Shown here: one piece after another, positions 1 through 64,000 of the stretch
Position numbering within the stretch: position 1 is the stretch's first letter
Layout of the letters: the number at the start of each line of letters is the position of its first letter
NCBI GenBank assembly: GCA_965221305.1
Contig: OZ244881.1
Location: 3,670,091-3,734,090 of the forward strand
Source of the DNA: Vicinamibacterales bacterium
GTDB taxonomy: Bacteria > Acidobacteriota > Vicinamibacteria > Vicinamibacterales > UBA8438
Direction: 5' to 3'
Length of the DNA stretch: 64,000 nt
Notes under the pieces: generated by a model
The model's input: the letters and a program-made list of their open reading frames with translations, nothing else
What the model was told of the DNA's origin: nothing
The model's database searches: none
Translations under genes and position numbers: made by a program

Positions 1-269
1 TTGTGGGGCGGCCGATTCCGCAGGGATGTTGGGCGAGGTGGTCGGAGCCTCGCGGGTTGTCGGCTCCCAGGAGCGTTTGGCCGGGGCCCGGCGGGCCCGA
101 TTGGCATCGACCGGCGGCGGACACCCGCCGAGGCTTCGTCCCTCAGGTGGCCGCCGGGCGGCGACCCGTCGGGGTCTCGCGCCAAGGTGGCCGACGGGCG
201 GCGGAGGCGGCCTTACCTGAATCTCGGACTTTTGCAGACTCGCACCGGTCGCGGGTCGGGAGGTAGACC

Positions 270-1916
270 GTGCGCAGGCTGGCAGCGGTGGCGGGAGTGT
301 TCGCGTGCATCGGGTGCGGTGACGCGGCGGACGAGCCGGGGAGCGGGGCTGCGGGGGTCGCGGCCGGCATCGGCGCCGACACGCTCATGGCCGGTATCGA
401 GCGGCTGGCCTCGGACGAGTTCGGGGGGCGGTCGCCGGGGTCGGCAGGGGAGACCCTCACCGTCGACTACCTGACGGAGCAGTTCGAGACCCTCGGGCTC
501 GAGCCGGGCAATCCCGACGGCACCTGGGTGCAGGACGTCCCGTTGGTCGGCATCACCCCGCAGCCGGGAGACGGCCTCGTCGTCTCCGGAGGCGGCCCGA
601 CCCGCACCCTGGAGCCGGGCGCCGACTACGTCGCGGCGACCAAGCATGTCGTCGACGTCGTCAGCGTGTCCGACGCGGAGTTCGTCTTCGTCGGCTACGG
701 GGCGCGGGCGCCCGAGTACGACTGGGACGACTTCGGCGACACCGACGTCAGCGGCAAGATCCTGCTCTTCCTCGTCAACGACCCGCCCCTCGACGACGCC
801 TTCGGCGGGCCGGCCATGACCTACTACGGCCGGTGGACCTACAAGCACGAGATCGCGGCCGAACTCGGGGCGGCCGGATCGCTCGTCATCCACGAGACCG
901 GCCCCGCCGGGTACCCGTGGGAGGTGGTGGGCAGCGCCCCCTGGGGCGAGTCGTTCGACCTCATCGCGGCCGACGACAACCTGGGCCGCGCCACCTTCGA
1001 GGGCTGGGTCCAGCGGGCCACCGCCGAGATGCTCTTCGAGCGGGCCGGGCTCGACTTCGAGGCCGCGAAGCAGCGCGCGGCGACCCGCGAGTTCGAGCCG
1101 ATTTCCCTGGGGGTGACCGGCAGCATCGAGATCCGGAACGCCCTGCGCACCATCGACTCGCAGAACGTGGTGGCGCGGATTCCGGGAACCGAGGCGCCCG
1201 ACGAGGTGGTGATGTACGTCGCGCACTGGGACCACCTAGGCACGGACGAGAGCCTCGAAGGCGACCAGATCTACAACGGCGCCGCCGACAACGCAACCGG
1301 CACCGTTGGGCTCGTCGAGATCGCCCGCGCCTTCATGGAAGGAGAACCGCCGCGCCGGTCCGTGGTCTTCCTCGCCGTCACCGCCGAGGAGCAGGGGCTG
1401 CTCGGGTCGCGCTACTACGGCGAGCAGCCGCTGTATCCCACCGCCCAGACCGTCGCCGCCCTGAACATGGACGTGCTGAACCAGTGGGGGCGCACGCGAG
1501 ACCTGACCATCGTGGGCATGGGGCAGTCCGAGCTCGACGATGTCGCGGCGGAGGTCGCGGCCGAGCTCGGCCGGGTGCTGAACCCCGACCCCGAGCCCGA
1601 GAAGGGTTTCTATTACCGTTCTGACCACTTCTCGTTCGCGCGGGTCGGCATCCCCGCGTTCTACGGCGATCCCGGGATCGACTACATCGACAGGTCGCCC
1701 GGCTACGGCATCGAGAAGCGGAACGAGTACAACGCCAACGACTACCACGCCGTGTCCGACGAAATAAAGCCCGATTGGGACCTGTCCGGCGCTCTCGATG
1801 ACCTGACGTTCATGTACCGCATGGGCGCCCGGCTCGCCGCCTCCGACGAATGGCCCGCGTGGAGCGCCACGAGCGAGTTCCGCGCGATCCGCGAGGAGCA
1901 GCGACCCGGGGAGTAA
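270..1916 (+). CDS. Secreted M28-family zinc aminopeptidase with PA (protease-associated) insert
   Basis: 548-aa ORF. Lipoprotein-like signal (AGVFACIGCG). PA-like segment (VSGKILLFLVNDPP). M28 ligand motifs HWDHLG, GAADNATG, EEQGLLGS. Confidence 0.85.
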   Translation: MRRLAAVAGVFACIGCGDAADEPGSGAAGVAAGIGADTLMAGIERLASDEFGGRSPGSAGETLTVDYLTEQFETLGLEPGNPDGTWVQDVPLVGITPQPGDGLVVSGGGPTRTLEPGADYVAATKHVVDVVSVSDAEFVFVGYGARAPEYDWDDFGDTDVSGKILLFLVNDPPLDDAFGGPAMTYYGRWTYKHEIAAELGAAGSLVIHETGPAGYPWEVVGSAPWGESFDLIAADDNLGRATFEGWVQRATAEMLFERAGLDFEAAKQRAATREFEPISLGVTGSIEIRNALRTIDSQNVVARIPGTEAPDEVVMYVAHWDHLGTDESLEGDQIYNGAADNATGTVGLVEIARAFMEGEPPRRSVVFLAVTAEEQGLLGSRYYGEQPLYPTAQTVAALNMDVLNQWGRTRDLTIVGMGQSELDDVAAEVAAELGRVLNPDPEPEKGFYYRSDHFSFARVGIPAFYGDPGIDYIDRSPGYGIEKRNEYNANDYHAVSDEIKPDWDLSGALDDLTFMYRMGARLAASDEWPAWSATSEFRAIREEQRPGE

Positions 1917-2020
1917 CGGGCGCCGTCGAGCGCCGCGCTTGGAGCCATCGCGGTAGTGGGCCTTGGAATGGAGAATCAAGGCCACCGCGATCTGCTGCGC
2001 GCGCAGTCGACGGCTCCATC

Positions 2021-2152
2021 CGGCGTGCGCGGTATCCGCGCCGCCTACAGTCTGACGTGGTAGCCCGTCGCGGCGTGCGCGCAATCCGCGCCGACTACCG
2101 ACTGACGTAGTAGCTCGTGAAGGGTAGCCGTGTGCGGGGGATCCGTCCGCGT
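2021..2152. repeat. 50-bp intergenic tandem repeat, two full units plus a degenerate third
   Basis: Unit 1 (2021-2070) is cggcgtgcgcggtatccgcgccgcctacagtctgacgtggtagcccgtcg. Unit 2 (2071-2120) is cggcgtgcgcgcaatccgcgccgactaccgactgacgtagtagctcgtga. A partial third unit starts near 2127 (gccgtgtgcgggggatccgtccgcg). Confidence 0.65.
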
Positions 2153-2236
2153 CGGCGTTCGCCCTCGCGGAATCACCCGATCTCCGGCTTCTGAACGCGG
2201 TCCGCGAGACCGACCGCCCCGCAGTGCGGGGGCTGA

Positions 2237-2350
2237 GAAGGGGTCGACGTCGACGCCGCACAACCCGACGGAGCGACGGCCGTGCACTGGGCCGCCTACC
2301 TCGATGACCTCGAAACGACGCGGCTGCTGATCGACGCCCGGAGCCGCCGT
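2237..2350 (+). pseudogene. Remnant of an ankyrin-repeat gene (about 1.3 repeats, no start, frame lost)
   Basis: The frame after the stop at 2234 reads EGVDVDAAQPDGATAVHWAAYLDDLETTRLLIDA. This matches the ankyrin consensus (G-x-TALHWAA ... LLxxAGAxVD). The frame is lost after LLIDA, and a +1 shift gives GAAVDG. No plausible start or full-length ORF. Confidence 0.45.
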
Positions 2351-2425
2351 CGATGGACTCGGCCGAGATGGAGGTCGCCCTCACCCAGGACCCCGACCTC
2401 CGCTCCGTCACTCGGATCCGTAACC

Positions 2426-3532
2426 TCAGTCACTGGCCCCCTCTTCTGTGGTACCGGCCTGCGCAGCTTTTTCCAGGTACCTCCGTGCTGTCCCCCGGAT
2501 ACGAGCGGCGTGCTCGAAGAGGTCGTTCACCTCCTCGATGATTACCTTCTCTTCCTTGCCCTCGGGTCCGAGCAGACCGAGCTTCTTCTGTGGTGAGTTG
2601 AAGTACAGCCGGCAGATGGTCTGCTTCGAGTGGTCCAACACTATCGAACACCGGGACTTCGAGTCGCGGAGGATCACGCGGTCGGCTTCCACGTCTGGCG
2701 CTAGCATGGCGGTCACCGCGTAGAAGCCACGCAGCTCCTCCTCGGTCGTTACGATGTCGGGCTCTATGGGCTCCACGGGCGGTCGGGGGTCCGGGTCGGT
2801 TTTCAGCGCCGACTTCAGCCGGTCGCTGATCCTCTGCGCCAGGAACTGGTGCATGGCTTTTCGGGTCGCCCGCTCGAACTGTTCGACCACAGCCTTGGTC
2901 TTCACTCCGTCGTAGACCCGGCTTGCGAAGTGGCGTACGAGCGCCTCGGAAGGATTCGCCCACTCGGCCGCCAACAGTCGCAGGACTTCTCGCGTGTACT
3001 TCAGATCCTTCGAGGTGTCGACGATCCTATCCAGATCGAACGCGGGCTTCGTGAACCGCTTGAGCTCCTCGGCGTCGATGGACTCGGCGTCGCGCATGTT
3101 CAGTTCCAAGAACGGCCTCTGGTCCATCTTGTTGGGTTCGTCGATGTCCGAGAAGAACCGGTAGGTCACGCCGTCGGTGAGTACCCCGAGGCGAGAGGTG
3201 GTCACGCTGAAATACCGGTAGAGTTGCGAGGCTGGCTCCTTCGACAAGTCGACGCCGTAGTGCTTGCATTCGAACAACATGATTGGCGAGCCGTTCGCGA
3301 AGATCGCGTAGTCGACTTTCTCGCCCTTCTTCGTGCCCACGTCGGCCGTGAACTCCGGCACGACCTCGTCCGGGTCGAACACGTTGAACCCGAGCACGTG
3401 TGAGATGAAGGGCAAGACCAGGGCAGTCTTCGTCGCCTCTTCCGTTTTGACGCTGTCGAGTCGCTTCACAATTCGGCCGGACACCTCACGGATGCGGTCG
3501 GCCAAGTCCATCCCCTCAAGTGACTGAATCAT
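2426..3532 (-). CDS. Solitary PDDEXK nuclease-fold protein with type I restriction enzyme R N-terminal (HsdR_N-like) domain and an uncharacterised C-terminal half
   Basis: 368 aa counted from ATG at 3532 (MIQSLEGMDLADR). N-terminal motif set KTALVLPFI ... EKVDYAIF ... IMLFECK (D...ExK) is typical of HsdR_N / Mrr-like nucleases. The region is visibly more A/T-rich than its flanks. The track's extension to 3778 looks non-coding. Confidence 0.75.
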   Translation of the reverse strand: MIQSLEGMDLADRIREVSGRIVKRLDSVKTEEATKTALVLPFISHVLGFNVFDPDEVVPEFTADVGTKKGEKVDYAIFANGSPIMLFECKHYGVDLSKEPASQLYRYFSVTTSRLGVLTDGVTYRFFSDIDEPNKMDQRPFLELNMRDAESIDAEELKRFTKPAFDLDRIVDTSKDLKYTREVLRLLAAEWANPSEALVRHFASRVYDGVKTKAVVEQFERATRKAMHQFLAQRISDRLKSALKTDPDPRPPVEPIEPDIVTTEEELRGFYAVTAMLAPDVEADRVILRDSKSRCSIVLDHSKQTICRLYFNSPQKKLGLLGPEGKEEKVIIEEVNDLFEHAARIRGTARRYLEKAAQAGTTEEGASD

Positions 3533-3791
3533 GAATCGCCACGGAGCCTGTCGGCCCCGCCCTCCGGTGAGTCCCGTTGCGCGCCTGACCCATGGTCGAA
3601 CGGTCCACATGGTACCATGGCCGACGAGGGGTAGCAGAATGTTGTGGAGTGGCGCAACCAGCCGACAAGACTCCGATCCTGAGGCTCGGCCACTTGACTT
3701 CCTGAAGGCGAACACCGGATGTCTGTCTTTTTGACGCGGTGAGAACGATTCGCGCGCATGTCGACGAGAAAGATCCAAGTGTCCCTGCGCG

Positions 3792-4373
3792 TCAGGGCAC
3801 GCTGGGCACCGAGTTGCCCCGCAGATCGGTCAGGTCGTGGTAGCCAGAGGCGCGGGAGCGCCCCTCGTGGGCGTTGGTGTAGAACCCCGCGGTGTGCAGG
3901 GTGATGGTGATCTCTTCGGTGCCGGTGTTCTCCCAGTACCAGCCGTGGATGCCGGTGAAGGGGGCGACGTAGGCGCCGTGGCCGTCTGGGAGGTCGCGGG
4001 CGTCGAAGCTCTCGGCGTAGCCGGCGGGGGCGCCGTCGGGCGAGGCGTGGAAGTTGTACTCCACCGGCCCGCTCGCGTCCCAGGCGAAGAGCATGGTGCT
4101 GCCCTCCTCGAGCCGATAGAAGTACTCCACCCACTCGGCTGGATAGAGGCTCAGCTCGACTTGGTCGACGCGGTACTCGTCGTCCTCGAGGCTGATGGGT
4201 TGGGCTTGGCCGAGGGCCAGGAGGCCGAACAGCCGGCCGGTGCCGAGGGGGTCGACCGCGTACTCGGCCGGCAGGATCGCGCCGAAGAGCACCAAGGCGG
4301 CGGTGAGCAGGGCGCTGCCGGTGGTCACCAGGATCTTGCGGCGCGAGGGCGGCGGCGGAGAAGCGTCGGTCAT
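3792..4373 (-). CDS. Hypothetical single-pass membrane-anchored protein, co-oriented just downstream of hupE
   Basis: 193-aa ORF with one N-terminal TM helix (ILVTTGSALLTAALVLFGAIL) followed by a globular His/Trp/Tyr-rich domain. Lies 31 bp after the hupE-like gene. I recognise no family. Confidence 0.6.
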   Translation of the reverse strand: MTDASPPPPSRRKILVTTGSALLTAALVLFGAILPAEYAVDPLGTGRLFGLLALGQAQPISLEDDEYRVDQVELSLYPAEWVEYFYRLEEGSTMLFAWDASGPVEYNFHASPDGAPAGYAESFDARDLPDGHGAYVAPFTGIHGWYWENTGTEEITITLHTAGFYTNAHEGRSRASGYHDLTDLRGNSVPSVP

Positions 4374-4404
4374 GTCGGCACCCGTGCGGCGATGGATGGC
4401 CCGA

Positions 4405-5100
4405 TCACGAGAACAGCACGAATCCCACCATCTGGACGCCCGCGAAGAGGAACCCGCCCACCATCAGGGCGGTGTTGGTGGCGAAGCTCCAGCGCGAGAA
4501 GCTGGGCCGGTGGCGCCAGTAGCCGAGCACCGCCACGACCCCGAACAGCGCGAGGATCTGGCCCATCTCGACCCCGACGTTGAAGCTCAGGATGTTGGCC
4601 AGGAGGCCGTTGTCCGACACCATGAACTCCTGCAGCTTGGTGGCGAGCCCCAGCCCGTGGAAGAGCCCGAACACGAGGACGGCGATGCGCGTGTCGGGGG
4701 CGATGCCGAACACGCGCTTGAACCCGCCGACGTTCTCGAACCCCTTGTAGACGACCGACAGCCCGATGATGGCGTCGATGACGTAGGCGTTGACGTCGAC
4801 GTCGGCGAGCACGCCGTAGAGCAGGGTCAGGCTGTGCCCCAGCGTGAACAGGCTGACGTACAGGATGACGTCCCGCAGCCGGCGCAGGAAGAAGATGACC
4901 CCGACCAGGAACAGCAGGTGGTCGTAGCCGGTCACCATGTGCTTGGCGCCCAGGTACACGAACGGCCCCGGGGCGGGCCCGTCCACCGACTGCACGAACC
5001 CCGCGTTGGCGCCCTCCATCGGGTGGGCGTGGACGGGGGCGTCCACGACGGCGGCGGCGAGTCCGACGGCGAGCAAACCGGGCAGCAGGCGTCCGAACAT
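4405..5100 (-). CDS. hupE: HupE/UreJ family Ni/Co transporter-like membrane protein
   Basis: 231 aa from ATG at 5100 (MFGRLLPGLLAVGL). Signal peptide followed by AHPMEG. Multiple TM helices with HLLFLVG, GHSLT and FHGLG motifs typical of HupE/UreJ. The track ORF extending to 5763 is an upstream artefact. Confidence 0.85.
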   Translation of the reverse strand: MFGRLLPGLLAVGLAAAVVDAPVHAHPMEGANAGFVQSVDGPAPGPFVYLGAKHMVTGYDHLLFLVGVIFFLRRLRDVILYVSLFTLGHSLTLLYGVLADVDVNAYVIDAIIGLSVVYKGFENVGGFKRVFGIAPDTRIAVLVFGLFHGLGLATKLQEFMVSDNGLLANILSFNVGVEMGQILALFGVVAVLGYWRHRPSFSRWSFATNTALMVGGFLFAGVQMVGFVLFS

Positions 5101-5419
5101 GCGCACAGTGTACGCCAAACGGCGGTCGGTTCCGAACCGGCGATGTCGCGATGTTCGGGGCGGGGCGGCCCCGCGTCCGCCGCATTTCTTCGGAGTCTCC
5201 ATCGTCAGACGGCCGGCCCGCGTGCTCGCGGCGGCCGCGGCAGTTCCGGGAACGCCGGCGACACGGTCCCGGACGGCCCGCGTCGCGGCCGCGGCGGCGG
5301 TTGCGCCCTGATTCGCGTTCGGCTGCGCTAGAATCCAGGATTGCGCTTCACGATGCGCGTCTCGCGGGGACCCGCAGCCCTTGCGGGCCTCGCACATCAG
5401 GAGATCCGTACCCACGACC

Positions 5420-7050
<1,631 letters not shown>

Positions 7051-7063
<13 letters not shown>

Positions 7064-7080
7064 CCGGCCTCGGCCGGACG
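7051..7080 (+). terminator. GC-rich hairpin overlapping the fumarase stop codon (possible U-tract-less terminator)
   Basis: cgtccggccg (7051-7060) is the perfect reverse complement of cggccggacg (7071-7080). The 10-nt loop contains the TGA. No T-tract follows. Confidence 0.3.
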
Positions 7081-7234
7081 GCCGCTTCAGGATCTCTCCG
7101 TCGCTCGGCAGCTCGCGGAGACGCGGCGGCCGTCCACTCCGGGTCGGTTCCGCGTCCGATGCGGAAGACGTGGCCGTCGGGGTCCCGGACGTGGACCTGA
7201 GCCGTTCATCGTCGCTTCCGGCGCGAGACGGAAC

Positions 7235-8449
7235 ATGGGCATCCTGAAGATGGCTTGGCGCAACATCGGCCGCAACCGCCGGCGGACGGCGGTCACGGTG
7301 GGCGCGATGACTCTCGGGCTCTTCGCCATGGTGGTCTACATGGCGATGCTGGAGGGGATGCTGAACGACATGGAGGAGACCATCGTCGAGGTCGACCTCG
7401 GCGACCTGCAGATCCATGCGCCGACCTGGCTCGACGACCCGTCGCTCTACACGGTCGTCGACGACGTCGACCGGCTGCTCGGCGAGCTCGAGGCGGCGGG
7501 GTTCCGGGCGAGCGCCCGCCTCGTCGGGGCGGGGCTCGCGGCCGCCCACGACTCGGCCGCCGGGGCGTCGCTGCGCGGGGTCGACGTCGAGGCCGACGCG
7601 CGCGTCAGCGTCATCTCGTCCCGGCTCGCCGAGGGGGAGTGGCTCGACGAGGGCGATCCGTCCGGCGTCGTGGTGGGACGTCGGCTCGCCCGCTCGCTCG
7701 GTCTCGCCCTCGGCGACGAGCTGGTGGTGCTGAGCCAGGCCACCGACGGCGGCATCGCGAACGATCTCTACACGGTGCGCGGCATCCTCGGCACGGTGAG
7801 CGACGGCGTCGACCGCGCCGCCGTCTTCCTCACGGAAGGGGCTTTCCGCGAGCTCTTCTTCATGCCGTCGGGCGCGCACGAGATCGTGGTGCGCAAGCCG
7901 GACGAGCTCGATCTGGACGCGGCGCTGGAAGCGGCGCAGGGCTTGGCCCCCGGCCTCGACACGCGGTCGTGGCGGTCGCTGGTGCCGACCATCGCGACCT
8001 ACCTCGACTCGGCCCGCGCGGCGATGGGCTTCGTCTCCGCCGTCGTCTACATCGTCATCGCCATCCTCATCCTCAACGCGATGCTGATGGCGGTGTTCGA
8101 GCGCATCCGCGAGTTCGGGGTCCTGAAGGCGCTGGGGGTCGAGCCGCGCCAGGTCGTGGCCCTCATCTTCGTCGAGAGCGCGCTGCAGACCGGTCTCGCC
8201 TTGGCGGCGGGCATGAGCCTCACGGTCCCGATGCTCTGGTACCTGAGCGAGTTCGGCATCGACACCGGGGCGCTCGGCGGGGTCACGGTCATGGGATCGA
8301 CGTTCGCGACGGTCTGGCGCGCGTCGGCGTCGTCGGCCGCCTTCGTCATCCCGACGATGACCCTGGTCGTGCTGGTCCTCCTGGCGGTGGTCTATCCCGC
8401 CCTGAAGGCGGCCCGGATCAGCCCGGTGGAGGCGATGCGGCATCAGTGA
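7235..8449 (+). CDS. ABC transporter permease, FtsX/LolC-LolE-like (first of two)
   Basis: 404 aa. N-terminal MAWRNIGRNRRRTAVTVGAMTLG, a large periplasmic loop, then three C-terminal TM helices. ERIREFGVLKALG motif of the FtsX/MacB family. Confidence 0.85.
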   Translation: MGILKMAWRNIGRNRRRTAVTVGAMTLGLFAMVVYMAMLEGMLNDMEETIVEVDLGDLQIHAPTWLDDPSLYTVVDDVDRLLGELEAAGFRASARLVGAGLAAAHDSAAGASLRGVDVEADARVSVISSRLAEGEWLDEGDPSGVVVGRRLARSLGLALGDELVVLSQATDGGIANDLYTVRGILGTVSDGVDRAAVFLTEGAFRELFFMPSGAHEIVVRKPDELDLDAALEAAQGLAPGLDTRSWRSLVPTIATYLDSARAAMGFVSAVVYIVIAILILNAMLMAVFERIREFGVLKALGVEPRQVVALIFVESALQTGLALAAGMSLTVPMLWYLSEFGIDTGALGGVTVMGSTFATVWRASASSAAFVIPTMTLVVLVLLAVVYPALKAARISPVEAMRHQ

Positions 8450-8512
8450 GCCCGGCGCGGCCGGCGTGGCCGGTGGTTCCGGTGGAGGCGATGCGGCGAC
8501 GTGGGCCGGCGC
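8411..8512. repeat. Degenerate tandem duplication of the FtsX-1 3' end, spanning its stop codon
   Basis: ccggtggaggcgatgcggc occurs at 8423-8441 (codons PVEAMR of the gene) and again at 8479-8497 (period 56). The flanks are similar but diverged. Confidence 0.6.
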
Positions 8513-8702
8513 CCCCGCGAGCAGGGGCCGGAGCCGATGGCGCACACAGCCATTGCGCGTAGCACGCCGGCGCCTCCGCGGGCCGGGGCCGGAGGACGGC
8601 GGGGTCGGGAAGGCGCGGTCTCCGCCGTGTTCGTTGTGGCGGCGTTCGGCGGCGGGTGGGCGAGGTCTCCCGGGGCTTGGAAACGAAGGAAGGCTGGGCG
8701 CG

Positions 8703-9950
8703 ATGAAGGGCAGCAGTCTCGCGAAGATGGCTTGGCGCAACCTGTGGCGGAACCGCCGCCGCACCGTCATCACCCTCTCGGCCATCGTCTTCGGCGTCTT
8801 CCTCGCCGTCTTGATGATGGCGATGCAGGACCGGAACTGGGCCGACATGATCCGGCTCGCGGCCCGGCTCGGTGCGGGTCACGTGACGTACCAGCACCCG
8901 GAGTACCTCGACAGCCCGACCCTGTCGCGCCCCGTCGAGGGGACCGACGAGCTGAAGCGCCTCGCCGAGGGCAACCCGCGGGTCATCCGGGTCGTCGAGC
9001 GCATCACCGGGTTCAACATGCTGTCGACGGCGCGCGAGAACGTCGGCGCCGGCTTCATCGCCGTCTCGCCCGAGGACGAGGACGAGGAGACCCTGTCGCT
9101 CCTCGAGGCGGTGGTCGAGGGCGAGTTCTTCGCATCTTCCCATGACCGCGGCATCATCCTCGGCGAGAGGCTCGCCTCGAACCTGGACGTCGAGCTCGGG
9201 TCGAGGGTGGTCTACACCCTCACCGACAGGGAGGGCGAGATCGTGAGCGACCTCGCCCGGGTCAGCGGCATCATCCGCACCGGCTCCCCGAGCGTCGACG
9301 GGAGCATCTGCCTGCTGCCCATCGGCGCCCTGCGCGAGACCATCGGCTTCGCGCCCGACGAGGCCATCCAGGTCGCGGTGTTCGTCGACGATCAGCGGGT
9401 CACCGACGGCGTCGTCGCCGACCTCGCGGCGGGGGCCCCCGCCGGCGTCGCGGTGCTGCCGTGGCACGAGCTACAGCCGGATCTGGCGGTGTTCATCGCC
9501 ATGAAGGTCGGCGGCGCGAAGGTCATGATGCTGTTGCTCGCAGTGCTCGTGGCCGCCGGCATCTTCAACACCCTCTTCGTCAGCGTGATGGAGCGCCTGC
9601 GCGAGTTCGGCATCATGCTCGCGGTCGGCTTCAGCCCATCGCAGCTCTTCCGGCTCGTGATGATGGAGAGCGCGTGGCTGGCCGTCGTCGGTCTCGCCGG
9701 AGCCGCTCTCGTCAGCCTCGGGCCGTACCTCTATCTCGCCTCGACCGGCATCGACGTGTCGGGCCTGATCCCGGCCGAGCAGATGGAGGTCGCCGGTGTC
9801 GGCATGTCGACCGTCATGCAGGTCGGCATCTACGGCGAGAGCGTGGCCCTCATCGGTTTCTCGGCCCTCGCCGCCATCATGCTGTCGGGGGTCTATCCGG
9901 CGTGGCGGGCGGGGCACGCCGACCCGGTGGAGACGATTCGGCTGGTCTAG
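8703..9950 (+). CDS. ABC transporter permease, FtsX/LolC-LolE-like (second of two)
   Basis: 415 aa from ATG 8703 (MKGSSLAKMAWRNLWRNRRRTVITLSAIVFG). ERLREFGIMLAVG motif and C-terminal YPAWRAGHADPVETIRLV. The track ORF start at 8466 is upstream read-through. Confidence 0.85.
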   Translation: MKGSSLAKMAWRNLWRNRRRTVITLSAIVFGVFLAVLMMAMQDRNWADMIRLAARLGAGHVTYQHPEYLDSPTLSRPVEGTDELKRLAEGNPRVIRVVERITGFNMLSTARENVGAGFIAVSPEDEDEETLSLLEAVVEGEFFASSHDRGIILGERLASNLDVELGSRVVYTLTDREGEIVSDLARVSGIIRTGSPSVDGSICLLPIGALRETIGFAPDEAIQVAVFVDDQRVTDGVVADLAAGAPAGVAVLPWHELQPDLAVFIAMKVGGAKVMMLLLAVLVAAGIFNTLFVSVMERLREFGIMLAVGFSPSQLFRLVMMESAWLAVVGLAGAALVSLGPYLYLASTGIDVSGLIPAEQMEVAGVGMSTVMQVGIYGESVALIGFSALAAIMLSGVYPAWRAGHADPVETIRLV

Positions 9951-10260
9951 GTCCAGGCCTCTGCCCCAGGGCCGCTGGAGCGGACCGCAGGGGGAACATG
10001 CTGTCAGGGGTCTATCCGGCGTGGCGGGCGGGGCACGCCGACCCGGTGGAGACGATTCGGCTGGTCTAGGCCTCTGCCCCGGGCCGCTGGAGCGGACCGC
10101 CGGGGCGGGGCACGCCGACCCGGTGGAGACGATTCGGCTGGTCTAGGCCTCTGCTACGGGCCGCTGGAGCGGACCGCCGGGGCGGGGCACGCCGACCCGG
10201 TGGAGACGATTCGGCTGGTCTAGGCCTCTGCCCCGGGCCGCTGGAGCGGACCGCCGGGGG
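9879..10260 (+). repeat. Four-unit tandem array made of the permease 3' coding end, its stop codon and a downstream GC hairpin
   Basis: Units are 9879-9997 (119 bp), 9998-10106 (109 bp), 10107-10183 (77 bp) and 10184-10260 (77 bp). ggggcacgccgacccggtggagacgattcggctggtctag is present four times, with stops at 9948, 10067, 10144 and 10221. Each unit ends in gccccgg...ccggggc with an inner ccgct/agcgg pairing. Confidence 0.9.
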
Positions 10261-10456
10261 AAGGGGCAATCGGAGCGGCCGGCGACGATGTGCGGGGCGG
10301 CCCGGGGACCGCGGCGGACCGCCGGTGCGGCGAACCGTCGAGGGCGGGTGCGGCCCGTCGATGGCGAGTGCGGCCCGTCGGGGCGGCCGATTTTCGACGG
10401 AGTTCGGCCCCCGATGCCGGCGGTCCGGCTTCGGAACACGGGGGTGGTGGTTCGTG

Positions 10457-11164
10457 ATGAGCAGCGAGAACGGTACCGATCCCGTCGTGGAGCTGACGGA
10501 GGTCGCCAAGGTCTACCAGCAGGGCGATCAGCAGGTCGAGGCGCTGCGCGGGCTCACGATGGCGGTGCGGAGCGGCGAGTTCACCGCCATCTGCGGCCCC
10601 TCCGGATCGGGCAAGACGACCGCCCTCAACCTCATCGGCGCGCTGGACACGCCGACCTCCGGCACCGTGCGCCTGGAGGGGGCCGATCTCGGCACGCTCT
10701 CCCGCCAGGCGCTGAGCCATCTGCGCCGCGACCGCATCGGCTTCGTGTTCCAGGCCTACAACCTGCTGCCGATCCTCAGCGCCTACGAGAACGCCGAGAT
10801 CGTCATGGCGGTGCAGGGAGTGGCCGAGGCCGAGCGCCGGCCGCGGGTCATGGAGCTGCTCGCTCGCGTGGGGCTCGAAGGGATGGAGGATCGGCGCCCT
10901 TCCGAGCTCTCGGGCGGGCAGCAGCAGCGGGTGGCGATCGCGCGGGCCATCGCAGCGGGGCCGGCCGTGGTACTGGCCGACGAGCCGACCGCCAACGTCG
11001 ACTCGACCACCGCCGACGCGCTGCTCGAGATGATGGAGAGCCTGAACCGGGAGCAGCAGGTCACGTTCCTCTTCTCGACCCACGACCCCCGCGTGATGGC
11101 GCGGGCGCGGCGCCTCATCCGTCTCGTCGACGGTCGCATCGAGAAGGACGAGGTCCGCGGCTAG
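10457..11164 (+). CDS. ABC transporter ATP-binding protein (LolD/MacB-type)
   Basis: 235 aa from ATG 10457 (MSSENGTDPVVELTEV). Walker A GPSGSGKTT, signature LSGGQQQRVAIARA, Walker B VVLADEPT, H-loop STHD. Confidence 0.9.
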   Translation: MSSENGTDPVVELTEVAKVYQQGDQQVEALRGLTMAVRSGEFTAICGPSGSGKTTALNLIGALDTPTSGTVRLEGADLGTLSRQALSHLRRDRIGFVFQAYNLLPILSAYENAEIVMAVQGVAEAERRPRVMELLARVGLEGMEDRRPSELSGGQQQRVAIARAIAAGPAVVLADEPTANVDSTTADALLEMMESLNREQQVTFLFSTHDPRVMARARRLIRLVDGRIEKDEVRG

Positions 11165-11397
11165 TTGACCGCCCCAGAGAGAAGCTGCCCGTGTCGCGGG
11201 GCGCCTCCGCAGCGTTTGCCAGCGAAAACCAGCGAAAGGACGGCAAAGGAAGCTCTCGGCGCGCCGACCGAGAACCCGCCGATCCCGCCGCCGCCGGCGC
11301 GTGCGGGGGCGCCACCCGCCGGGGACTGCGACAGTCCACTAGCGATGGCGCAATGGTGGGCTTGATCTGACTAGTGTGACCAGTTACCATCGCGCCC

Positions 11398-11676
11398 ATG
11401 AGCTTGGTGTACTCGACCTATGACGCCAAGGCGAGATTCTCCGAGGTATTGCGGCACGTCCGCGCCGGGCGGACGGTGACGGTGTCTCACCGGGGAGAGC
11501 CGGTGGCCGAGATCCGTGCCATCCAACCGGGCCCGAAGACGATCGACCAACGGCTGGACGACCTCGAGCGCCGCGGCGTGCTGGTGCGCGGCTCCGGCCG
11601 GGCGCGGAAGCCGCTCGCGCCGGTGGCGAACCGGCCCGGCGCCCTGAAACGGTTTCTCGACGAGCGTAGCGAGTGA
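11398..11676 (+). CDS. Type II antitoxin, Phd/YefM family
   Basis: 92 aa. N-terminal YSTYDAKARFSEVLRHVRAGRTVTVSHRGEPVAEI is the canonical Phd/YefM fold signature. Its stop overlaps the toxin start (GTGA). Confidence 0.8.
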   Translation: MSLVYSTYDAKARFSEVLRHVRAGRTVTVSHRGEPVAEIRAIQPGPKTIDQRLDDLERRGVLVRGSGRARKPLAPVANRPGALKRFLDERSE

Positions 11677-12053
11677 CCGCCGCGTACGTGGATACGTCCG
11701 TGCTCGTCGCCGTTTCGTTCAACGAGAAGAACTCGACGGTCCTGGCTACCCGGCTGAGCGAGTTTTCGCGCCTGGTGGCGTCGAACCTCGTCGAGGCTGA
11801 GCTGCGAGCGGTGTTCGCGCGAGAGCGATGCCGCTTCTCGCAGGATGTCGTGGCCGACATCGAGTGGATCCTGCCCGACCGTCGGTTGTCCGCCGAGATC
11901 TCGACCGTTCTCGAAGCCGGCTACGTGCGGGGCGCCGACCTGTGGCACCTCGCGACGGCCCTCTACGCGGCCGGCGCACCGGGGGACATGGGGTTCATCA
12001 CGTGTGACCAGCGGCAGGGCCGGATCGCGGCCGCGCTCGGATTCCAAGTCTGA
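11673..12053 (+). CDS. vapC: PIN-domain ribonuclease toxin, VapC family
   Basis: 126 aa. Acidic PIN residues are in place (YVDTSVLV, NLVEAEL, GADLWHLATA, FITCDQRQ). GTG start at 11673 gives a 4-nt overlap with the antitoxin. Confidence 0.8.
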   Translation: MTAAYVDTSVLVAVSFNEKNSTVLATRLSEFSRLVASNLVEAELRAVFARERCRFSQDVVADIEWILPDRRLSAEISTVLEAGYVRGADLWHLATALYAAGAPGDMGFITCDQRQGRIAAALGFQV

Positions 12054-12128
12054 CCGACTCGCTTCGGCTCTCCCTTCGAGATGGACGGATACGCGCGAGG
12101 TTCCGTTCATCATGGGCGTTTCGTGTGA

Positions 12129-12213
12129 AGGGGCGTTTCGTCCGCCCTTGGGTCCGGCGTTTCCTGACACAAGGGGTGTTTCGTCCAGCCTTGGGCCCGG
12201 CGTTTCCTGATAC
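12129..12213. repeat. Two tandem 42-43-bp direct repeats immediately upstream of tctC
   Basis: aaggggcgtttcgtccgcccttgggtccggcgtttcctgacac (12129-12170) and aaggggtgtttcgtccagccttgggcccggcgtttcctgatac (12171-12213). An extra gggcgtttcgt lies at 12114-12124. Confidence 0.75.
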
Positions 12214-12222
12214 AGTGCGTTC

Positions 12223-13281
12223 GTGCGACGGCGTCCCGCGACCGCGCGAGAACGAAGACCGGCCCGGCCGGGACGGCTGCCCGGCTTCTGCCTCGCGGCG
12301 GCGTTGCTCGCCGCCTGCGCCGGCGGAGCGGGCCCGGAACGGCCCGCGGACGCGCTGGCGCCGACGGCGGCCGGGTTCCCGCGGGGGCCGCTGACCCTGC
12401 TCGCCCCCGCCAATCCCGGCGGCGGTTGGGACCAGACCGCCCGCCAGGTCCAGCAGGTGTGGACCGAGGCGGGCATCCTCGGGGTGCCGGTCGAGGTGGT
12501 CAACCGCGGCGGGGCCGGCGGCACCATCGGGCTCGCGGACGTCGTTACCCGCCGGCGCGGGGACCCGCACACCGTGATGGTCTTCGGGCAGGTCATGCTG
12601 GGGTCCATCCGCACCAACCGCTCGCCCGTCTCGCTCGATGACACGGTGCCCCTCGCGCGGCTGCTGGACGAGTACGAGGTGATCGCAGTGCCCGTCGGAT
12701 CGCCTCACGAGACCCTCGCCGACCTCATGGAGGACTTCCGCGCCGAGCCCGAGCGGGTGAGCTGGGCCGGGGGATCGGCCGGGGGCATCGACCACATGCT
12801 GGCCGGCCTGCTCGCCCTCGCCGCCGGGGTCGATCCCACCCGCGTGAACTACGTGGCCCACTCGGGCGGCGGCGAGGCGGCGGTGGCGGTGATGGGGGGG
12901 CACGTCACCGCGGGCATCTCCGGCTTCGGCGAGTGGAAGGCCCACGCCGAGGGCGGCCGCATGCGGGTGCTCGCGGTGTCGTCGGCGGAGCGCATCCCGG
13001 GGAGTGACGTCCCGACCATCCGCGAGAGCGGGCTCGACGTCGTGATCGCCAACTGGCGGGGGGTTCTCGCGCCGCCCGGCACCGACGACGAGACCCGCGC
13101 GTGGCTCATCGAGGCGCTCGCCCGCCTGCGGGCTTCCGACGCTTGGCGGGACATCCTTCGCCGGAACGACTGGGAGGACAGCTTTCTCCCCGGCGCCGAC
13201 TTCGAGCGCTTTCTCGAGGCGGAGATAGCGGCCGCCGACGAGATCCTGCGCTCGATCGGCCTCCTGGGGCCGGCGGAGTAG
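12223..13281 (+). CDS. tctC: Tripartite tricarboxylate transporter substrate-binding protein (TctC/Bug family)
   Basis: 352 aa, GTG start. Lipoprotein-like signal (LAAALLAACAGG). NPGGGWDQTAR and VVNRGGAGGTIG motifs typical of the Bug/TctC family. Confidence 0.85.
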   Translation: MRRRPATARERRPARPGRLPGFCLAAALLAACAGGAGPERPADALAPTAAGFPRGPLTLLAPANPGGGWDQTARQVQQVWTEAGILGVPVEVVNRGGAGGTIGLADVVTRRRGDPHTVMVFGQVMLGSIRTNRSPVSLDDTVPLARLLDEYEVIAVPVGSPHETLADLMEDFRAEPERVSWAGGSAGGIDHMLAGLLALAAGVDPTRVNYVAHSGGGEAAVAVMGGHVTAGISGFGEWKAHAEGGRMRVLAVSSAERIPGSDVPTIRESGLDVVIANWRGVLAPPGTDDETRAWLIEALARLRASDAWRDILRRNDWEDSFLPGADFERFLEAEIAAADEILRSIGLLGPAE

Positions 13282-13287
13282 CCGGCG

Positions 13288-13731
13288 GTGCCGCGCATGA
13301 GCCGGGACCGGGCGTTCGCGGCGGCGGCCCTCGCCGCGAGTGGCGGCTATCTCGCGGCCGGCCTCTCCATCGCCGCGCCGGCCGGCGGCTACGACCTCGT
13401 CGGCCCCCGCACGTTCCCGCTCGCGATAGGCGTGGGCCTCGCCTCGAGCGCGGTCCGGATCGCGTGCGGCTCCGGATCCCCGTCCGACCCGGCCGTGATC
13501 GACTGGCGCGCGGCGGCAGTCGCAGCCCTCGTCTTCCTCGCCTACCTGGCGTGCCTCGGCTTCCTCGGCTACCCCCTGGCCACCACTGCGTTCATCGTGG
13601 CCGAGTCGCGGGCCCTCGGCAGCCGTGCCTGGCGCCGCGACCTCGCGGCCGGCGCGTTCATCGCCGCCGCCGCGTTCCTGGCGTTCCGGCTGCTGCTCGG
13701 CATCCGCCTGCCGGCGGGGCCCTTCGGCTGA
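13288..13731 (+). CDS. tctB: Tripartite tricarboxylate transporter small membrane protein TctB
   Basis: 147 aa with four predicted TM helices, placed between tctC and tctA. GPRTFPLAIG motif. Confidence 0.75.
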   Translation: MPRMSRDRAFAAAALAASGGYLAAGLSIAAPAGGYDLVGPRTFPLAIGVGLASSAVRIACGSGSPSDPAVIDWRAAAVAALVFLAYLACLGFLGYPLATTAFIVAESRALGSRAWRRDLAAGAFIAAAAFLAFRLLLGIRLPAGPFG

Positions 13732-13732
13732 G

Positions 13733-15259
13733 GTGGACGTTCGGGTGTTCCTCCTCGATCAGCTCGCGGTCGGGTTCGGCGCCGCCCTCGCGCCGGCGAA
13801 CCTGCTGCTGGGGCTCGTCGGGGTCACCCTCGGCACCGCCATCGGCGTCCTCCCCGGCCTCGGACCCGCTCTCACCATCTCGATGCTGCTGCCGCTGACG
13901 TTCGGCCTGCCGCCGGTCGGCGCGTTCATCCTGTTCGGCGGCATCTACTACGGCGCGATGTACGGCGGGTCGACGACGTCGATCCTGGTGCGGATGCCGG
14001 GCGAGGCGTCGAGCGTGATGACCGCCCTCGACGGGTTCGAGATGACCCGGCAGGGAAGGGCGGGCGCGGCGCTCGCGACCGCCGCCGTCGGCTCGTTCAT
14101 CGCCGGCACGTGCGCCACCGCCATGCTGATGCTCGTGGCCCCGGCCCTCGTCGAGGTCGCGCTGGGGTTCGGCCCCGCCGAGTACTGCGCGCTGATGCTG
14201 TTCGCCCTGACCGCGCTCGGGGGGCTCTCGGGCGACTCGCGGGCCAAGGGGGCGTTCGCCATCTGCCTCGGCCTCGCCCTCGGGACCGTCGGCATCGACG
14301 GGCAGACGGGGCAGCCGCGCTTCACCTTCGGGGTGGCGGGGCTACTGGGGGGGATGAATGTCGTGGTGGTGACGGTCGGGCTCTTCGCGGTCGGCGAAGT
14401 GTTCTGGTACGCGGCGGCGCGTCGGGCCGCGGTCGAGACGCGGGCGACGGTTGCGGGGCCGATACGGATGACCCGGGAGGAGTGGCGGCGGTCGTGGCCG
14501 GCCTGGATCCGCGGCACGCTGATCGGGTTCTTCACCGGCGTCCTCCCCGGGGCCGGCGCGACGGTGGCGAGCTTTCTGTCCTACGCGGCCGAGCGCCGGG
14601 CCGCGCGCCGCCCCGGGCGGTTCGGCCGCGGGGCCATCGAGGGGGTGGCGGGGCCCGAGGCGGCCAACAACGCCAGCGCCGGCGGCAGTCTCGTGCCGCT
14701 GCTCGCCCTCGGGGTGCCGGGGTCGGGCACGACCGCGGTCATGCTCGCGGCGTTCCAGCTCTACGGACTGCAGCCGGGGCCGCTGCTCTTCACGCAGGAC
14801 GCCACCCTCGTTTGGGGGCTCATCGCGAGCCTGTACGTCTCGAACGCGCTGCTGCTGGTCTTGAATCTGCCCCTGATCGGGCTGTGGGTGCGGCTGCTGC
14901 GGGTGCCGCGGCCGCTCCTCTTCGCGGCGGTGCTCGCGTTCTCGACCCTCGGGGTCTACACCCTGAACAACAACCTCTTCGACGTGGCCGTCGCCTACGG
15001 GCTGGGGGTGCTGGCCGTCGTCCTGCGTCGCTGCGCCGTCCCCCTCGCGCCGATCGTGCTGGCGGTGGTGCTGGGGCCGCTGCTGGAGCAGGAGTTCAGG
15101 CGGGCGATGGCGATCTCGGTCGGCGACCCGACGGTGTTCCTGACCCGGCCGGTCGCCGCCGCCATCCTCGCCCTGACGGTGCTGGTCGCGGCGGGTCCGG
15201 CCCTGCTTCGCGCCGCCGGCTCAGCCCGTGCGGCTCGCCGCCGCGGGGGCCGGGGATGA
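13733..15259 (+). CDS. tctA: Tripartite tricarboxylate transporter large permease TctA
   Basis: About 508 aa from GTG 13733, two nt after the tctB stop. Motifs [57 protein letters not shown]. Confidence 0.85.
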
Positions 15260-16468
15260 CGAGTCGGCCCACTTCTGGAACGCGCGCCTCATCTGCCGCA
15301 CTGCCTGCAGCAGCCGCTGGCGGTTCTCGATGAGCGCGAGCCGCACATGGCCTTCGCCCTCGGGGCCGAAGCCCCGCCCCGGCGACACCGCGACCTCTGC
15401 GTCGTCCATGAGGCGGCGCGCGAATGCCATCGAGCCCATGGCGCGGAAGCGGTCGGGCAGCGGCGCCCACAAGAACATGCCGGCGCGCGGGGCCTCGATG
15501 CCGGCCCACCCGATGCGCCGCAGCCCGTCCACCAAGGTGTCGCGGCGCTCCTGGTACTTGGTGGCCTGCTCGTGCGCGAATTCGTCGCATTCGCGGAGCC
15601 CGATGATCGAGGCGATCTGGATGGCCTGGAAGATGCCGTAGTCGTAGTACCCCTTGATCTGGCCCAGCGCGCCGATGATCGTCGGGTTGCCGGCGCAGTA
15701 GCCGATGCGCCATCCCGCCATGTTGAACGTCTTCGACATGGTGGTGAACTCGACCCCGACCTCCATCGCGCCGGGGGTGGCGAGGAAGCTCGGGGCCCGG
15801 TAGTCGTCGAAGCACACCTGCCCGTAGGCGAAGTCGTGCACGACGATGAGTTCGTGCCGGCGCGCGATGGCCACCACTTCCTTGAAGAACTCGGGCGTCA
15901 CGCAGTGCGCGGTGGGGTTGTGCGGATAGTTGAGGAAGAGGACCTTGGGCCGCGGCGAGAGCTGGCCCGATATCTCGCTGACGCGCTTCAGGAACACCTC
16001 GTCGTCGGCGACGGGGACCCCGAGGCAGCTGCCGCCCGCGAGCACCACCGCGTAGGCGTGGATGGGGAAGGACGGGGCGGGCACGAGCGCGGTGTCGCCC
16101 GGCCCGAGCAGCGCGAGGCAGAGGTGGCTGAAGCCCTCCTTCGAGCCGATGGTGGCGATGACCTCCTTCTCGGGGTCGAGGCCCACGCCCCAGTGCTTGG
16201 CGTAGTACTTCGACACCTCGCGGCGCAGGTTGTAGAGCCCCGCCGCGGCCGAGTAGCGGTGGTTGCGCGGGTCGTTGACCACCTCGCAGAGCTTGTCGAC
16301 GATGGGCCGCGGGGTGGCGTCGGTGGGGTTGCCCATCGCCATGTCGATGACGTCGATGCCGGCGCGGCGCTTGCTCGCGAGCAGCGCGTTGATGCTCCCG
16401 AACATGTAGGGAGGCAGGCGCGACATGCGCTGGCTGAGCTCGATGGCGCCGTTCCCGTCCGTGGTCAT
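15221..16468 (-). CDS. alaC: Class I/II PLP-dependent aminotransferase, AlaC (glutamate-pyruvate aminotransferase)-like
   Basis: 415 aa. RLPPYMFGSINALLASKRRAGIDVIDMAMGNPTDATP, IGSKEGFSHL and MSKTFNMAGWRIGY (PLP lysine) closely parallel E. coli AlaC/YfdZ. Its 3' end overlaps tctA convergently by 39 bp. Confidence 0.85.
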   Translation of the reverse strand: MTTDGNGAIELSQRMSRLPPYMFGSINALLASKRRAGIDVIDMAMGNPTDATPRPIVDKLCEVVNDPRNHRYSAAAGLYNLRREVSKYYAKHWGVGLDPEKEVIATIGSKEGFSHLCLALLGPGDTALVPAPSFPIHAYAVVLAGGSCLGVPVADDEVFLKRVSEISGQLSPRPKVLFLNYPHNPTAHCVTPEFFKEVVAIARRHELIVVHDFAYGQVCFDDYRAPSFLATPGAMEVGVEFTTMSKTFNMAGWRIGYCAGNPTIIGALGQIKGYYDYGIFQAIQIASIIGLRECDEFAHEQATKYQERRDTLVDGLRRIGWAGIEAPRAGMFLWAPLPDRFRAMGSMAFARRLMDDAEVAVSPGRGFGPEGEGHVRLALIENRQRLLQAVRQMRRAFQKWADSSSPAPAAASRTG

Positions 16469-16496
16469 GGGGCTTCCGCCGAGGCGTGCGGCGTCG

Positions 16497-17450
16497 TCAC
16501 CGCGGGCCGTCGGTTCCGTCGGGCGACGGGTCCGGGTTCTCCGACACCGTCACGCCGAACTGTCGGTGGTTCCGGTATCGGGCGACGCCGACCATGCGCC
16601 CGCCGTCTTCTTCCGACACGCTGTCGCGCATCTCCAGGGGAACCCAGAGGTTCAGCCGCGGCTCGAACCCGAACGTCACGCGGGCGGTGGTGTCGGTGGC
16701 TTCCACGGGACCGATCCCGGGGTGACGCAGCCCGAACTCGGTCTCCAGCACGCGGCCCGACTCCGGGTCGAGGCAGAATCGGCCGCTGGCCGGGAGGCTG
16801 ATGTTCTGGAAGCCGCGCGCGATCGTGGGAAACCCGACCTCCTGGAAGCTGACTTCCCAGGCCGTCTCCACGCCGGCGCAGCCTGCGCGTCCCGTGATCA
16901 TCCGCTCGAAGCGGAACCGATCGACGTTGGTCGGGTGGAGGAAGAACAGGGAGTAGGTGGGCACGTTGAACGTGCGGCGAGTCTCGCCCAGGTTGTAGCG
17001 GACGCTCTCTTCGGTGATGCGGCGGACCTGGGCCATCGCGCTCGCCCCGCCGTCGGTGAACAGCGCCGCCAGCCGGTTGCCGCGGTTCTCCAGCTTCCGG
17101 CCGTTGAGCTCGACGATGTCGCGGAAGCCGACCCACTGGCCGTCGTCGTTCAGCCGCGTCAGCAGGAACTCGGACACGAGCTGCGAGTGGGCGGGCGCGT
17201 CGCTGTAGTCCTGATAGTAGGTCTGCTGATAGTCCTCCTCCATCAGCACGTTCGAGAGCTCGCCCACGTACGCCGCCACGAAGGCCGCGGCCCGTCCGAT
17301 GACCTCGTCGAGCCCGTCGCCGTCCTGGGCCGCGGCCGGCGTCGCGTGCAGGGCGATGCCCATCGCGGCCGTCAGCAGCGCGGCCCGAATCGCCGGCCGG
17401 CGACGTTCGACGCCGCCGCGTCCGATCCGCGGATCCGGTGTCCGGTCCAT
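16497..17450 (-). CDS. Secreted hypothetical protein
   Basis: 317 aa from ATG 17450 (MDRTPDPRIG). Signal peptide (AALLTAAMGIALHATPAAAQ). Coding-like composition. Lies 28 bp upstream of alaC on the same strand. I recognise no family. Confidence 0.6.
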   Translation of the reverse strand: MDRTPDPRIGRGGVERRRPAIRAALLTAAMGIALHATPAAAQDGDGLDEVIGRAAAFVAAYVGELSNVLMEEDYQQTYYQDYSDAPAHSQLVSEFLLTRLNDDGQWVGFRDIVELNGRKLENRGNRLAALFTDGGASAMAQVRRITEESVRYNLGETRRTFNVPTYSLFFLHPTNVDRFRFERMITGRAGCAGVETAWEVSFQEVGFPTIARGFQNISLPASGRFCLDPESGRVLETEFGLRHPGIGPVEATDTTARVTFGFEPRLNLWVPLEMRDSVSEEDGGRMVGVARYRNHRQFGVTVSENPDPSPDGTDGPR

Positions 17451-17557
17451 CCTGGTGCTCAAGCCCACCAGTGGGATTATAGTGCCGGGTCCGCAGGCCC
17501 GGGGGGCTCCGCGCCGCCGCGCCGCCCCATTCGGCCCGACGCCCGCTTCCGCGTTCG

Positions 17558-19666
<2,109 letters not shown>

Positions 19667-19727
19667 GCGTGATCCCTCCGGGCCGGCGTCGACACCGGCC
19701 GAGCGCGGGCGGTCCTTCCGTGTCCTT

Positions 19728-19771
19728 CTAATCCAGCTCGGCGAGCTCCCTAATCCAGCTCGGCGAGCTCC
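19728..19771. repeat. Perfect 22-bp tandem duplication spanning the M14 peptidase stop codon
   Basis: ctaatccagctcggcgagctcc occurs at 19728-19749 and again at 19750-19771. The second copy encodes ...ELAELD-stop of the minus-strand gene. Confidence 0.9.
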
Positions 19772-29738: not shown

Positions 29739-30299
29739 TCAGGGGATCTCGAACGACTCGACCCGTAGCCGGCTGGGGCCTTCAGGTGAAGCCTCCCAGC
29801 GTCCGCTCACCGCCAACCGCCGGTCGCTCTGCTCGCTCAGGAGGGCTGTGGTCGGCTCCCCCGCGGCGAGCGGGAGGGCGAAGTCGGGCGACAGGGCCAG
29901 GGCTGGCGCGCCGCTCACGTCGGTGAGGCGCCCGACCGCGACGACCAGCACGCCGTCGGGAATGAAGCCGGCGTTGCGCACGGTGTCCCGTACCGCGTCC
30001 AGATCGACGTGGCGGCCGGGCTCGATGCCGAGGAGGATGCGACCGTCCTCAGGTCGGACCTCGACGCCCGCGACATGTTCCACACGTCCGAGCCTGCGTT
30101 CCAGTCCCAAGGCGCAGGAGGGGCACGTCAACTCGACCTCGACGGTCACCTGCACCATGCCCGGCATGTCCGGTGACTGCGCGCCCGTCCCGATGGTCGT
30201 CAGGGACGAGGCGAGCAACGCGGCGGCCAGCGTCAATGGCGCCGTCGCGATTCCGGTGGATTCGACCGATCGAGGGGGATTGCGCGTCGCCGTCGCCAT
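29739..30299 (-). CDS. Exported or anchored heavy-metal-associated (HMA)-like domain protein
   Basis: 186 aa from ATG 30299. Hydrophobic N-terminal segment. CxxC in an HMA-like context (VEVELTCPSCALGLERRLGRVEHVAGVEV). I do not recognise the C-terminal ~80 aa. Confidence 0.5.
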   Translation of the reverse strand: MATATRNPPRSVESTGIATAPLTLAAALLASSLTTIGTGAQSPDMPGMVQVTVEVELTCPSCALGLERRLGRVEHVAGVEVRPEDGRILLGIEPGRHVDLDAVRDTVRNAGFIPDGVLVVAVGRLTDVSGAPALALSPDFALPLAAGEPTTALLSEQSDRRLAVSGRWEASPEGPSRLRVESFEIP

Positions 30300-30631
30300 C
30301 GTTCGCCTCCGCGGGTCGTGGCGGGGCGCTCCGCCACCATGGCGCCAATGATACACGCCGGCCGCCGCCGGCGCGCTCGGAAGCTGACGCCCCCGGGCCC
30401 GGGCGTCGACGCTCCGAGCCGTCGCGGGCCGGTTCGCGCATTCCCGAGAGAACGGAGGTGAGGGGCCATGACGACGCCGCCGCGGGCGGGCGGTGCTCGA
30501 CCGGTGGGGCGGGCCCGGGAGGTCTATGGCGGTCCCGGCGGGTTTCGAAGAAACCGGATGTTCTCCATACTGATAACATTACCGGTTGCACGCTTGGCCC
30601 GGGCCGGAACGGCGGGCGCGCCATCCTACGC

Positions 30632-31585
30632 ATGCATCGCTTAGCGAACCCACGCCGCGAACCGGCGCAGCCGCGACGTGGCGCCCTCGCCGTTTCCGTT
30701 CTCCTTGCGGCGACGGTGCTCGCGTCGTCGGGTTGTTCGCTGCGGACGATGGCGGTCAACGCGGTGGTGCCGGTGCTTGCCGACCCCGCCGTTTACCTGT
30801 CCGAGGAGGATCCGGAGCTGGTTCGCGAGTCGCTCCCGTTCCTGCTCAAGACCCTCGAGTCGATCATCCTGGCGGAGCCGGAGCAGAACGAGGCGCTCGT
30901 GTCCGCCTGCTCGGGGTTCACCCTCTACGGCAACGCGTTCCTGCAGGTCGACGCCGACATCGCGAGCTGGGACGGCGAGTACGACCGCGAGATCGAGCTG
31001 CGCGACCGCACGTGGAGGCTCTACGTGCGCGCCCGCGACTACTGCCTGCGCAGCCTCGAGCTCAAGTACGCGGACATCGGGGACGGGCTGCGGGAGGATC
31101 CCGCCGCGGCCCTGGACGTCGTCGAGGCCGAGGACGTCGAGGTCCTGTTCTACCTGAGCGCGGCGTGGGGGCTGGCCATCTCGAACGCCCTCGACCAGCC
31201 CGATCTCGTCGCGGACCTGCCGGTGGTGCGGGCGCTTCTCGACCGGGCCCTCGAGCTCGACGAAGGTTACGGACGGGGCTCGGTTCACGCCGCCCTCATC
31301 ACCATCGAGTCGCTGCCGCCGCAGCTCGGCGGCTCGCCGGAGCGGGCGCGCGAGCACTTCGAGCGGGCGGTCGATCTGTCGGACGGGCTCGACGCGGGGC
31401 CCTACTTGACCCTCGCCCTCGGCGTCTCGGTGCCGGAGGAGGACCGGGCCGGGTTCGAGGACCTGCTGAACCGGGCCCTCGCCATCGACCCGGACGAGGA
31501 CACCAGCCTGCGGCTGCTGAACGTGGTGAACCAGAGGCGGGCGCGGCGGTTGCTCGACCGCGTCGACGACCTGTTTTTCGAGTAG
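30632..31585 (+). CDS. tatT: TRAP transporter TatT (T-component) family lipoprotein
   Basis: 317 aa. Lipobox-like LASSGC. Helical-repeat protein with the family-typical N-terminal block (MAVNAVVPVLA ... EDPELVRESLPFLLKTLESIILAEP ... RLYVRARDYCLRSLE). Lies directly upstream of dctP and dctQM. Confidence 0.75.
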   Translation: MHRLANPRREPAQPRRGALAVSVLLAATVLASSGCSLRTMAVNAVVPVLADPAVYLSEEDPELVRESLPFLLKTLESIILAEPEQNEALVSACSGFTLYGNAFLQVDADIASWDGEYDREIELRDRTWRLYVRARDYCLRSLELKYADIGDGLREDPAAALDVVEAEDVEVLFYLSAAWGLAISNALDQPDLVADLPVVRALLDRALELDEGYGRGSVHAALITIESLPPQLGGSPERAREHFERAVDLSDGLDAGPYLTLALGVSVPEEDRAGFEDLLNRALAIDPDEDTSLRLLNVVNQRRARRLLDRVDDLFFE

Positions 31586-31601
31586 CAAGGAGAACCGTTC
31601 G

Positions 31602-32600
31602 ATGACATCGCGATCCCTCGTGGTCACCGTGGTCCTGGCGGCGCTGCTGGCGCCGGCGGCGCTGCTGGCCCAGCGCGCGACCCGCATCCAGCTCGGGTCG
31701 ATCCTGCCCGCCAACTCCATCTGGGACCGGTCCCTGAAGGAGATGGCGGTCGAGTGGCGCGAGGAGACCGACGGCCGAGTGCAGCTTCGCGTGCAGAGCG
31801 GGGCGTTCCGCGACGAGGCGGCGCTGGCCCGCCGCCTGAGGCGGGGCCGCCCGCAGGCGGCCGTCTTCGGGCTGCCCGGGGACATCCACGAAGCGTTCAG
31901 CGTCCTGAACATCCCGTTCTTCTTCGAGTCGGACGAAGAGGTGTTCCACGTGGTCGAGGCGATCACCCCGACCTTCGAGCGCATCCTCGCCGACGAGGGG
32001 ATGGTGCTGCTGAACTGGGGCCACGCGGGTTGGGCGCACTTCTTCACCGAGAGCCGGGTGGAGACCCTCGACGACCTGCGGCGGATGAAGGTGTTCACGG
32101 CGGCCGGCGACGACCGGATGCTGCAATGGTACAAGGAGAACGGGTTCGACCCCCAGCCGCTGGCCGTGACCGACGTCCTCCTCGGCCTGAACACCGGGCT
32201 CATCAACGCCCATCCGAGCCCGCCCTATGTGGCCCTGCTGTTCCAGTGGTTCGACCAGACCCCGTTCATGCTCGACGTGCCTCTCGCCCCCGTGCTCGGG
32301 ATCACGGTGATGGCGGAGCGCACCTGGAACCGCATCGATGCCGAAGACCGGCAGGTGCTGCTGGCGTCGGCCAAGCGGCTCGAGCAGGAACTCCTGCGCG
32401 ACGTCGCCGCGCAGGAGCGCGACTCCATCGAGGAGATGAGGCAGCGCGGCCTCACCGTGGTCGAGATCGACGACGCCGGGAAGACGGCGTTCCGGGCCGT
32501 CGCGGCCGAGATGACCGCGTCGTGGCGGGGGACGCTGATTCCCGCCGACGTCTACGACATGGCGGTCGAGGCGCGGGACAGCTTCCGGGCCGGCCGCTGA
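31602..32600 (+). CDS. TRAP transporter substrate-binding protein (DctP family)
   Basis: 332 aa. Signal peptide. DctP-like blocks (NIPFFFESDEE, LLNWGHAGWAHFFT, MKVFTAAGD, LNTGLINA). Confidence 0.8.
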   Translation: MTSRSLVVTVVLAALLAPAALLAQRATRIQLGSILPANSIWDRSLKEMAVEWREETDGRVQLRVQSGAFRDEAALARRLRRGRPQAAVFGLPGDIHEAFSVLNIPFFFESDEEVFHVVEAITPTFERILADEGMVLLNWGHAGWAHFFTESRVETLDDLRRMKVFTAAGDDRMLQWYKENGFDPQPLAVTDVLLGLNTGLINAHPSPPYVALLFQWFDQTPFMLDVPLAPVLGITVMAERTWNRIDAEDRQVLLASAKRLEQELLRDVAAQERDSIEEMRQRGLTVVEIDDAGKTAFRAVAAEMTASWRGTLIPADVYDMAVEARDSFRAGR

Positions 32601-32620
32601 TGCATGGGGCCGGCCGCTGA
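32587..32620. repeat. 14-bp duplication (period 20) spanning the dctP stop codon
   Basis: gggccggccgctga at 32587-32600 ends in the dctP TGA. It recurs at 32607-32620, separated by tgcatg. Confidence 0.8.
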
Positions 32621-32738
32621 AGATGGATTGTCCACGACCGCACGCCGGCGCCGCCGTTTCCCGCGGCTCGTCGCGCCCGGCGCAGGGCAGGGGTGATGGT
32701 CGTCAGCGTTCCCGGCGACGCCGCCGACGCCGAGCCTC

Positions 32739-34574
32739 ATGACTGAGAGCGCCTCCGCCGCCACGCTCCGGGCTCCCTTGGTCCGCGCCCTCGGCGGGGC
32801 CGAGCAGGCGGTCGCCAACCTCGCGCTGGCCGCGATGGTGGTGCTGCCGCTGGCCGAGATCGTGGTCCGGCCGCTGGTGGCGGGCGGCATACCCGGCTCG
32901 ATCCCTTTCGTCCAGCACTTCACGCTCTGGGTCGGCTTTCTCGGCGCCGCCCTCGCCGCGCGTGACGGCAAGCTCATCGCCCTCGCGACCGCCTCGTTCG
33001 TTCCCGATGGCCGGGTCCGCGACGCCACCCGGGTGTTCGCGGCCGCCGTCGGCGCCGCGGTGTCGATGATGCTCGCGGCGGGGGCGTGGGACCTGATGAT
33101 GCTGGACCGCGAGGACGGCACCGTCATCGCGGCGGGGGTCCCGGTGTGGGTCGCGCAGCTCGTCCTGCCCGTCTCCTTCGCGGTCATCGCGGCGCGGCTC
33201 GCGTGGCGGGCGTCGCCGGCGTGGACGGGGCGGGCGGCGGCGGGGCTCGGCATCGTCGTCGGGCTTTGGTTCGGCCTGTCGGAGGGCCTGCTCGCCGAGG
33301 CGCCGCGCTGGCCGTTCATCTCGCTCGTGCTCGCCGCGGCCGTGCTCGGGGCGCCGATCTTCACGGTGCTGGGCGGGGCCGCGGTGCTGCTCTACCTGGC
33401 CGACGGCAACCTCCCGGTGCTGGTCACCATCGAGACCTACTCCCTCGCCGTACAGCCGCACCTGCCGGCGATTCCGCTGTTCACCCTGGCCGGGTTCATC
33501 CTCGCCGCGGGGAAGGCCTCCGAGCGGCTGCTCCGGGTGTTCCGGGCGGGGGTCGGGTGGATTCCCGGCGGCACCGCGATCGTCTGCGTCCTCCTGTGCG
33601 CGTTCTTCACGGTGTTCACGGGAGGGTCGGGGGTCACCATCCTCGCCCTCGGCGGTCTGCTCTTCCCGGCCCTCCTCAAGGACGGCTACCGGGACCGGTT
33701 CTCGCTGGGCCTCCTGACCGCGTCGGGTTCGCTGGGTCTGCTGTTCCCGCCGGCGATGCCCCTCATCCTCTACGCGATCGTCGCGCAGGTCGCGCCCGAC
33801 GACCTGTTCGTGGCCGGCATTCTGCCCGGGCTGCTGCTCGTCGGGCTGACCGCGGCCTGGGGCATGCGCGAGGGCATCGTCACCGGAGCGGGTCGGCACG
33901 ACTTCGGTTGGCCGGAGCTGCGCGCCGCGCTGTGGAACGCGAAGTGGGAACTGTCCGTTCCCTTCGTGGTCCTCGGGGTGCTCTTCAGCGGCTTCGCCAC
34001 CCTCGTCGAGACCGCCGCGTTCACCGCCCTCTACGCCGCCGTCATCCAGGGGGTGATCCACCGCGATTTCCCCCTCGGGCGCGGGCTCTACACCGCGTTC
34101 AGCGAGTGCGTGGTGCTCGTGGGCGGGGTGCTGATCATCCTGGGGGTCGCGGTCGGCTTCACCGCCTACCTGAACGACGCCGAGGTGCCGTACCTCATCG
34201 TCGAGTGGGCCGACGAACACATCGGATCGCGGCTCGTGTTCCTTCTCGCGCTGAACGTGTTCCTGCTGCTCGTGGGATGCCTGATGGACATCTTCTCGGC
34301 CATCTTCGTGGTGGTGCCGCTGGTGGTGCCGGTGGCCGAGCAGTTCGACGTCGACCTGCTGCACCTGGGCATCATCTTCATCGCGAACCTCGAGCTGGGG
34401 TTCCTCACGCCGCCGGTGGGGCTGAACCTGTTCCTGGCCTCGTACCGGTTCGACCGCCCCCTGCTCGAGGTCTACCGCGCCTCGCTGCCGCTGCTCGCCA
34501 TCCTGGGGTTGGGGGTGCTCATCATCACCTACATGCCGTGGCTGACCCTGGGGCTCGTCGAATGGCTGCGCTAG
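32739..34574 (+). CDS. TRAP transporter fused small/large permease (DctQ-DctM fusion)
   Basis: 611 aa polytopic membrane protein. N-terminal DctQ-like four-helix part, then a DctM-like part (FTGGSGVTILALGGLLFP, LGLLFPPAMPLILY, LGFLTPPVGLNLF). Confidence 0.85.
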   Translation: MTESASAATLRAPLVRALGGAEQAVANLALAAMVVLPLAEIVVRPLVAGGIPGSIPFVQHFTLWVGFLGAALAARDGKLIALATASFVPDGRVRDATRVFAAAVGAAVSMMLAAGAWDLMMLDREDGTVIAAGVPVWVAQLVLPVSFAVIAARLAWRASPAWTGRAAAGLGIVVGLWFGLSEGLLAEAPRWPFISLVLAAAVLGAPIFTVLGGAAVLLYLADGNLPVLVTIETYSLAVQPHLPAIPLFTLAGFILAAGKASERLLRVFRAGVGWIPGGTAIVCVLLCAFFTVFTGGSGVTILALGGLLFPALLKDGYRDRFSLGLLTASGSLGLLFPPAMPLILYAIVAQVAPDDLFVAGILPGLLLVGLTAAWGMREGIVTGAGRHDFGWPELRAALWNAKWELSVPFVVLGVLFSGFATLVETAAFTALYAAVIQGVIHRDFPLGRGLYTAFSECVVLVGGVLIILGVAVGFTAYLNDAEVPYLIVEWADEHIGSRLVFLLALNVFLLLVGCLMDIFSAIFVVVPLVVPVAEQFDVDLLHLGIIFIANLELGFLTPPVGLNLFLASYRFDRPLLEVYRASLPLLAILGLGVLIITYMPWLTLGLVEWLR

Positions 34575-34899
34575 CGGCGTGTCTCGCCGTGAGCATCGGG
34601 CGCGGACTTGGCCCCATCGGTCACAGCGTCAATGATCTTCCGGCGCCGCTCGCCCGCGCTATCGGCGGTGGCACGGCACCGGGAGTCTCCGCCGTAGAAG
34701 CGGTGCGGGCCGCTGGCGGGTCGGGGTCGGCGAGGCGCCAAGCGGGGTCACAGGAGACGGTTGGCCGGCCGGGAGCCCGCGGCGACAACGTGCGTCGCGT
34801 GGGTCGAACGCACCGGGGGTCCGGCCGTGCTCCCGCCGCCCGCCCCATCCCGCGGCGCGGGCTCCCGGCGGTCGACGCCGCCGATTCCGGCAGGACGCG

Positions 34900-36033
34900 G
34901 TGAACGACCCGGTCCTGGCGCTGTTGCGCGACCTGGTGGCCATCGACTCGGTCAACCCGACGCTGGCGCCGGGCGGCGCCGGCGAGGCGGCCATCGCCGA
35001 GTTCGCGGCCGCGGTGATGCGGCGGGCCGGGCTCGACGTGGCGGTGGCCGAGGCCGCGCCCGGCCGGCCGAACGTCGTCGGGGTGGTGGAGGGCCGGTCG
35101 CCGGGGCGCACGTTGATGCTCTGCGGGCACCTCGACACCGTCGGCGTCGAGGGGATGCGCGATCCGTTCACGCCGGTCGTGCGCGACGGGCGTCTCTACG
35201 GCCGCGGCGCGCAGGACATGAAGAGCGGCGTCGCGGCGATGATCGACGCGGCGGCTCGGATCGCCTTCCGCGGAGGGCTGCCGTCGGGCCGGCTGGTGAT
35301 TGCCGCGGTCGCCGACGAGGAGCACGCGAGTCTGGGCGCCGACGCCCTCGTGCGCGACCACGCCGCCGACGGGGCGGTGGTGACGGAGCCGACGGACCTC
35401 TGCATGGCGACGTGCCACAAGGGGTTCGAGTGGGTCGAGGTCGAGACGCGCGGCCGGGCCGCCCACGGCAGCCGCCCCGCCGACGGACGGGACGCGATTC
35501 TTCGCATGGGCCGGTTTCTCGCCCGCCTCGAAGACGCCGATGCCCGCTTGGCGGCGAGGCCGCACCCCCTGCTGGGGCCGGCCTCGCTCCACGCCTCGAC
35601 CATCGAAGGGGGGCGCGAGCTCAGCGTCTACCCCGACCGGTGCCGCCTGTCGTTCGAGCGCCGGACCCTGCTCGGAGAGCCGCCCGACGCCGGCCTCGCC
35701 GAGGCGCGGGCCATCCTGGACGCGCTGGCGCGGGACGACTCCGAGTTCGAGGGCTTCGCCCGGCCGATGTTCACGCGTCCCCCGCACGAGCTGCCCGCCG
35801 ACCACCCCCTGTGCCGGGCGCTGGCCCGGGTGCTGGAACGGCGGGGCGAGTCGCCCGAGCCCACCGGCATGTCGTTCTGGACCGATGCCGCGATCCTGGC
35901 CCGGGCTGGGACCCCGGCGGTGCTGTTCGGACCCCGCGGCGCCGGCCTGCACAGCCGCGAGGAGCACGTCGAGATCGACTCCGTGCTCACGTGTCGCGAC
36001 GTCCTGGTCGACCTCGCCCGCGACTTCTGCTGA
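34900..36033 (+). CDS. M20-family metallohydrolase (ArgE/DapE-like deacylase)
   Basis: 377 aa, GTG start. Motifs LMLCGHLDTV, GRGAQDMKSG, ADEEHAS. Dimerisation-domain insert. Confidence 0.85.
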   Translation: MNDPVLALLRDLVAIDSVNPTLAPGGAGEAAIAEFAAAVMRRAGLDVAVAEAAPGRPNVVGVVEGRSPGRTLMLCGHLDTVGVEGMRDPFTPVVRDGRLYGRGAQDMKSGVAAMIDAAARIAFRGGLPSGRLVIAAVADEEHASLGADALVRDHAADGAVVTEPTDLCMATCHKGFEWVEVETRGRAAHGSRPADGRDAILRMGRFLARLEDADARLAARPHPLLGPASLHASTIEGGRELSVYPDRCRLSFERRTLLGEPPDAGLAEARAILDALARDDSEFEGFARPMFTRPPHELPADHPLCRALARVLERRGESPEPTGMSFWTDAAILARAGTPAVLFGPRGAGLHSREEHVEIDSVLTCRDVLVDLARDFC

Positions 36034-36125
36034 CGGCGTCGGGGGCGATTCCGCCGGGTTCGCGCGTCGCTCCCGGCGGTGACACCGGCGCCGCCGCGCG
36101 CCGTTGCCGGCATGCGCTGCGGGCC

Positions 36126-36505
36126 GTCCGACGGCGATGACGCCCGATGCGTCAGCCGGGAGCCGCCGCGGTCCTGCTGCAGGTGCGGGCGTGGTCGGGA
36201 GGATGTGGCGGTTCCGCACGCGGCAGCGGTCGCCGTCCGCCGGCGATGACGTCCGATGCGTCAGCCGGGAGCCGCCGCGGTCCTGCTGCGGGTGGTCGAG
36301 GGTGCGGGCGTGGTAGGCGGAGGACGTGGCGGTTCCGGACGCGGCAGCGGTCGCCGTCCGACGGCGATGACGTCCAATCCAATCTAATGCGTCAGCCGGG
36401 AGCCGCCGCGGTCCTGCAGCAGGTGGTCGAGGGTGCGGGCGTAGTAGCGGAGGATGTGGCGGTTCCGGACGCGGTAGCGGTCGCCGTCGACGGCGATGAC
36501 GCCCC
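36126..36505. repeat. Tandem array of degenerate copies of the acyltransferase 3' end (three units plus a partial fourth)
   Basis: atgcgtcagccgggagccgccgcggtcctgc starts at 36147, 36256 and 36387; the last is the real gene end (...SRLTH-stop). Periods are 109 and 131 bp. Each unit ends gtcc/gtcg-(a/c)cggcgatgacg. A partial unit lies at 36126-36146. Copies carry substitutions and indels. Unit B ends in tccaatccaatctaa. Confidence 0.9.
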
Positions 36506-37511
36506 GAGTGACGAGGGGCTCGGTGGCCTGGTCGAGGGCGTCGCGCCCGCACTCGACGGCGAGATTGGCGGGAACGAGGCGGAGGGCGTCGAGCAGCTCG
36601 TCGATGCGTCCTTCGAGATCTCGCCGCCGCGTGGACGGCCGGAGGGCGGCGGCCACTAGGGCGGTGGGCAGCACCTTGTAGAGCCGGCCGATGGCCTCGC
36701 GGGTGCGGCGGGTCAAGGCCACGAGATCGCGGCGCGAGTCGGGGTCGATGGTCGTCAGCGGTATCGGTTGCCCGAAGGTGACGAACGCGCGCGTCCGGTA
36801 GCCCACCGCGAAGTTCACCATCTCGGCCACTTCCGTCGTGAAGAGACGCTGGCGCCGCTTGACCCGCTGGCGGGAGAGAGTCTGGTCCTCTAGCACGAGG
36901 TCGTAGGCGATTCCCACCGGCACGATCGCCGCGTCCGGCCGCCGGGCCTGCAGGACCGCCTGCAGCAGCCCGGTTTTCAGCTTCTTGAACTCGCCGCTGT
37001 AGCTGCGCCCGCCCTCCGGGTAGAGGAACAAGTCGTGGCGGTGCACCAGCTCGGCCACGTACGCCCGCAGGGTCGCCAGGTACGCGGGGTCGCGGGAGTT
37101 CCGGCGAATCGGGATGGCGCCGGTGACATAGCGGTTCAACAGCCCCATGGCGCCGTTGAACAGGTTGATGCCGGCGGTGATGACGGGGGGCCGGATCTCG
37201 TGGTCGTCGAGCACCACGAGCTCGACGAGGTAGTCCATGTGGCTCTTGTGGTTCGAGGCGTAGACGACGCGGTGAGATCGGGCGGCGTCCTGCGCCCGCT
37301 CGACGTGCTCCGCGTGCCGCTGTATCTTGCGCAGTATCGGGTAGAGAGGGTGCTTCAGGGCGCGATACACCTGGTATCGCTGGGTCGTCCTGAGCTCCTT
37401 GAGGTAGGCGGCGATTCGTTCCTGCGCCTCATGGGGACTCAGCCTCGTGCTGCCGCGGAGATACCGCGCCACCTCCGCCCGGGACAGCACGGCCTGGGTG
37501 ATCTCGTCCAC
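36384..37511 (-). CDS. Glycerol-3-phosphate / lysophospholipid acyltransferase family protein (PlsB-like)
   Basis: About 375 aa from GTG 37511; the alternative ATG at 37658 would add an Arg-rich 49 aa. HX4D motif NHKSHMDY, block III YPEGGRSYSG, VPVGIAYD. Confidence 0.8.
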   Translation of the reverse strand: MDEITQAVLSRAEVARYLRGSTRLSPHEAQERIAAYLKELRTTQRYQVYRALKHPLYPILRKIQRHAEHVERAQDAARSHRVVYASNHKSHMDYLVELVVLDDHEIRPPVITAGINLFNGAMGLLNRYVTGAIPIRRNSRDPAYLATLRAYVAELVHRHDLFLYPEGGRSYSGEFKKLKTGLLQAVLQARRPDAAIVPVGIAYDLVLEDQTLSRQRVKRRQRLFTTEVAEMVNFAVGYRTRAFVTFGQPIPLTTIDPDSRRDLVALTRRTREAIGRLYKVLPTALVAAALRPSTRRRDLEGRIDELLDALRLVPANLAVECGRDALDQATEPLVTRGVIAVDGDRYRVRNRHILRYYARTLDHLLQDRGGSRLTH

Positions 37512-37684
37512 TCTCGAAACTATACCACCGGCCCGTCGGGTCGCCGGCCGCGCAGGCCCGCCAATCCGCTGCCTGCGACGCCGCCTGGCGCCCAACCGGC
37601 CTCCCGGAGTTCGCGCCGTTCTGCGGCGCAGACTCCCGCTCCGGAAGCGACCCGACATGGGCAGCTTTTCTCAGGGACGGTCAA

Positions 37685-38977
37685 CTAGCGTGGCGCCGTG
37701 ACGATCGCCGGACGGGTCAGGCGCACCGTCAGCCTCGATCCGGGCGGCAGCGTGGCCGGGTTGGCCTGCCCGTTCAGGGCCGCCGCGGTTCCGCCCGCGG
37801 CCCCGATCGAGCCGCCGATGGCGGCGCCGCGCTCACCGCCGAAGATGGCCCCCAGGATGGAACCGGCCACCGCCGCGCCGCCGATCTTCGCGACGCTGTC
37901 GCCGCCTGGGGACTCGCCCTCCCGGTAGATCGTCTCGGTGGACAGCGTCATCTCGGTCCCGTCGTCCATCAGCAGCGTATGGAAGCGGACCCCGAGCCGG
38001 GAGGCGGAGCGGAGCCGGCCGCCCGTCTCGACGAGGACCACCGATCCCCGCATCCGCGTACCCGAGGGAATGGCTACTCGCGAGGCGACAAGCACGTCGC
38101 GGATCACCCGGGCCTCGACAGGGTCCTCGACCCTCGCCGTGCCGGTGGACACGGCGGTGTCGATCTGGATGCCGATCACCGAGTCGGCGGCGATCTCCAG
38201 CTCGTCGAACGCGGGCCACGAGGGCGTTGCGACGCCGGGGCCGACGGTTCGCGCATCGAGGAGGCCGGCGCCGGTCGGCGGCCGAGGGTGCGGCTCGACC
38301 CGGGGCGGCGCCGCGGCCGCCGTCGCCCCGACCGACCCCGCGGCCCTCGAGTCCGCCGTCCTCGCGGGCCCGTCCGCCCGTACCCATCCATCCACGACGG
38401 GAAGATCGCCGCGGGTCGGGCGCGGCTCGGCGGCCGCCAGTCGGGGGTCGACCGGGGGGCTCGTTTCCGGCGCGGTGTCGGGCGCCCGCTCCGGTTCCGG
38501 TTCGGGCCTCGCGGGCGGCGTGAACGGGGCGGCGACGGGCCGGGGCCTTCGGTGCGGCTCCGCCTCGATGATCCTCTCCGCCGGCGCTGCCGCGCCGTCG
38601 CGGGTCGTGGAGGCCGTCGGCTCGGAGGCCGGGGGGGCGGAGGCCTCGCGCCGAGGCGCCGGGGGCGGCGGCTCACGCCGCCGCGGCTCCCGCGGCTCGG
38701 TCGGGGGCTTGGCTGCGGCCGGTTCGACCTCGACCTCCGTCCCGATCGCGGCCCGCGAGTTCTCGGGCGGCGCCTCTGCAGCGGGAGGCGGTTCGGCGGA
38801 CCCGATCGGGTCGGTGGACGCGACCGGCTCGGCGGACGCGACCGGCTCGGCCGCCGCGGCCGGGGCGGACTCGGGAGCGAGCTGGATGGCGTGCCGCACG
38901 GCGAGATAGGAACCGACACCGGCCGCGGCGACGGCGGCGATCGCGATACCTGCAGCGGCGGCTATCTGCTTCGACAT
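37685..38977 (-). CDS. Membrane-anchored Pro/Ala-rich protein with conserved C-terminal beta-rich domain and glycine-zipper tail
   Basis: 430 aa from ATG 38977, preceded by gaggaaagga. N-terminal TM helix (IAAAAGIAIAAVAAAGVGSYLAV). About 250 aa of P/A/E-rich low complexity. C-terminal IPSGTRMRGSVVLVE ... and GGAAVAGSILGAIFGGERGAAIGGSIGAAGG. Confidence 0.7.
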   Translation of the reverse strand: MSKQIAAAAGIAIAAVAAAGVGSYLAVRHAIQLAPESAPAAAAEPVASAEPVASTDPIGSAEPPPAAEAPPENSRAAIGTEVEVEPAAAKPPTEPREPRRREPPPPAPRREASAPPASEPTASTTRDGAAAPAERIIEAEPHRRPRPVAAPFTPPARPEPEPERAPDTAPETSPPVDPRLAAAEPRPTRGDLPVVDGWVRADGPARTADSRAAGSVGATAAAAPPRVEPHPRPPTGAGLLDARTVGPGVATPSWPAFDELEIAADSVIGIQIDTAVSTGTARVEDPVEARVIRDVLVASRVAIPSGTRMRGSVVLVETGGRLRSASRLGVRFHTLLMDDGTEMTLSTETIYREGESPGGDSVAKIGGAAVAGSILGAIFGGERGAAIGGSIGAAGGTAAALNGQANPATLPPGSRLTVRLTRPAIVTAPR

Positions 38978-39200
38978 CGGGGTCGTCCTTTCCTCTCGCG
39001 CATGATAAAGCAATTGTCATGCCCGGCCGCGTGTATTCGCGGCCCGAGGCCCCGCCGGCGATCCCGGCCCGGTGTCGTTATCGGCCGGTCGGCCGTTTTT
39101 CCAACCGCCCGCCTGTGCTCCCGGCGTGCGCCGGCGCCCATCGGGCGCGGTGCAACGCGGGGCTTCGCCACGGGCTCGTGGCGGTGGCCGTCATCGGGGG

Positions 39201-39311
39201 GTGACAGTCGGCGGCGCGAAGGGGACAGTGTGGGGTTCGCCGGCGGCGTGTTCGGCACGGCGGGCAGGGCCGGGTGACGGACAGTAGGCGGCGCGGAGGA
39301 GACAGTGTGGG
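39201..39311. repeat. Direct repeat of about 35 bp (period ~75) whose second copy overlaps the thiO translation-initiation region
   Basis: gtgacagtcggcggcgcgaaggggacagtgtggg (39201-39234) versus gtgacggacagtaggcggcgcggaggagacagtgtggg (39274-39311). Confidence 0.65.
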
Positions 39312-39322
39312 AGACTGGAGGC

Positions 39323-40450
39323 ATGCCCGGGGGTGACCGACAGGACGTGATCGTGATCGGGGCCGGCATCATCGGCTGCGCCGTCGCCTGCGAGCTGGGC
39401 CGGCGCGGGGCGGCGGTGCGGGTGATCGAGAGCCGCGGCGTCGGAGGCGGGGCGACCGGGGCATCGGCCGGCATCCTGGCCCCGTACATCGAAGCGGACC
39501 GGCCGGGCGCCCTGCGGGCGCTGTGCGCGGAGAGCCTGGGCCTGTGGGACGAGTTCGTGGGGCGCGCGGCCGCCGACAGCGGCCTCGACGTGCTGTACGA
39601 GCGGACGGGAACCCTCGAGGTCGTCGACGGCGAGGCGCCGCTGCGCCGGCTGGCGCAGACCGGCTCCGCCCTTGCCGCGGCGGGGGTCGAGTGCCGCCTG
39701 CTGACGGCGCGCGAGGCCCGCGCGGTCGAGCCCTCCCTGGCGGGGACGCTGGCCGGGGGCCTGCTGATTCCGTCTCACGGCTTCGTCGGGGTGGCGTCGC
39801 TCATTGGGGCGCTGCGGGAGGCGGGCGCCGCCCGGTACGGGGTCTCGTTCCTGACCGGCCGTCCCGCGCAGCACGTACGCGTGCGTCCGGGCGGCGGGAT
39901 GGCGGTCGAGACGGCGGCGGGCACGCTGGTCGGCGACGCCGTCGTGCTCGCGGCGGGGTGCTGGTCGGGCGCGGTCGCAATCGCGGGCGAGGCGTCGCTG
40001 CCGGTGCGGCCGGTGCGCGGGCAGCTGCTGCAGCTCGCGTGGCCCGCGGCGCCGCCGGCCCGGGTCGTCTGGTGCCCGCGCTGCTACGTGGTGCCCTGGC
40101 CCGACGGATCGCTGCTGGTGGGGGCGACGGTCGAGGACGTGGGGTTCGACGAACGCGCCACCGTCGCGGGGGTGGCGGCCCTGATCGAGGCGGTCGCCGA
40201 CGTGCTTCCGGCCGCCCGGCGCGCCGGCTTCGAGGCGGTGCGCGTCGGCCTGCGCCCCGGCACGCCGGACGACCTCCCGGTGGTGGGGCGCTCGGCCGCG
40301 GCGCCCGGGCTCGTGTACGCGACCGGCCACTACCGGAACGGGGTGCTGCTGGCGCCCCTGACCGCCCGCCTCGTCGCCGACCTGTTGCTCGCCGGCCGGG
40401 AGGACCCGTTGCTCGCCGCCGTTGCCCCCGCCCGTTTCGACGCAGCGTGA
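39323..40450 (+). CDS. thiO: FAD-dependent glycine oxidase (ThiO-like)
   Basis: 375 aa from ATG 39323 (GTG 39305 also possible). Dinucleotide fold VIVIGAGIIGCAVACEL, RPVRGQLL, GLRPGTPDDLPVVG, ATGHYRNGVLLAP. Confidence 0.75.
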   Translation: MPGGDRQDVIVIGAGIIGCAVACELGRRGAAVRVIESRGVGGGATGASAGILAPYIEADRPGALRALCAESLGLWDEFVGRAAADSGLDVLYERTGTLEVVDGEAPLRRLAQTGSALAAAGVECRLLTAREARAVEPSLAGTLAGGLLIPSHGFVGVASLIGALREAGAARYGVSFLTGRPAQHVRVRPGGGMAVETAAGTLVGDAVVLAAGCWSGAVAIAGEASLPVRPVRGQLLQLAWPAAPPARVVWCPRCYVVPWPDGSLLVGATVEDVGFDERATVAGVAALIEAVADVLPAARRAGFEAVRVGLRPGTPDDLPVVGRSAAAPGLVYATGHYRNGVLLAPLTARLVADLLLAGREDPLLAAVAPARFDAA

Positions 40451-40634
40451 GACGGGGCGCCCGAAGCGCCGGCCGGCGGCGTCGACGGTCGCCCGCGGTT
40501 TCGGACCGCGCGCCAGAAAGTGATATTCTCTCGGCGGCGCGGGACAGGACGCCCGGTCGCTCGGCCCGGAGCGTGCCCGCGGCAGTAGGCCCGACCCGTG
40601 GCCGGGCGCCCTATTCGTTTCGGAGCGAGACAGG

Positions 40635-41438
40635 ATGGAACAGGTTCACTTCGTCACCCCGTCCCGCCGGTGGGCGGAGACCCTCCGGCCGGATGCCTGG
40701 TTGACGCAGCCCCTCGGCGTCTTCTTCGTGTTCACGACGTTCATCGTGTATTCCACTTGGGCGGCGTTCCAGGGCGAGTACTATCACTCGGGGCCGTATC
40801 TCTCGCCGTTCTATTCGCCCGAAATCTTCGGAGACTCGCCGCACAGCCTCCTGGGCCCGCGACCCGGCTGGTGGCCGAGCCCGGTGCCGTTCTCGCCCGC
40901 GTTCCTGATCCTGTGGGCGCCGGTCGGCTTCCGGCTGACCTGCTACTACTATCGCGGCGCCTACTACAAGGCGTTCTGGCACGACCCGCCGGCGTGCGGG
41001 GTGGGCGAGCCGCGCTCGAGCTACTGGGGCGAGAACTCGTTCCCGCTGATCGTGCAGAACCTGCACCGCTACTTCCTCATCTTCGCGCTGGCGCTCCTGG
41101 TGTTCCTGAGCATCGACGTCTGGAACGCGCTGTGGTTCGAGGATCCGGCGACCGGCGCCGTTTCGTTCGGCGTCGGGGTCGGGACGCTCGTCCTCGCGAT
41201 CAACGTCGTCCTGCTGGGCGGTTACACGCTGGGCTGCCACTCGTTGCGCCATCTCGTCGGGGGCGGGCGCGACCTCATCGCCGGGCTGCCGATCCGCCGG
41301 CCGACCTACGACTGCGTGAGCTGCCTGAACCGCCGGCACATGCTCTTCGCCTGGATGAGCCTGGTCTGGGTCGGGTTCTCCGACATCTACGTCCGACTGT
41401 GCGCGATGGGCATCGTTACGGATCTCCGACTCCTGTAG
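40635..41438 (+). CDS. sdhC: Succinate dehydrogenase / fumarate reductase membrane anchor (single-subunit cytochrome b type)
   Basis: 267 aa polytopic protein directly upstream of sdhA and sdhB. Conserved His residues in TM helices (YYHSGPY, NLHRYF, GCHSLRH). Gene order C-A-B as in B. subtilis-type SQR. Confidence 0.75.
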   Translation: MEQVHFVTPSRRWAETLRPDAWLTQPLGVFFVFTTFIVYSTWAAFQGEYYHSGPYLSPFYSPEIFGDSPHSLLGPRPGWWPSPVPFSPAFLILWAPVGFRLTCYYYRGAYYKAFWHDPPACGVGEPRSSYWGENSFPLIVQNLHRYFLIFALALLVFLSIDVWNALWFEDPATGAVSFGVGVGTLVLAINVVLLGGYTLGCHSLRHLVGGGRDLIAGLPIRRPTYDCVSCLNRRHMLFAWMSLVWVGFSDIYVRLCAMGIVTDLRLL

Positions 41439-41467
41439 CAGCCCGGTGACTCCTGTAGCAGCCCAGT
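41428..41467. repeat. 20-bp tandem duplication spanning the sdhC stop codon
   Basis: gactcctgtagcagcccggt (41428-41447, contains the sdhC TAG) is followed directly by gactcctgtagcagcccagt (41448-41467). One mismatch. Confidence 0.9.
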
Positions 41468-41699
41468 GGCGAATCCGTGCGTTGCATGGCGCCCGCAGGG
41501 CGCCAGCGGATCGGCGAGGCGGGATGCGTCACCGCCCGGATGCCGCCGAGACTTCCCCACGGGCGGCCGGGGCGCGACCGCCGCGCCCGTCTGTTTCTCC
41601 GCGAGAAGGGCGGGCGCGGCCGACCGCGGCGCCGTCGGGCGATGGACCACTGGCCGACCGCGGCGCTGCCGGGTCGCCATTAGATGAAGATTGCCGTCA

Positions 41700-43520
41700 A
41701 TGGACAACGAATACCAATCCTTCGAACACGACGTGCTGGTGATCGGGGCCGGCGGCGCGGGGCTGCGGGCCGCGATCGAGGCATCGGCGTCCGGGGCCTC
41801 GGTCGGGCTGATCTGCAAGTCCCTCCTCGGGAAGGCGCACACCGTCATGGCCGAGGGCGGCCTCGCCGCGTCTCTCGCCAACGTGGACGACCGCGACGAC
41901 TGGACGGTGCACTTCGCCGACACCATGCGCGGCGGTCAGTACCTGAACAGTTGGCGCATGGCCGAGCTGCACGCCAAGGAGGCGCCGGCGCGGGCGCGCG
42001 AGCTCGAGGCCTGGGGAGCGGTGTTCGACCGTACCAAGGACGGGCGCATCCTGCAGCGCAACTTCGGGGGGCACAAGTATCCCCGGCTCGCCCACGTCGG
42101 GGACCGGACCGGCCTCGAGATGATTCGGACCCTGCAGGACCACGGCGTTCACCAGGGCATCGACGTGCACATGGAGTGCACCGTCGTCGAGCTGCTGAAG
42201 GACGGCGACCGCGTCGTCGGGGCCTTCGGCTACGACCGCGAGCGTGGCCGCTTCCAGGTGTACATGGCCCGCGCGGTGGTGCTGGCCACCGGTGGCATCG
42301 GGCGCGCCTACAAGGTGACGAGCAACAGCTGGGAGTACACCGGCGACGGGCACGCCCTGGCGTACCGGGCCGGGGCCGAGCTGATGGACATGGAGTTCGT
42401 GCAGTTCCATCCCACCGGCATGGTGTGGCCGCCGAGCGTCCGCGGCATCCTCGTCACCGAGGGGGTGCGCGGCGAGGGCGGGGTGCTGCGCAACCGCGAG
42501 GGGAAGCGGTTCATGTTCGAGGACATCCCCGAGCTGTACCGGAGTTCCACCGCCACCGACGAGGAAGAAGGGTGGCGCTACACCCAGGGTGACAAGCAGT
42601 CGCGCCGCCCGCCGGAGCTCCTGACCCGCGACCATGTGGCGCGCTGCATCGTGCGCGAGGTCAAGGAGGGCCGCGGCAGCCCCCACGGCGGCGTCTTCCT
42701 CGACATCGCCTGGATCAAGAAGCGGCTGCCGAACGGCGCCGAGCACATCCGCAAGAAGCTGCCGAGCATGTATCACCAGTTCAAGCAGCTCGCGGCCATC
42801 GACATCACCGAGGAGCCGATGGAGGTCGGCCCCACCACCCACTACGTGATGGGCGGCGTGCGCGTCGACCCCGACACCCAGATGTCGAGCGTGCCCGGGC
42901 TCTTCGCGGCCGGCGAGTGCGCGGCGGGGCTGCACGGCGCGAACCGGCTCGGCGGCAACTCGTTGTCCGACCTCCTCGTCTTCGGCCAGCGTGCGGGCAA
43001 GTACGCGGCCGAGTTCGCGAGGGAGCAGACCGTGACGAAGCCCGCGCAATACCAGTTGGACGCGGTCGAGCGCGAGGCCCTCGCGCCGTTCGAGCGCGCC
43101 GGCGGCGACGCGGCGGGGCCGTACCAGGTGCAGTACGACCTGCAGGACATGATGCAGTCGCAGGTCGGCATCGTCCGCAACGAGGAAGAGATGCAGAAGG
43201 CCATCGACGCCTTCGAGGGGTTGCGCGCGCGCGCCGACCGGGTCGCGGTGCAGGGCAACCGCGAGTACAACGCGGGCTGGCACACCGCTCTCGACTTGCG
43301 CAACCTGCTGATGGTGTCGGAGGCGGTGGCACGGTCGGCGATCCTCCGCAAGGAGAGCCGCGGCGCCCACTTCCGCGAGGACCACCTCGACAAGGACCCC
43401 GGGCAGGGCCGGCTGAACACCGTCATCCGGCGCGGCGACGAGGGCGAGATGCAGGTGACGCAGGAGCCGATTTCCGAGATCCGGGCCGACCTGCAGCAGA
43501 TCATCGAAGACAACAAGTGA
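41700..43520 (+). CDS. sdhA: Succinate dehydrogenase / fumarate reductase flavoprotein subunit
   Basis: 606 aa from ATG 41700 (TTG 41691 possible). VLVIGAGGAGLRAA, SHTVMAEGG-like KAHTVMAEGG (covalent FAD His), HPTG, RLGGNSL, ESRGAHFRED. Confidence 0.92.
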   Translation: MDNEYQSFEHDVLVIGAGGAGLRAAIEASASGASVGLICKSLLGKAHTVMAEGGLAASLANVDDRDDWTVHFADTMRGGQYLNSWRMAELHAKEAPARARELEAWGAVFDRTKDGRILQRNFGGHKYPRLAHVGDRTGLEMIRTLQDHGVHQGIDVHMECTVVELLKDGDRVVGAFGYDRERGRFQVYMARAVVLATGGIGRAYKVTSNSWEYTGDGHALAYRAGAELMDMEFVQFHPTGMVWPPSVRGILVTEGVRGEGGVLRNREGKRFMFEDIPELYRSSTATDEEEGWRYTQGDKQSRRPPELLTRDHVARCIVREVKEGRGSPHGGVFLDIAWIKKRLPNGAEHIRKKLPSMYHQFKQLAAIDITEEPMEVGPTTHYVMGGVRVDPDTQMSSVPGLFAAGECAAGLHGANRLGGNSLSDLLVFGQRAGKYAAEFAREQTVTKPAQYQLDAVEREALAPFERAGGDAAGPYQVQYDLQDMMQSQVGIVRNEEEMQKAIDAFEGLRARADRVAVQGNREYNAGWHTALDLRNLLMVSEAVARSAILRKESRGAHFREDHLDKDPGQGRLNTVIRRGDEGEMQVTQEPISEIRADLQQIIEDNK

Positions 43521-43563
43521 CGGCGCGGCGCGGGCGTTCCCGCGCGCGTCGGGCGGAGACAGC

Positions 43564-44307
43564 GTGATGAGCAGCGCGACATTCCGGATCTGGCGGGGGA
43601 CCTCGGAGGGCGGCGAGTTCCAGGACTACTCCACCGAGGTGTCCGAGGGCATGGTCGTCCTCGACGCGGTGCACCAGATCCAGGCGGAGCAGGCCAACGA
43701 CCTCGCCGTGCGCTGGAACTGCAAGGCCGGCAAGTGCGGCTCGTGCTCGGCCGAGGTCAACGGCAGCCCGAAGCTGATGTGCATGACGCGGCTCAACTCG
43801 CTGCCCCTGGAGCGCCCCGTCACCATCGAGCCCATGCAGGCGTTCCCCACCGTGCGCGACCTCGTCACCGACGTGTCGTGGAACTATCAGGTCAAGAAGG
43901 CCATCAAGCCCTTCGCCCCGCGCGAGCCGGACGCGGCGGACGGCACGTGGCGAATGGAGCAGTACGACGTCGAGCGGGTGCAGGAGTTCCGCAAGTGCAT
44001 CGAGTGCTTCCTGTGCCAGGACGTCTGCCACGTGCTGCGCGACCACCGGCTCCACGGCGAGTTCATCGGCCCCCGCTTCTTCGTCCACGCCGCCGCCCTC
44101 GAGATGCATCCCCTCGACACCGCCGACCGAACCACCGAGCTCGCCAACGACCACGGCGTCGGCTACTGCAACATCACCAAGTGTTGCACCAAGGTCTGCC
44201 CCGAGGAGATCACCATCACCGACAACGCGATCATTCCCCTGAAGGAGCGCGTCGTCGACAAGATGTACGACCCGATCACGAAGCTGCTTCGGATGTTCAG
44301 GTCGTAG
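43564..44307 (+). CDS. sdhB: Succinate dehydrogenase / fumarate reductase iron-sulfur subunit
   Basis: 247 aa. 2Fe-2S cluster Cys pattern CKAGKCGSCSAEVNG ... C. 4Fe-4S and 3Fe-4S patterns CIECFLCQDVC and CNITKCCTKVCP. Confidence 0.92.
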   Translation: MMSSATFRIWRGTSEGGEFQDYSTEVSEGMVVLDAVHQIQAEQANDLAVRWNCKAGKCGSCSAEVNGSPKLMCMTRLNSLPLERPVTIEPMQAFPTVRDLVTDVSWNYQVKKAIKPFAPREPDAADGTWRMEQYDVERVQEFRKCIECFLCQDVCHVLRDHRLHGEFIGPRFFVHAAALEMHPLDTADRTTELANDHGVGYCNITKCCTKVCPEEITITDNAIIPLKERVVDKMYDPITKLLRMFRS

Positions 44308-44587
44308 GGGGCGGGCCCGCGGCATGGGGGCGCGCGGTTCGGCGACCGGGAGGGCGGTCGGGCATCGGCCGCTTGCACCGGACCGCGGACACGGTCGGCG
44401 CCGGCCGACGCATCCTGGTCCGCCGTAATTCCGCGCCCGATCGAGAACCCGCCGGCTGCCGGTCACGGATTCGCCCGGGCGGTTGCGGCGCCGGCCGGCG
44501 TCAAGCACCCGGTCGGGGCCGTCGGACGCCGCACGTTGGTCGCGCACGTTGGTCGACACCGTCGCCCGCGTGGACCACCGCCGTGAC

Positions 44588-44607
44588 GCTCGCGCCGCAG
44601 CGCGAGC
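44588..44607. terminator. 8-bp-stem GC hairpin in the convergent gap between sdhB and the SSS symporter
   Basis: gctcgcgc (44588-44595), loop cgca, gcgcgagc (44600-44607). Lies 13 nt downstream of the symporter stop on the minus strand. No U-tract. Confidence 0.3.
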
Positions 44608-44619
44608 CTGTCGCGTTCC

Positions 44620-46074
44620 TCATCCGATCCGCGCGGGGTCGGGGGCGAGACGGGTCACGGCCACGCACACGGCGACGTTGGCGAGCAGCGCGACGACCCC
44701 GGCGTGGACGTTCCACGGCTCCGGATGCCCCGTTGCGAGGAGGCCGCCGTAGACGACGGCGCCGGTGACCATGCCGGCCAGCGCGGCGCGGGTGGTGAGC
44801 CGGTCCCAGCTCACGCCGAGGATGAAGAGGGGAGCGACCTGGGCGAGGATCTCCATCTTGAGTTCCGTGAGGCCCCACAGCGTGATCCGCGGGTTGAGGG
44901 CGATGCCGACGAGGCCGGCGACGAGGACCCAGGACACGAGCTTTCCGGCTCGCGTCAGGCGCGCCTCGTCGGCGCCGCGCAGCATCGTGGTGCCCAGCAC
45001 GTCCTTGGCGAGCATCGAAGAGAGGCTCAGGAGCACCGAATCGGCCGTCGACATGATGGCGCTGACCACCGCCACGATGACGATCAGGCTGAAGGCGTAG
45101 AGCAGCGGCGAACTCGCGCCCCACTCGGTGAGGAGGAGCGGCAGCACCTGGTCGCCCTCGACGGGGCCCGCCCCCGCGAGCCGCTCGATGGCGAGCACCC
45201 CGACGAGGAAGACGGGTCCGGTGGTGACCATCGGCAGGAATACCATGATGCCGAACGAGCGGCGCAGGGCGGCGCTGTCGCGCGCCGCGTAGATGCGCTG
45301 GATCGCCTGCGGATAGACGGCGCCCGAGAAGCCGATCAGGGCGAGGGTGCTGAACCAGTTGCGGCACGTGTCCCAACCGGGGACGGCGACCTTCTCGGGG
45401 GCCTCGGCCGCGAGCCACGCCGTCACGTCGGCCACGTGCGACGGGCCCGGCGCCGCCGCGAGAAGCAGCCCCGTCAGCCCCGTCACCAGCATGAGCCCCT
45501 GCACGAGGTCGGTCCATGCGACCGCCCGCATGCCCCCGACCGTTTCGTAGACGAGCACCACCAGGGTCAGCAGGACGACCCCGGCCCAATAGGGGACGGC
45601 CCCGCCGGAGAGACCGGCGGTGATGTGGCCCATCGCCATGAGCTGGGCGAGCAGGTAGTTGGAGATGGCGGCGACGAGGAGCAGGTTGGCGAGGAGGGTG
45701 AGGGCCGGCGAGCGGAAGCGGTGGGCGAGCCAGTCGCCGGGGGTGACGAAGCGGTGCCGCCGGGCCAGCCGATGGAGCCGCGGCGCATAGAGCAGGTAGG
45801 CCACGATGATGGCCATCATGAAACCGACGCTCATGACCCACGAGAAGCCGAGGCGGTACGCCTCGCCGGGGTAGCCGATCAGGGTGTTTCCGCTGTACTG
45901 AGTGGCGTACAGCGTGAGCAGCAGCACCGGCCCCGTGAGCTGTCGGCCCGCGAGGTAGAAGTCGGCCAGCGAATCGCCGGTGCGCTGCCGGCGCGCGGCG
46001 TAGCCGACGCCGAGGATGGCGGTCAGGTAGAGCCCGACGGCCACGACCGCGCCGCCGCCCAGGGACTCGGTCAT
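44620..46074 (-). CDS. Sodium:solute symporter (SSS) family transporter
   Basis: 484 aa from ATG 46074 ([17 protein letters not shown]). Motifs [35 protein letters not shown]. The track ORF to 46635 is an artefact. Confidence 0.85.
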
Positions 46075-46313
46075 TCCTCGGGCCAGAGGCGGTGCACCAC
46101 GAAGGCGGTGAAGACGGCGACCCCCGCCGTCGCGGCGAGCGAGAGGACGACCCAGTGGGGCAGCCCGAGCCAGATGCGCAGCGGCCCGTCGGCGGGCAGG
46201 TACCACGGGACGGATGCGCCGAAGAGGGCGAGGTAGACGGGCCAGATCCACGCGGGGAAGCCGCGCCGGCCGGAGGCCGGGCCGGACCGAGGTGTGGCGG
46301 TGGGATTGGCCAT
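46071..46313 (-). CDS. Small DUF3311-like membrane protein partnered with the SSS transporter
   Basis: 80 aa with two TM helices. Its stop overlaps the symporter ATG (ATGA at 46071-46074), the usual arrangement for DUF3311/SSS pairs. Confidence 0.65.
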
Positions 46314-46679
46314 TGCCCCCGATCATCCGCGTCCGCCGCGAAGATATCAACCGGCCCGCATCGGCGCGCCCCGCCGTGTTCCATCCTCCGCCTCCGTCGG
46401 GAGTGCGCCGAGCCGGTGGGGCGGGCCGCCCGCGGCGGCGCCCGTCGGATCGTTGCGTCCGTCGCGCCTCGATCATCCCGTTCGCCGCGAGGGCCCGGGC
46501 TGCCCGCAGCGGCGCCCGTCGGATCGCTCGCGGCCTCGCGAGCCCACTTTCCGCCCCGCTGCTGCGCCGGGGCCGCATTCGAGCCACCCTCGGACGTCGT
46601 CGCGGGAGGGCTCGGGCGCCAGCCAGGATCGGCATGCGGTGATATCGTGTCGGCTCCGGTCGATCTCTCAGAGGGGAGC

Positions 46680-49349
46680 ATGTTCATGTCCGTGACGCGA
46701 CTCGCTACGGTACGCGCCGTCGTATTCTGGCTGGCGGCAGGTCTGGCGGCCCCGGGGGCGGTGGCGGCCCAGGATCAGCCGCCGGAGCCGCCACCGGAGG
46801 AAGAAGAAGAGCAGGAGAGGACGGCCGAGGACGCCGAAGAGAACGAGGAGGCCGAAGACGAGGGGCCGCGCCGGGGCCGCAATCGCGACGACGGCATCCA
46901 GCCCTACGACGAGGTGATCACCGACGAGGCGGAGACCGACGAGGGCGTCTTCCGGGTGCACCGGCTCGACGACAAGGTGTTCTACGAGATCCCGGTCGAC
47001 GAGCTGGGCCGCGAGTTTCTTTGGGTCAGCCAAATCGAGCGCACCAGCGAGGGCGTCGGCTACGGCGGACAGGCGCTCGGGAGCCGCGTCGTCAAGTGGG
47101 AGCGCCGCGGCGACCGGGTGCTGCTGAAGAGCGTGTCCTACGCCATCGTCGCCGACGAGTCGCGGCCCATCGCGCGGGCGGTCGAGGCCGCCAACAACGA
47201 CACCATCCTGCGGGCGTTCGACATCGAAGCGCTGTCGGACGCGGAGGCGCCGGTCATCGACGTCACCGCGCTGTTCAACACCGAGGTGCCGGAGTTCAGC
47301 GCCCGGTCGCGGCTGCAGGCGCGCGGGTTCGCGCGGGACCGGTCGTTCGTCGAGTCGGTGGTGTCGTACCCGCGGAACATCGAGGTCAGGGCCACCCACA
47401 CCTATACGGCGCCGCCGCCGTCCACCTCGGGCAACCGGCCGAGGGTGGTGTTCCGCCGGGGCATGCGGCCCGGCAGCGCGACGGTGCTGCTGCACCACAG
47501 CATGGTGAGGCTGCCCGACGAGCCGATGATGCCGCGCCTCTTCGATGAGCGGGTCGGCTACTTCTCGGTGCGGCAGATCGACTACGGCCGCGACGAGCAC
47601 CGCTCGCCGCGCCGGCGCTACATCACCCGCTGGCGGCTGGAGAAGCAACAGCCGGACCGGGCGCTGTCCGATCCCGTCACGCCGATCACCTTCTGGATCG
47701 ATCCGGCGACCCCCGCCAAGTGGGTGCCGTACATGAAGCAGGGCATCGAGGCGTGGCAGCCGGCGTTCGAGGAGGCCGGGTTCAGCAACGCGATCGTCGC
47801 GCGCGAGGCGCCCTCCGCCGACGAGGATCCCGACTGGAGCCCCGAGGACGCCCGCTATTCCGTCATCCGCTGGCTGCCGTCGACGGTCGAGAACGCCTCC
47901 GGCCCCCACGTGAACGACCCGCGCACGGGGGAGATCCTCGAGGCGGACATTCAGTTCCACCACAACGTCATGAACCTGCTGCGCGACTGGTACTTCGTGC
48001 AGGTGGGGCCGCTCGACCCGCGCGCGCGGACGCTGCCGCTGCCCGACGACTTGATGGGCGACCTGCTCGCCTACGTGGTCGCCCACGAGGTGGGGCACAC
48101 TCTCGGCTTCCAGCACAACATGAAGGCGAGCTCGCTCTACCCGCCGGAGCGGGTGCGCGACCCCGACTGGGTGCGGACGATGAGCCACACCCCGACCCTG
48201 ATGGACTACGCGCGCTTCAACTACGTCGCGCAGCCCGAGGACGGCATCGCCCCCGAGGACCTGATTCCCAAGATCGGCCCCTATGACAAGTGGGCCACGC
48301 GGTGGGGCTATGCGCCGATCGCGGGGGCGGAGACCCCGGACGACGAGCGGGCGACCCTCGACGCGTGGGCGCGTGAGCAGGACGAGACGGCGTGGCTCCG
48401 CTTCTCAACCCCCGGCGCGGTCGGCGCCGACCCCGGCCAGCTCACCGAGGCGGTGGGCGATGCCGACGCGGTGGCGTCGACGGCGCTGGGGCTGAAGAAC
48501 CTCGAGCGGGTGGCCGCGATGCTCCTCGACGCCACCGCCGCGCCGGGCGAGCCCTACGACGACCTCGACGAGCTCTACGCCCGGCTCGTCGGCCAGTGGA
48601 CGCTCGAGATGAACCACGTCGCCGCGGTGGTGGGCGGGGTTTCGTCGCAGCAGAAGCACCACGGCCAGGACGGGGTGCGGTTCTCGACCCTCCCGCGCGA
48701 CGTGCAGGCGAAGGCGGTGGCGTTCCTGAACGACCACGCGTTCATGCCGCCGGCGTTCCTGACCGACCCCGAGATCCTGCGCCGCATCGAGCCGGTGGGG
48801 GTGCTGAACCGGATTCGGATCAGCCAGACCCGGGTGCTCGGGACGCTGCTGTCCGCCGCCCGATTGGCCCGGCTCGTCGAGCAGGAGGTGATAGACGGCG
48901 ACGTCGCCTATCCCGCCACCGAGTTCCTGGCCGACGTGCGCGCCGGCGTGTGGCGCGAGCTCGACGAGCCGGAGACCCGCATCGACGCCTATCGCCGGAA
49001 CATCCAGCGCGCGTACCTCGATCTGCTGGAGGGACGGCTCGGCGGCTCCTCCCAGGCCAACGGCGACGCGGGGCCGTTCCTGCGCGGCGAGCTGCGCGCG
49101 CTCGACGCGTCCGCCCGGCTCGCGTTGGACCGGACGTCGGACCGCGCGACCCGGCTGCACCTCGAGGACGTGCGGCACCGGATCGCGCGGACGCTGGATC
49201 CCTCGGCCGGTCCGGCCGGGGCCGCGCGCGCGCGGCCGGCGTTCACGGATGACCCTCTCGGGCCGCTCCACGACGTATTCGATCCCTCGAATCCGCTCGT
49301 GGGCGGCGTCGAGTGGTGCTGGCCCGACTACGCCGTGCATGTGCACTGA
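46680..49349 (+). CDS. Secreted zinc-dependent metalloprotease (DUF5117/DUF4953-type)
   Basis: 889 aa from ATG 46680, preceded by gaggggag. Signal peptide. Acidic linker ([22 protein letters not shown]). [12 protein letters not shown] at 48084-48119, then MDY. Beta-rich N-terminal domain typical of this family. Confidence 0.85.
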
Positions 49350-49379
49350 GGCGGAGAACCGTCATGGAATGGTCGTTCA

Positions 49380-49574
49380 ACGCCGAGAATCTGGATTCCC
49401 GGCGTTGAGCTTCCTGCTGCTGGTGGGGTTCTCGCTGGTGGCGGAAGGGTCCCACCAGGAGATTCCCAAGGGCTATCTCTACTCGCGATGGTGTTCTCGG
49501 TCTTCGTCGCGCTGATCGACCAGCGCGTCCGCCACGTCGCGCCGGTGCGCCTCAAGAAGTCGATCACGTCGTGA
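49380..49574 (+). pseudogene. 3' remnant of a TerC-family membrane protein gene (frameshifted, 5' part missing)
   Basis: Reads ...FPALSFLLLVGFSLVAEGSHQEIPKGYLYS. After a +1 shift it reads MVFSVFVALIDQRVRHVAPVRLKK-stop. This matches the last helix of the TerC/YoaE family (LLLIGF.L.AEGF..HIPKGYLYAA.GFS). No upstream TerC coding sequence is present. Confidence 0.5.
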
Positions 49575-50367
49575 TCCACCACGCGGCGGCGCCGACCGAG
49601 AGCCCGACGACGGTGTCGGCGGCGTAGTGATAGCGCCCCACCACCGTCGAGACGGCGATCGCGCCCGCCACCGCGTGGAGGGGCAGGACCAGGGCGGGCA
49701 TCAGCTCGCCGGTGGCGAGAGCGGCGGCGATGGCGGTGGCGGCGTGGCCGCTCGGGAAGGTGTTGACCTGCACGGACGCCCGATCGAGCACGGCGCGGTT
49801 CAGCCGACGCAGGGCGAGGCGGCGTCGATCCATCGAGCCCGGCGGCTCGATGGCGCGCGGGGGGCGGGTCTGAATCCACGGCAGCAGGCCGTAGCACGCG
49901 AACGCGGCGAGCAGCACCGCCGTCCAGTACTGGTCCGCTTCTCCGCGCAGGCCGCCGCCGTAGAGCAGACCCAGCGTGATCGGCACGAACGGATACGCGA
50001 ACAGGTAGGCCAGCTCCAGCAGCTCGAGCACCGGAGCCGGCATCCGCCCCACCACCGCGTCCATCCGCAGCGCCCCGAGCAGCCGCCCGTCGAGGCGCAG
50101 AAGCCGGTCCTCGACCGCCTCCATGGGGCGCCGGAAGAAGAGCCCGCTCATCCAGTAGCCCTGCAGCAGGTAGATGCACGGCACCCAGTCGCGCGCGATC
50201 CGCATGGGGAGCTGCAGCCGCAGTTGGGAGAGCACGATCACCAGACCGACGCACGCCAGCCCCACCGCGAGCACGCGGTTGCGGCGGGTCGCTGACAGCG
50301 GGTGGACGCGGGCGAGGACGATGAGGTAGGCGAAGTAGCCGCAGACGATCCACTCGCTGGCGCGCAT
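49564..50367 (-). CDS. PAP2-superfamily membrane phosphatase
   Basis: 267 aa polytopic protein. PAP2 motifs FPSGHAATA and GRYHYAAD. Confidence 0.75.
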   Translation of the reverse strand: MRASEWIVCGYFAYLIVLARVHPLSATRRNRVLAVGLACVGLVIVLSQLRLQLPMRIARDWVPCIYLLQGYWMSGLFFRRPMEAVEDRLLRLDGRLLGALRMDAVVGRMPAPVLELLELAYLFAYPFVPITLGLLYGGGLRGEADQYWTAVLLAAFACYGLLPWIQTRPPRAIEPPGSMDRRRLALRRLNRAVLDRASVQVNTFPSGHAATAIAAALATGELMPALVLPLHAVAGAIAVSTVVGRYHYAADTVVGLSVGAAAWWITT

Positions 50368-50514
50368 CGGTCCATCGTGGCAGCCCGGTGCGGGAGATGC
50401 AAGGACTGCGGAGGGCTCAGGCGCCGTCCGCGGGGACGGCGGTCGCCTCCATGCTGGGCGTCCGCGTTGTCGTGGGGTGCGTTCTCCCGCCCGGCGGCAA
50501 GCAGGTGGAAACGC

Positions 50515-52011
50515 TCAGTCTCGCACGGGCGCGGGCTCGCGTCCCCGGGGCACGGTGCGCGGCTCCAGCCTCGAGATCGAGATGTTCGCCCACCCGTAGA
50601 GCGCGGCGATCAGGGGGTTGATGAGGTTGAAGAAGCAGAACGGGGCGTAGGTCAGGGTGGCGACCCCGAGGGTGCCGGCCATGTACGCGCCGCACGTGTT
50701 CCAGGGGATCAGCACCGATGTGAGGGTGCCGCCGTCCTCCAGGGTGCGCGACAGGTTGCAGGGGTCGAGCCCGCGCCGCTCGAACTCGGCGCGGAACATC
50801 CGCCCCGGGAGCACGATGGAGATGTACTGGTCGGAGGTGACCACGTTGGTGCCGAACGCGGTGAGGAGGGTCGCCCAGACCAGGCTCCCCGCGCCGCGGA
50901 CCACGCGCAGGATGCGCCGCGCAAGGACCTCGAGTTGGCCGGTGGACTCCATGACCCCCCCGAACATCATCGCCGACATGACTAGCCAGACCGTGCTCAG
51001 CATGCTGCTCATGCCGCCCCGGCTGAGGAGGTCGTCGAGAGCGGCGTTCCCCGAATCGAGGGTGAACCCGTCGAAGAGGGCGACCCAGCAGCCCTTGAGG
51101 ACCGCGAGGGGCCGGGGCAGGTCGGGCTCGGCCACGAGCGCGACCACCGTGTCGGCCTGGAACAGCGCCGCGAAGAGCGCGCCGGCCAGCGCGCCGGCGA
51201 GCAGCACCGGAAGCGCGGGGACGCGCCGCACGACCAGGGCCAACACCACGACTGCCGGAATCAGGAGATGGGGCCCGAGCGCGTACTGGCTCTCGAGCGC
51301 TTCCAGCACGACTTCGAGCTCGGCGGTGGTGGCGGGGGCCGGCGCGACGAGGCCGGCCGCCGCGAACAGGACGAGCGCCGCCGCGATGCTCGGCCCCGTG
51401 GTCCACGCCATGTGCCGGATGTGGGTGAACAGGTCGGTGCCGGCGACGGCCGGCGCGAGGTTGGTGGTGTCGGACAGGACGGACATCTTGTCGCCGAAGT
51501 AGGCGCCCGAGATGATCGCGCCGGCGGCGAGGCCGAGGTTCAACCCCTGCGCGGTGGCGATGCCGACGAGAGCGATGCCGATGGTGCCCGCGGTGGTCCA
51601 CGAGCTGCCGGTGGCGACCGACACGAGGGCGCAGATGACGCAAGCGGTGGCGTAGAACACCGCCGGCGACAGCACCAGCAGCCCGTAGTAGATCATCGTC
51701 GGGACGATCCCGGCGAGAATCCACGTCCCGATGAGGGCGCCCACGACGAGGAGGATGAGGATGGCCCCCGCCGACACCGAGATGCTGCGGCGGATGCCCT
51801 GCTCGATGGCCGGCCAAGGGTGCCCGTTCCGCAGCCCCACCAGGGCCGCCGTTGCGGCGGCGAGCATCAACGCGATCTGGTTCGGCCCGCTCGACGACCC
51901 GTCCCCGAACAGGTAGACCGAGCCGGCGAGCAGGGCGACGAGCAGGCCCAGCGGCCCCAGCGCCTGCAGGGCGGTGGTCGGGCGTGTCGTGACGGCGGCG
52001 GGGTCGGCCAT
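50515..52011 (-). CDS. nhaC: Na+/H+ antiporter, NhaC family
   Basis: 498 aa polytopic protein. NhaC-like blocks (GALIGTWILAGIVPTMIYYGL, SVATGSSWTTAGTIG, SGAYFGDKMS..SDTTNLA, LIPWNTCGAYMAG). Confidence 0.8.
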   Translation of the reverse strand: MADPAAVTTRPTTALQALGPLGLLVALLAGSVYLFGDGSSSGPNQIALMLAAATAALVGLRNGHPWPAIEQGIRRSISVSAGAILILLVVGALIGTWILAGIVPTMIYYGLLVLSPAVFYATACVICALVSVATGSSWTTAGTIGIALVGIATAQGLNLGLAAGAIISGAYFGDKMSVLSDTTNLAPAVAGTDLFTHIRHMAWTTGPSIAAALVLFAAAGLVAPAPATTAELEVVLEALESQYALGPHLLIPAVVVLALVVRRVPALPVLLAGALAGALFAALFQADTVVALVAEPDLPRPLAVLKGCWVALFDGFTLDSGNAALDDLLSRGGMSSMLSTVWLVMSAMMFGGVMESTGQLEVLARRILRVVRGAGSLVWATLLTAFGTNVVTSDQYISIVLPGRMFRAEFERRGLDPCNLSRTLEDGGTLTSVLIPWNTCGAYMAGTLGVATLTYAPFCFFNLINPLIAALYGWANISISRLEPRTVPRGREPAPVRD

Positions 52012-52414
52012 GCGGGTCCAGTCGGGGCGCTCATGCTAGCACGCCGGCCCGCGCCGGTTCGGGAGAGGCGGTTCAGGCTCACTTCGCTTCGAGGCCGATC
52101 CGCGCCGGCGCCATGTCGGATGCTCCGGTGCGGTGGTGGCCGCCCCGGATCACGGCGGCAGTGACCGGCCCGTTCCCGTCCGCGAAGCGTCGTGTACCTC
52201 GACGGCGAGCAGCCGCCGCGGCACCACACGGTTACGGCGACCAGTATTCCCGTCGATGAACTGGCGAGTCGGGGAGGGTGGAGTTGACGGGGCCGACGGC
52301 GCGGGAGAAAGTGGGTGGACTGCACCGCGATAGATTGGGTGCTATGTCGGCAAGCGGGACGGATTCTCGATGAGGTCGGCGTGGAGAAACCGTCATTGCT
52401 CATGCCGTAGATGA

Positions 52415-54811
52415 ATGGAGGTCGTTCGATTGGAGGGTGGACGATTTCGGGTGTCCCGGTTCTGGCGCCGGGGGTCTTTCCCGGGTACGTTGGTGGCGCT
52501 GGGGCTGGGGGTCGGGGCGAACAGCGCCACGGTGATGCTGGCGGCGTCGCTGCTGGCGACAGCGCCCGACTATGTGCGGAACCCGGAACGGGTCGTGCTG
52601 GTCCCGGCCGTCTCGACCTACCAGGAGTACAGGAACGTCCGCGCACGCGCGAGGACCCTGGATGTGGCGGCGTTTACGCGGGTCGATCTGAGTCTTGGTC
52701 TGGGCCCGGCGGCCGAGACCGTCAACGTCGAGTGCGCGACGCGGGGGTACTTCGACATCTTTCCGGTCCGTCCGGTGCTGGGCCGGGGATTCGGGGGATC
52801 GGAGGAGGTTCGGGGTGCGACGCCGTTGGTGCTGGGGCACGGCTTGTGGGTGCGTCAGTTCGGCAAGGACCCGGCGGTGTTGGGGCGTACGGTCATGCTC
52901 GGGAATCGCGGTCATGTCGTGGTCGGAGTTGCGCCGCCGGGGTTCAAGGGCATCGAGCAGGCGGAGACCGACGTGTGGCTGTCGCTCGAGGCGTCGGCGG
53001 ACCTGTGCTCCTTCACGGGAACGGACTTGCGGGAGACGGTGGGTGGTGCATGGCTGCGGACCGCGGGACGCGTTCGGGATGGCTTCACGATCAGCGCGGC
53101 GGCGGCGGAGATCTCGTCGCTGACCGCAGGCGCGCGGCTCGACGGGACGGGGTCGGACGCGGCGGGGCCGGGTCGCAGGGTGGTGGTGGCGGCGTACGGC
53201 TCCTGGCGCAGCCGAATGCTCGATGGACAGGTAGCGCTGTGGCTGGTGGGGGCAGCCGGTCTGATGCTGGTCGCAGCGTGTCTGAACGTCGGTGTTCTGC
53301 TGTCGATCCAGGCATTCGATCGCGTGCGGGAGTTCGTCGTGCGCGCGCAGCTCGGCGCGACGCGGATGCGGGTCTTCCTGGAGTTCATGCTGGAGCACCT
53401 TGCGGCGACGGGCGTCTGCGGGTTGGCTGCGGCGGGGGTCGGTGTCGGGGTCGGCCGACTGCTGGTCGGCTGGCTGCCTCTGGCGGGCATGGAGGCGTTC
53501 GCCGGTGGTGAGTTCTTCCTGCTCGTTGGGACGTTGGCGCTTCTGGCGTGCGTGGCGAGCGGGATCGGTCCCGCCCTCTGGGTTTCGCGGGTGGCGGCGA
53601 CGGCGGGCCGGCCTGGCGGGGCGCTCTCGGCGCCGTCCGGCGAAGGGCTCCGCAGCGTTTTCGTGACGGCTCAATTCGCGCTGGCGGTCGTGCTCGTGGT
53701 GGGGACCGGACTCTTCGTCGGTACGGTCCGTCATCTCGGCCGGACCCCGGGTTTGGACGCAGACCGCGTCGTCGTCGCGACCGTCGATCTGGTCAGGGTC
53801 GGCTACGGAGCGCAGCGGATCCGGGCTGTCTTCGAGACCTTCCGGCAGCGCGTCGAACGGTTGCCCCAAGTTGCTTCGTCCACCGTCAGTCTGGCGCCGC
53901 TCATGGGGTCAGGAGGGGTGACGAGGGCGTTTCCGATGCGAACGGCGCGCGGCGTCGCTCCGGCGAGCGTGCCGATGTTCAACGCCGTGTCGCCGGGCTA
54001 CTTTCGCACCGTCGGCACGCGGATTCTGCGCGGGCGCGGGTTCGAGGACGGTGATGCCGGAGGCGGACCCGTGGCGGTCGTGAACGTCGGCTTGGCCGAG
54101 CAGTTGTGGGGCGCGTCGGATGCGATCGGCCGATGCGTCGTCGTCGGTGGAGTGCCTTGCGTGGAGGTAGTCGGCGTGAACGAGGATCGGCGTCACGTGT
54201 CGGTTACCGGGGTGCACGGCGAGTTGTTCGTTCCATTGAGCCAAGCGGCCTTGTACATCGGCGACGACGTGGCGCCTCGTACGTTGCTGGTGCGTGCGCG
54301 CGGCTCCGGGCGCGCGGCCGTTGGCGCCGTGGCGGCGGAGCTCAGGGGGTTCGATGAGGACTTGCCCTTCGTGGATGTGCGGTTGCTGGCGGATCTCGTC
54401 GACGATCAGACGCGGTCCTGGCGGCTCGGGGCGACCGTCTTCGGCTTGTTGGGCAGTCTTGCCTTGTTGCTCGGCGCGGTCGGGAGCTTCGCCGCGCTGA
54501 ACCTGTCGGTGCGGACCCGAACGCGGGAGTTCGGCATTCGAATGGCGCTCGGCGCCGGTCGGCGCGATGTCGTCGGCGCGGTGGTGCGGCGCGGTATGGG
54601 GATCGTCTTCGCCGGACTCGTCATCGGCGTGGTCGCCTCGGCCGCGACGTATCGTCTGATGGACAGTCTGCTCGTCGGGTTGACGGCGGCCGATCCCGTC
54701 TCCTTCGGGATCGCTAGTGTCGTTGTCTTCGGTGCGGGCGTCGCTGCGACGGTGGAGCCGGCGGTCAGGGCGGCGCGCCTGGATCCGGCAAGGGAGTGTA
54801 CCGATGTCTAA
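52415..54811 (+). CDS. ADOP-type duplicated FtsX/MacB-like permease (two MacB periplasmic-core plus FtsX modules in one chain)
   Basis: 798 aa. Two copies of the FtsX C-terminal module (DRVREFVVRAQLGATR and TRTREFGIRMALGAGR) and two large periplasmic loops. No adjacent ATPase gene. The start is uncertain and the N-terminus looks short for the family. Confidence 0.8.
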   Translation: MEVVRLEGGRFRVSRFWRRGSFPGTLVALGLGVGANSATVMLAASLLATAPDYVRNPERVVLVPAVSTYQEYRNVRARARTLDVAAFTRVDLSLGLGPAAETVNVECATRGYFDIFPVRPVLGRGFGGSEEVRGATPLVLGHGLWVRQFGKDPAVLGRTVMLGNRGHVVVGVAPPGFKGIEQAETDVWLSLEASADLCSFTGTDLRETVGGAWLRTAGRVRDGFTISAAAAEISSLTAGARLDGTGSDAAGPGRRVVVAAYGSWRSRMLDGQVALWLVGAAGLMLVAACLNVGVLLSIQAFDRVREFVVRAQLGATRMRVFLEFMLEHLAATGVCGLAAAGVGVGVGRLLVGWLPLAGMEAFAGGEFFLLVGTLALLACVASGIGPALWVSRVAATAGRPGGALSAPSGEGLRSVFVTAQFALAVVLVVGTGLFVGTVRHLGRTPGLDADRVVVATVDLVRVGYGAQRIRAVFETFRQRVERLPQVASSTVSLAPLMGSGGVTRAFPMRTARGVAPASVPMFNAVSPGYFRTVGTRILRGRGFEDGDAGGGPVAVVNVGLAEQLWGASDAIGRCVVVGGVPCVEVVGVNEDRRHVSVTGVHGELFVPLSQAALYIGDDVAPRTLLVRARGSGRAAVGAVAAELRGFDEDLPFVDVRLLADLVDDQTRSWRLGATVFGLLGSLALLLGAVGSFAALNLSVRTRTREFGIRMALGAGRRDVVGAVVRRGMGIVFAGLVIGVVASAATYRLMDSLLVGLTAADPVSFGIASVVVFGAGVAATVEPAVRAARLDPARECTDV

Positions 54812-55547
54812 GCGAATGAGCTTCCGGAATCTCCTGGTCGTCTTGCTGCTGTGCGGTGCATGTGACCTGGTCGAGGTCGATCCGCGCGATAGCGAGCCTC
54901 CGTTGACTACCACCAGCCAGGCCGCGATCGAAGCCTTGGCGTCGCACAAGCCGTTTCCGGATTACCCGGCTCGGTCCGTCGAGAACGGCTCGGCGGGCGT
55001 CGCCGTGGCTTCGATCCTGATCGGTGCCGACGGACGGATGGAGCGGGTCGATGTCCTCGAGGCGCCGGATGCGGACATCGGCAAGGCCATGCTGGACGCC
55101 CTCGGGCGCTGGGCGCTGCCACCGCACCTCAACACGGATCACCCGCGCGGTCCGTTCAAGGTCTCTGCCACGATGGTGTTCTATTTCCTGATCGAAGCCG
55201 GGGAGGCCCGGGTGATGAGCGGCCCGGCTATGGCGGAGGCGCGCGGCGCTGATCACTCGTCGGCCGGCAAGCTCCGTCGCATCGGCGAAGCCGAGTTCGA
55301 CGCGTTGCTGGAGTCGGGTGACGCGGTCGTCATCGATCCACGCGAACGCGAGTTCTACGCGCTCGGCCACCGGGACGGTACGATCAACATCCCGGTTGAC
55401 GAGCTGCCGTTACGGGCGATCGTGGAGCTTCCGGCGGCCCGCGTCGTCGTCATCGACTGCTACCGTGGTTCGGAATCGATGTGCGAGATGGCGGGACGGC
55501 TATTGCGACGGGTTCGGTCGGACGTCGCGGTCTTCGTCCACGACTGA
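54804..55547 (+). CDS. Lipoprotein with TonB C-terminal-like domain fused to a rhodanese-like domain
   Basis: 247 aa from ATG 54804, preceded by agggag; overlaps the ADOP stop by 8 nt. Lipobox LLLCGAC. TonB_C-like block (FPDYPARSVENGSAGVAVASILIGADGRMERVDVLE ... ALGRWALPP). Rhodanese-like block (AVVIDPREREFYALGHRDGTINIP ... VVVIDCYRGSES). Confidence 0.65.
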   Translation: MSKRMSFRNLLVVLLLCGACDLVEVDPRDSEPPLTTTSQAAIEALASHKPFPDYPARSVENGSAGVAVASILIGADGRMERVDVLEAPDADIGKAMLDALGRWALPPHLNTDHPRGPFKVSATMVFYFLIEAGEARVMSGPAMAEARGADHSSAGKLRRIGEAEFDALLESGDAVVIDPREREFYALGHRDGTINIPVDELPLRAIVELPAARVVVIDCYRGSESMCEMAGRLLRRVRSDVAVFVHD

Positions 55548-55603
55548 GGAACGAGTAGGGCGCTGCGCTTTCTGGCATCAGCCGAAGGCCCCGTCACGGC
55601 GGG

Positions 55604-58459
55604 TCAGGCCCGGGCGCCTTGCAGCCCGCCGTCGCGGTCGCCGGTCTCGGCGCGATGCGCGCTCTCGCCGTCGGTCGTCAGAACGTCGCCTGTGCGAGAC
55701 GGCGGTGTCGCAGGCGTCTCGTCGGGGCGCGCCACCGTGCCCGCCGGTGGCGGCGCCGCGCGTGCAGGGGCCGCGGCCGGGCTCGCACTCGGTGTCGGAG
55801 CGGGGACGGAACGCGTCTGCGGCGCCGACGGGGCGTGCTTCCGTCGCTCTCCCTGCGCCGTCGCCTCCGGCAGCGGCATCAGTCCGAATGCCTCCGCGGT
55901 GTCCGCGATGGCCGCGTCGACGGCCGCGCCGGCGCGCGCCGATTGCCGCAGGGTGCGCGTCGCCCAAGCCGCGAGCAGCGCCGCGGCGCCGGCGATCCAC
56001 GGCCAGTACGGGGCCGCGCCGGCGGCGGCGCTGAGCGCGCCCAGCGCGACGGATGCGGCGAGGAGCCACAGCTTGGGCGTGGGCCGCAGGCTCCGCGCGA
56101 GCCGGACCAGGCATCGACCCTCCTGATGCTCCTCGACGAGCACCCGCAGGTGCAGCCGGGCCCAGGGGTTCAGGCCGATGCTGATGTCGCGGTCCGCCTG
56201 CCACCCGTCGTCCGTCTCCACCGTCCGAACCTCGCGCGTTCGTTCGAGCCGGGCCGTCAGGTGCGCGAGCAGCGCCTCTCCCGCGATCCAGGTCTCGCTC
56301 CAGTAACGGCGGGGCGGCGTGTGGCGCGACAGGTCGGCCCACAAGCCCCGGTCGGCGCCGGTCGCCGCGGTCGGGGCGCGCCGGCCGTTCGCGGGAGCGC
56401 GCAGGACCTCGGGCGGGGACATCGATCCCCGCAGGCGACCCCACGCGCGCGCGAGAGGCTGGATGAAGTACAGCCCGGCGATGCGCGATCGATAGAGGAT
56501 GCGGCTCAGGCGGCGCGGGCGTCGAACCAGCGGCGGCAGGCCCTCGATGTCGGTCACGAGGGCGTAGCGAACGCAGCGGGCTACGGTCGTCCCGAGGGCG
56601 CCCGCGCCCACCGCCAGCAGCGCGAGGGCCAGTCCGATCTGGTTCGTCAGCAGGGTGAGGGCGCCGAATCCCATCAGGCCCGCCGCAGCGACCTGCCAGC
56701 GGGCGGAGTGCGGCATGAACGCGAACGGGTAGGTGTCGATGGCGTAGACGGACGGGAACGGTGCGGTCCCCCAAGTCCCGCTGTTGACCCGTGCCCGGGT
56801 GAGCGAGCGGTGAAAGGGCAGCGGTCCGTAGATGCGCCCGCGCCAGCCGATGTGCAGCCCCTGGAACTGGTCGGGATGGTGGGGCTTGAGCCACGACTCG
56901 CCTTCCCCGTAGCCGACCTGCTGGCGCCAGTACGCGCGCAGCGACGCGCGGTGGCGGTGCCAGACGAGCGCGGACGGCGCGAACCCGATCTTCCAGCCGC
57001 GCGCCTGCAGGCGCCAGCAGATGTCGACGTCGTCGCCGGCGCGCAGGTAGATGGGGTTGAACCCGCCCACCGCGAGCAATGCCTCGCGGCGGAACGCCAT
57101 GTTGCAGCCGGGCACGTGCTCGGCGATGCGGTCGTCGAGCATCACCTGGGTGGGGCTGCCGGGCGCGCGCGCGATGCACTGGGCCATCGGGGGGTCGTCG
57201 CCGGGGACGAGGTTGGGGCCGCCGGCGCCGACCACGTCCGAGGTCAGGAACGGCCGGACGAGGTGCGTCAGCCAGTCGGGGTCGACGCGTACGTCGCCGT
57301 CGGTATAGGCGACGATCTCGCCGGCGGCGTGCTCGAGCCCGACGTTGCGGGCCGCGCTCAGGCCGCCGTTGGGGATGTCGATGACCTCGACCGACGCGTG
57401 TCGGCGGGCGATGTCGCCGGTGGCGTCGCTCGAGCCGTCGTTGACGAGGATGATCTCGTAGTCGGGATAGCTCAGGTTCCCGATGGACGTGAGGCACTCG
57501 TCGATGGTGGCGGCTTCGTTGTAGGCGCACACCACCACCGAGATCTTCGGCCACGTCCGCCGCTCGGCCTCGGGGAACGGCGCCTCCGCGAACGCGCGGG
57601 CGACGTCGCCGAGCGCCGGCTTCGGCCTGCGCGCCGCGTCGACGAGGCCGAACGCCCAGTCGTCGACCGGCCGTCCCCCCCGCCACCACTCGTCGGTCCA
57701 CGCGAACACGACGGCCCCGCACGCGCCCTCGGAGAACGCGGTGCGGACGTGCATGGCTGCGATCGCGGCCTGGCCGTCCTCGCCCTCCCGCCGACTGTCC
57801 GCCCCCGCCTCGGCCAGCAGGAGGGGGCGGTGCCCCGCGAGATGCTGCAGTCGGGCGAGGTAGCGCCGCAGGTCCGACTCCGCGTGCAGGTAGACGTTGA
57901 ATGCGCAGACGTCCAGGAACGGCAGCGACAGGTACTCGGTCGGCGGGTAGTTCACGTAGGTCAGCAATGCCTCCGGCGCCGCCGCCTTGACGTCGTGGTA
58001 CAGCTCGCGAATGAAGCGCTCGACCCGGGCCTGCCCGTGCCAGCGGACGATGGGGGCGGGAATCTCGTTGCCGAGCGCGAAGACGAGCGCGGCGGGATGG
58101 TCGGACAGCTCGCGCACGCGCGCGATGATGTCCTCGCGGATGCCGCGGCAGAGGTCGGGGTCGTCGAGGAACGCGACGTGCTGCGGCCAGGGCAGGCCGA
58201 TCATCATGCGCAGCCCGTGACGCGCCGCCTCGTCGAGCACCCGGGGCGCGGGCACCGTGTAGGTGCGGACGGTGTTGAAGCCCGCCTCCCGCATCCGCGC
58301 GAAGTCCGCCGAGACCACGTCGGGCGCGGGAAACTGGTCGCCCGAGGCGTCGGGTGCGAACGTGCCGTAGGAGACGCCCTTCACGAGAAACCGATCACGC
58401 CCGAGGGCCAGGCACTTGCCGTCGACGGCGGCGCGCGTCTCGGGGTCCGCGGTAGTCAT
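55604..58459 (-). CDS. Fusion protein: glycoside-hydrolase-like TIM barrel + family 2 glycosyltransferase + polytopic/low-complexity C-terminal region
   Basis: 951 aa from ATG 58459 (GTG 58510 is an alternative). GH-like N-terminus (VKGVSYGTF, GFNTVRTY, ALGNEIP, AWTDEWW). GT2 core (ISVVVCAYNEA, ILVNDGSSD, YTDGDVRVD, AGDDVDICWRL, YWRQQVGYGEGE). Then TM helices and an A/P-rich tail. Confidence 0.8.
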   Translation of the reverse strand: MTTADPETRAAVDGKCLALGRDRFLVKGVSYGTFAPDASGDQFPAPDVVSADFARMREAGFNTVRTYTVPAPRVLDEAARHGLRMMIGLPWPQHVAFLDDPDLCRGIREDIIARVRELSDHPAALVFALGNEIPAPIVRWHGQARVERFIRELYHDVKAAAPEALLTYVNYPPTEYLSLPFLDVCAFNVYLHAESDLRRYLARLQHLAGHRPLLLAEAGADSRREGEDGQAAIAAMHVRTAFSEGACGAVVFAWTDEWWRGGRPVDDWAFGLVDAARRPKPALGDVARAFAEAPFPEAERRTWPKISVVVCAYNEAATIDECLTSIGNLSYPDYEIILVNDGSSDATGDIARRHASVEVIDIPNGGLSAARNVGLEHAAGEIVAYTDGDVRVDPDWLTHLVRPFLTSDVVGAGGPNLVPGDDPPMAQCIARAPGSPTQVMLDDRIAEHVPGCNMAFRREALLAVGGFNPIYLRAGDDVDICWRLQARGWKIGFAPSALVWHRHRASLRAYWRQQVGYGEGESWLKPHHPDQFQGLHIGWRGRIYGPLPFHRSLTRARVNSGTWGTAPFPSVYAIDTYPFAFMPHSARWQVAAAGLMGFGALTLLTNQIGLALALLAVGAGALGTTVARCVRYALVTDIEGLPPLVRRPRRLSRILYRSRIAGLYFIQPLARAWGRLRGSMSPPEVLRAPANGRRAPTAATGADRGLWADLSRHTPPRRYWSETWIAGEALLAHLTARLERTREVRTVETDDGWQADRDISIGLNPWARLHLRVLVEEHQEGRCLVRLARSLRPTPKLWLLAASVALGALSAAAGAAPYWPWIAGAAALLAAWATRTLRQSARAGAAVDAAIADTAEAFGLMPLPEATAQGERRKHAPSAPQTRSVPAPTPSASPAAAPARAAPPPAGTVARPDETPATPPSRTGDVLTTDGESAHRAETGDRDGGLQGARA

Positions 58460-58554
58460 GGGAAGAATACGGGCGTGGCGCGGTTCTCCTCGCGCCCGAG
58501 CGTCAGCCACTCACCGTCGACGGCGGCTCGCGTCTCGGGGACCGGCGTCGTCAT
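58398..58554. repeat. Tandem duplication (62-bp units, period 95) of the 5' end of the GH-GT2 gene, including its start codon
   Basis: Unit 1 (58398-58459) encodes MTTADPETRAAVDGKCLALGR. Unit 2 (58493-58554) encodes MTTPVPETRAAVDGEWLTLGR. Unit 2 opens a 32-codon ORF (58456-58554) whose TGA overlaps the main ATG (ATGA). Confidence 0.85.
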
Positions 58555-58650
58555 CGCGGACGACCCGGCGCGCCATGGCGGGCGACCCGGCGCGCCGGGT
58601 CTCCGACGGCCACCGCGCACCGGCGCCCCCGGCGGCGTCAAGCGCGCCCT

Positions 58651-60288
58651 CTACTCGCTCTCGCGGATGGTCGGGTACTCGATCCCGAGCTGCTCCAGGT
58701 AGGTGTCGTAGCGCGACGGGTCGTAATAGTAGCGCTCGAGCTGCGGCTTGAACGTCTGCATGATCTCGGCGTTCAGCCAGATCGCGGGCTCGTCCTCGGG
58801 CCGCAGGAACGAGGTGTACTCGGTGTCCGCCTTCTGGACCGTCTCGAAGTAGTCGCGCGCGTCGTCGACCAGCGACGGGGTCAGCAGGATGTCCAGCAGG
58901 GTCCGGGCGAAGACCTTGGCGCCGGCGGTGGCCCCCTTGTGGGCGATGGGGGTGGCCATGGCGATGGTCTTGTTCCAGTTGTGGTTCTGTCCGCCGGGGA
59001 TGTTCGACGGGAAGCGGAGCACGACGGTGGGCGTGACCCACGAAATGTCCCCGATGTCGTCCGACCCGCCGCCCCGCCGCTGCGAGTCGGGAATGTCCTC
59101 GCGGCCCCGCAGCGCCTCGCCGATCTCCGTCGGGAGCCCGCGCTCCTCGACCCCGAGCTCCTTCTGCAGCGCCCGGGCCAGCCGTTGGTCCTTCTCGCTC
59201 CACCCGGGCATGCCGACGTCGAGCATGTTGGCGTGCACCGCCTCCGCCAGCGGCCGGTTCATGTGCTGCGGCCACGCCGCCCCGAGCACGCGCGAATCCA
59301 CGGTGGTGCTCGTCATCAGGGCGGCGCCCTCGGCCATGCGGTCGCCGAGTTCCCACATGCGCATGATGCTCGGGTAATCGGTCTCGCGGAAGAAGTACCA
59401 GACGGCGGCGGTCGGGGGCACCACGTTGGGCTGGTCGCCGCCGTCGGTGATGACGTAGTGCGAGCGCTGCTGGATGCGGAGGTGCTCGCGGCGGAAGTTC
59501 CAGCCGATGTTCATCAGCTCGACCGCGTCGAGGGCGCTGCGCCCGTCCCACGGCGAGCCGGCGCCGTGGGCGCTCTCGCCCTCGAACAGGTACTCGACCG
59601 ACACCATGCCGTTGCCCGCGCTCTCGCCCCAGCTCGTCGTCATGTCGCTGCTGACGTGCGAGTAGAGGACGATGTCGACGTCGTCGAACAGGCCCGCCCG
59701 GACGTAGTAGGCCTTGGCCCCGAGCTGCTCCTCGGCGATGCCCGGCCAGATGACGAGGGTGCCGGGCAGGTTCTCGCGCTGCATGACCTTCTGGACCGCG
59801 AGGGCGGCGGTGATGTTGAGGGCCTGGCCCGAGTTGTGCCCCTCGCCGTGGCCGGGGGCGCCGGGGACGAGGGGGTCGCGATAGGCGACCCCGGGCTTCT
59901 GCGACGACTGGGGGATGCCGTCGACGTCGGTGCCCAGGGCGATGACGGGGGAGCCGGAGCCCCAGGTCGCCCACCATGCGCTGGGGATGTCCGCCACGCC
60001 GTGCTCCACCGTGAACCCGTGGTCCTCGAGGATGCCGGTGACGTAGCGCTGCGTCTCGAACTCCTGGAAGCCCAGCTCGCCGAAGCTGAAGATCATGTCG
60101 ACCATCTGCTGGGTGAAGTCGCGGCGGCTGTCGACGTCGACGACGACCTCGGCCTTCAGGTCGGCGAGTTGCGAGGACGCCTGCCGCGACGCGGCCGCGG
60201 TCGTCGTCGGCCCCGGCTGCGGCAGGGAGAGCAGGACGAGGGCGCCGGTTGCGGCGGCGGTGGCCCAGGTGAGAGGTGCAAGGCGCAT
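58651..60288 (-). CDS. Exported M20-family amidohydrolase (AbgB / aminobenzoyl-glutamate hydrolase subunit B-like)
   Basis: 545 aa. Signal peptide (TAAATGALVLLSL). M20D-type motifs (GTDVDGIP, GHGEGHNSG, GIAEEQLGAKAY, GESAHGAGSPWDGRSALDA). Confidence 0.8.
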   Translation of the reverse strand: MRLAPLTWATAAATGALVLLSLPQPGPTTTAAASRQASSQLADLKAEVVVDVDSRRDFTQQMVDMIFSFGELGFQEFETQRYVTGILEDHGFTVEHGVADIPSAWWATWGSGSPVIALGTDVDGIPQSSQKPGVAYRDPLVPGAPGHGEGHNSGQALNITAALAVQKVMQRENLPGTLVIWPGIAEEQLGAKAYYVRAGLFDDVDIVLYSHVSSDMTTSWGESAGNGMVSVEYLFEGESAHGAGSPWDGRSALDAVELMNIGWNFRREHLRIQQRSHYVITDGGDQPNVVPPTAAVWYFFRETDYPSIMRMWELGDRMAEGAALMTSTTVDSRVLGAAWPQHMNRPLAEAVHANMLDVGMPGWSEKDQRLARALQKELGVEERGLPTEIGEALRGREDIPDSQRRGGGSDDIGDISWVTPTVVLRFPSNIPGGQNHNWNKTIAMATPIAHKGATAGAKVFARTLLDILLTPSLVDDARDYFETVQKADTEYTSFLRPEDEPAIWLNAEIMQTFKPQLERYYYDPSRYDTYLEQLGIEYPTIRESE

Positions 60289-60595
60289 GATGTTCTCCCG
60301 AAAGTGGCGATCCCGGTTCGACGGCCGGTCGACGCCTGCCGTTGAAGCGTCGAATACGCAATCCTATGGCATTTTCGCCCGGTTCCGCACCAGGGATCCA
60401 CCAGGCATCCGCACCGGCCCCGCACCGGCCGCCCTGCGGAGCCCGGCGGCTCGCGACGCCCCCCGGCGTGCTCCCTCGTCACGCCTTGCCGCGCCGGGCG
60501 GCTTGCACTTCCGCCGCTGGCTGCGCGACCCTCGCCGGTCTCGGAGCCGCCGCGAATCCGCCACGGGCCGGGCGGTCCGGGGGTTCCGTGCGAAA

Positions 60596-61900
60596 ATGGA
60601 CCGGCAGAGAGGAGCCGTCTTGCGACACGCCGGAGCCGCCCCGCGCTACGCGCTCACCACCTTCGGTTGCCGCGTCAACCAGGCTGATTCGTTGAAGCTG
60701 GAACAGCAGCTCCGCGCCCGCGGCGCCACCCCGGCGCCGGTCGCCGAGGCCGACGTGGTGGTCGTCAACAGTTGCTCGGTGACGGCGGCGGCCGACCAGG
60801 GAGTCCGGCAGGCGCTGCGCCGGGCGGCGCGCGAGAACCCCGGCGCGCGGGTGGTCGCCACCGGCTGCTACGCGACCCGCGCGGGTCACGAGATCGCGGC
60901 GCTGCCGGGCGCGCCCGAGGTGGTGCCCAACGACGAGAAGGAGACCCTCGTCGAGCGGCTGCTGCCGGGCGCAGAGACCACCGCCGACCGCTTCGGGGAC
61001 GGTGCGGGGCCGTGCGGCGCCCTCGTCTCGCCGTCGAGCATCGGCCGCGTGGCGTTCATGCTGCGCGTGCAGACCGGCTGCGACGAGGCCTGCTCCTATT
61101 GCATCATTCCCACGACGAGGGGCCGCGGGCGCAGCCTCGACCACCGCCGCGTGCTGGCCGCCGTCGGCCACGCGGCGGAGAGCGGCTTCCACGAGGTGGT
61201 GCTGACCGGGGTCCACTTGGGCTCCTATGGGCGCGACCTGGACCCGCCGTCCAGCCTGACCGCCCTGCTGCGGGCCATCGACGGCCATCCGTCGGACGTG
61301 ACCTGCCGCATCAGCTCGCTCGAGCCGATGGACTGCCCGCCGGAGCTGGTGGACCTGGTCGCCGCGAGCGGGCGCTTCGCACCGCACTTCCACCTGCCGC
61401 TGCAGCACGCGAGCGACCGCGTGCTCGCTCGCATGCGGCGCCCCTACACGCTGGACGGTTACCGGCGCGTCGTCGACCGGGTGCGCGAGCGGATGCCCGA
61501 CGCGGGCATCGGCGCCGACCTCATCGCGGGGTTCCCGGGCGAGGAGGGCGAGGACGCGCGTCGGACGCTGGACTATGTGGCGTCCAGCCCTCTGACCTAT
61601 CTGCATGTCTTCCCGTACTCGCCCCGCGAGGGGACCGAGGCGTGCGGACTGCCCGACCGCGTGCCGGGTCCGGTGGTTCGGGATCGGGCGCGCGACCTGC
61701 GGGACGCCGGCGCCGAGCTGGCCCGTCGGTTTCGCCGGCGTCAGGTCGGCGCCGTGCGGCCCGGCCTCACCCTCGACGGCGGGGCGGTGGTCGCCACCGA
61801 CAACTACCTGAAGGTCCGCGTGCCGCCCGCCGGCGCCGCCAACCGGCGCGTCCGCGTGCGCATCACCGGGGCCGACCCCCTCGTCGGCGCCCTGGTGTGA
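60596..61900 (+). CDS. mtaB: Radical-SAM methylthiotransferase, MtaB-like (MiaB family)
   Basis: 434 aa from ATG 60596. UPF0004 domain (TFGCRVNQADS, VVVVNSCSVT). Radical-SAM cluster CDEACSYCIIP. C-terminal TRAM-like domain. Confidence 0.85.
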   Translation: MDRQRGAVLRHAGAAPRYALTTFGCRVNQADSLKLEQQLRARGATPAPVAEADVVVVNSCSVTAAADQGVRQALRRAARENPGARVVATGCYATRAGHEIAALPGAPEVVPNDEKETLVERLLPGAETTADRFGDGAGPCGALVSPSSIGRVAFMLRVQTGCDEACSYCIIPTTRGRGRSLDHRRVLAAVGHAAESGFHEVVLTGVHLGSYGRDLDPPSSLTALLRAIDGHPSDVTCRISSLEPMDCPPELVDLVAASGRFAPHFHLPLQHASDRVLARMRRPYTLDGYRRVVDRVRERMPDAGIGADLIAGFPGEEGEDARRTLDYVASSPLTYLHVFPYSPREGTEACGLPDRVPGPVVRDRARDLRDAGAELARRFRRRQVGAVRPGLTLDGGAVVATDNYLKVRVPPAGAANRRVRVRITGADPLVGALV

Positions 61901-61958
61901 CACGGTCGGCGGGGCCGTTCCCGGCCCGCCGAACGTCGTCGTCGTCGGCTACGCTTGG

Positions 61959-61980
61959 CGCCCGGCGAACCCGCCGGGCG
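61959..61980 (+). terminator. 9-bp-stem GC hairpin about 60 nt downstream of mtaB
   Basis: cgcccggcg (61959-61967), loop aacc, cgccgggcg (61972-61980), followed by tt. Confidence 0.35.
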
Positions 61981-62184
61981 TTCGCGCCGCTCCACCGCGC
62001 AGACTCCCGGCATGCTTCCGTCACCGATGGCTCATGCGCGCGGCCCCCGGTGGCGCTGCAACGGGGCGGAATGTCGTCGCGGGAGGTGTGCGATACTGGC
62101 GACCGCTGAGCGCAGGGGGGGCGACATCGTGAGCGCCGAGTTCGTCACGCCTGCCCGGCTCGCAAGATCCGCAGGGAGCACACC

Positions 62185-64000
62185 ATGAGAAAAACGACGC
62201 TGTCGGTCGTGGGCGTGGCCGGTGGGCTGCTGCTGGCCGGTCCCGCTCCGGTGTCGGCCCAGTACGGCGCCACCGGTGGGGAGTGGCGCACCTACGCCGG
62301 CGACCAGGGCAGCACCAAGTACTCGCCGCTCGACGAGATAGACGCGGCGAACTTCGAGGAGCTGCGCATCGCGTGGCGATGGCAGTCGGCCGACGGCGCC
62401 CTCGATCTCGATACGTTGCGCGAGCGGCTGGGCGAGTTCTCGATCCGGGGGTTCCAGGTGACGCCGCTCATGATCGACGGCACCCTGTACCTGTCGACGG
62501 CCCTCTACCAGGTCGCGGCCATCGATGCCGGCACCGGCGAGACCCGTTGGGTCTACGACCCGCAGGTGTACCAGGAGGGCCTGCCGACTCACGGCTACGG
62601 CTCGCGCGGCATCGCGTACTGGGCCGACGAGGAGGGCGGCGACGAACGCATCTTCTGGGGCACGAGCGAAGGCTGGCTGCATGCCGTCGACGCGAGGACG
62701 GGGCGGCCGGTCGCCGGGTTCGGCGCCGGCGGTCGCGTGGACCTGACCGAGGGCATTCCCCGCGCGGACCGGCGTGACGTGAACTACCAGGGACGCAACC
62801 TGCTCGGGGTCAAGTCGCCGCCGGTGGTCATGCGCGACGTCGTCGTCACCCCCACGATCATCTCCGACTTCGTCATTCGCCGGGAGGCGCCGCCGGGTTG
62901 GGTGAAGGGCATCGACGCCCGCACCGGCGACACTCGTTGGGTCTTCCGCACCGTGCCGCAGGGGGACGACTTCGGGGCCGACACCTGGCTGAACGAGTCG
63001 TGGCGCTACTCGGGGAACGCCAATATCTGGCCGCCGATGAGCGGCGACGAGGAGACCGGCTACGTCTTCCTTCCGACGGGCACCCCCACCAGCGACTACT
63101 ACGGCGGGCACCGGCCGGGCGACAACCTGTTCGCGGAGAGCATAGTCGCCGTCGACATCGAGACCGGCCAGCGCATGTGGCACTTCCAGGCGGTGCACCA
63201 CGGGGTCTGGGACTATGACTTTCCGGCCGCGCCGACCCTCGTCGACATCACCGTCGACGGACGTCCCGTCAAGGCCCTCGCCCAGGTGAGCAAGCAGGGC
63301 TTCACCTACGTCTTCGACCGGGTGACGGGCGACCCGGTGTGGCCCATCGAGGAGCGTCCGGTCGAGACCGACACCGACCTCGAGGGCGAGGTGCTCTCGC
63401 CGACGCAGCCGTTCCCGACGAAGCCGCCCCCGTTCGAATACCAGGGCATCGGCATCGACGACCTCGTCGACTTCACCCCTGAGATCCGGGCCCTCGCCGT
63501 CGAGGCGGTCCGGAACTTCCGGCTCGGGCCGCTCTTCACGCCGCCGATGCTCAGCGTCGAGGGCGGCCTGCAGGGCACGATTCAGCGGCCGCATATCGCG
63601 GGTGGGGCGAGCTGGAGCGGGGCCGCCGCCGACCCCGAGACGGGTCTGCTGTACGTTCCTTCGGAGAACCGCTTCTCGGTCATCAAGTACTACACCCCCG
63701 ACCCCGCCGAAGGCGGCAACCTGCGCTATACGCAGGCCGACTTCGACAGCGGCACCCAGCCCGCCATGCCCCAGGGCCTGCCGCTGCTCAAGCCGCCGTA
63801 CTCGCGCATGACCGCCATCGACCTGAACGCCGGCGAGCACGCCTGGATGCAGCCCAACGGCGACGGCGATCGGCTGCGCAATCACCCGCGGCTGCGCGAC
63901 CTCGATCTCCCGCCCCTCGGCGGCGAGGGCCACGGCGGACCGCTGCTCACGCGGACGCTGCTGATCAGCGCACTGTCCGCCGGTGGCTCCGACGGCGGGC
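62185..64000 (+). CDS. PQQ-dependent dehydrogenase (8-bladed beta-propeller quinoprotein), 3' end truncated by the window edge
   Basis: This ORF is not in the supplied track because it has no stop inside the window. ATG 62185 is preceded by agggag. Signal peptide (VVGVAGGLLLAGPAPVSAQ). Quinoprotein blocks (EWRTYAGDQGSTKYSPLDEI, FQVTPLMIDGTLYLST, AIDAGTGETRWVYDP, GDNLFAESIVAVDIETGQRMWHFQAVHHGVWDYD, KQGFTYVFDRVTGDPVWPIEE). I translated it by hand to position 64000 with no stop. Confidence 0.85.
   Translation, partial: MRKTTLSVVGVAGGLLLAGPAPVSAQYGATGGEWRTYAGDQGSTKYSPLDEIDAANFEELRIAWRWQSADGALDLDTLRERLGEFSIRGFQVTPLMIDGTLYLSTALYQVAAIDAGTGETRWVYDPQVYQEGLPTHGYGSRGIAYWADEEGGDERIFWGTSEGWLHAVDARTGRPVAGFGAGGRVDLTEGIPRADRRDVNYQGRNLLGVKSPPVVMRDVVVTPTIISDFVIRREAPPGWVKGIDARTGDTRWVFRTVPQGDDFGADTWLNESWRYSGNANIWPPMSGDEETGYVFLPTGTPTSDYYGGHRPGDNLFAESIVAVDIETGQRMWHFQAVHHGVWDYDFPAAPTLVDITVDGRPVKALAQVSKQGFTYVFDRVTGDPVWPIEERPVETDTDLEGEVLSPTQPFPTKPPPFEYQGIGIDDLVDFTPEIRALAVEAVRNFRLGPLFTPPMLSVEGGLQGTIQRPHIAGGASWSGAAADPETGLLYVPSENRFSVIKYYTPDPAEGGNLRYTQADFDSGTQPAMPQGLPLLKPPYSRMTAIDLNAGEHAWMQPNGDGDRLRNHPRLRDLDLPPLGGEGHGGPLLTRTLLISALSAGGSDGG

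Follow-up and report, generated by a model that had tools for sequence, protein, structure and literature searches.

The window, by which we mean the whole 64-kb stretch of DNA analysed, comes from a member of the Vicinamibacterales (Acidobacteriota) and raises the question why so many short direct repeats in it contain a stop or a start codon. A first-pass annotation had counted at least eight tandem duplications across gene boundaries; these are largely real, although some of the loci turned out to be decayed or not tandem. We suggest that two insertion processes together with survivorship explain the pattern of the window, and give this reading a probability of about 0.6.

Excess of local direct repeats

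Searching for local direct repeats at offsets of 10-400 bp gave 14 clusters in the window. The same search at far offsets served as background, and the mean of 0.83 clusters found there places the near-offset number well above chance (P=4e-13). Twelve of the 14 clusters lie outside coding sequence and six have a stop codon inside. It should be noted that genes were called with a home-made codon log-odds caller, with which start codons are approximate; the gene names in the window were checked with Pfam. Raw TRF density was rejected as a measure of unusualness, as the Gemmatirosa and Kitasatospora controls equal the window in their number of TRF arrays (for the most part in-frame or multi-copy repeats of 11-21 nt), and was replaced by an offset-resolved, CDS-aware event count. 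Over 350 kb of high-GC controls nearly all non-coding repeats have periods of 10-19, and events of the types described here are almost absent.

As relatives we used 53 Vicinamibacterales loci matching the window, where identity reaches 97% for amino acids and ~91% for nucleotides. Comparison with orthologous loci, which the first-pass annotation had suggested, revealed single-copy empty sites for the FtsX-2, 12128, sdhC and acyltransferase events. Across the window events the identity between copies ranges from 76 to 100%, and most copies differ by substitutions and indels. The divergence of the copies and the single-copy empty sites of the relatives mark the duplications as real mutations, recent evolutionary events and not stutter, as had been argued earlier from the divergence alone. 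An origin as assembly or polishing artefacts would find some comfort in the two perfect copies (19728 and 44530), and is exceedingly improbable given the diverged remainder. Similar events also occur in independent assemblies of relatives made by short-read and long-read technologies (in contigs with MEGAHIT- or SPAdes-style names and in long-read assemblies alike), and an event with an offset of 112-127 is common to L001, L002, L009, L010, L013 and L047. If the contig names reflect k=141 or k=127, as we infer from the names, an A-B-A structure of ~110 nt fits one k-mer.

Duplications at gene boundaries and in intergenic DNA

The following features were found at gene 3' ends:

8423..8497, plus strand: FtsX-1 3' end; perfect 19-nt repeat (8423-8441 and 8479-8497), offset 56
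9878..10262, plus strand: FtsX-2 3' end array; 119-nt duplication, then 77-nt unit x3, 97% identity
19728..19771, minus strand: M14 peptidase stop; perfect 22 nt x2.0, stop 19750-19752, no microhomology
25334..25528, minus strand: GNAT acetyltransferase gene end; 104-nt unit, 76% identity, stop 25461-25463 inside
32587..32620, plus strand: dctP stop, possible 20-nt duplication; 14-nt core GGGCCGGCCGCTGA, a length for which chance alone would give ~1 match per window by our own estimate
36123..36504, minus strand: acyltransferase 3' end; ~120-131 nt x3.2, 86-95% identity, true stop 36384-36386
41428..41468, plus strand: sdhC stop; 20 nt x2, enclosing the stop (41436-41438) and the beginning of a MITE-like element
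41436..41600 (right boundary approximate): MITE-like insertion, starting at the sdhC TAG stop; end motif TAGCAGCCCRGTGGCGAA...

The stop duplication claimed for FtsX-1 stands as far as the perfect 19-nt repeat is concerned. The true stop (8447-8449) lies between the two copies, and beyond the repeat there is only residual similarity, judged by eye; we read it as an old, decayed duplication. At FtsX-2 the reported multi-unit array was recovered with a TAG stop in each copy (true stop 9948-9950), and this 3' end is single copy in 53/53 relatives. By eye, a short CGGGG is common to the two ends of the 77-nt unit at its junction, in keeping with secondary amplification. The acyltransferase array was likewise found with its three-plus units; 16/16 homologues examined terminate in ...TH*, as does the first window copy, and the 3' end is single copy in L054 and L091. 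Later amplification by unequal exchange or slippage may have given rise to both arrays. The duplications reported over the M14 peptidase (19728-19771) and sdhC (41428-41467) stops were both found as described, and the sdhC stop region is single copy in the relative L088. The 14-nt core at dctP is also a palindrome-rich GGCCGGCC motif, and the duplication there does not stand out from a chance match. Further, several window loci go beyond those listed earlier (8505-8594, 41618-41673, 46422-46526, 58542-58596 and the GNAT stop duplication at 25334-25528, which is an old event).

Start-side, intergenic and in-CDS features were as follows:

58398..58554, minus strand: GH-GT2 gene start, ATG and ~20 codons; 62-65 nt, 84% identity, offset 95
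58542..58596: tandem repeat adjoining the GH-GT2 duplication, 22 nt x2.5
2021..2118: tandem duplication between genes; 50 nt x2.0, copies 85% identical, junction without microhomology
10335..10386: tandem repeat between genes; 20 nt x2.7
12128..12214: tandem duplication between genes; 43 nt x2.0, copies 88% identical
44530..44555: intergenic duplication, perfect 13 nt x2.0
38789..38863, minus strand: in-frame repeat in a Pro/Ala-rich low-complexity CDS, 18 nt x4.2, 6-residue repeats of the (AEPVAS)n type

The start duplication described for GH-GT2 is present, ATG included, and the copy lying upstream makes a uORF of 32 codons, the stop of which overlaps the true ATG (ATGA). The region at 12128 is single copy in L004, L005 and L013. 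Among the intergenic tandem repeats named at 2021, 10348, 12129, 29433 and 44531 four are indeed tandem, whereas 29433 is a repeat-insert-repeat. The in-frame 18-bp duplication noted inside a CDS proved to be part of the longer 18-nt repeat at 38789-38863. Head-to-tail units of 10-130 nt were detected by TRF and ungapped search at 2021, 9878, 10335, 12128, 19728, 25334, 36123, 41428, 44530 and 58542. We refer to the blunt tandem duplications of 13-131 bp, present in ~2.0 copies, as class T. The microhomology at the junctions of the two-copy events is 0-1 nt.

The units had been described as unrelated and as no single REP or MITE family, in accordance with our window-wide repeat search and motif scans, which found none shared. 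The REP-like motifs GGAGTCTGCGCCG and TAGCAGCCCGTGG occur too seldom in the window to be a common source, and a dispersed repeat family (REP, MIRU or MITE) was rejected as source since each unit duplicates the gene end at its own locus. Neither does a transposon target-site duplication or excision footprint apply, as the pure tandem units range over 11-131 nt with no fixed length.

The MITE-like element at the sdhC stop is absent from L089 and L090. Members of its family sit on TAG stops, at sdhC in the window and at FtsX-2 in L019, L038, L045 and L053; these counts include only clear copies, a loose regex having given mostly noise. The alternative raised earlier, an element targeting gene ends, is partly correct for this separate element, which abuts TAG stops, but it leaves the duplications unexplained.

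A repeat-insert-repeat class

A second group of window loci consists of two repeats around an unrelated insert:

8505..8594: FtsX-1/FtsX-2 spacer; repeats of 29 nt (90% identity), insert of 32 nt, period 61
29433..29537: 37-nt repeat (92% identity), 31-nt unrelated insert, period 68
39203..39311: upstream of the DAO/thiO-like gene; ~36-40-nt repeat (with indel), ~37-nt insert, period 77
46422..46526: divergent intergenic region; 31-nt repeat (~36 with mismatches, by eye), ~38-43-nt insert, period 74

The window set is hence composite, with blunt tandem copying and repeat-insert-repeat events of ~73 bp, and the earlier description of all events as tandem duplications does not hold, for there is a distinct class with a period of 71-77 bp. 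We call it class I; it is a target duplication of ~36 bp flanking ~36 bp of unrelated insert, and its structure is A-B-A, not A-B-A-B. The offset histogram holds 22 events at 70-79 bp with 2-6 in the neighbouring bins (P=3e-10), and high-GC controls gave no class I events (P=0.008). The repeats measure 32-42 nt with a mode of 36-37 and the inserts 31-41 nt (repeat/insert lengths include 37/34, 37/36, 36/36, 36/36, 36/40, 35/37, 41/31 and 42/32). There are ~18 independent class I events in 1.1 Mb of wild genomes. Those in L010 and L004 are insertions, with nucleotide-level empty sites carrying one target copy in relatives, while the window loci at 29433, 39203 and 46422 are assigned from their structure only. 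At thiO, where a start duplication had been thought probable, the repeats exist; they end before the RBS and ATG (39324) and form a repeat-insert-repeat, not a tandem.

The inserts have no match elsewhere in the window or in the relatives' loci. They are more coding-like than intergenic DNA (P=0.005), which fits fragments captured from elsewhere.

Event density in the clade

Non-coding events per 10 kb number 1.9 in the window, 0.95 in the close clade and 0.33 in the distant clade. The close clade is ~3x denser than the distant one (P=5e-5), and the window is richer than the close clade with P=0.02-0.04 in a comparison of different genomic regions. Orthologous sdh regions of other lineages have 0-1 events. 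The proposal that this genome duplicates short tracts at a high rate thus agrees with a density above that of distant relatives and high-GC controls, with the reservation that not all events are tandem. One spacer spans ~20 to ~350 bp among species with ~91% nucleotide identity, and intergenic sites struck repeatedly in different species include the FtsX-1/FtsX-2 spacer and the TctA start. L047 has a further copy of 416 nt from the fumarase 3' end, ~1 kb downstream. It seems that small insertions are rapidly adding to the intergenic DNA of this abundant, poorly known soil lineage, and that its turnover is very fast.

Probable survivorship at gene boundaries

In the window six events straddle a stop against 2.4 expected (P=0.017), with a stop:start ratio of 6:1. 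The excess at stop codons seen here was not repeated in the 1.07 Mb of the 53 relatives, where, with approximate start calls, 10 events touch a stop, 15 a start and 3 both, and 30 are intergenic. Tandem repeats within CDS of the relatives have a period that is a multiple of 3 in 72/85 cases, and our geometry simulation puts the expected share of events spanning a stop at 8-35%, according to the length of the unit. Events inside genes would destroy the genes and be lost; intergenic events would persist, as would those spanning a stop or start, which leave one complete gene copy. Because only duplications sparing one intact gene copy persist, the straddling of boundaries probably reflects survivorship and not targeting. 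The selective filter had been put forward in the first-pass annotation, and it fits both the in-frame periods and the mix of intergenic and boundary events. The stop excess of the window and its 6:1 ratio are not fully accounted for by geometry. Even if only this ordinary part holds, it carries a lesson: selection would make duplications look aimed at stop and start codons.

Two other explanations of the boundary pattern have to be weighed against survivorship. According to one, the duplications were left behind as footprints by some mechanism or mobile element with a specific preference for stop (or start) codons. The window excess, the MITE-like family placed exactly on TAG stops and the repeated strikes on the same intergenic sites in different species would all suit it, but starts are struck as often as stops in the relatives and half of the events are purely intergenic, no sequence is shared among units, and units of 13-131 nt fit no fixed target-site duplication. 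The MITE accounts for the sdhC insertion, not for the duplications, and repeated strikes are to be expected with only ~20 intergenic regions per locus; we therefore regard targeting as improbable. The other explanation, that the repeats are functional and kept by selection as 3' UTR hairpins or terminators, uORFs or translational-coupling units, strikes us as even less probable. The overlap of the GH-GT2 uORF stop with the true ATG speaks for a function, as do GC-rich inverted repeats in the FtsX-2 unit and the precedent of mycobacterial MIRU units, which are arranged so that small ORFs overlap neighbouring genes. On the other hand, fold z scores run from -2.2 to +1.4 against shuffled sequence, mostly near 0, Rfam gives zero matches in the window, the events are specific to lineages and missing in close relatives that possess the genes in question, and the extra copies decay, with identity down to 76%. 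The repeated 3' UTR hairpins considered earlier can on the grounds of folding and Rfam be set aside; neither known RNA families nor tRNAs were found in the window.

Origin of the two classes

Slipped-strand mispairing at short direct repeats was considered for class T. The lack of junction microhomology argues against the classical form of this process; only the 77-nt amplification at FtsX-2 has the CGGGG. Fill-in of a staggered break followed by end joining would fit class T.

The geometry of class I is what a fixed-ruler integrase would produce, and the best candidate would be off-target spacer integration by Cas1-Cas2, with a repeat of ~36-37 nt and spacers of ~35-37 nt. CRISPR types with 36-37-nt repeats fit the unit range of 71-77 bp. 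Further, we speculate that the genomes of this clade hold a dense fossil record of natural off-target integrations, ~15-30/Mb in neutral DNA, made by a Cas1-type ruler integrase, either the CRISPR adaptation enzyme or a relative of it; every integration would have left ~36 bp of captured DNA between two ~36-bp copies of the target. This is a tentative reading, which we put at rather below even odds, and the link of class I to Cas1-Cas2 is inferred from its geometry. No cas genes or canonical CRISPR arrays were found in the window or in the relatives' 21-kb loci; L046 holds an orphan CRISPR-like array with five repeats and four spacers (period 61), the repeat of which matched no Rfam family. 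The inserts gave no exact matches to IMG/VR and nothing significant by BLAST against INPHARED phages, databases that cover this phylum sparsely. Their GC equals that of intergenic DNA, so composition lends the Cas1-Cas2 reading no support. The duplicated targets are no more hairpin-prone than random intergenic DNA, and by eye no conserved motif flanks the class I sites. By our own estimate the implied ~15-30 class I events/Mb mean that off-target integration would have to happen roughly as often as normal spacer uptake, which counts against Cas1-Cas2.

An alternative is that one general break-repair process makes all events without CRISPR machinery, by filling in staggered breaks and rejoining them through end joining, sometimes capturing filler DNA, and that the 73-bp class stems from another ruler, e.g. 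a protein footprint. Both classes are blunt, without microhomology, and enriched in the same clade, and the missing cas genes in the searched loci, the lack of protospacer matches and the intergenic-like GC of the inserts are all in line with it. So are the pure tandem periods of 75-77 nt (L003 10203, L007/L047 11315 and the FtsX-2 array of the window), which mean that the class I period might reflect something other than repeat plus spacer. Filler capture should, however, give broad lengths, whereas the ~36-nt repeat and ~36-nt insert are tight and pure tandem units run anywhere from 11 to 131 nt; moreover, the inserts are not copied from nearby sequence, and we know of no repair pathway with a 36-nt stagger. 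We judge a single repair process rather unlikely.

If class I is Cas1-Cas2 integration, it would be natural evidence at a scale for which we found no report. An integrase would then have a major part in building intergenic DNA and would supply wild bacteria with new proto-arrays, and the rate of off-target integration, its choice of sites and the birth of CRISPR arrays would be open to direct study in the wild. In annotation, loci of this kind will receive the label 'questionable CRISPRs', and gene callers may be misled by the surplus copies of gene ends.

Comparison with known systems

The first-pass annotation knew of no description of such a pattern, which is too strong, as both junction minisatellites and off-target Cas1-Cas2 integration are known. 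Our literature search gave nothing usable on stop-codon-straddling tandem duplications or on MIRU gene overlaps. Tandem minisatellites at gene junctions are known from the mycobacterial MIRU/ETR loci. Like these VNTR loci, the window has head-to-tail units of tens of bp in intergenic DNA of a high-GC genome, often touching or overlapping neighbouring gene ends, and secondary amplification raises the copy number at FtsX-2 and the acyltransferase. Unlike MIRU, a dispersed family of related units, every window unit copies its own local sequence, and most window loci have exactly two copies.

Integrases inserting into gene ends leave duplicated 3' ends, as in tRNA genes or in icd with e14 or phage 21. 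The recurrence of a gene end downstream of the intact gene, e.g. of the fumarase in L047, resembles these, but the window copies are adjacent, with no island between them, and their unit lengths vary. MITEs of the IS630/Tc1-mariner type target TA/CTAG, and the sdhC element resembles them with its inverted ends, often with CTAG or TAG before. As a source it explains one insertion and its association with gene ends; it is a putative element with no transposase identified.

The closest likeness for class I is to neo-CRISPR units. Experiments are reported to have demonstrated that Cas1-Cas2 can integrate off-target and duplicate the target in doing so (Nivala, Shipman & Church 2018, Nat Microbiol 3:310, cited in 10.1101/148544, PMC6698737, PMC7054753). 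By these accounts, the known neo-CRISPR cases come from E. coli over-expressing Cas1-Cas2, and the natural evidence is circumstantial and concerns two species. In both settings an unrelated insert of spacer length is flanked on each side by a target duplication of repeat length, the sequence duplicated is a local one that differs from site to site, and the unit of 71-77 bp in class I lies within the repeat-plus-spacer range. Unlike the units made by over-expression in E. coli, class I comprises natural events in wild genomes, for which no link to cas genes, a matching canonical array, a PAM or a protospacer has emerged.

Repeat loci in the window

Gene calls came from a codon log-odds caller, for which the window (G+C about 71%) and the relatives' sequences served as training data. 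Pfam bore out the gene names of the first-pass annotation: two FtsX/MacB permeases, ABC ATPase, M14 peptidase, DctP, DctQM, M20 peptidase, acyltransferase, DAO (thiO-like), SdhB iron-sulphur protein and GH2-GT2. The sdhC product had no Pfam match, and some of its homologues are named succinate dehydrogenase in public sources. No cas genes, DNA-repair genes, tRNAs or Rfam families were found within the 64 kb. In a lower-GC patch (2001-4000, 64%), the gene at 2426-3511 encodes an HSDR_N-like domain of the type I restriction kind. The 43-nt duplication at 12128 closely follows a Phd/YefM-PIN toxin-antitoxin pair (11398-12053). Searching one-genome-per-species collections with the FtsX-2 protein (8703-9950) gave 53 loci of related genomes (L handles below), with titles nearly all Vicinamibacterales or Vicinamibacteria MAGs; the best matches had 97% amino-acid identity and about 91% nucleotide identity across shared genes.

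An ungapped search at offsets of 10-400 nt found 14 direct-repeat clusters in the window, against 2, 1, 1, 1, 0 and 0 in six equally wide far-offset bands (P=4e-13).

Repeat loci of the window, checked by reading the sequence and with TRF (a: absent from the first-pass annotation)
FtsX-2 3' end: tandem, 119-nt duplication, then 77 nt x3
M14 stop: tandem, 22 nt x2, perfect
Acyltransferase 3' end: tandem, x3.2
sdhC stop: tandem, 20 nt x2
GH-GT2 start: tandem, 62-65 nt, 84% identity
25334-25528: 104-nt unit spanning the GNAT gene stop (a)
29433: repeat-insert-repeat, repeat/insert 37/31
39203: repeat-insert-repeat, ~36/37
46422: repeat-insert-repeat, ~36/38 by eye (a)
8505: second geometry, 29/32 (a)
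41618 and 58542: extra events (a)

The tandem copies previously placed at the FtsX-2, M14, acyltransferase, sdhC and GH-GT2 boundaries were seen both in the sequence and by TRF. At FtsX-1 a perfect 19-nt repeat, 56 nt apart, stands, but beyond it there is only residual similarity. The proposed dctP duplication had a 14-nt core as its sole basis, indistinguishable from chance, and the 'thiO' repeats, described as a start-region duplication, end before the RBS and ATG. As 16/16 acyltransferase homologues examined end in ...TH*, the gene's real 3' end is the first of the window's copies. Because the GH-GT2 start region is duplicated, its upstream copy (58456-58554, minus strand) holds an intact 32-codon ORF, MTTPVPETRAAVDGEWLTLGREENRATPVFFP*, whose TGA shares bases with the true start codon (ATGA), resembling a leader-peptide arrangement.

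Event density across clades

Raw TRF counts were rejected as a density measure: the Gemmatirosa and Kitasatospora controls had as many arrays as the window, mostly 11-21-nt multi-copy repeats.

Counted outside coding sequence and per 10 kb, the window has 1.9 events. The close clade, whose 18 loci (379 kb) share 88-97% FtsX-2 identity, has 0.95, and the more distant Vicinamibacterales have 0.33 over 691 kb.

The close and distant clades differ at P=5e-5, and the window and close clade at P=0.04. In 350 kb of high-GC control replicons there were 13 non-coding events, 11 of them with periods 10-19, and orthologous sdh regions in other lineages had 0-1 events. On these figures the elevated density is a property of the clade, with the window at its high end; the observation is real and clade-wide.

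Events in relatives

That the duplications are assembly artefacts, already argued against in the first-pass annotation, is very unlikely, because the window copies diverge by substitutions and indels, relatives carry single copies there and their own events at other sites, and the events span assemblies with MEGAHIT-style and SPAdes-style contig names as well as long-read assemblies. The FtsX-2 end and the 43-nt unit at 12128 are single-copy in relatives, as are the sdhC end in L088 and the acyltransferase end in L054 and L091. Upstream of the intact TctA gene, two to five decaying copies of its start, with periods of 73 and 96-98 nt, are present in L003 (11940-12310), L011 (14470-14660) and L013 (18620-18990); the orthologous window site (~13745) has one copy. 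A 19-nt duplication in L042 has the FtsX-2 stop inside, and one event is common to six species.

The FtsX-1/FtsX-2 spacer (8450-8702, 253 nt) is unrelated in sequence among close species, and measures ~2-25 nt in L040 (~9986-9987) and L002 (~9975-9995) and ~350 nt in L001 (9645-9998). Judged at this spacer, turnover is much faster in intergenic DNA than in genes. The final FtsX-1 codons of L002 (~9960-9995) contain 7 nt in tandem duplicate (ATGCGGC ATGCGGC), an apparent frameshift, and the frameshifted gene would terminate at a TGA overlapping the FtsX-2 ATG. In L047 the fumarate hydratase gene is intact, and its final ~416 nt recur about 1 kb further downstream (5510-5924 and 6909-7324, 95% identity), like the remnant of an element integrating into a gene 3' end.

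Origin of the boundary pattern

In simulations where duplications were placed at random and those wholly inside a gene discarded, 2.4 stop-spanning events were expected among 12 against 6 observed in the window (P=0.017), and 2.6 start-spanning against 1. The relatives (1.07 Mb) gave 10 stop, 15 start, 3 both and 30 intergenic events. Stop-codon specificity is not supported, and the window bias is a small-sample effect or at most mild. Within coding sequences of the relatives, 72 of 85 tandem repeats had a period that is a multiple of 3. From the simulation and these counts we conclude that boundary-straddling is the residue of a filter for intact genes; a high duplication rate plus selection, as first proposed, is the best account.

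The alternative of an element targeting gene ends holds in part, for a separate feature. TAG stops are indeed occupied by a MITE-like family (ends TAGCAGCCCGTGG...), which explains an insertion of ~130-170 nt at the sdhC stop (missing in L089 and L090) but does not produce the duplications.

Copies of the MITE-like family, ends TAGCAGCCCGTGGYGAAACCCCGCGTTGCACCGAGA...
Window: 41436-~41600; ~39120-39180 (minus strand)
L012: 18564/18745
L019: 2040/2200/11247/19863
L031: 4220/4381
L038: 11247/11408
L045: 11247
L053: 17172/17333

Most copies come in pairs, inverted and at a distance of ~160 nt, and CTAG or TAG often stands before them. The element starts exactly at the TAG stop of sdhC in the window and L088, and coincides with a TAG stop of FtsX-2 in L019, L038, L045 and L053; most other relatives have TGA there. 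We infer that, where GC content is 71%, an element with TA/CTAG as its target would end up at stop codons. Functional repeats, suggested earlier as 3' UTR hairpins, are very unlikely given the lack of conservation, structure signal and Rfam match. A short REP-like hairpin element (GGGGCTCGGGGCGCAGCCCCGTCTGA) lies between 22-nt direct repeats in L041 (8687-8772), with many recurrences in marine relatives (L058, L059, L061).

Two classes of events

The event set is composite. Non-coding repeat offsets in Vicinamibacterales peak sharply at 70-79 nt (22/68 events vs 2-6 in adjacent bins, P=3e-10); the controls had no events with offsets between 50 and 140 nt. Eighteen of these 22 are not tandem: a 32-42-nt repeat (mode 36-37), often perfect, flanks a 31-41-nt segment which is not repeated and matches nothing elsewhere in the window or the relatives' loci. 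In the window the events at 29433, 39203 and 46422 are of this kind, and 8505 has a second geometry; of these, 29433 and 39203 had been taken for tandem repeats. Nucleotide alignments with relatives reveal two of these events as clean insertions: L010 gained 32 nt along with a duplicate of a 42-nt stretch (missing in L009, L012 and L050), and L004 has 71 extra nt (missing in L006, L013 and L002). In GC content the inserts equal intergenic DNA; in coding character they lie above it (P=0.005) and below host genes.

The remaining events are pure tandem duplications of 11-131-nt units in about 2.0 copies, with junction microhomology of 0-1 nt; the units fold no better than shuffled sequence. For this class there is no support for slippage of the classical kind between short repeats. 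Our guess is that staggered breaks would be filled in and then rejoined by end joining.

Possible off-target CRISPR integration

The 73-bp repeat-insert-repeat class is the most interesting component, as it may be natural off-target CRISPR integration. Cas1-Cas2 would attack non-CRISPR DNA at points ~36 nt apart, insert a foreign fragment and duplicate the target; we put this link somewhat below even odds (0.35-0.45). Outside CRISPR loci, target-duplicating integration has been shown in vitro and with over-expressed Cas1-Cas2 in E. coli; the evidence for natural events is described as circumstantial (10.1101/148544, PMC6698737, PMC7054753). Against the link count the lack of protospacer matches for the inserts in IMG/VR or INPHARED phages, of a site motif (by eye), of a structural preference at the duplicated targets, and of cas genes or a canonical CRISPR array in the window and the relatives' loci, as well as the high rate implied.

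Between an LRR-reprolysin (protease) gene and an M14 peptidase gene, L046 (16000-16275) carries an orphan CRISPR-like array in which four unique spacers of 32-35 nt separate five 26-29-nt copies of the repeat CCGCCCTTCGCGCGCGCCGGGAGGCG, at periods of 66, 61, 61 and 61. The array has no adjacent cas genes, its repeat has no Rfam match and its spacers none in IMG/VR. This array shows that array-like growth occurs in the clade away from cas genes.

When Cas1-Cas2 integrates a spacer, the distance between its two strand attacks equals the length of a repeat, and the repeat is duplicated as the gaps are filled. A fixed stagger of ~36 nt and a spacer-sized foreign insert, as seen in the 73-bp class, are the hallmark of this process.

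What the first reader, a model, noticed from the sequence alone, without database searches (positions are those of the whole stretch)
36126..36505. Acyltransferase 3' end repeated three-plus times as decaying pseudo-copies between convergent genes
The final ~40 codons of the PlsB-like gene (minus strand, stop at 36384-36386) recur downstream. Units start at 36256 and 36147 (periods 131 and 109 bp), and a partial unit lies at 36126-36146.

All units keep atgcgtcagccgggagccgccgcggtcctgc and ...cggcgatgacg. They differ by A/G and T/C substitutions and 1-nt indels, so the copies are out of frame. Unit B has acquired a 5-bp micro-repeat (tccaa tccaa tctaa) at the junction with the real gene.

The graded divergence suggests successive, not simultaneous, duplications at one site.
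Basis: seen in the sequence. Interest (0 to 1): 0.6.

Follow-up and report, generated by a model that had tools for sequence, protein, structure and literature searches.

The report
Decaying tandem copies of gene tail
The last 40 codons of a lipid acyltransferase gene have been copied head-to-tail into the spacer behind the gene and are decaying there as non-coding DNA, which is an ordinary mutational relic, although this bacterium and its close relatives carry unusually many of them.

Summary
Tandem Repeats Finder reports an array at 36123-36501 (3.2 copies, 85% matches). It consists of the real 3' end of a PF01553 acyltransferase gene (minus strand, stop 36384-36386), two full pseudo-copies (B 36256-36376, C 36147-36255) and a 24-nt stub (D 36123-36146).

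All orthologues end ...GGSRLTH*, so the gene is intact. None of 47 related loci carries a second tail copy, although the acyltransferase/M20-peptidase synteny is conserved and the spacer varies from about 36 to 2234 nt.

Against 21 orthologous tails, every difference is derived in the copies. The copies also share this lineage's own states. The duplication therefore postdates the split from all sampled relatives, and the duplications were nested: (A,(D,(B,C))).

I found no RNA family, terminator, exceptional fold, Pfam domain, reverse transcriptase, integrase or dispersed copies.

Best explanation: neutral relics of successive short tandem duplications. Four more stop-codon-spanning tandem duplications lie in the same 64 kb. 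Long-period arrays run at about 17 per 100 kb here and in close Vicinamibacterales relatives, against about 1 in distant ones.

This is a new member of a known kind, of low to moderate interest.

The parts
36387..36506 (-). Unit A: the real last 40 codons of the acyltransferase gene (…TRGVIAVDGDRYRVRNRHILRYYARTLDHLLQDRGGSRLTH). It is the source of the copies.
   Evidence: Translation. All close orthologues end in the same …GGSRLTH*. The segment is 95-97.5% identical to the tails of the closest orthologues. It shows no derived change relative to the copies.
36377..36386 (-). A/B junction, TAGATTGGAT on the gene strand. It holds the stop codon TAG (36384-36386) and 7 further nt. Together with the first 4 nt of B it forms the micro-repeat ATTGG-ATTGG-A. 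These 10 nt are absent from the B/C and C/D junctions.
   Evidence: Sequence. Alignment of units.
36256..36376 (-). Pseudo-copy B, 121 nt, 93% identical to A. It carries +G, +C and 6 substitutions, and its frame is broken.
36147..36255 (-). Pseudo-copy C, 109 nt, 84% identical to A. It carries +G, a 10-nt deletion, a 1-nt deletion, four substitutions shared with B and three private ones.
36123..36146 (-). Stub D: the first 24 nt of a unit (CGGGCGTCATCGCCGTCGGACGGC). It shares the +G with B and C and keeps the gene's CGGG.
   Evidence: The sequence beyond it is not significantly similar to the unit (19% of 500 shuffles scored at least as high).
36034..36122 (.). Native spacer remnant next to the M20 stop codon (36031-36033). 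Its M20-proximal ~60 nt form a G+C-rich hairpin and are shared with relative L001, which has no array.
   Evidence: Spacer comparison. The hairpin appears in the fold.
36384..37511 (-). Acyltransferase gene (375 aa from MDEITQ…; PF01553 domain), intact.
   Evidence: P0001 is 100% identical over 375 aa.
34900..36033 (+). Convergent M20-family peptidase gene. The gene pair is syntenic in 23 related genome loci.

Best explanation
The array is a non-functional fossil of successive short tandem duplications at the 3' end of the acyltransferase gene.

Proposed history (inferred):
1. A segment of about 120-130 nt was duplicated head-to-tail. It started inside the gene at …ACT|CGGGGCGTCATC… and most probably ran through the stop codon into a few nt of 3' flank.
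2. The upstream copy stays joined to the rest of the gene and keeps its own stop, so the enzyme is unchanged. The downstream copy is a promoterless, 5'-truncated pseudo-copy in the 3' untranslated spacer.
3. That pseudo-copy picked up a +G insertion and was duplicated again, giving D and the ancestor of B and C.
4. The B/C ancestor picked up four substitutions and was duplicated once more, probably by unequal exchange between the existing copies.
5. B and C then diverged by private substitutions and small indels. D was truncated by a deletion.

The copies have drifted without coding constraint and toward higher G+C.

The array survives because a spacer between two convergent genes holds no promoter and tolerates extra DNA. 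The same spacer is hypervariable in relatives.

Shown: existence, uniqueness to this lineage, polarity of the changes, nesting, intact gene, and no detected functional signal. Inferred: the molecular mechanism (slippage or microhomology-mediated duplication followed by unequal recombination) and neutrality.
For: - Array and unit statistics.
- Gene intact with the ancestral C-terminus: all close orthologues end …GGSRLTH*.
- Uniqueness: the tail occurs once per locus in 28 genome loci. Local alignment of each tail against its own downstream DNA is at background in 21 syntenic loci, in 23 further loci and in L064, the locus of the closest protein relative (P0002). The window scores 196 against a null maximum of 31.
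- Synteny and spacer: the M20 gene is conserved opposite the acyltransferase gene, while the spacer varies from about 36 to 2234 nt.
- Polarity and nesting: all variable columns are derived in the copies. B and C keep states found in A but in none (CAG Gln) or only a few (CAT, GCC) of the sampled orthologues. +G is shared by B, C and D. The first four bases form a series, CGGG (D), CGGA (C), TGGA (B).
- Age: 4-fold-site divergence to the nearest relatives is 0.17-0.23 for this gene. Root-to-tip change in the copies is about 0.06-0.07.
- No coding constraint: 6 of 7 frame-assignable substitutions are non-synonymous, and indels break the frame.
- No function signal: no Rfam family, no promoter or terminator match, fold z-scores +0.40 and +0.26, and no Pfam hit for ORFs in the array.
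- Precedent in the same genome: four more tandem duplications contain a gene's stop codon, at 9878-10259, 19728-19771, 25334-25528 and 41428-41468. Relative L005 has another. The FtsX array shows the same two-step nesting (119-nt unit, then a 77-nt sub-unit).
Against: - The B/C and C/D junctions lack the 10 nt (stop included) present at the A/B junction. A duplication that included the stop therefore needs an extra precise 10-nt loss. Alternatively, the first duplication excluded the stop (see rival 1).
- No clear microhomology is visible at the unit boundaries.
- Raw reads were not available, so copy number is not independently validated.
- No strain of the same species was found, so polymorphism of the array is unknown.
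- Neutrality is inferred from absence of signals, not tested. No transcript data were available.
Confidence: 0.82

Rival explanations
1. Same tandem-duplication origin but a different history. The first duplication covered exactly CGGG…CAT (119 nt) and excluded the stop. The gene was then transiently read through into a repeated or frameshifted C-terminal extension. A later 10-nt insertion (TAGATTGGAT) restored termination at the ancestral position and orphaned the copies.
For: Two of the three junctions are CAT|CGGR with no stop. The +G shared by B, C and D makes the unit exactly 120 nt (40 codons) and brings …DGDRCRVRNRHIL… back into frame with the preceding …LTH (frame 2). The micro-repeat at the A/B junction looks like a local insertion.
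Against: It requires a period with an aberrant C-terminus on a highly conserved protein. It also requires a fortuitous stop-bearing insertion of unexplained origin. All four other arrays in the window include the stop inside the unit. A frame-restoring indel has a 1 in 3 chance expectation. Substitutions in the copies are almost all non-synonymous, so there is no sign they were ever under coding constraint.
Confidence: 0.13
2. Assembly artefact: a single-copy locus wrongly expanded by the assembler or polisher of a metagenome-assembled genome, or strain variants stitched in tandem.
For: The source is evidently a MAG. The exact protein is a singleton, held by NCBI and ENA. The junction was not found in JGI metagenome contigs. 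No reads could be examined.
Against: The copies differ from one another by 7-16%, with nested shared changes and frame-breaking indels that no orthologue has. An assembler cannot invent this from one copy. Strain alleles of a conserved coding tail would stay in frame. The copies carry this lineage's own derived states. Similar arrays occur in independent assemblies of relatives, including short-read MAGs L007 and L010.
Confidence: 0.03
3. A functional element: a stock of silent 3' cassettes for recombinational variation of the C-terminus, a diversity-generating retroelement template/variable repeat pair, att-site scars of an integrative element, or a structured 3' UTR or terminator.
For: Partial promoterless 3' copies next to an expressed gene resemble silent cassettes and TR/VR pairs. 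The spacer behind this gene is a hot spot of insertion in relatives.
Against: The gene tail is invariant relative to orthologues and shows no change since the duplication. Mismatches are not adenine-specific. Among the supported ORFs scanned within about ±8 kb, all with a Pfam match are housekeeping genes, with no reverse transcriptase, integrase or transposase hit. The copies are frame-broken. There is no Rfam hit, no terminator motif and no fold stability beyond shuffles. The array is absent from all relatives, so it is not conserved.
Confidence: 0.02

Closest known systems
Short (microhomology-mediated or slippage) tandem duplications, as characterised genome-wide in fission yeast (PMC8639346) and described as the source of close direct repeats in bacterial genomes (own knowledge: Achaz et al. 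2002)
   Same: Head-to-tail duplication of tens to ~130 nt. Re-duplication and unequal exchange give 3-4 copies. Events that break coding sequence are lost, so survivors sit in intergenic DNA or straddle gene ends.
   Different: No clear microhomology can be seen at the boundaries of this old array. The junctions are heterogeneous (10 extra nt at one). The copies are old enough to have decayed to 84-93% identity, whereas the events described in that paper are typically young and reversible.
Bacterial VNTR / MIRU-type intergenic minisatellites (own knowledge)
   Same: Units of 40-130 nt in tandem in short spacers at gene ends, sometimes containing stop codons of the upstream gene. Copy number changes by slippage or unequal recombination.
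   Different: MIRUs are a dispersed family present at many loci with a shared consensus. This unit is locus-specific, derived from the adjacent gene itself, and not found elsewhere.
DGR template/variable repeats and silent-cassette systems such as pilE/pilS (own knowledge)
   Same: A ~120-nt near-copy of a gene's 3' end lies close to the gene.
   Different: No reverse transcriptase was found. Mismatches are not adenine-specific. The gene tail is conserved rather than variable. The copies are frame-broken and restricted to this lineage.

Membership tests
Local tandem segmental duplication (gene-tail pseudo-copies) | Head-to-tail copies contiguous with the source sequence | tested here: met
   TRF array 36123-36501, 3.2 copies. 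Units abut with 4-14 nt junctions.
Local tandem segmental duplication (gene-tail pseudo-copies) | Copies derive from the adjacent gene of the same lineage, not from elsewhere | tested here: met
   B and C share A's CAG (Gln), found in none of the 21 orthologous tails, and A's CAT and GCC, found in only a few of them.
Local tandem segmental duplication (gene-tail pseudo-copies) | Absent at the orthologous site of relatives (derived insertion) | tested here: met
   There is one tail per locus in 28 genome loci, 18 metagenome loci and L064. The spacer in relatives is as short as 36-60 nt.
Local tandem segmental duplication (gene-tail pseudo-copies) | Microhomology at the duplication boundaries | tested here: inconclusive
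   At most 1 nt is shared at CACT|CGGGG versus GCAT|. The boundaries are blurred by later change. The younger 77-nt FtsX sub-unit shows a possible imperfect ~5-nt microhomology (GC…GGG).
Local tandem segmental duplication (gene-tail pseudo-copies) | Copy number confirmed in raw reads | not testable with these tools
   No read data were available. The exact proteins of the locus are not on record in the contig index.
Dispersed repeat family (REP / MITE / MIRU-like) | Same unit at multiple unlinked loci | tested here: not met
   The 31-mer matches only inside the array, allowing 3 mismatches. blastn of the unit hits only the array in the window and the gene tail in relatives. The rest of the source genome could not be searched.
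Diversity-generating retroelement (TR/VR) | Mismatches confined to adenines of the template repeat | tested here: not met
   The gene-versus-copy differences include A>G, T>C, T>A, T>G, C>G and G>A, plus indels.
Diversity-generating retroelement (TR/VR) | Reverse transcriptase gene nearby | tested here: not met
   Pfam scans of the supported ORFs tested within about ±8 kb find TRAP transporter components, an M20 peptidase, FAD oxidoreductases and succinate dehydrogenase. Two ORFs have no hit. No reverse transcriptase was found.
Integrative-element att-site duplication of a gene 3' end | Integrase and element DNA between the duplicated gene ends | tested here: not met
   The copies are directly adjacent (109-131 nt apart). 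The M20 gene follows immediately and synteny is conserved.
Rfam RNA family / intrinsic terminator | Match to a curated covariance model, or hairpin plus U-tract | tested here: not met
   No Rfam hits at gathering threshold over the whole window. No terminator-like sites in 35700-36800. Fold z-scores are +0.40 and +0.26.

The most novel reading that the evidence does not exclude
The array may be one visible product of a lineage-specific mutational regime. In this high-G+C Vicinamibacterales clade, short tandem duplications (20-130 nt) may arise, or be retained, roughly ten times more often than in distant relatives, and preferentially across gene 3' ends. In this window five arrays span a stop codon and none clearly spans a start.

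If that asymmetry reflects mechanism rather than survivorship, gene ends would be duplication hot spots. Possible causes include fork or transcription-termination conflicts, or break repair with fill-in. Such hot spots would supply a steady source of new C-termini and 3' UTR sequence.

The decaying copies would also serve as internal neutral clocks. Here they indicate GC-biased fixation with an implied equilibrium G+C of about 0.89.
Probability: 0.15. Interest if true: 0.5.

Novelty: new member of a known kind. Interest (0 to 1): 0.22.

Why it matters
On its own it matters little. The enzyme is intact and the copies look like junk DNA in a tolerant spacer.

It has three modest uses:
- It is a clean, datable example of how tandem duplications nest and decay in a bacterial genome.
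- Because the ancestral state of every site is known from the gene and its orthologues, the copies give a small polarised sample of unconstrained substitutions. Seven of 10 changes fall at A/T sites, which make up 27% of the unit, and the implied equilibrium G+C is about 0.89. This bears on why such genomes stay G+C-rich.
- Together with the four other stop-spanning duplications in the window, it flags this uncultured soil clade as worth a genome-wide census of short tandem duplications.

Tried and rejected
- Dispersed repeat or mobile element: the unit occurs only in the array, and I found no integrase or transposase nearby.
- DGR: the mismatches are not A-specific and no reverse transcriptase was found.
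- RNA element or terminator: no Rfam hit, no terminator motif, and fold energies no better than shuffles.
- Hidden ORFs on either strand of the array: no Pfam match even at E up to 1.
- Recurrent duplication at this same gene in relatives: I suspected it by eye in L006 and L007, but tail-versus-spacer alignments are at background. Those spacers instead hold unrelated repeats.
- Extension of stub D into the distal spacer: the best alignment is not significant (19% of 500 shuffles scored at least as high).
- Independent observation of the junction: an exact-pattern scan of JGI metagenome contigs found nothing. A protein-guided scan found only relatives of 92% identity or less.
- Recovering the source contig or an independent assembly by exact protein look-up failed for both flanking genes.
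- A G+C-rich plasmid control (NC_003903) was not in the collection.
- A literature search for tandem repeats in Vicinamibacterales returned nothing.

Full report
**1. The observation**

- Tandem Repeats Finder reports an array at 36123-36501 with period 131, 3.2 copies, 85% matches and 10% indels.
- The repeat finder gives three in-register copies with start-to-start spacings of 109 and 131 nt.
- The quoted 31-mer occurs three times in the window, all inside the array. None of 100 dinucleotide-preserving shuffles gave a match.
- blastn of the true gene tail hits copy B at 93.3% and copy C at 84.0%.

The gene is the minus-strand ORF 36384..37658, with TAG at 36384-36386. It carries a PF01553 acyltransferase domain. 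Comparison with database proteins puts the real start at MDEITQ…, giving 375 aa. The convergent plus-strand gene 34900..36033 is an M20-family peptidase.

**2. Anatomy, on the gene strand**

| Part | Window coordinates | Content |
|---|---|---|
| Unit A | 36506-36387 | CGGGG-CGTCATC…CTGACGCAT, the last 40 codons of the gene |
| A/B junction | 36386-36377 | TAGATTGGAT, including the stop |
| Copy B | 36376-36256 | TGGA-CGTCATC…CAT, 121 nt |
| Copy C | 36255-36147 | CGGA-CGTCATC…CAT, 109 nt |
| Stub D | 36146-36123 | CGGG-CGTCATCGCCGTCGGACGGC, 24 nt |
| Other spacer | 36122-36034 | 89 nt up to the M20 stop |

The stop and the ATTGG-ATTGG micro-repeat exist only at the A/B junction. B/C and C/D join CAT directly to CGGR. 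The 89-nt remainder is not significantly similar to the unit. Its M20-proximal ~60 nt form a G+C-rich hairpin shared with relative L001, which has no array.

**3. Organism and orthologues**

The closest proteins come from Vicinamibacterales (Acidobacteriota) metagenome-assembled genomes. The exact protein is a singleton cluster on a 4.43-Mb contig. All of the closest 14 orthologues examined end …RLTH or …KLTH and then stop, most of them …GGSRLTH. The present C-terminus is therefore ancestral and the gene is intact.

**4. Is the array shared?**

It is not.
- In 28 genome loci the tail occurs once, inside the gene.
- Local alignment of each gene tail against its own downstream DNA is at shuffle background in 21 syntenic genome loci, in 23 further loci and in L064, the locus of the closest protein relative (P0002). 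The window scores 196 against a null maximum of 31.
- The acyltransferase/M20 convergent pair is conserved in 23 related genome loci, while the spacer between the genes ranges from about 36 to 2234 nt and differs in content from genome to genome: a small ORF in L001 and L064, sequence that by eye looks like a PIN/VapC-type toxin gene in L003 (not tested), and unrelated tandem elements in L007 and L010.

The array is a derived insertion in a spacer that tolerates insertions.

**5. Polarity, nesting and age**

I aligned A, B, C and D with 21 orthologous tails. Every column where a copy differs from A has A equal to the orthologue consensus. All change has happened in the copies and none in the gene.

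B and C also carry states that A has and few or no sampled orthologues have: CAG (Gln) instead of CAC in all 21, and the final CAT and a GCC in most. The copies therefore derive from this lineage's own gene after it split from all sampled relatives.

The derived states are nested:
- a +G insertion (GTC-GAC to GTCGGAC) in B, C and D;
- CGGG (D), then CGGA (C), then TGGA (B) at the unit's first four bases;
- A>G, T>C and T>A shared by B and C only;
- private changes in B (A>G, T>C, +C) and in C (T>G, C>G, T>G, -1 nt, -10 nt).

The simplest tree is (A,(D,(B,C))). That means at least two further duplications of a pseudo-copy after the first, each separated by mutation.

Four-fold-site divergence to the nearest relatives is 0.17-0.23 in this gene and 0.18-0.28 in the M20 gene. 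Root-to-tip substitution in the copies is about 0.06-0.07. This is roughly consistent with a first duplication some way after that split. The estimate is rough because G+C at third codon positions (GC3) is near saturation.

**6. Function**

I found no evidence of function.
- No Rfam family reaches threshold anywhere in the window.
- No promoter-like or terminator-like site lies in 35700-36800.
- Folding either strand of the spacer is no better than shuffles, with z-scores +0.40 and +0.26.
- ORFs inside the array have no Pfam match at E up to 1.
- Six of seven frame-assignable substitutions are non-synonymous, and indels break the frame.
- The neighbours are housekeeping genes: TRAP transporter components, the M20 peptidase, an FAD oxidoreductase and succinate dehydrogenase. 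No reverse transcriptase, integrase or transposase was found.
- The mismatch pattern is not adenine-specific, which rules out a DGR template/variable pair.

**7. Mechanism and the junction puzzle**

A tandem duplication that starts inside a gene and ends beyond its stop leaves the upstream copy joined to the gene and harmless. This is the favoured model. It is exactly what the four other arrays in this window show (section 8).

The difficulty is that only the A/B junction carries the stop and its 7 flanking nt. Under the favoured model these 10 nt were lost once between pseudo-copies. The lost segment is flanked by AT…AT, and copy C shows that 10-nt deletions do happen here. That junction was then propagated by unequal exchange.

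The alternative is that the first duplication covered exactly CGGG…CAT. The stop would have been displaced to the end of the array, and a 10-nt stop-bearing insertion would later have restored termination. In its favour, the shared +G makes the unit exactly 120 nt and puts …DGDRCRVRNRHIL… back in frame after …LTH. That has a 1 in 3 chance expectation, and nothing suggests the copies were ever under coding constraint. I weight the two sub-models at roughly 6:1.

Boundary microhomology is not evident.

**8. Context found along the way**

TRF over the whole window shows four more tandem duplications whose unit contains the stop codon of a GC3-supported gene.

| Coordinates | Gene | Unit and copies |
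|---|---|---|
| 9878-10259 | FtsX/MacB-type permease, plus strand, stop 9948-9950 | A 119-nt unit, then a nested 77-nt sub-unit; four copies of …PVETIRLV* at 92-97% identity |
| 19728-19771 | M14-peptidase-like, minus strand | 22 nt × 2, identical, encoding …ELAELD* |
| 25334-25528 | GNAT-like, minus strand | 104 nt × 1.9, 77% identity |
| 41428-41468 | Plus-strand gene | 20 nt × 2 containing …LRLL* |

Relative L005 has a 75-nt × 3 array spanning the stop of yet another gene.

With identical TRF settings, arrays of period 20 nt or more occur at these densities:
- 17 per 100 kb in the window;
- 17.5 per 100 kb in the loci of close relatives;
- 0.9 in more distant Vicinamibacteria;
- 1.5 in loci from other phyla;
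- 4 in a 50-kb E. coli sample.

Two caveats apply. The relatives' loci are one orthologous region sampled many times. Very G+C-rich sequence may also inflate weak TRF hits.

Five of the window's 11 arrays span a stop, and none clearly spans a start. This could be survivorship, since such duplications are harmless, or it could reflect a real 3'-end bias. The numbers are too small to tell.

**9. A by-product**

Of 10 polarised substitution events in the copies, 7 fall at A/T sites, which make up 27% of the unit (Fisher p = 0.0036). Six are AT>GC and two are GC>AT. The implied equilibrium G+C is about 0.89, close to the third-codon-position G+C of genes in this window (0.87-0.96). The sample is small. 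It suggests that unconstrained DNA here drifts to very high G+C.

**10. Comparison with known things, and verdict**

The closest known kind is the short tandem duplication made by slippage or microhomology and expanded by unequal exchange. It is characterised genome-wide in fission yeast (PMC8639346). It is also long inferred as the origin of close direct repeats in bacteria (own knowledge).

The array resembles MIRU/VNTR minisatellites in size and position but is not a dispersed family. It is not a DGR, an att-site scar, a silent-cassette system or a known RNA.

The kind is ordinary, so this is a new member of a known kind. Interest is low to moderate, raised slightly by the recurrence of the same type of event in this clade. 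Read-level validation and a genome-wide census are the decisive missing steps.

Noticed in passing
window 9878-10259: The 3' end of an FtsX/MacB-type permease gene (plus strand, stop 9948-9950) is repeated four times with its stop codon and 3' flank. A 119-nt duplication came first, followed by a nested 77-nt sub-unit present three times, at 92-97% identity. It is a younger analogue of the finding.
   Followed up: partly
window 19728-19771, 25334-25528 and 41428-41468: Three more tandem duplications contain a gene's stop codon. They are 22 nt × 2 (identical; M14-peptidase-like gene, minus strand), 104 nt × 1.9 (77% identical; GNAT-like gene, minus strand) and 20 nt × 2 (plus-strand gene ending …LRLL*). 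That makes five stop-spanning arrays in 64 kb, and none clearly spans a start codon.
   Followed up: partly
window (whole) versus loci L001-L063: With identical TRF settings, tandem arrays of period 20 nt or more run at about 17 per 100 kb in the window and in close Vicinamibacterales relatives. The figures are about 1 per 100 kb in distant Vicinamibacteria and other phyla, and 4 per 100 kb in 50 kb of E. coli. The relatives' loci are one orthologous region, so this is not an independent genome-wide estimate.
   Followed up: partly
window 36123-36376 (copies B, C, D): Polarised substitutions in the pseudo-copies are strongly skewed. Seven of 10 fall at A/T sites, which are 27% of sites (Fisher p = 0.0036), and AT>GC outnumbers GC>AT six to two. 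The implied equilibrium G+C is about 0.89, similar to GC3 of genes here. This hints at GC-biased fixation in unconstrained DNA.
   Followed up: partly
L005 42-265: A relative genome (OZ220718.1) has a 75-nt unit repeated three times. The unit contains the last 13 codons, the stop and the 3' flank of a different gene (…LLAAVSPARFEAA*). The stop-spanning duplication habit is therefore clade-wide.
   Followed up: partly
L007 2017-2191; L012 5516-5693; L013 5422-5598; L020 2259 and 4265: Relatives carry an ~84-nt hairpin-containing element with the core GGGTTGGYTGGGCGSCRA. It is often in tandem pairs and sits in different spacers around the acyltransferase/M20 locus, so it looks like a small dispersed (MITE/REP-like) family. 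It has no exact match in the window (one 2-mismatch hit at 61955, near chance) and is unrelated to the finding's unit.
   Followed up: partly
window 36034-36095: A G+C-rich hairpin of about 13 bp lies directly after the M20 stop codon. It is conserved in sequence with relative L001 despite otherwise unrelated spacers. It pairs better on the M20 strand (G·U pairs). It may be a U-tract-less terminator shared by the convergent genes.
   Followed up: no
window 37685-39013 (minus strand): The gene upstream of the acyltransferase encodes a Pro/Ala-rich protein with no Pfam match. It has an internal 18-nt × 4.2 coding repeat (38789-38863). Only the C-terminal ~180-250 residues are conserved in relatives.
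   Followed up: no
L001 4126-4570 and L064 1575-1980: In two close relatives, the spacer that holds the array in the window instead contains a lower-G+C insert of about 400 nt with a small ORF (MRIREPGVLFNITRVDP…). This is another sign that the convergent spacer is an insertion hot spot.
   Followed up: no
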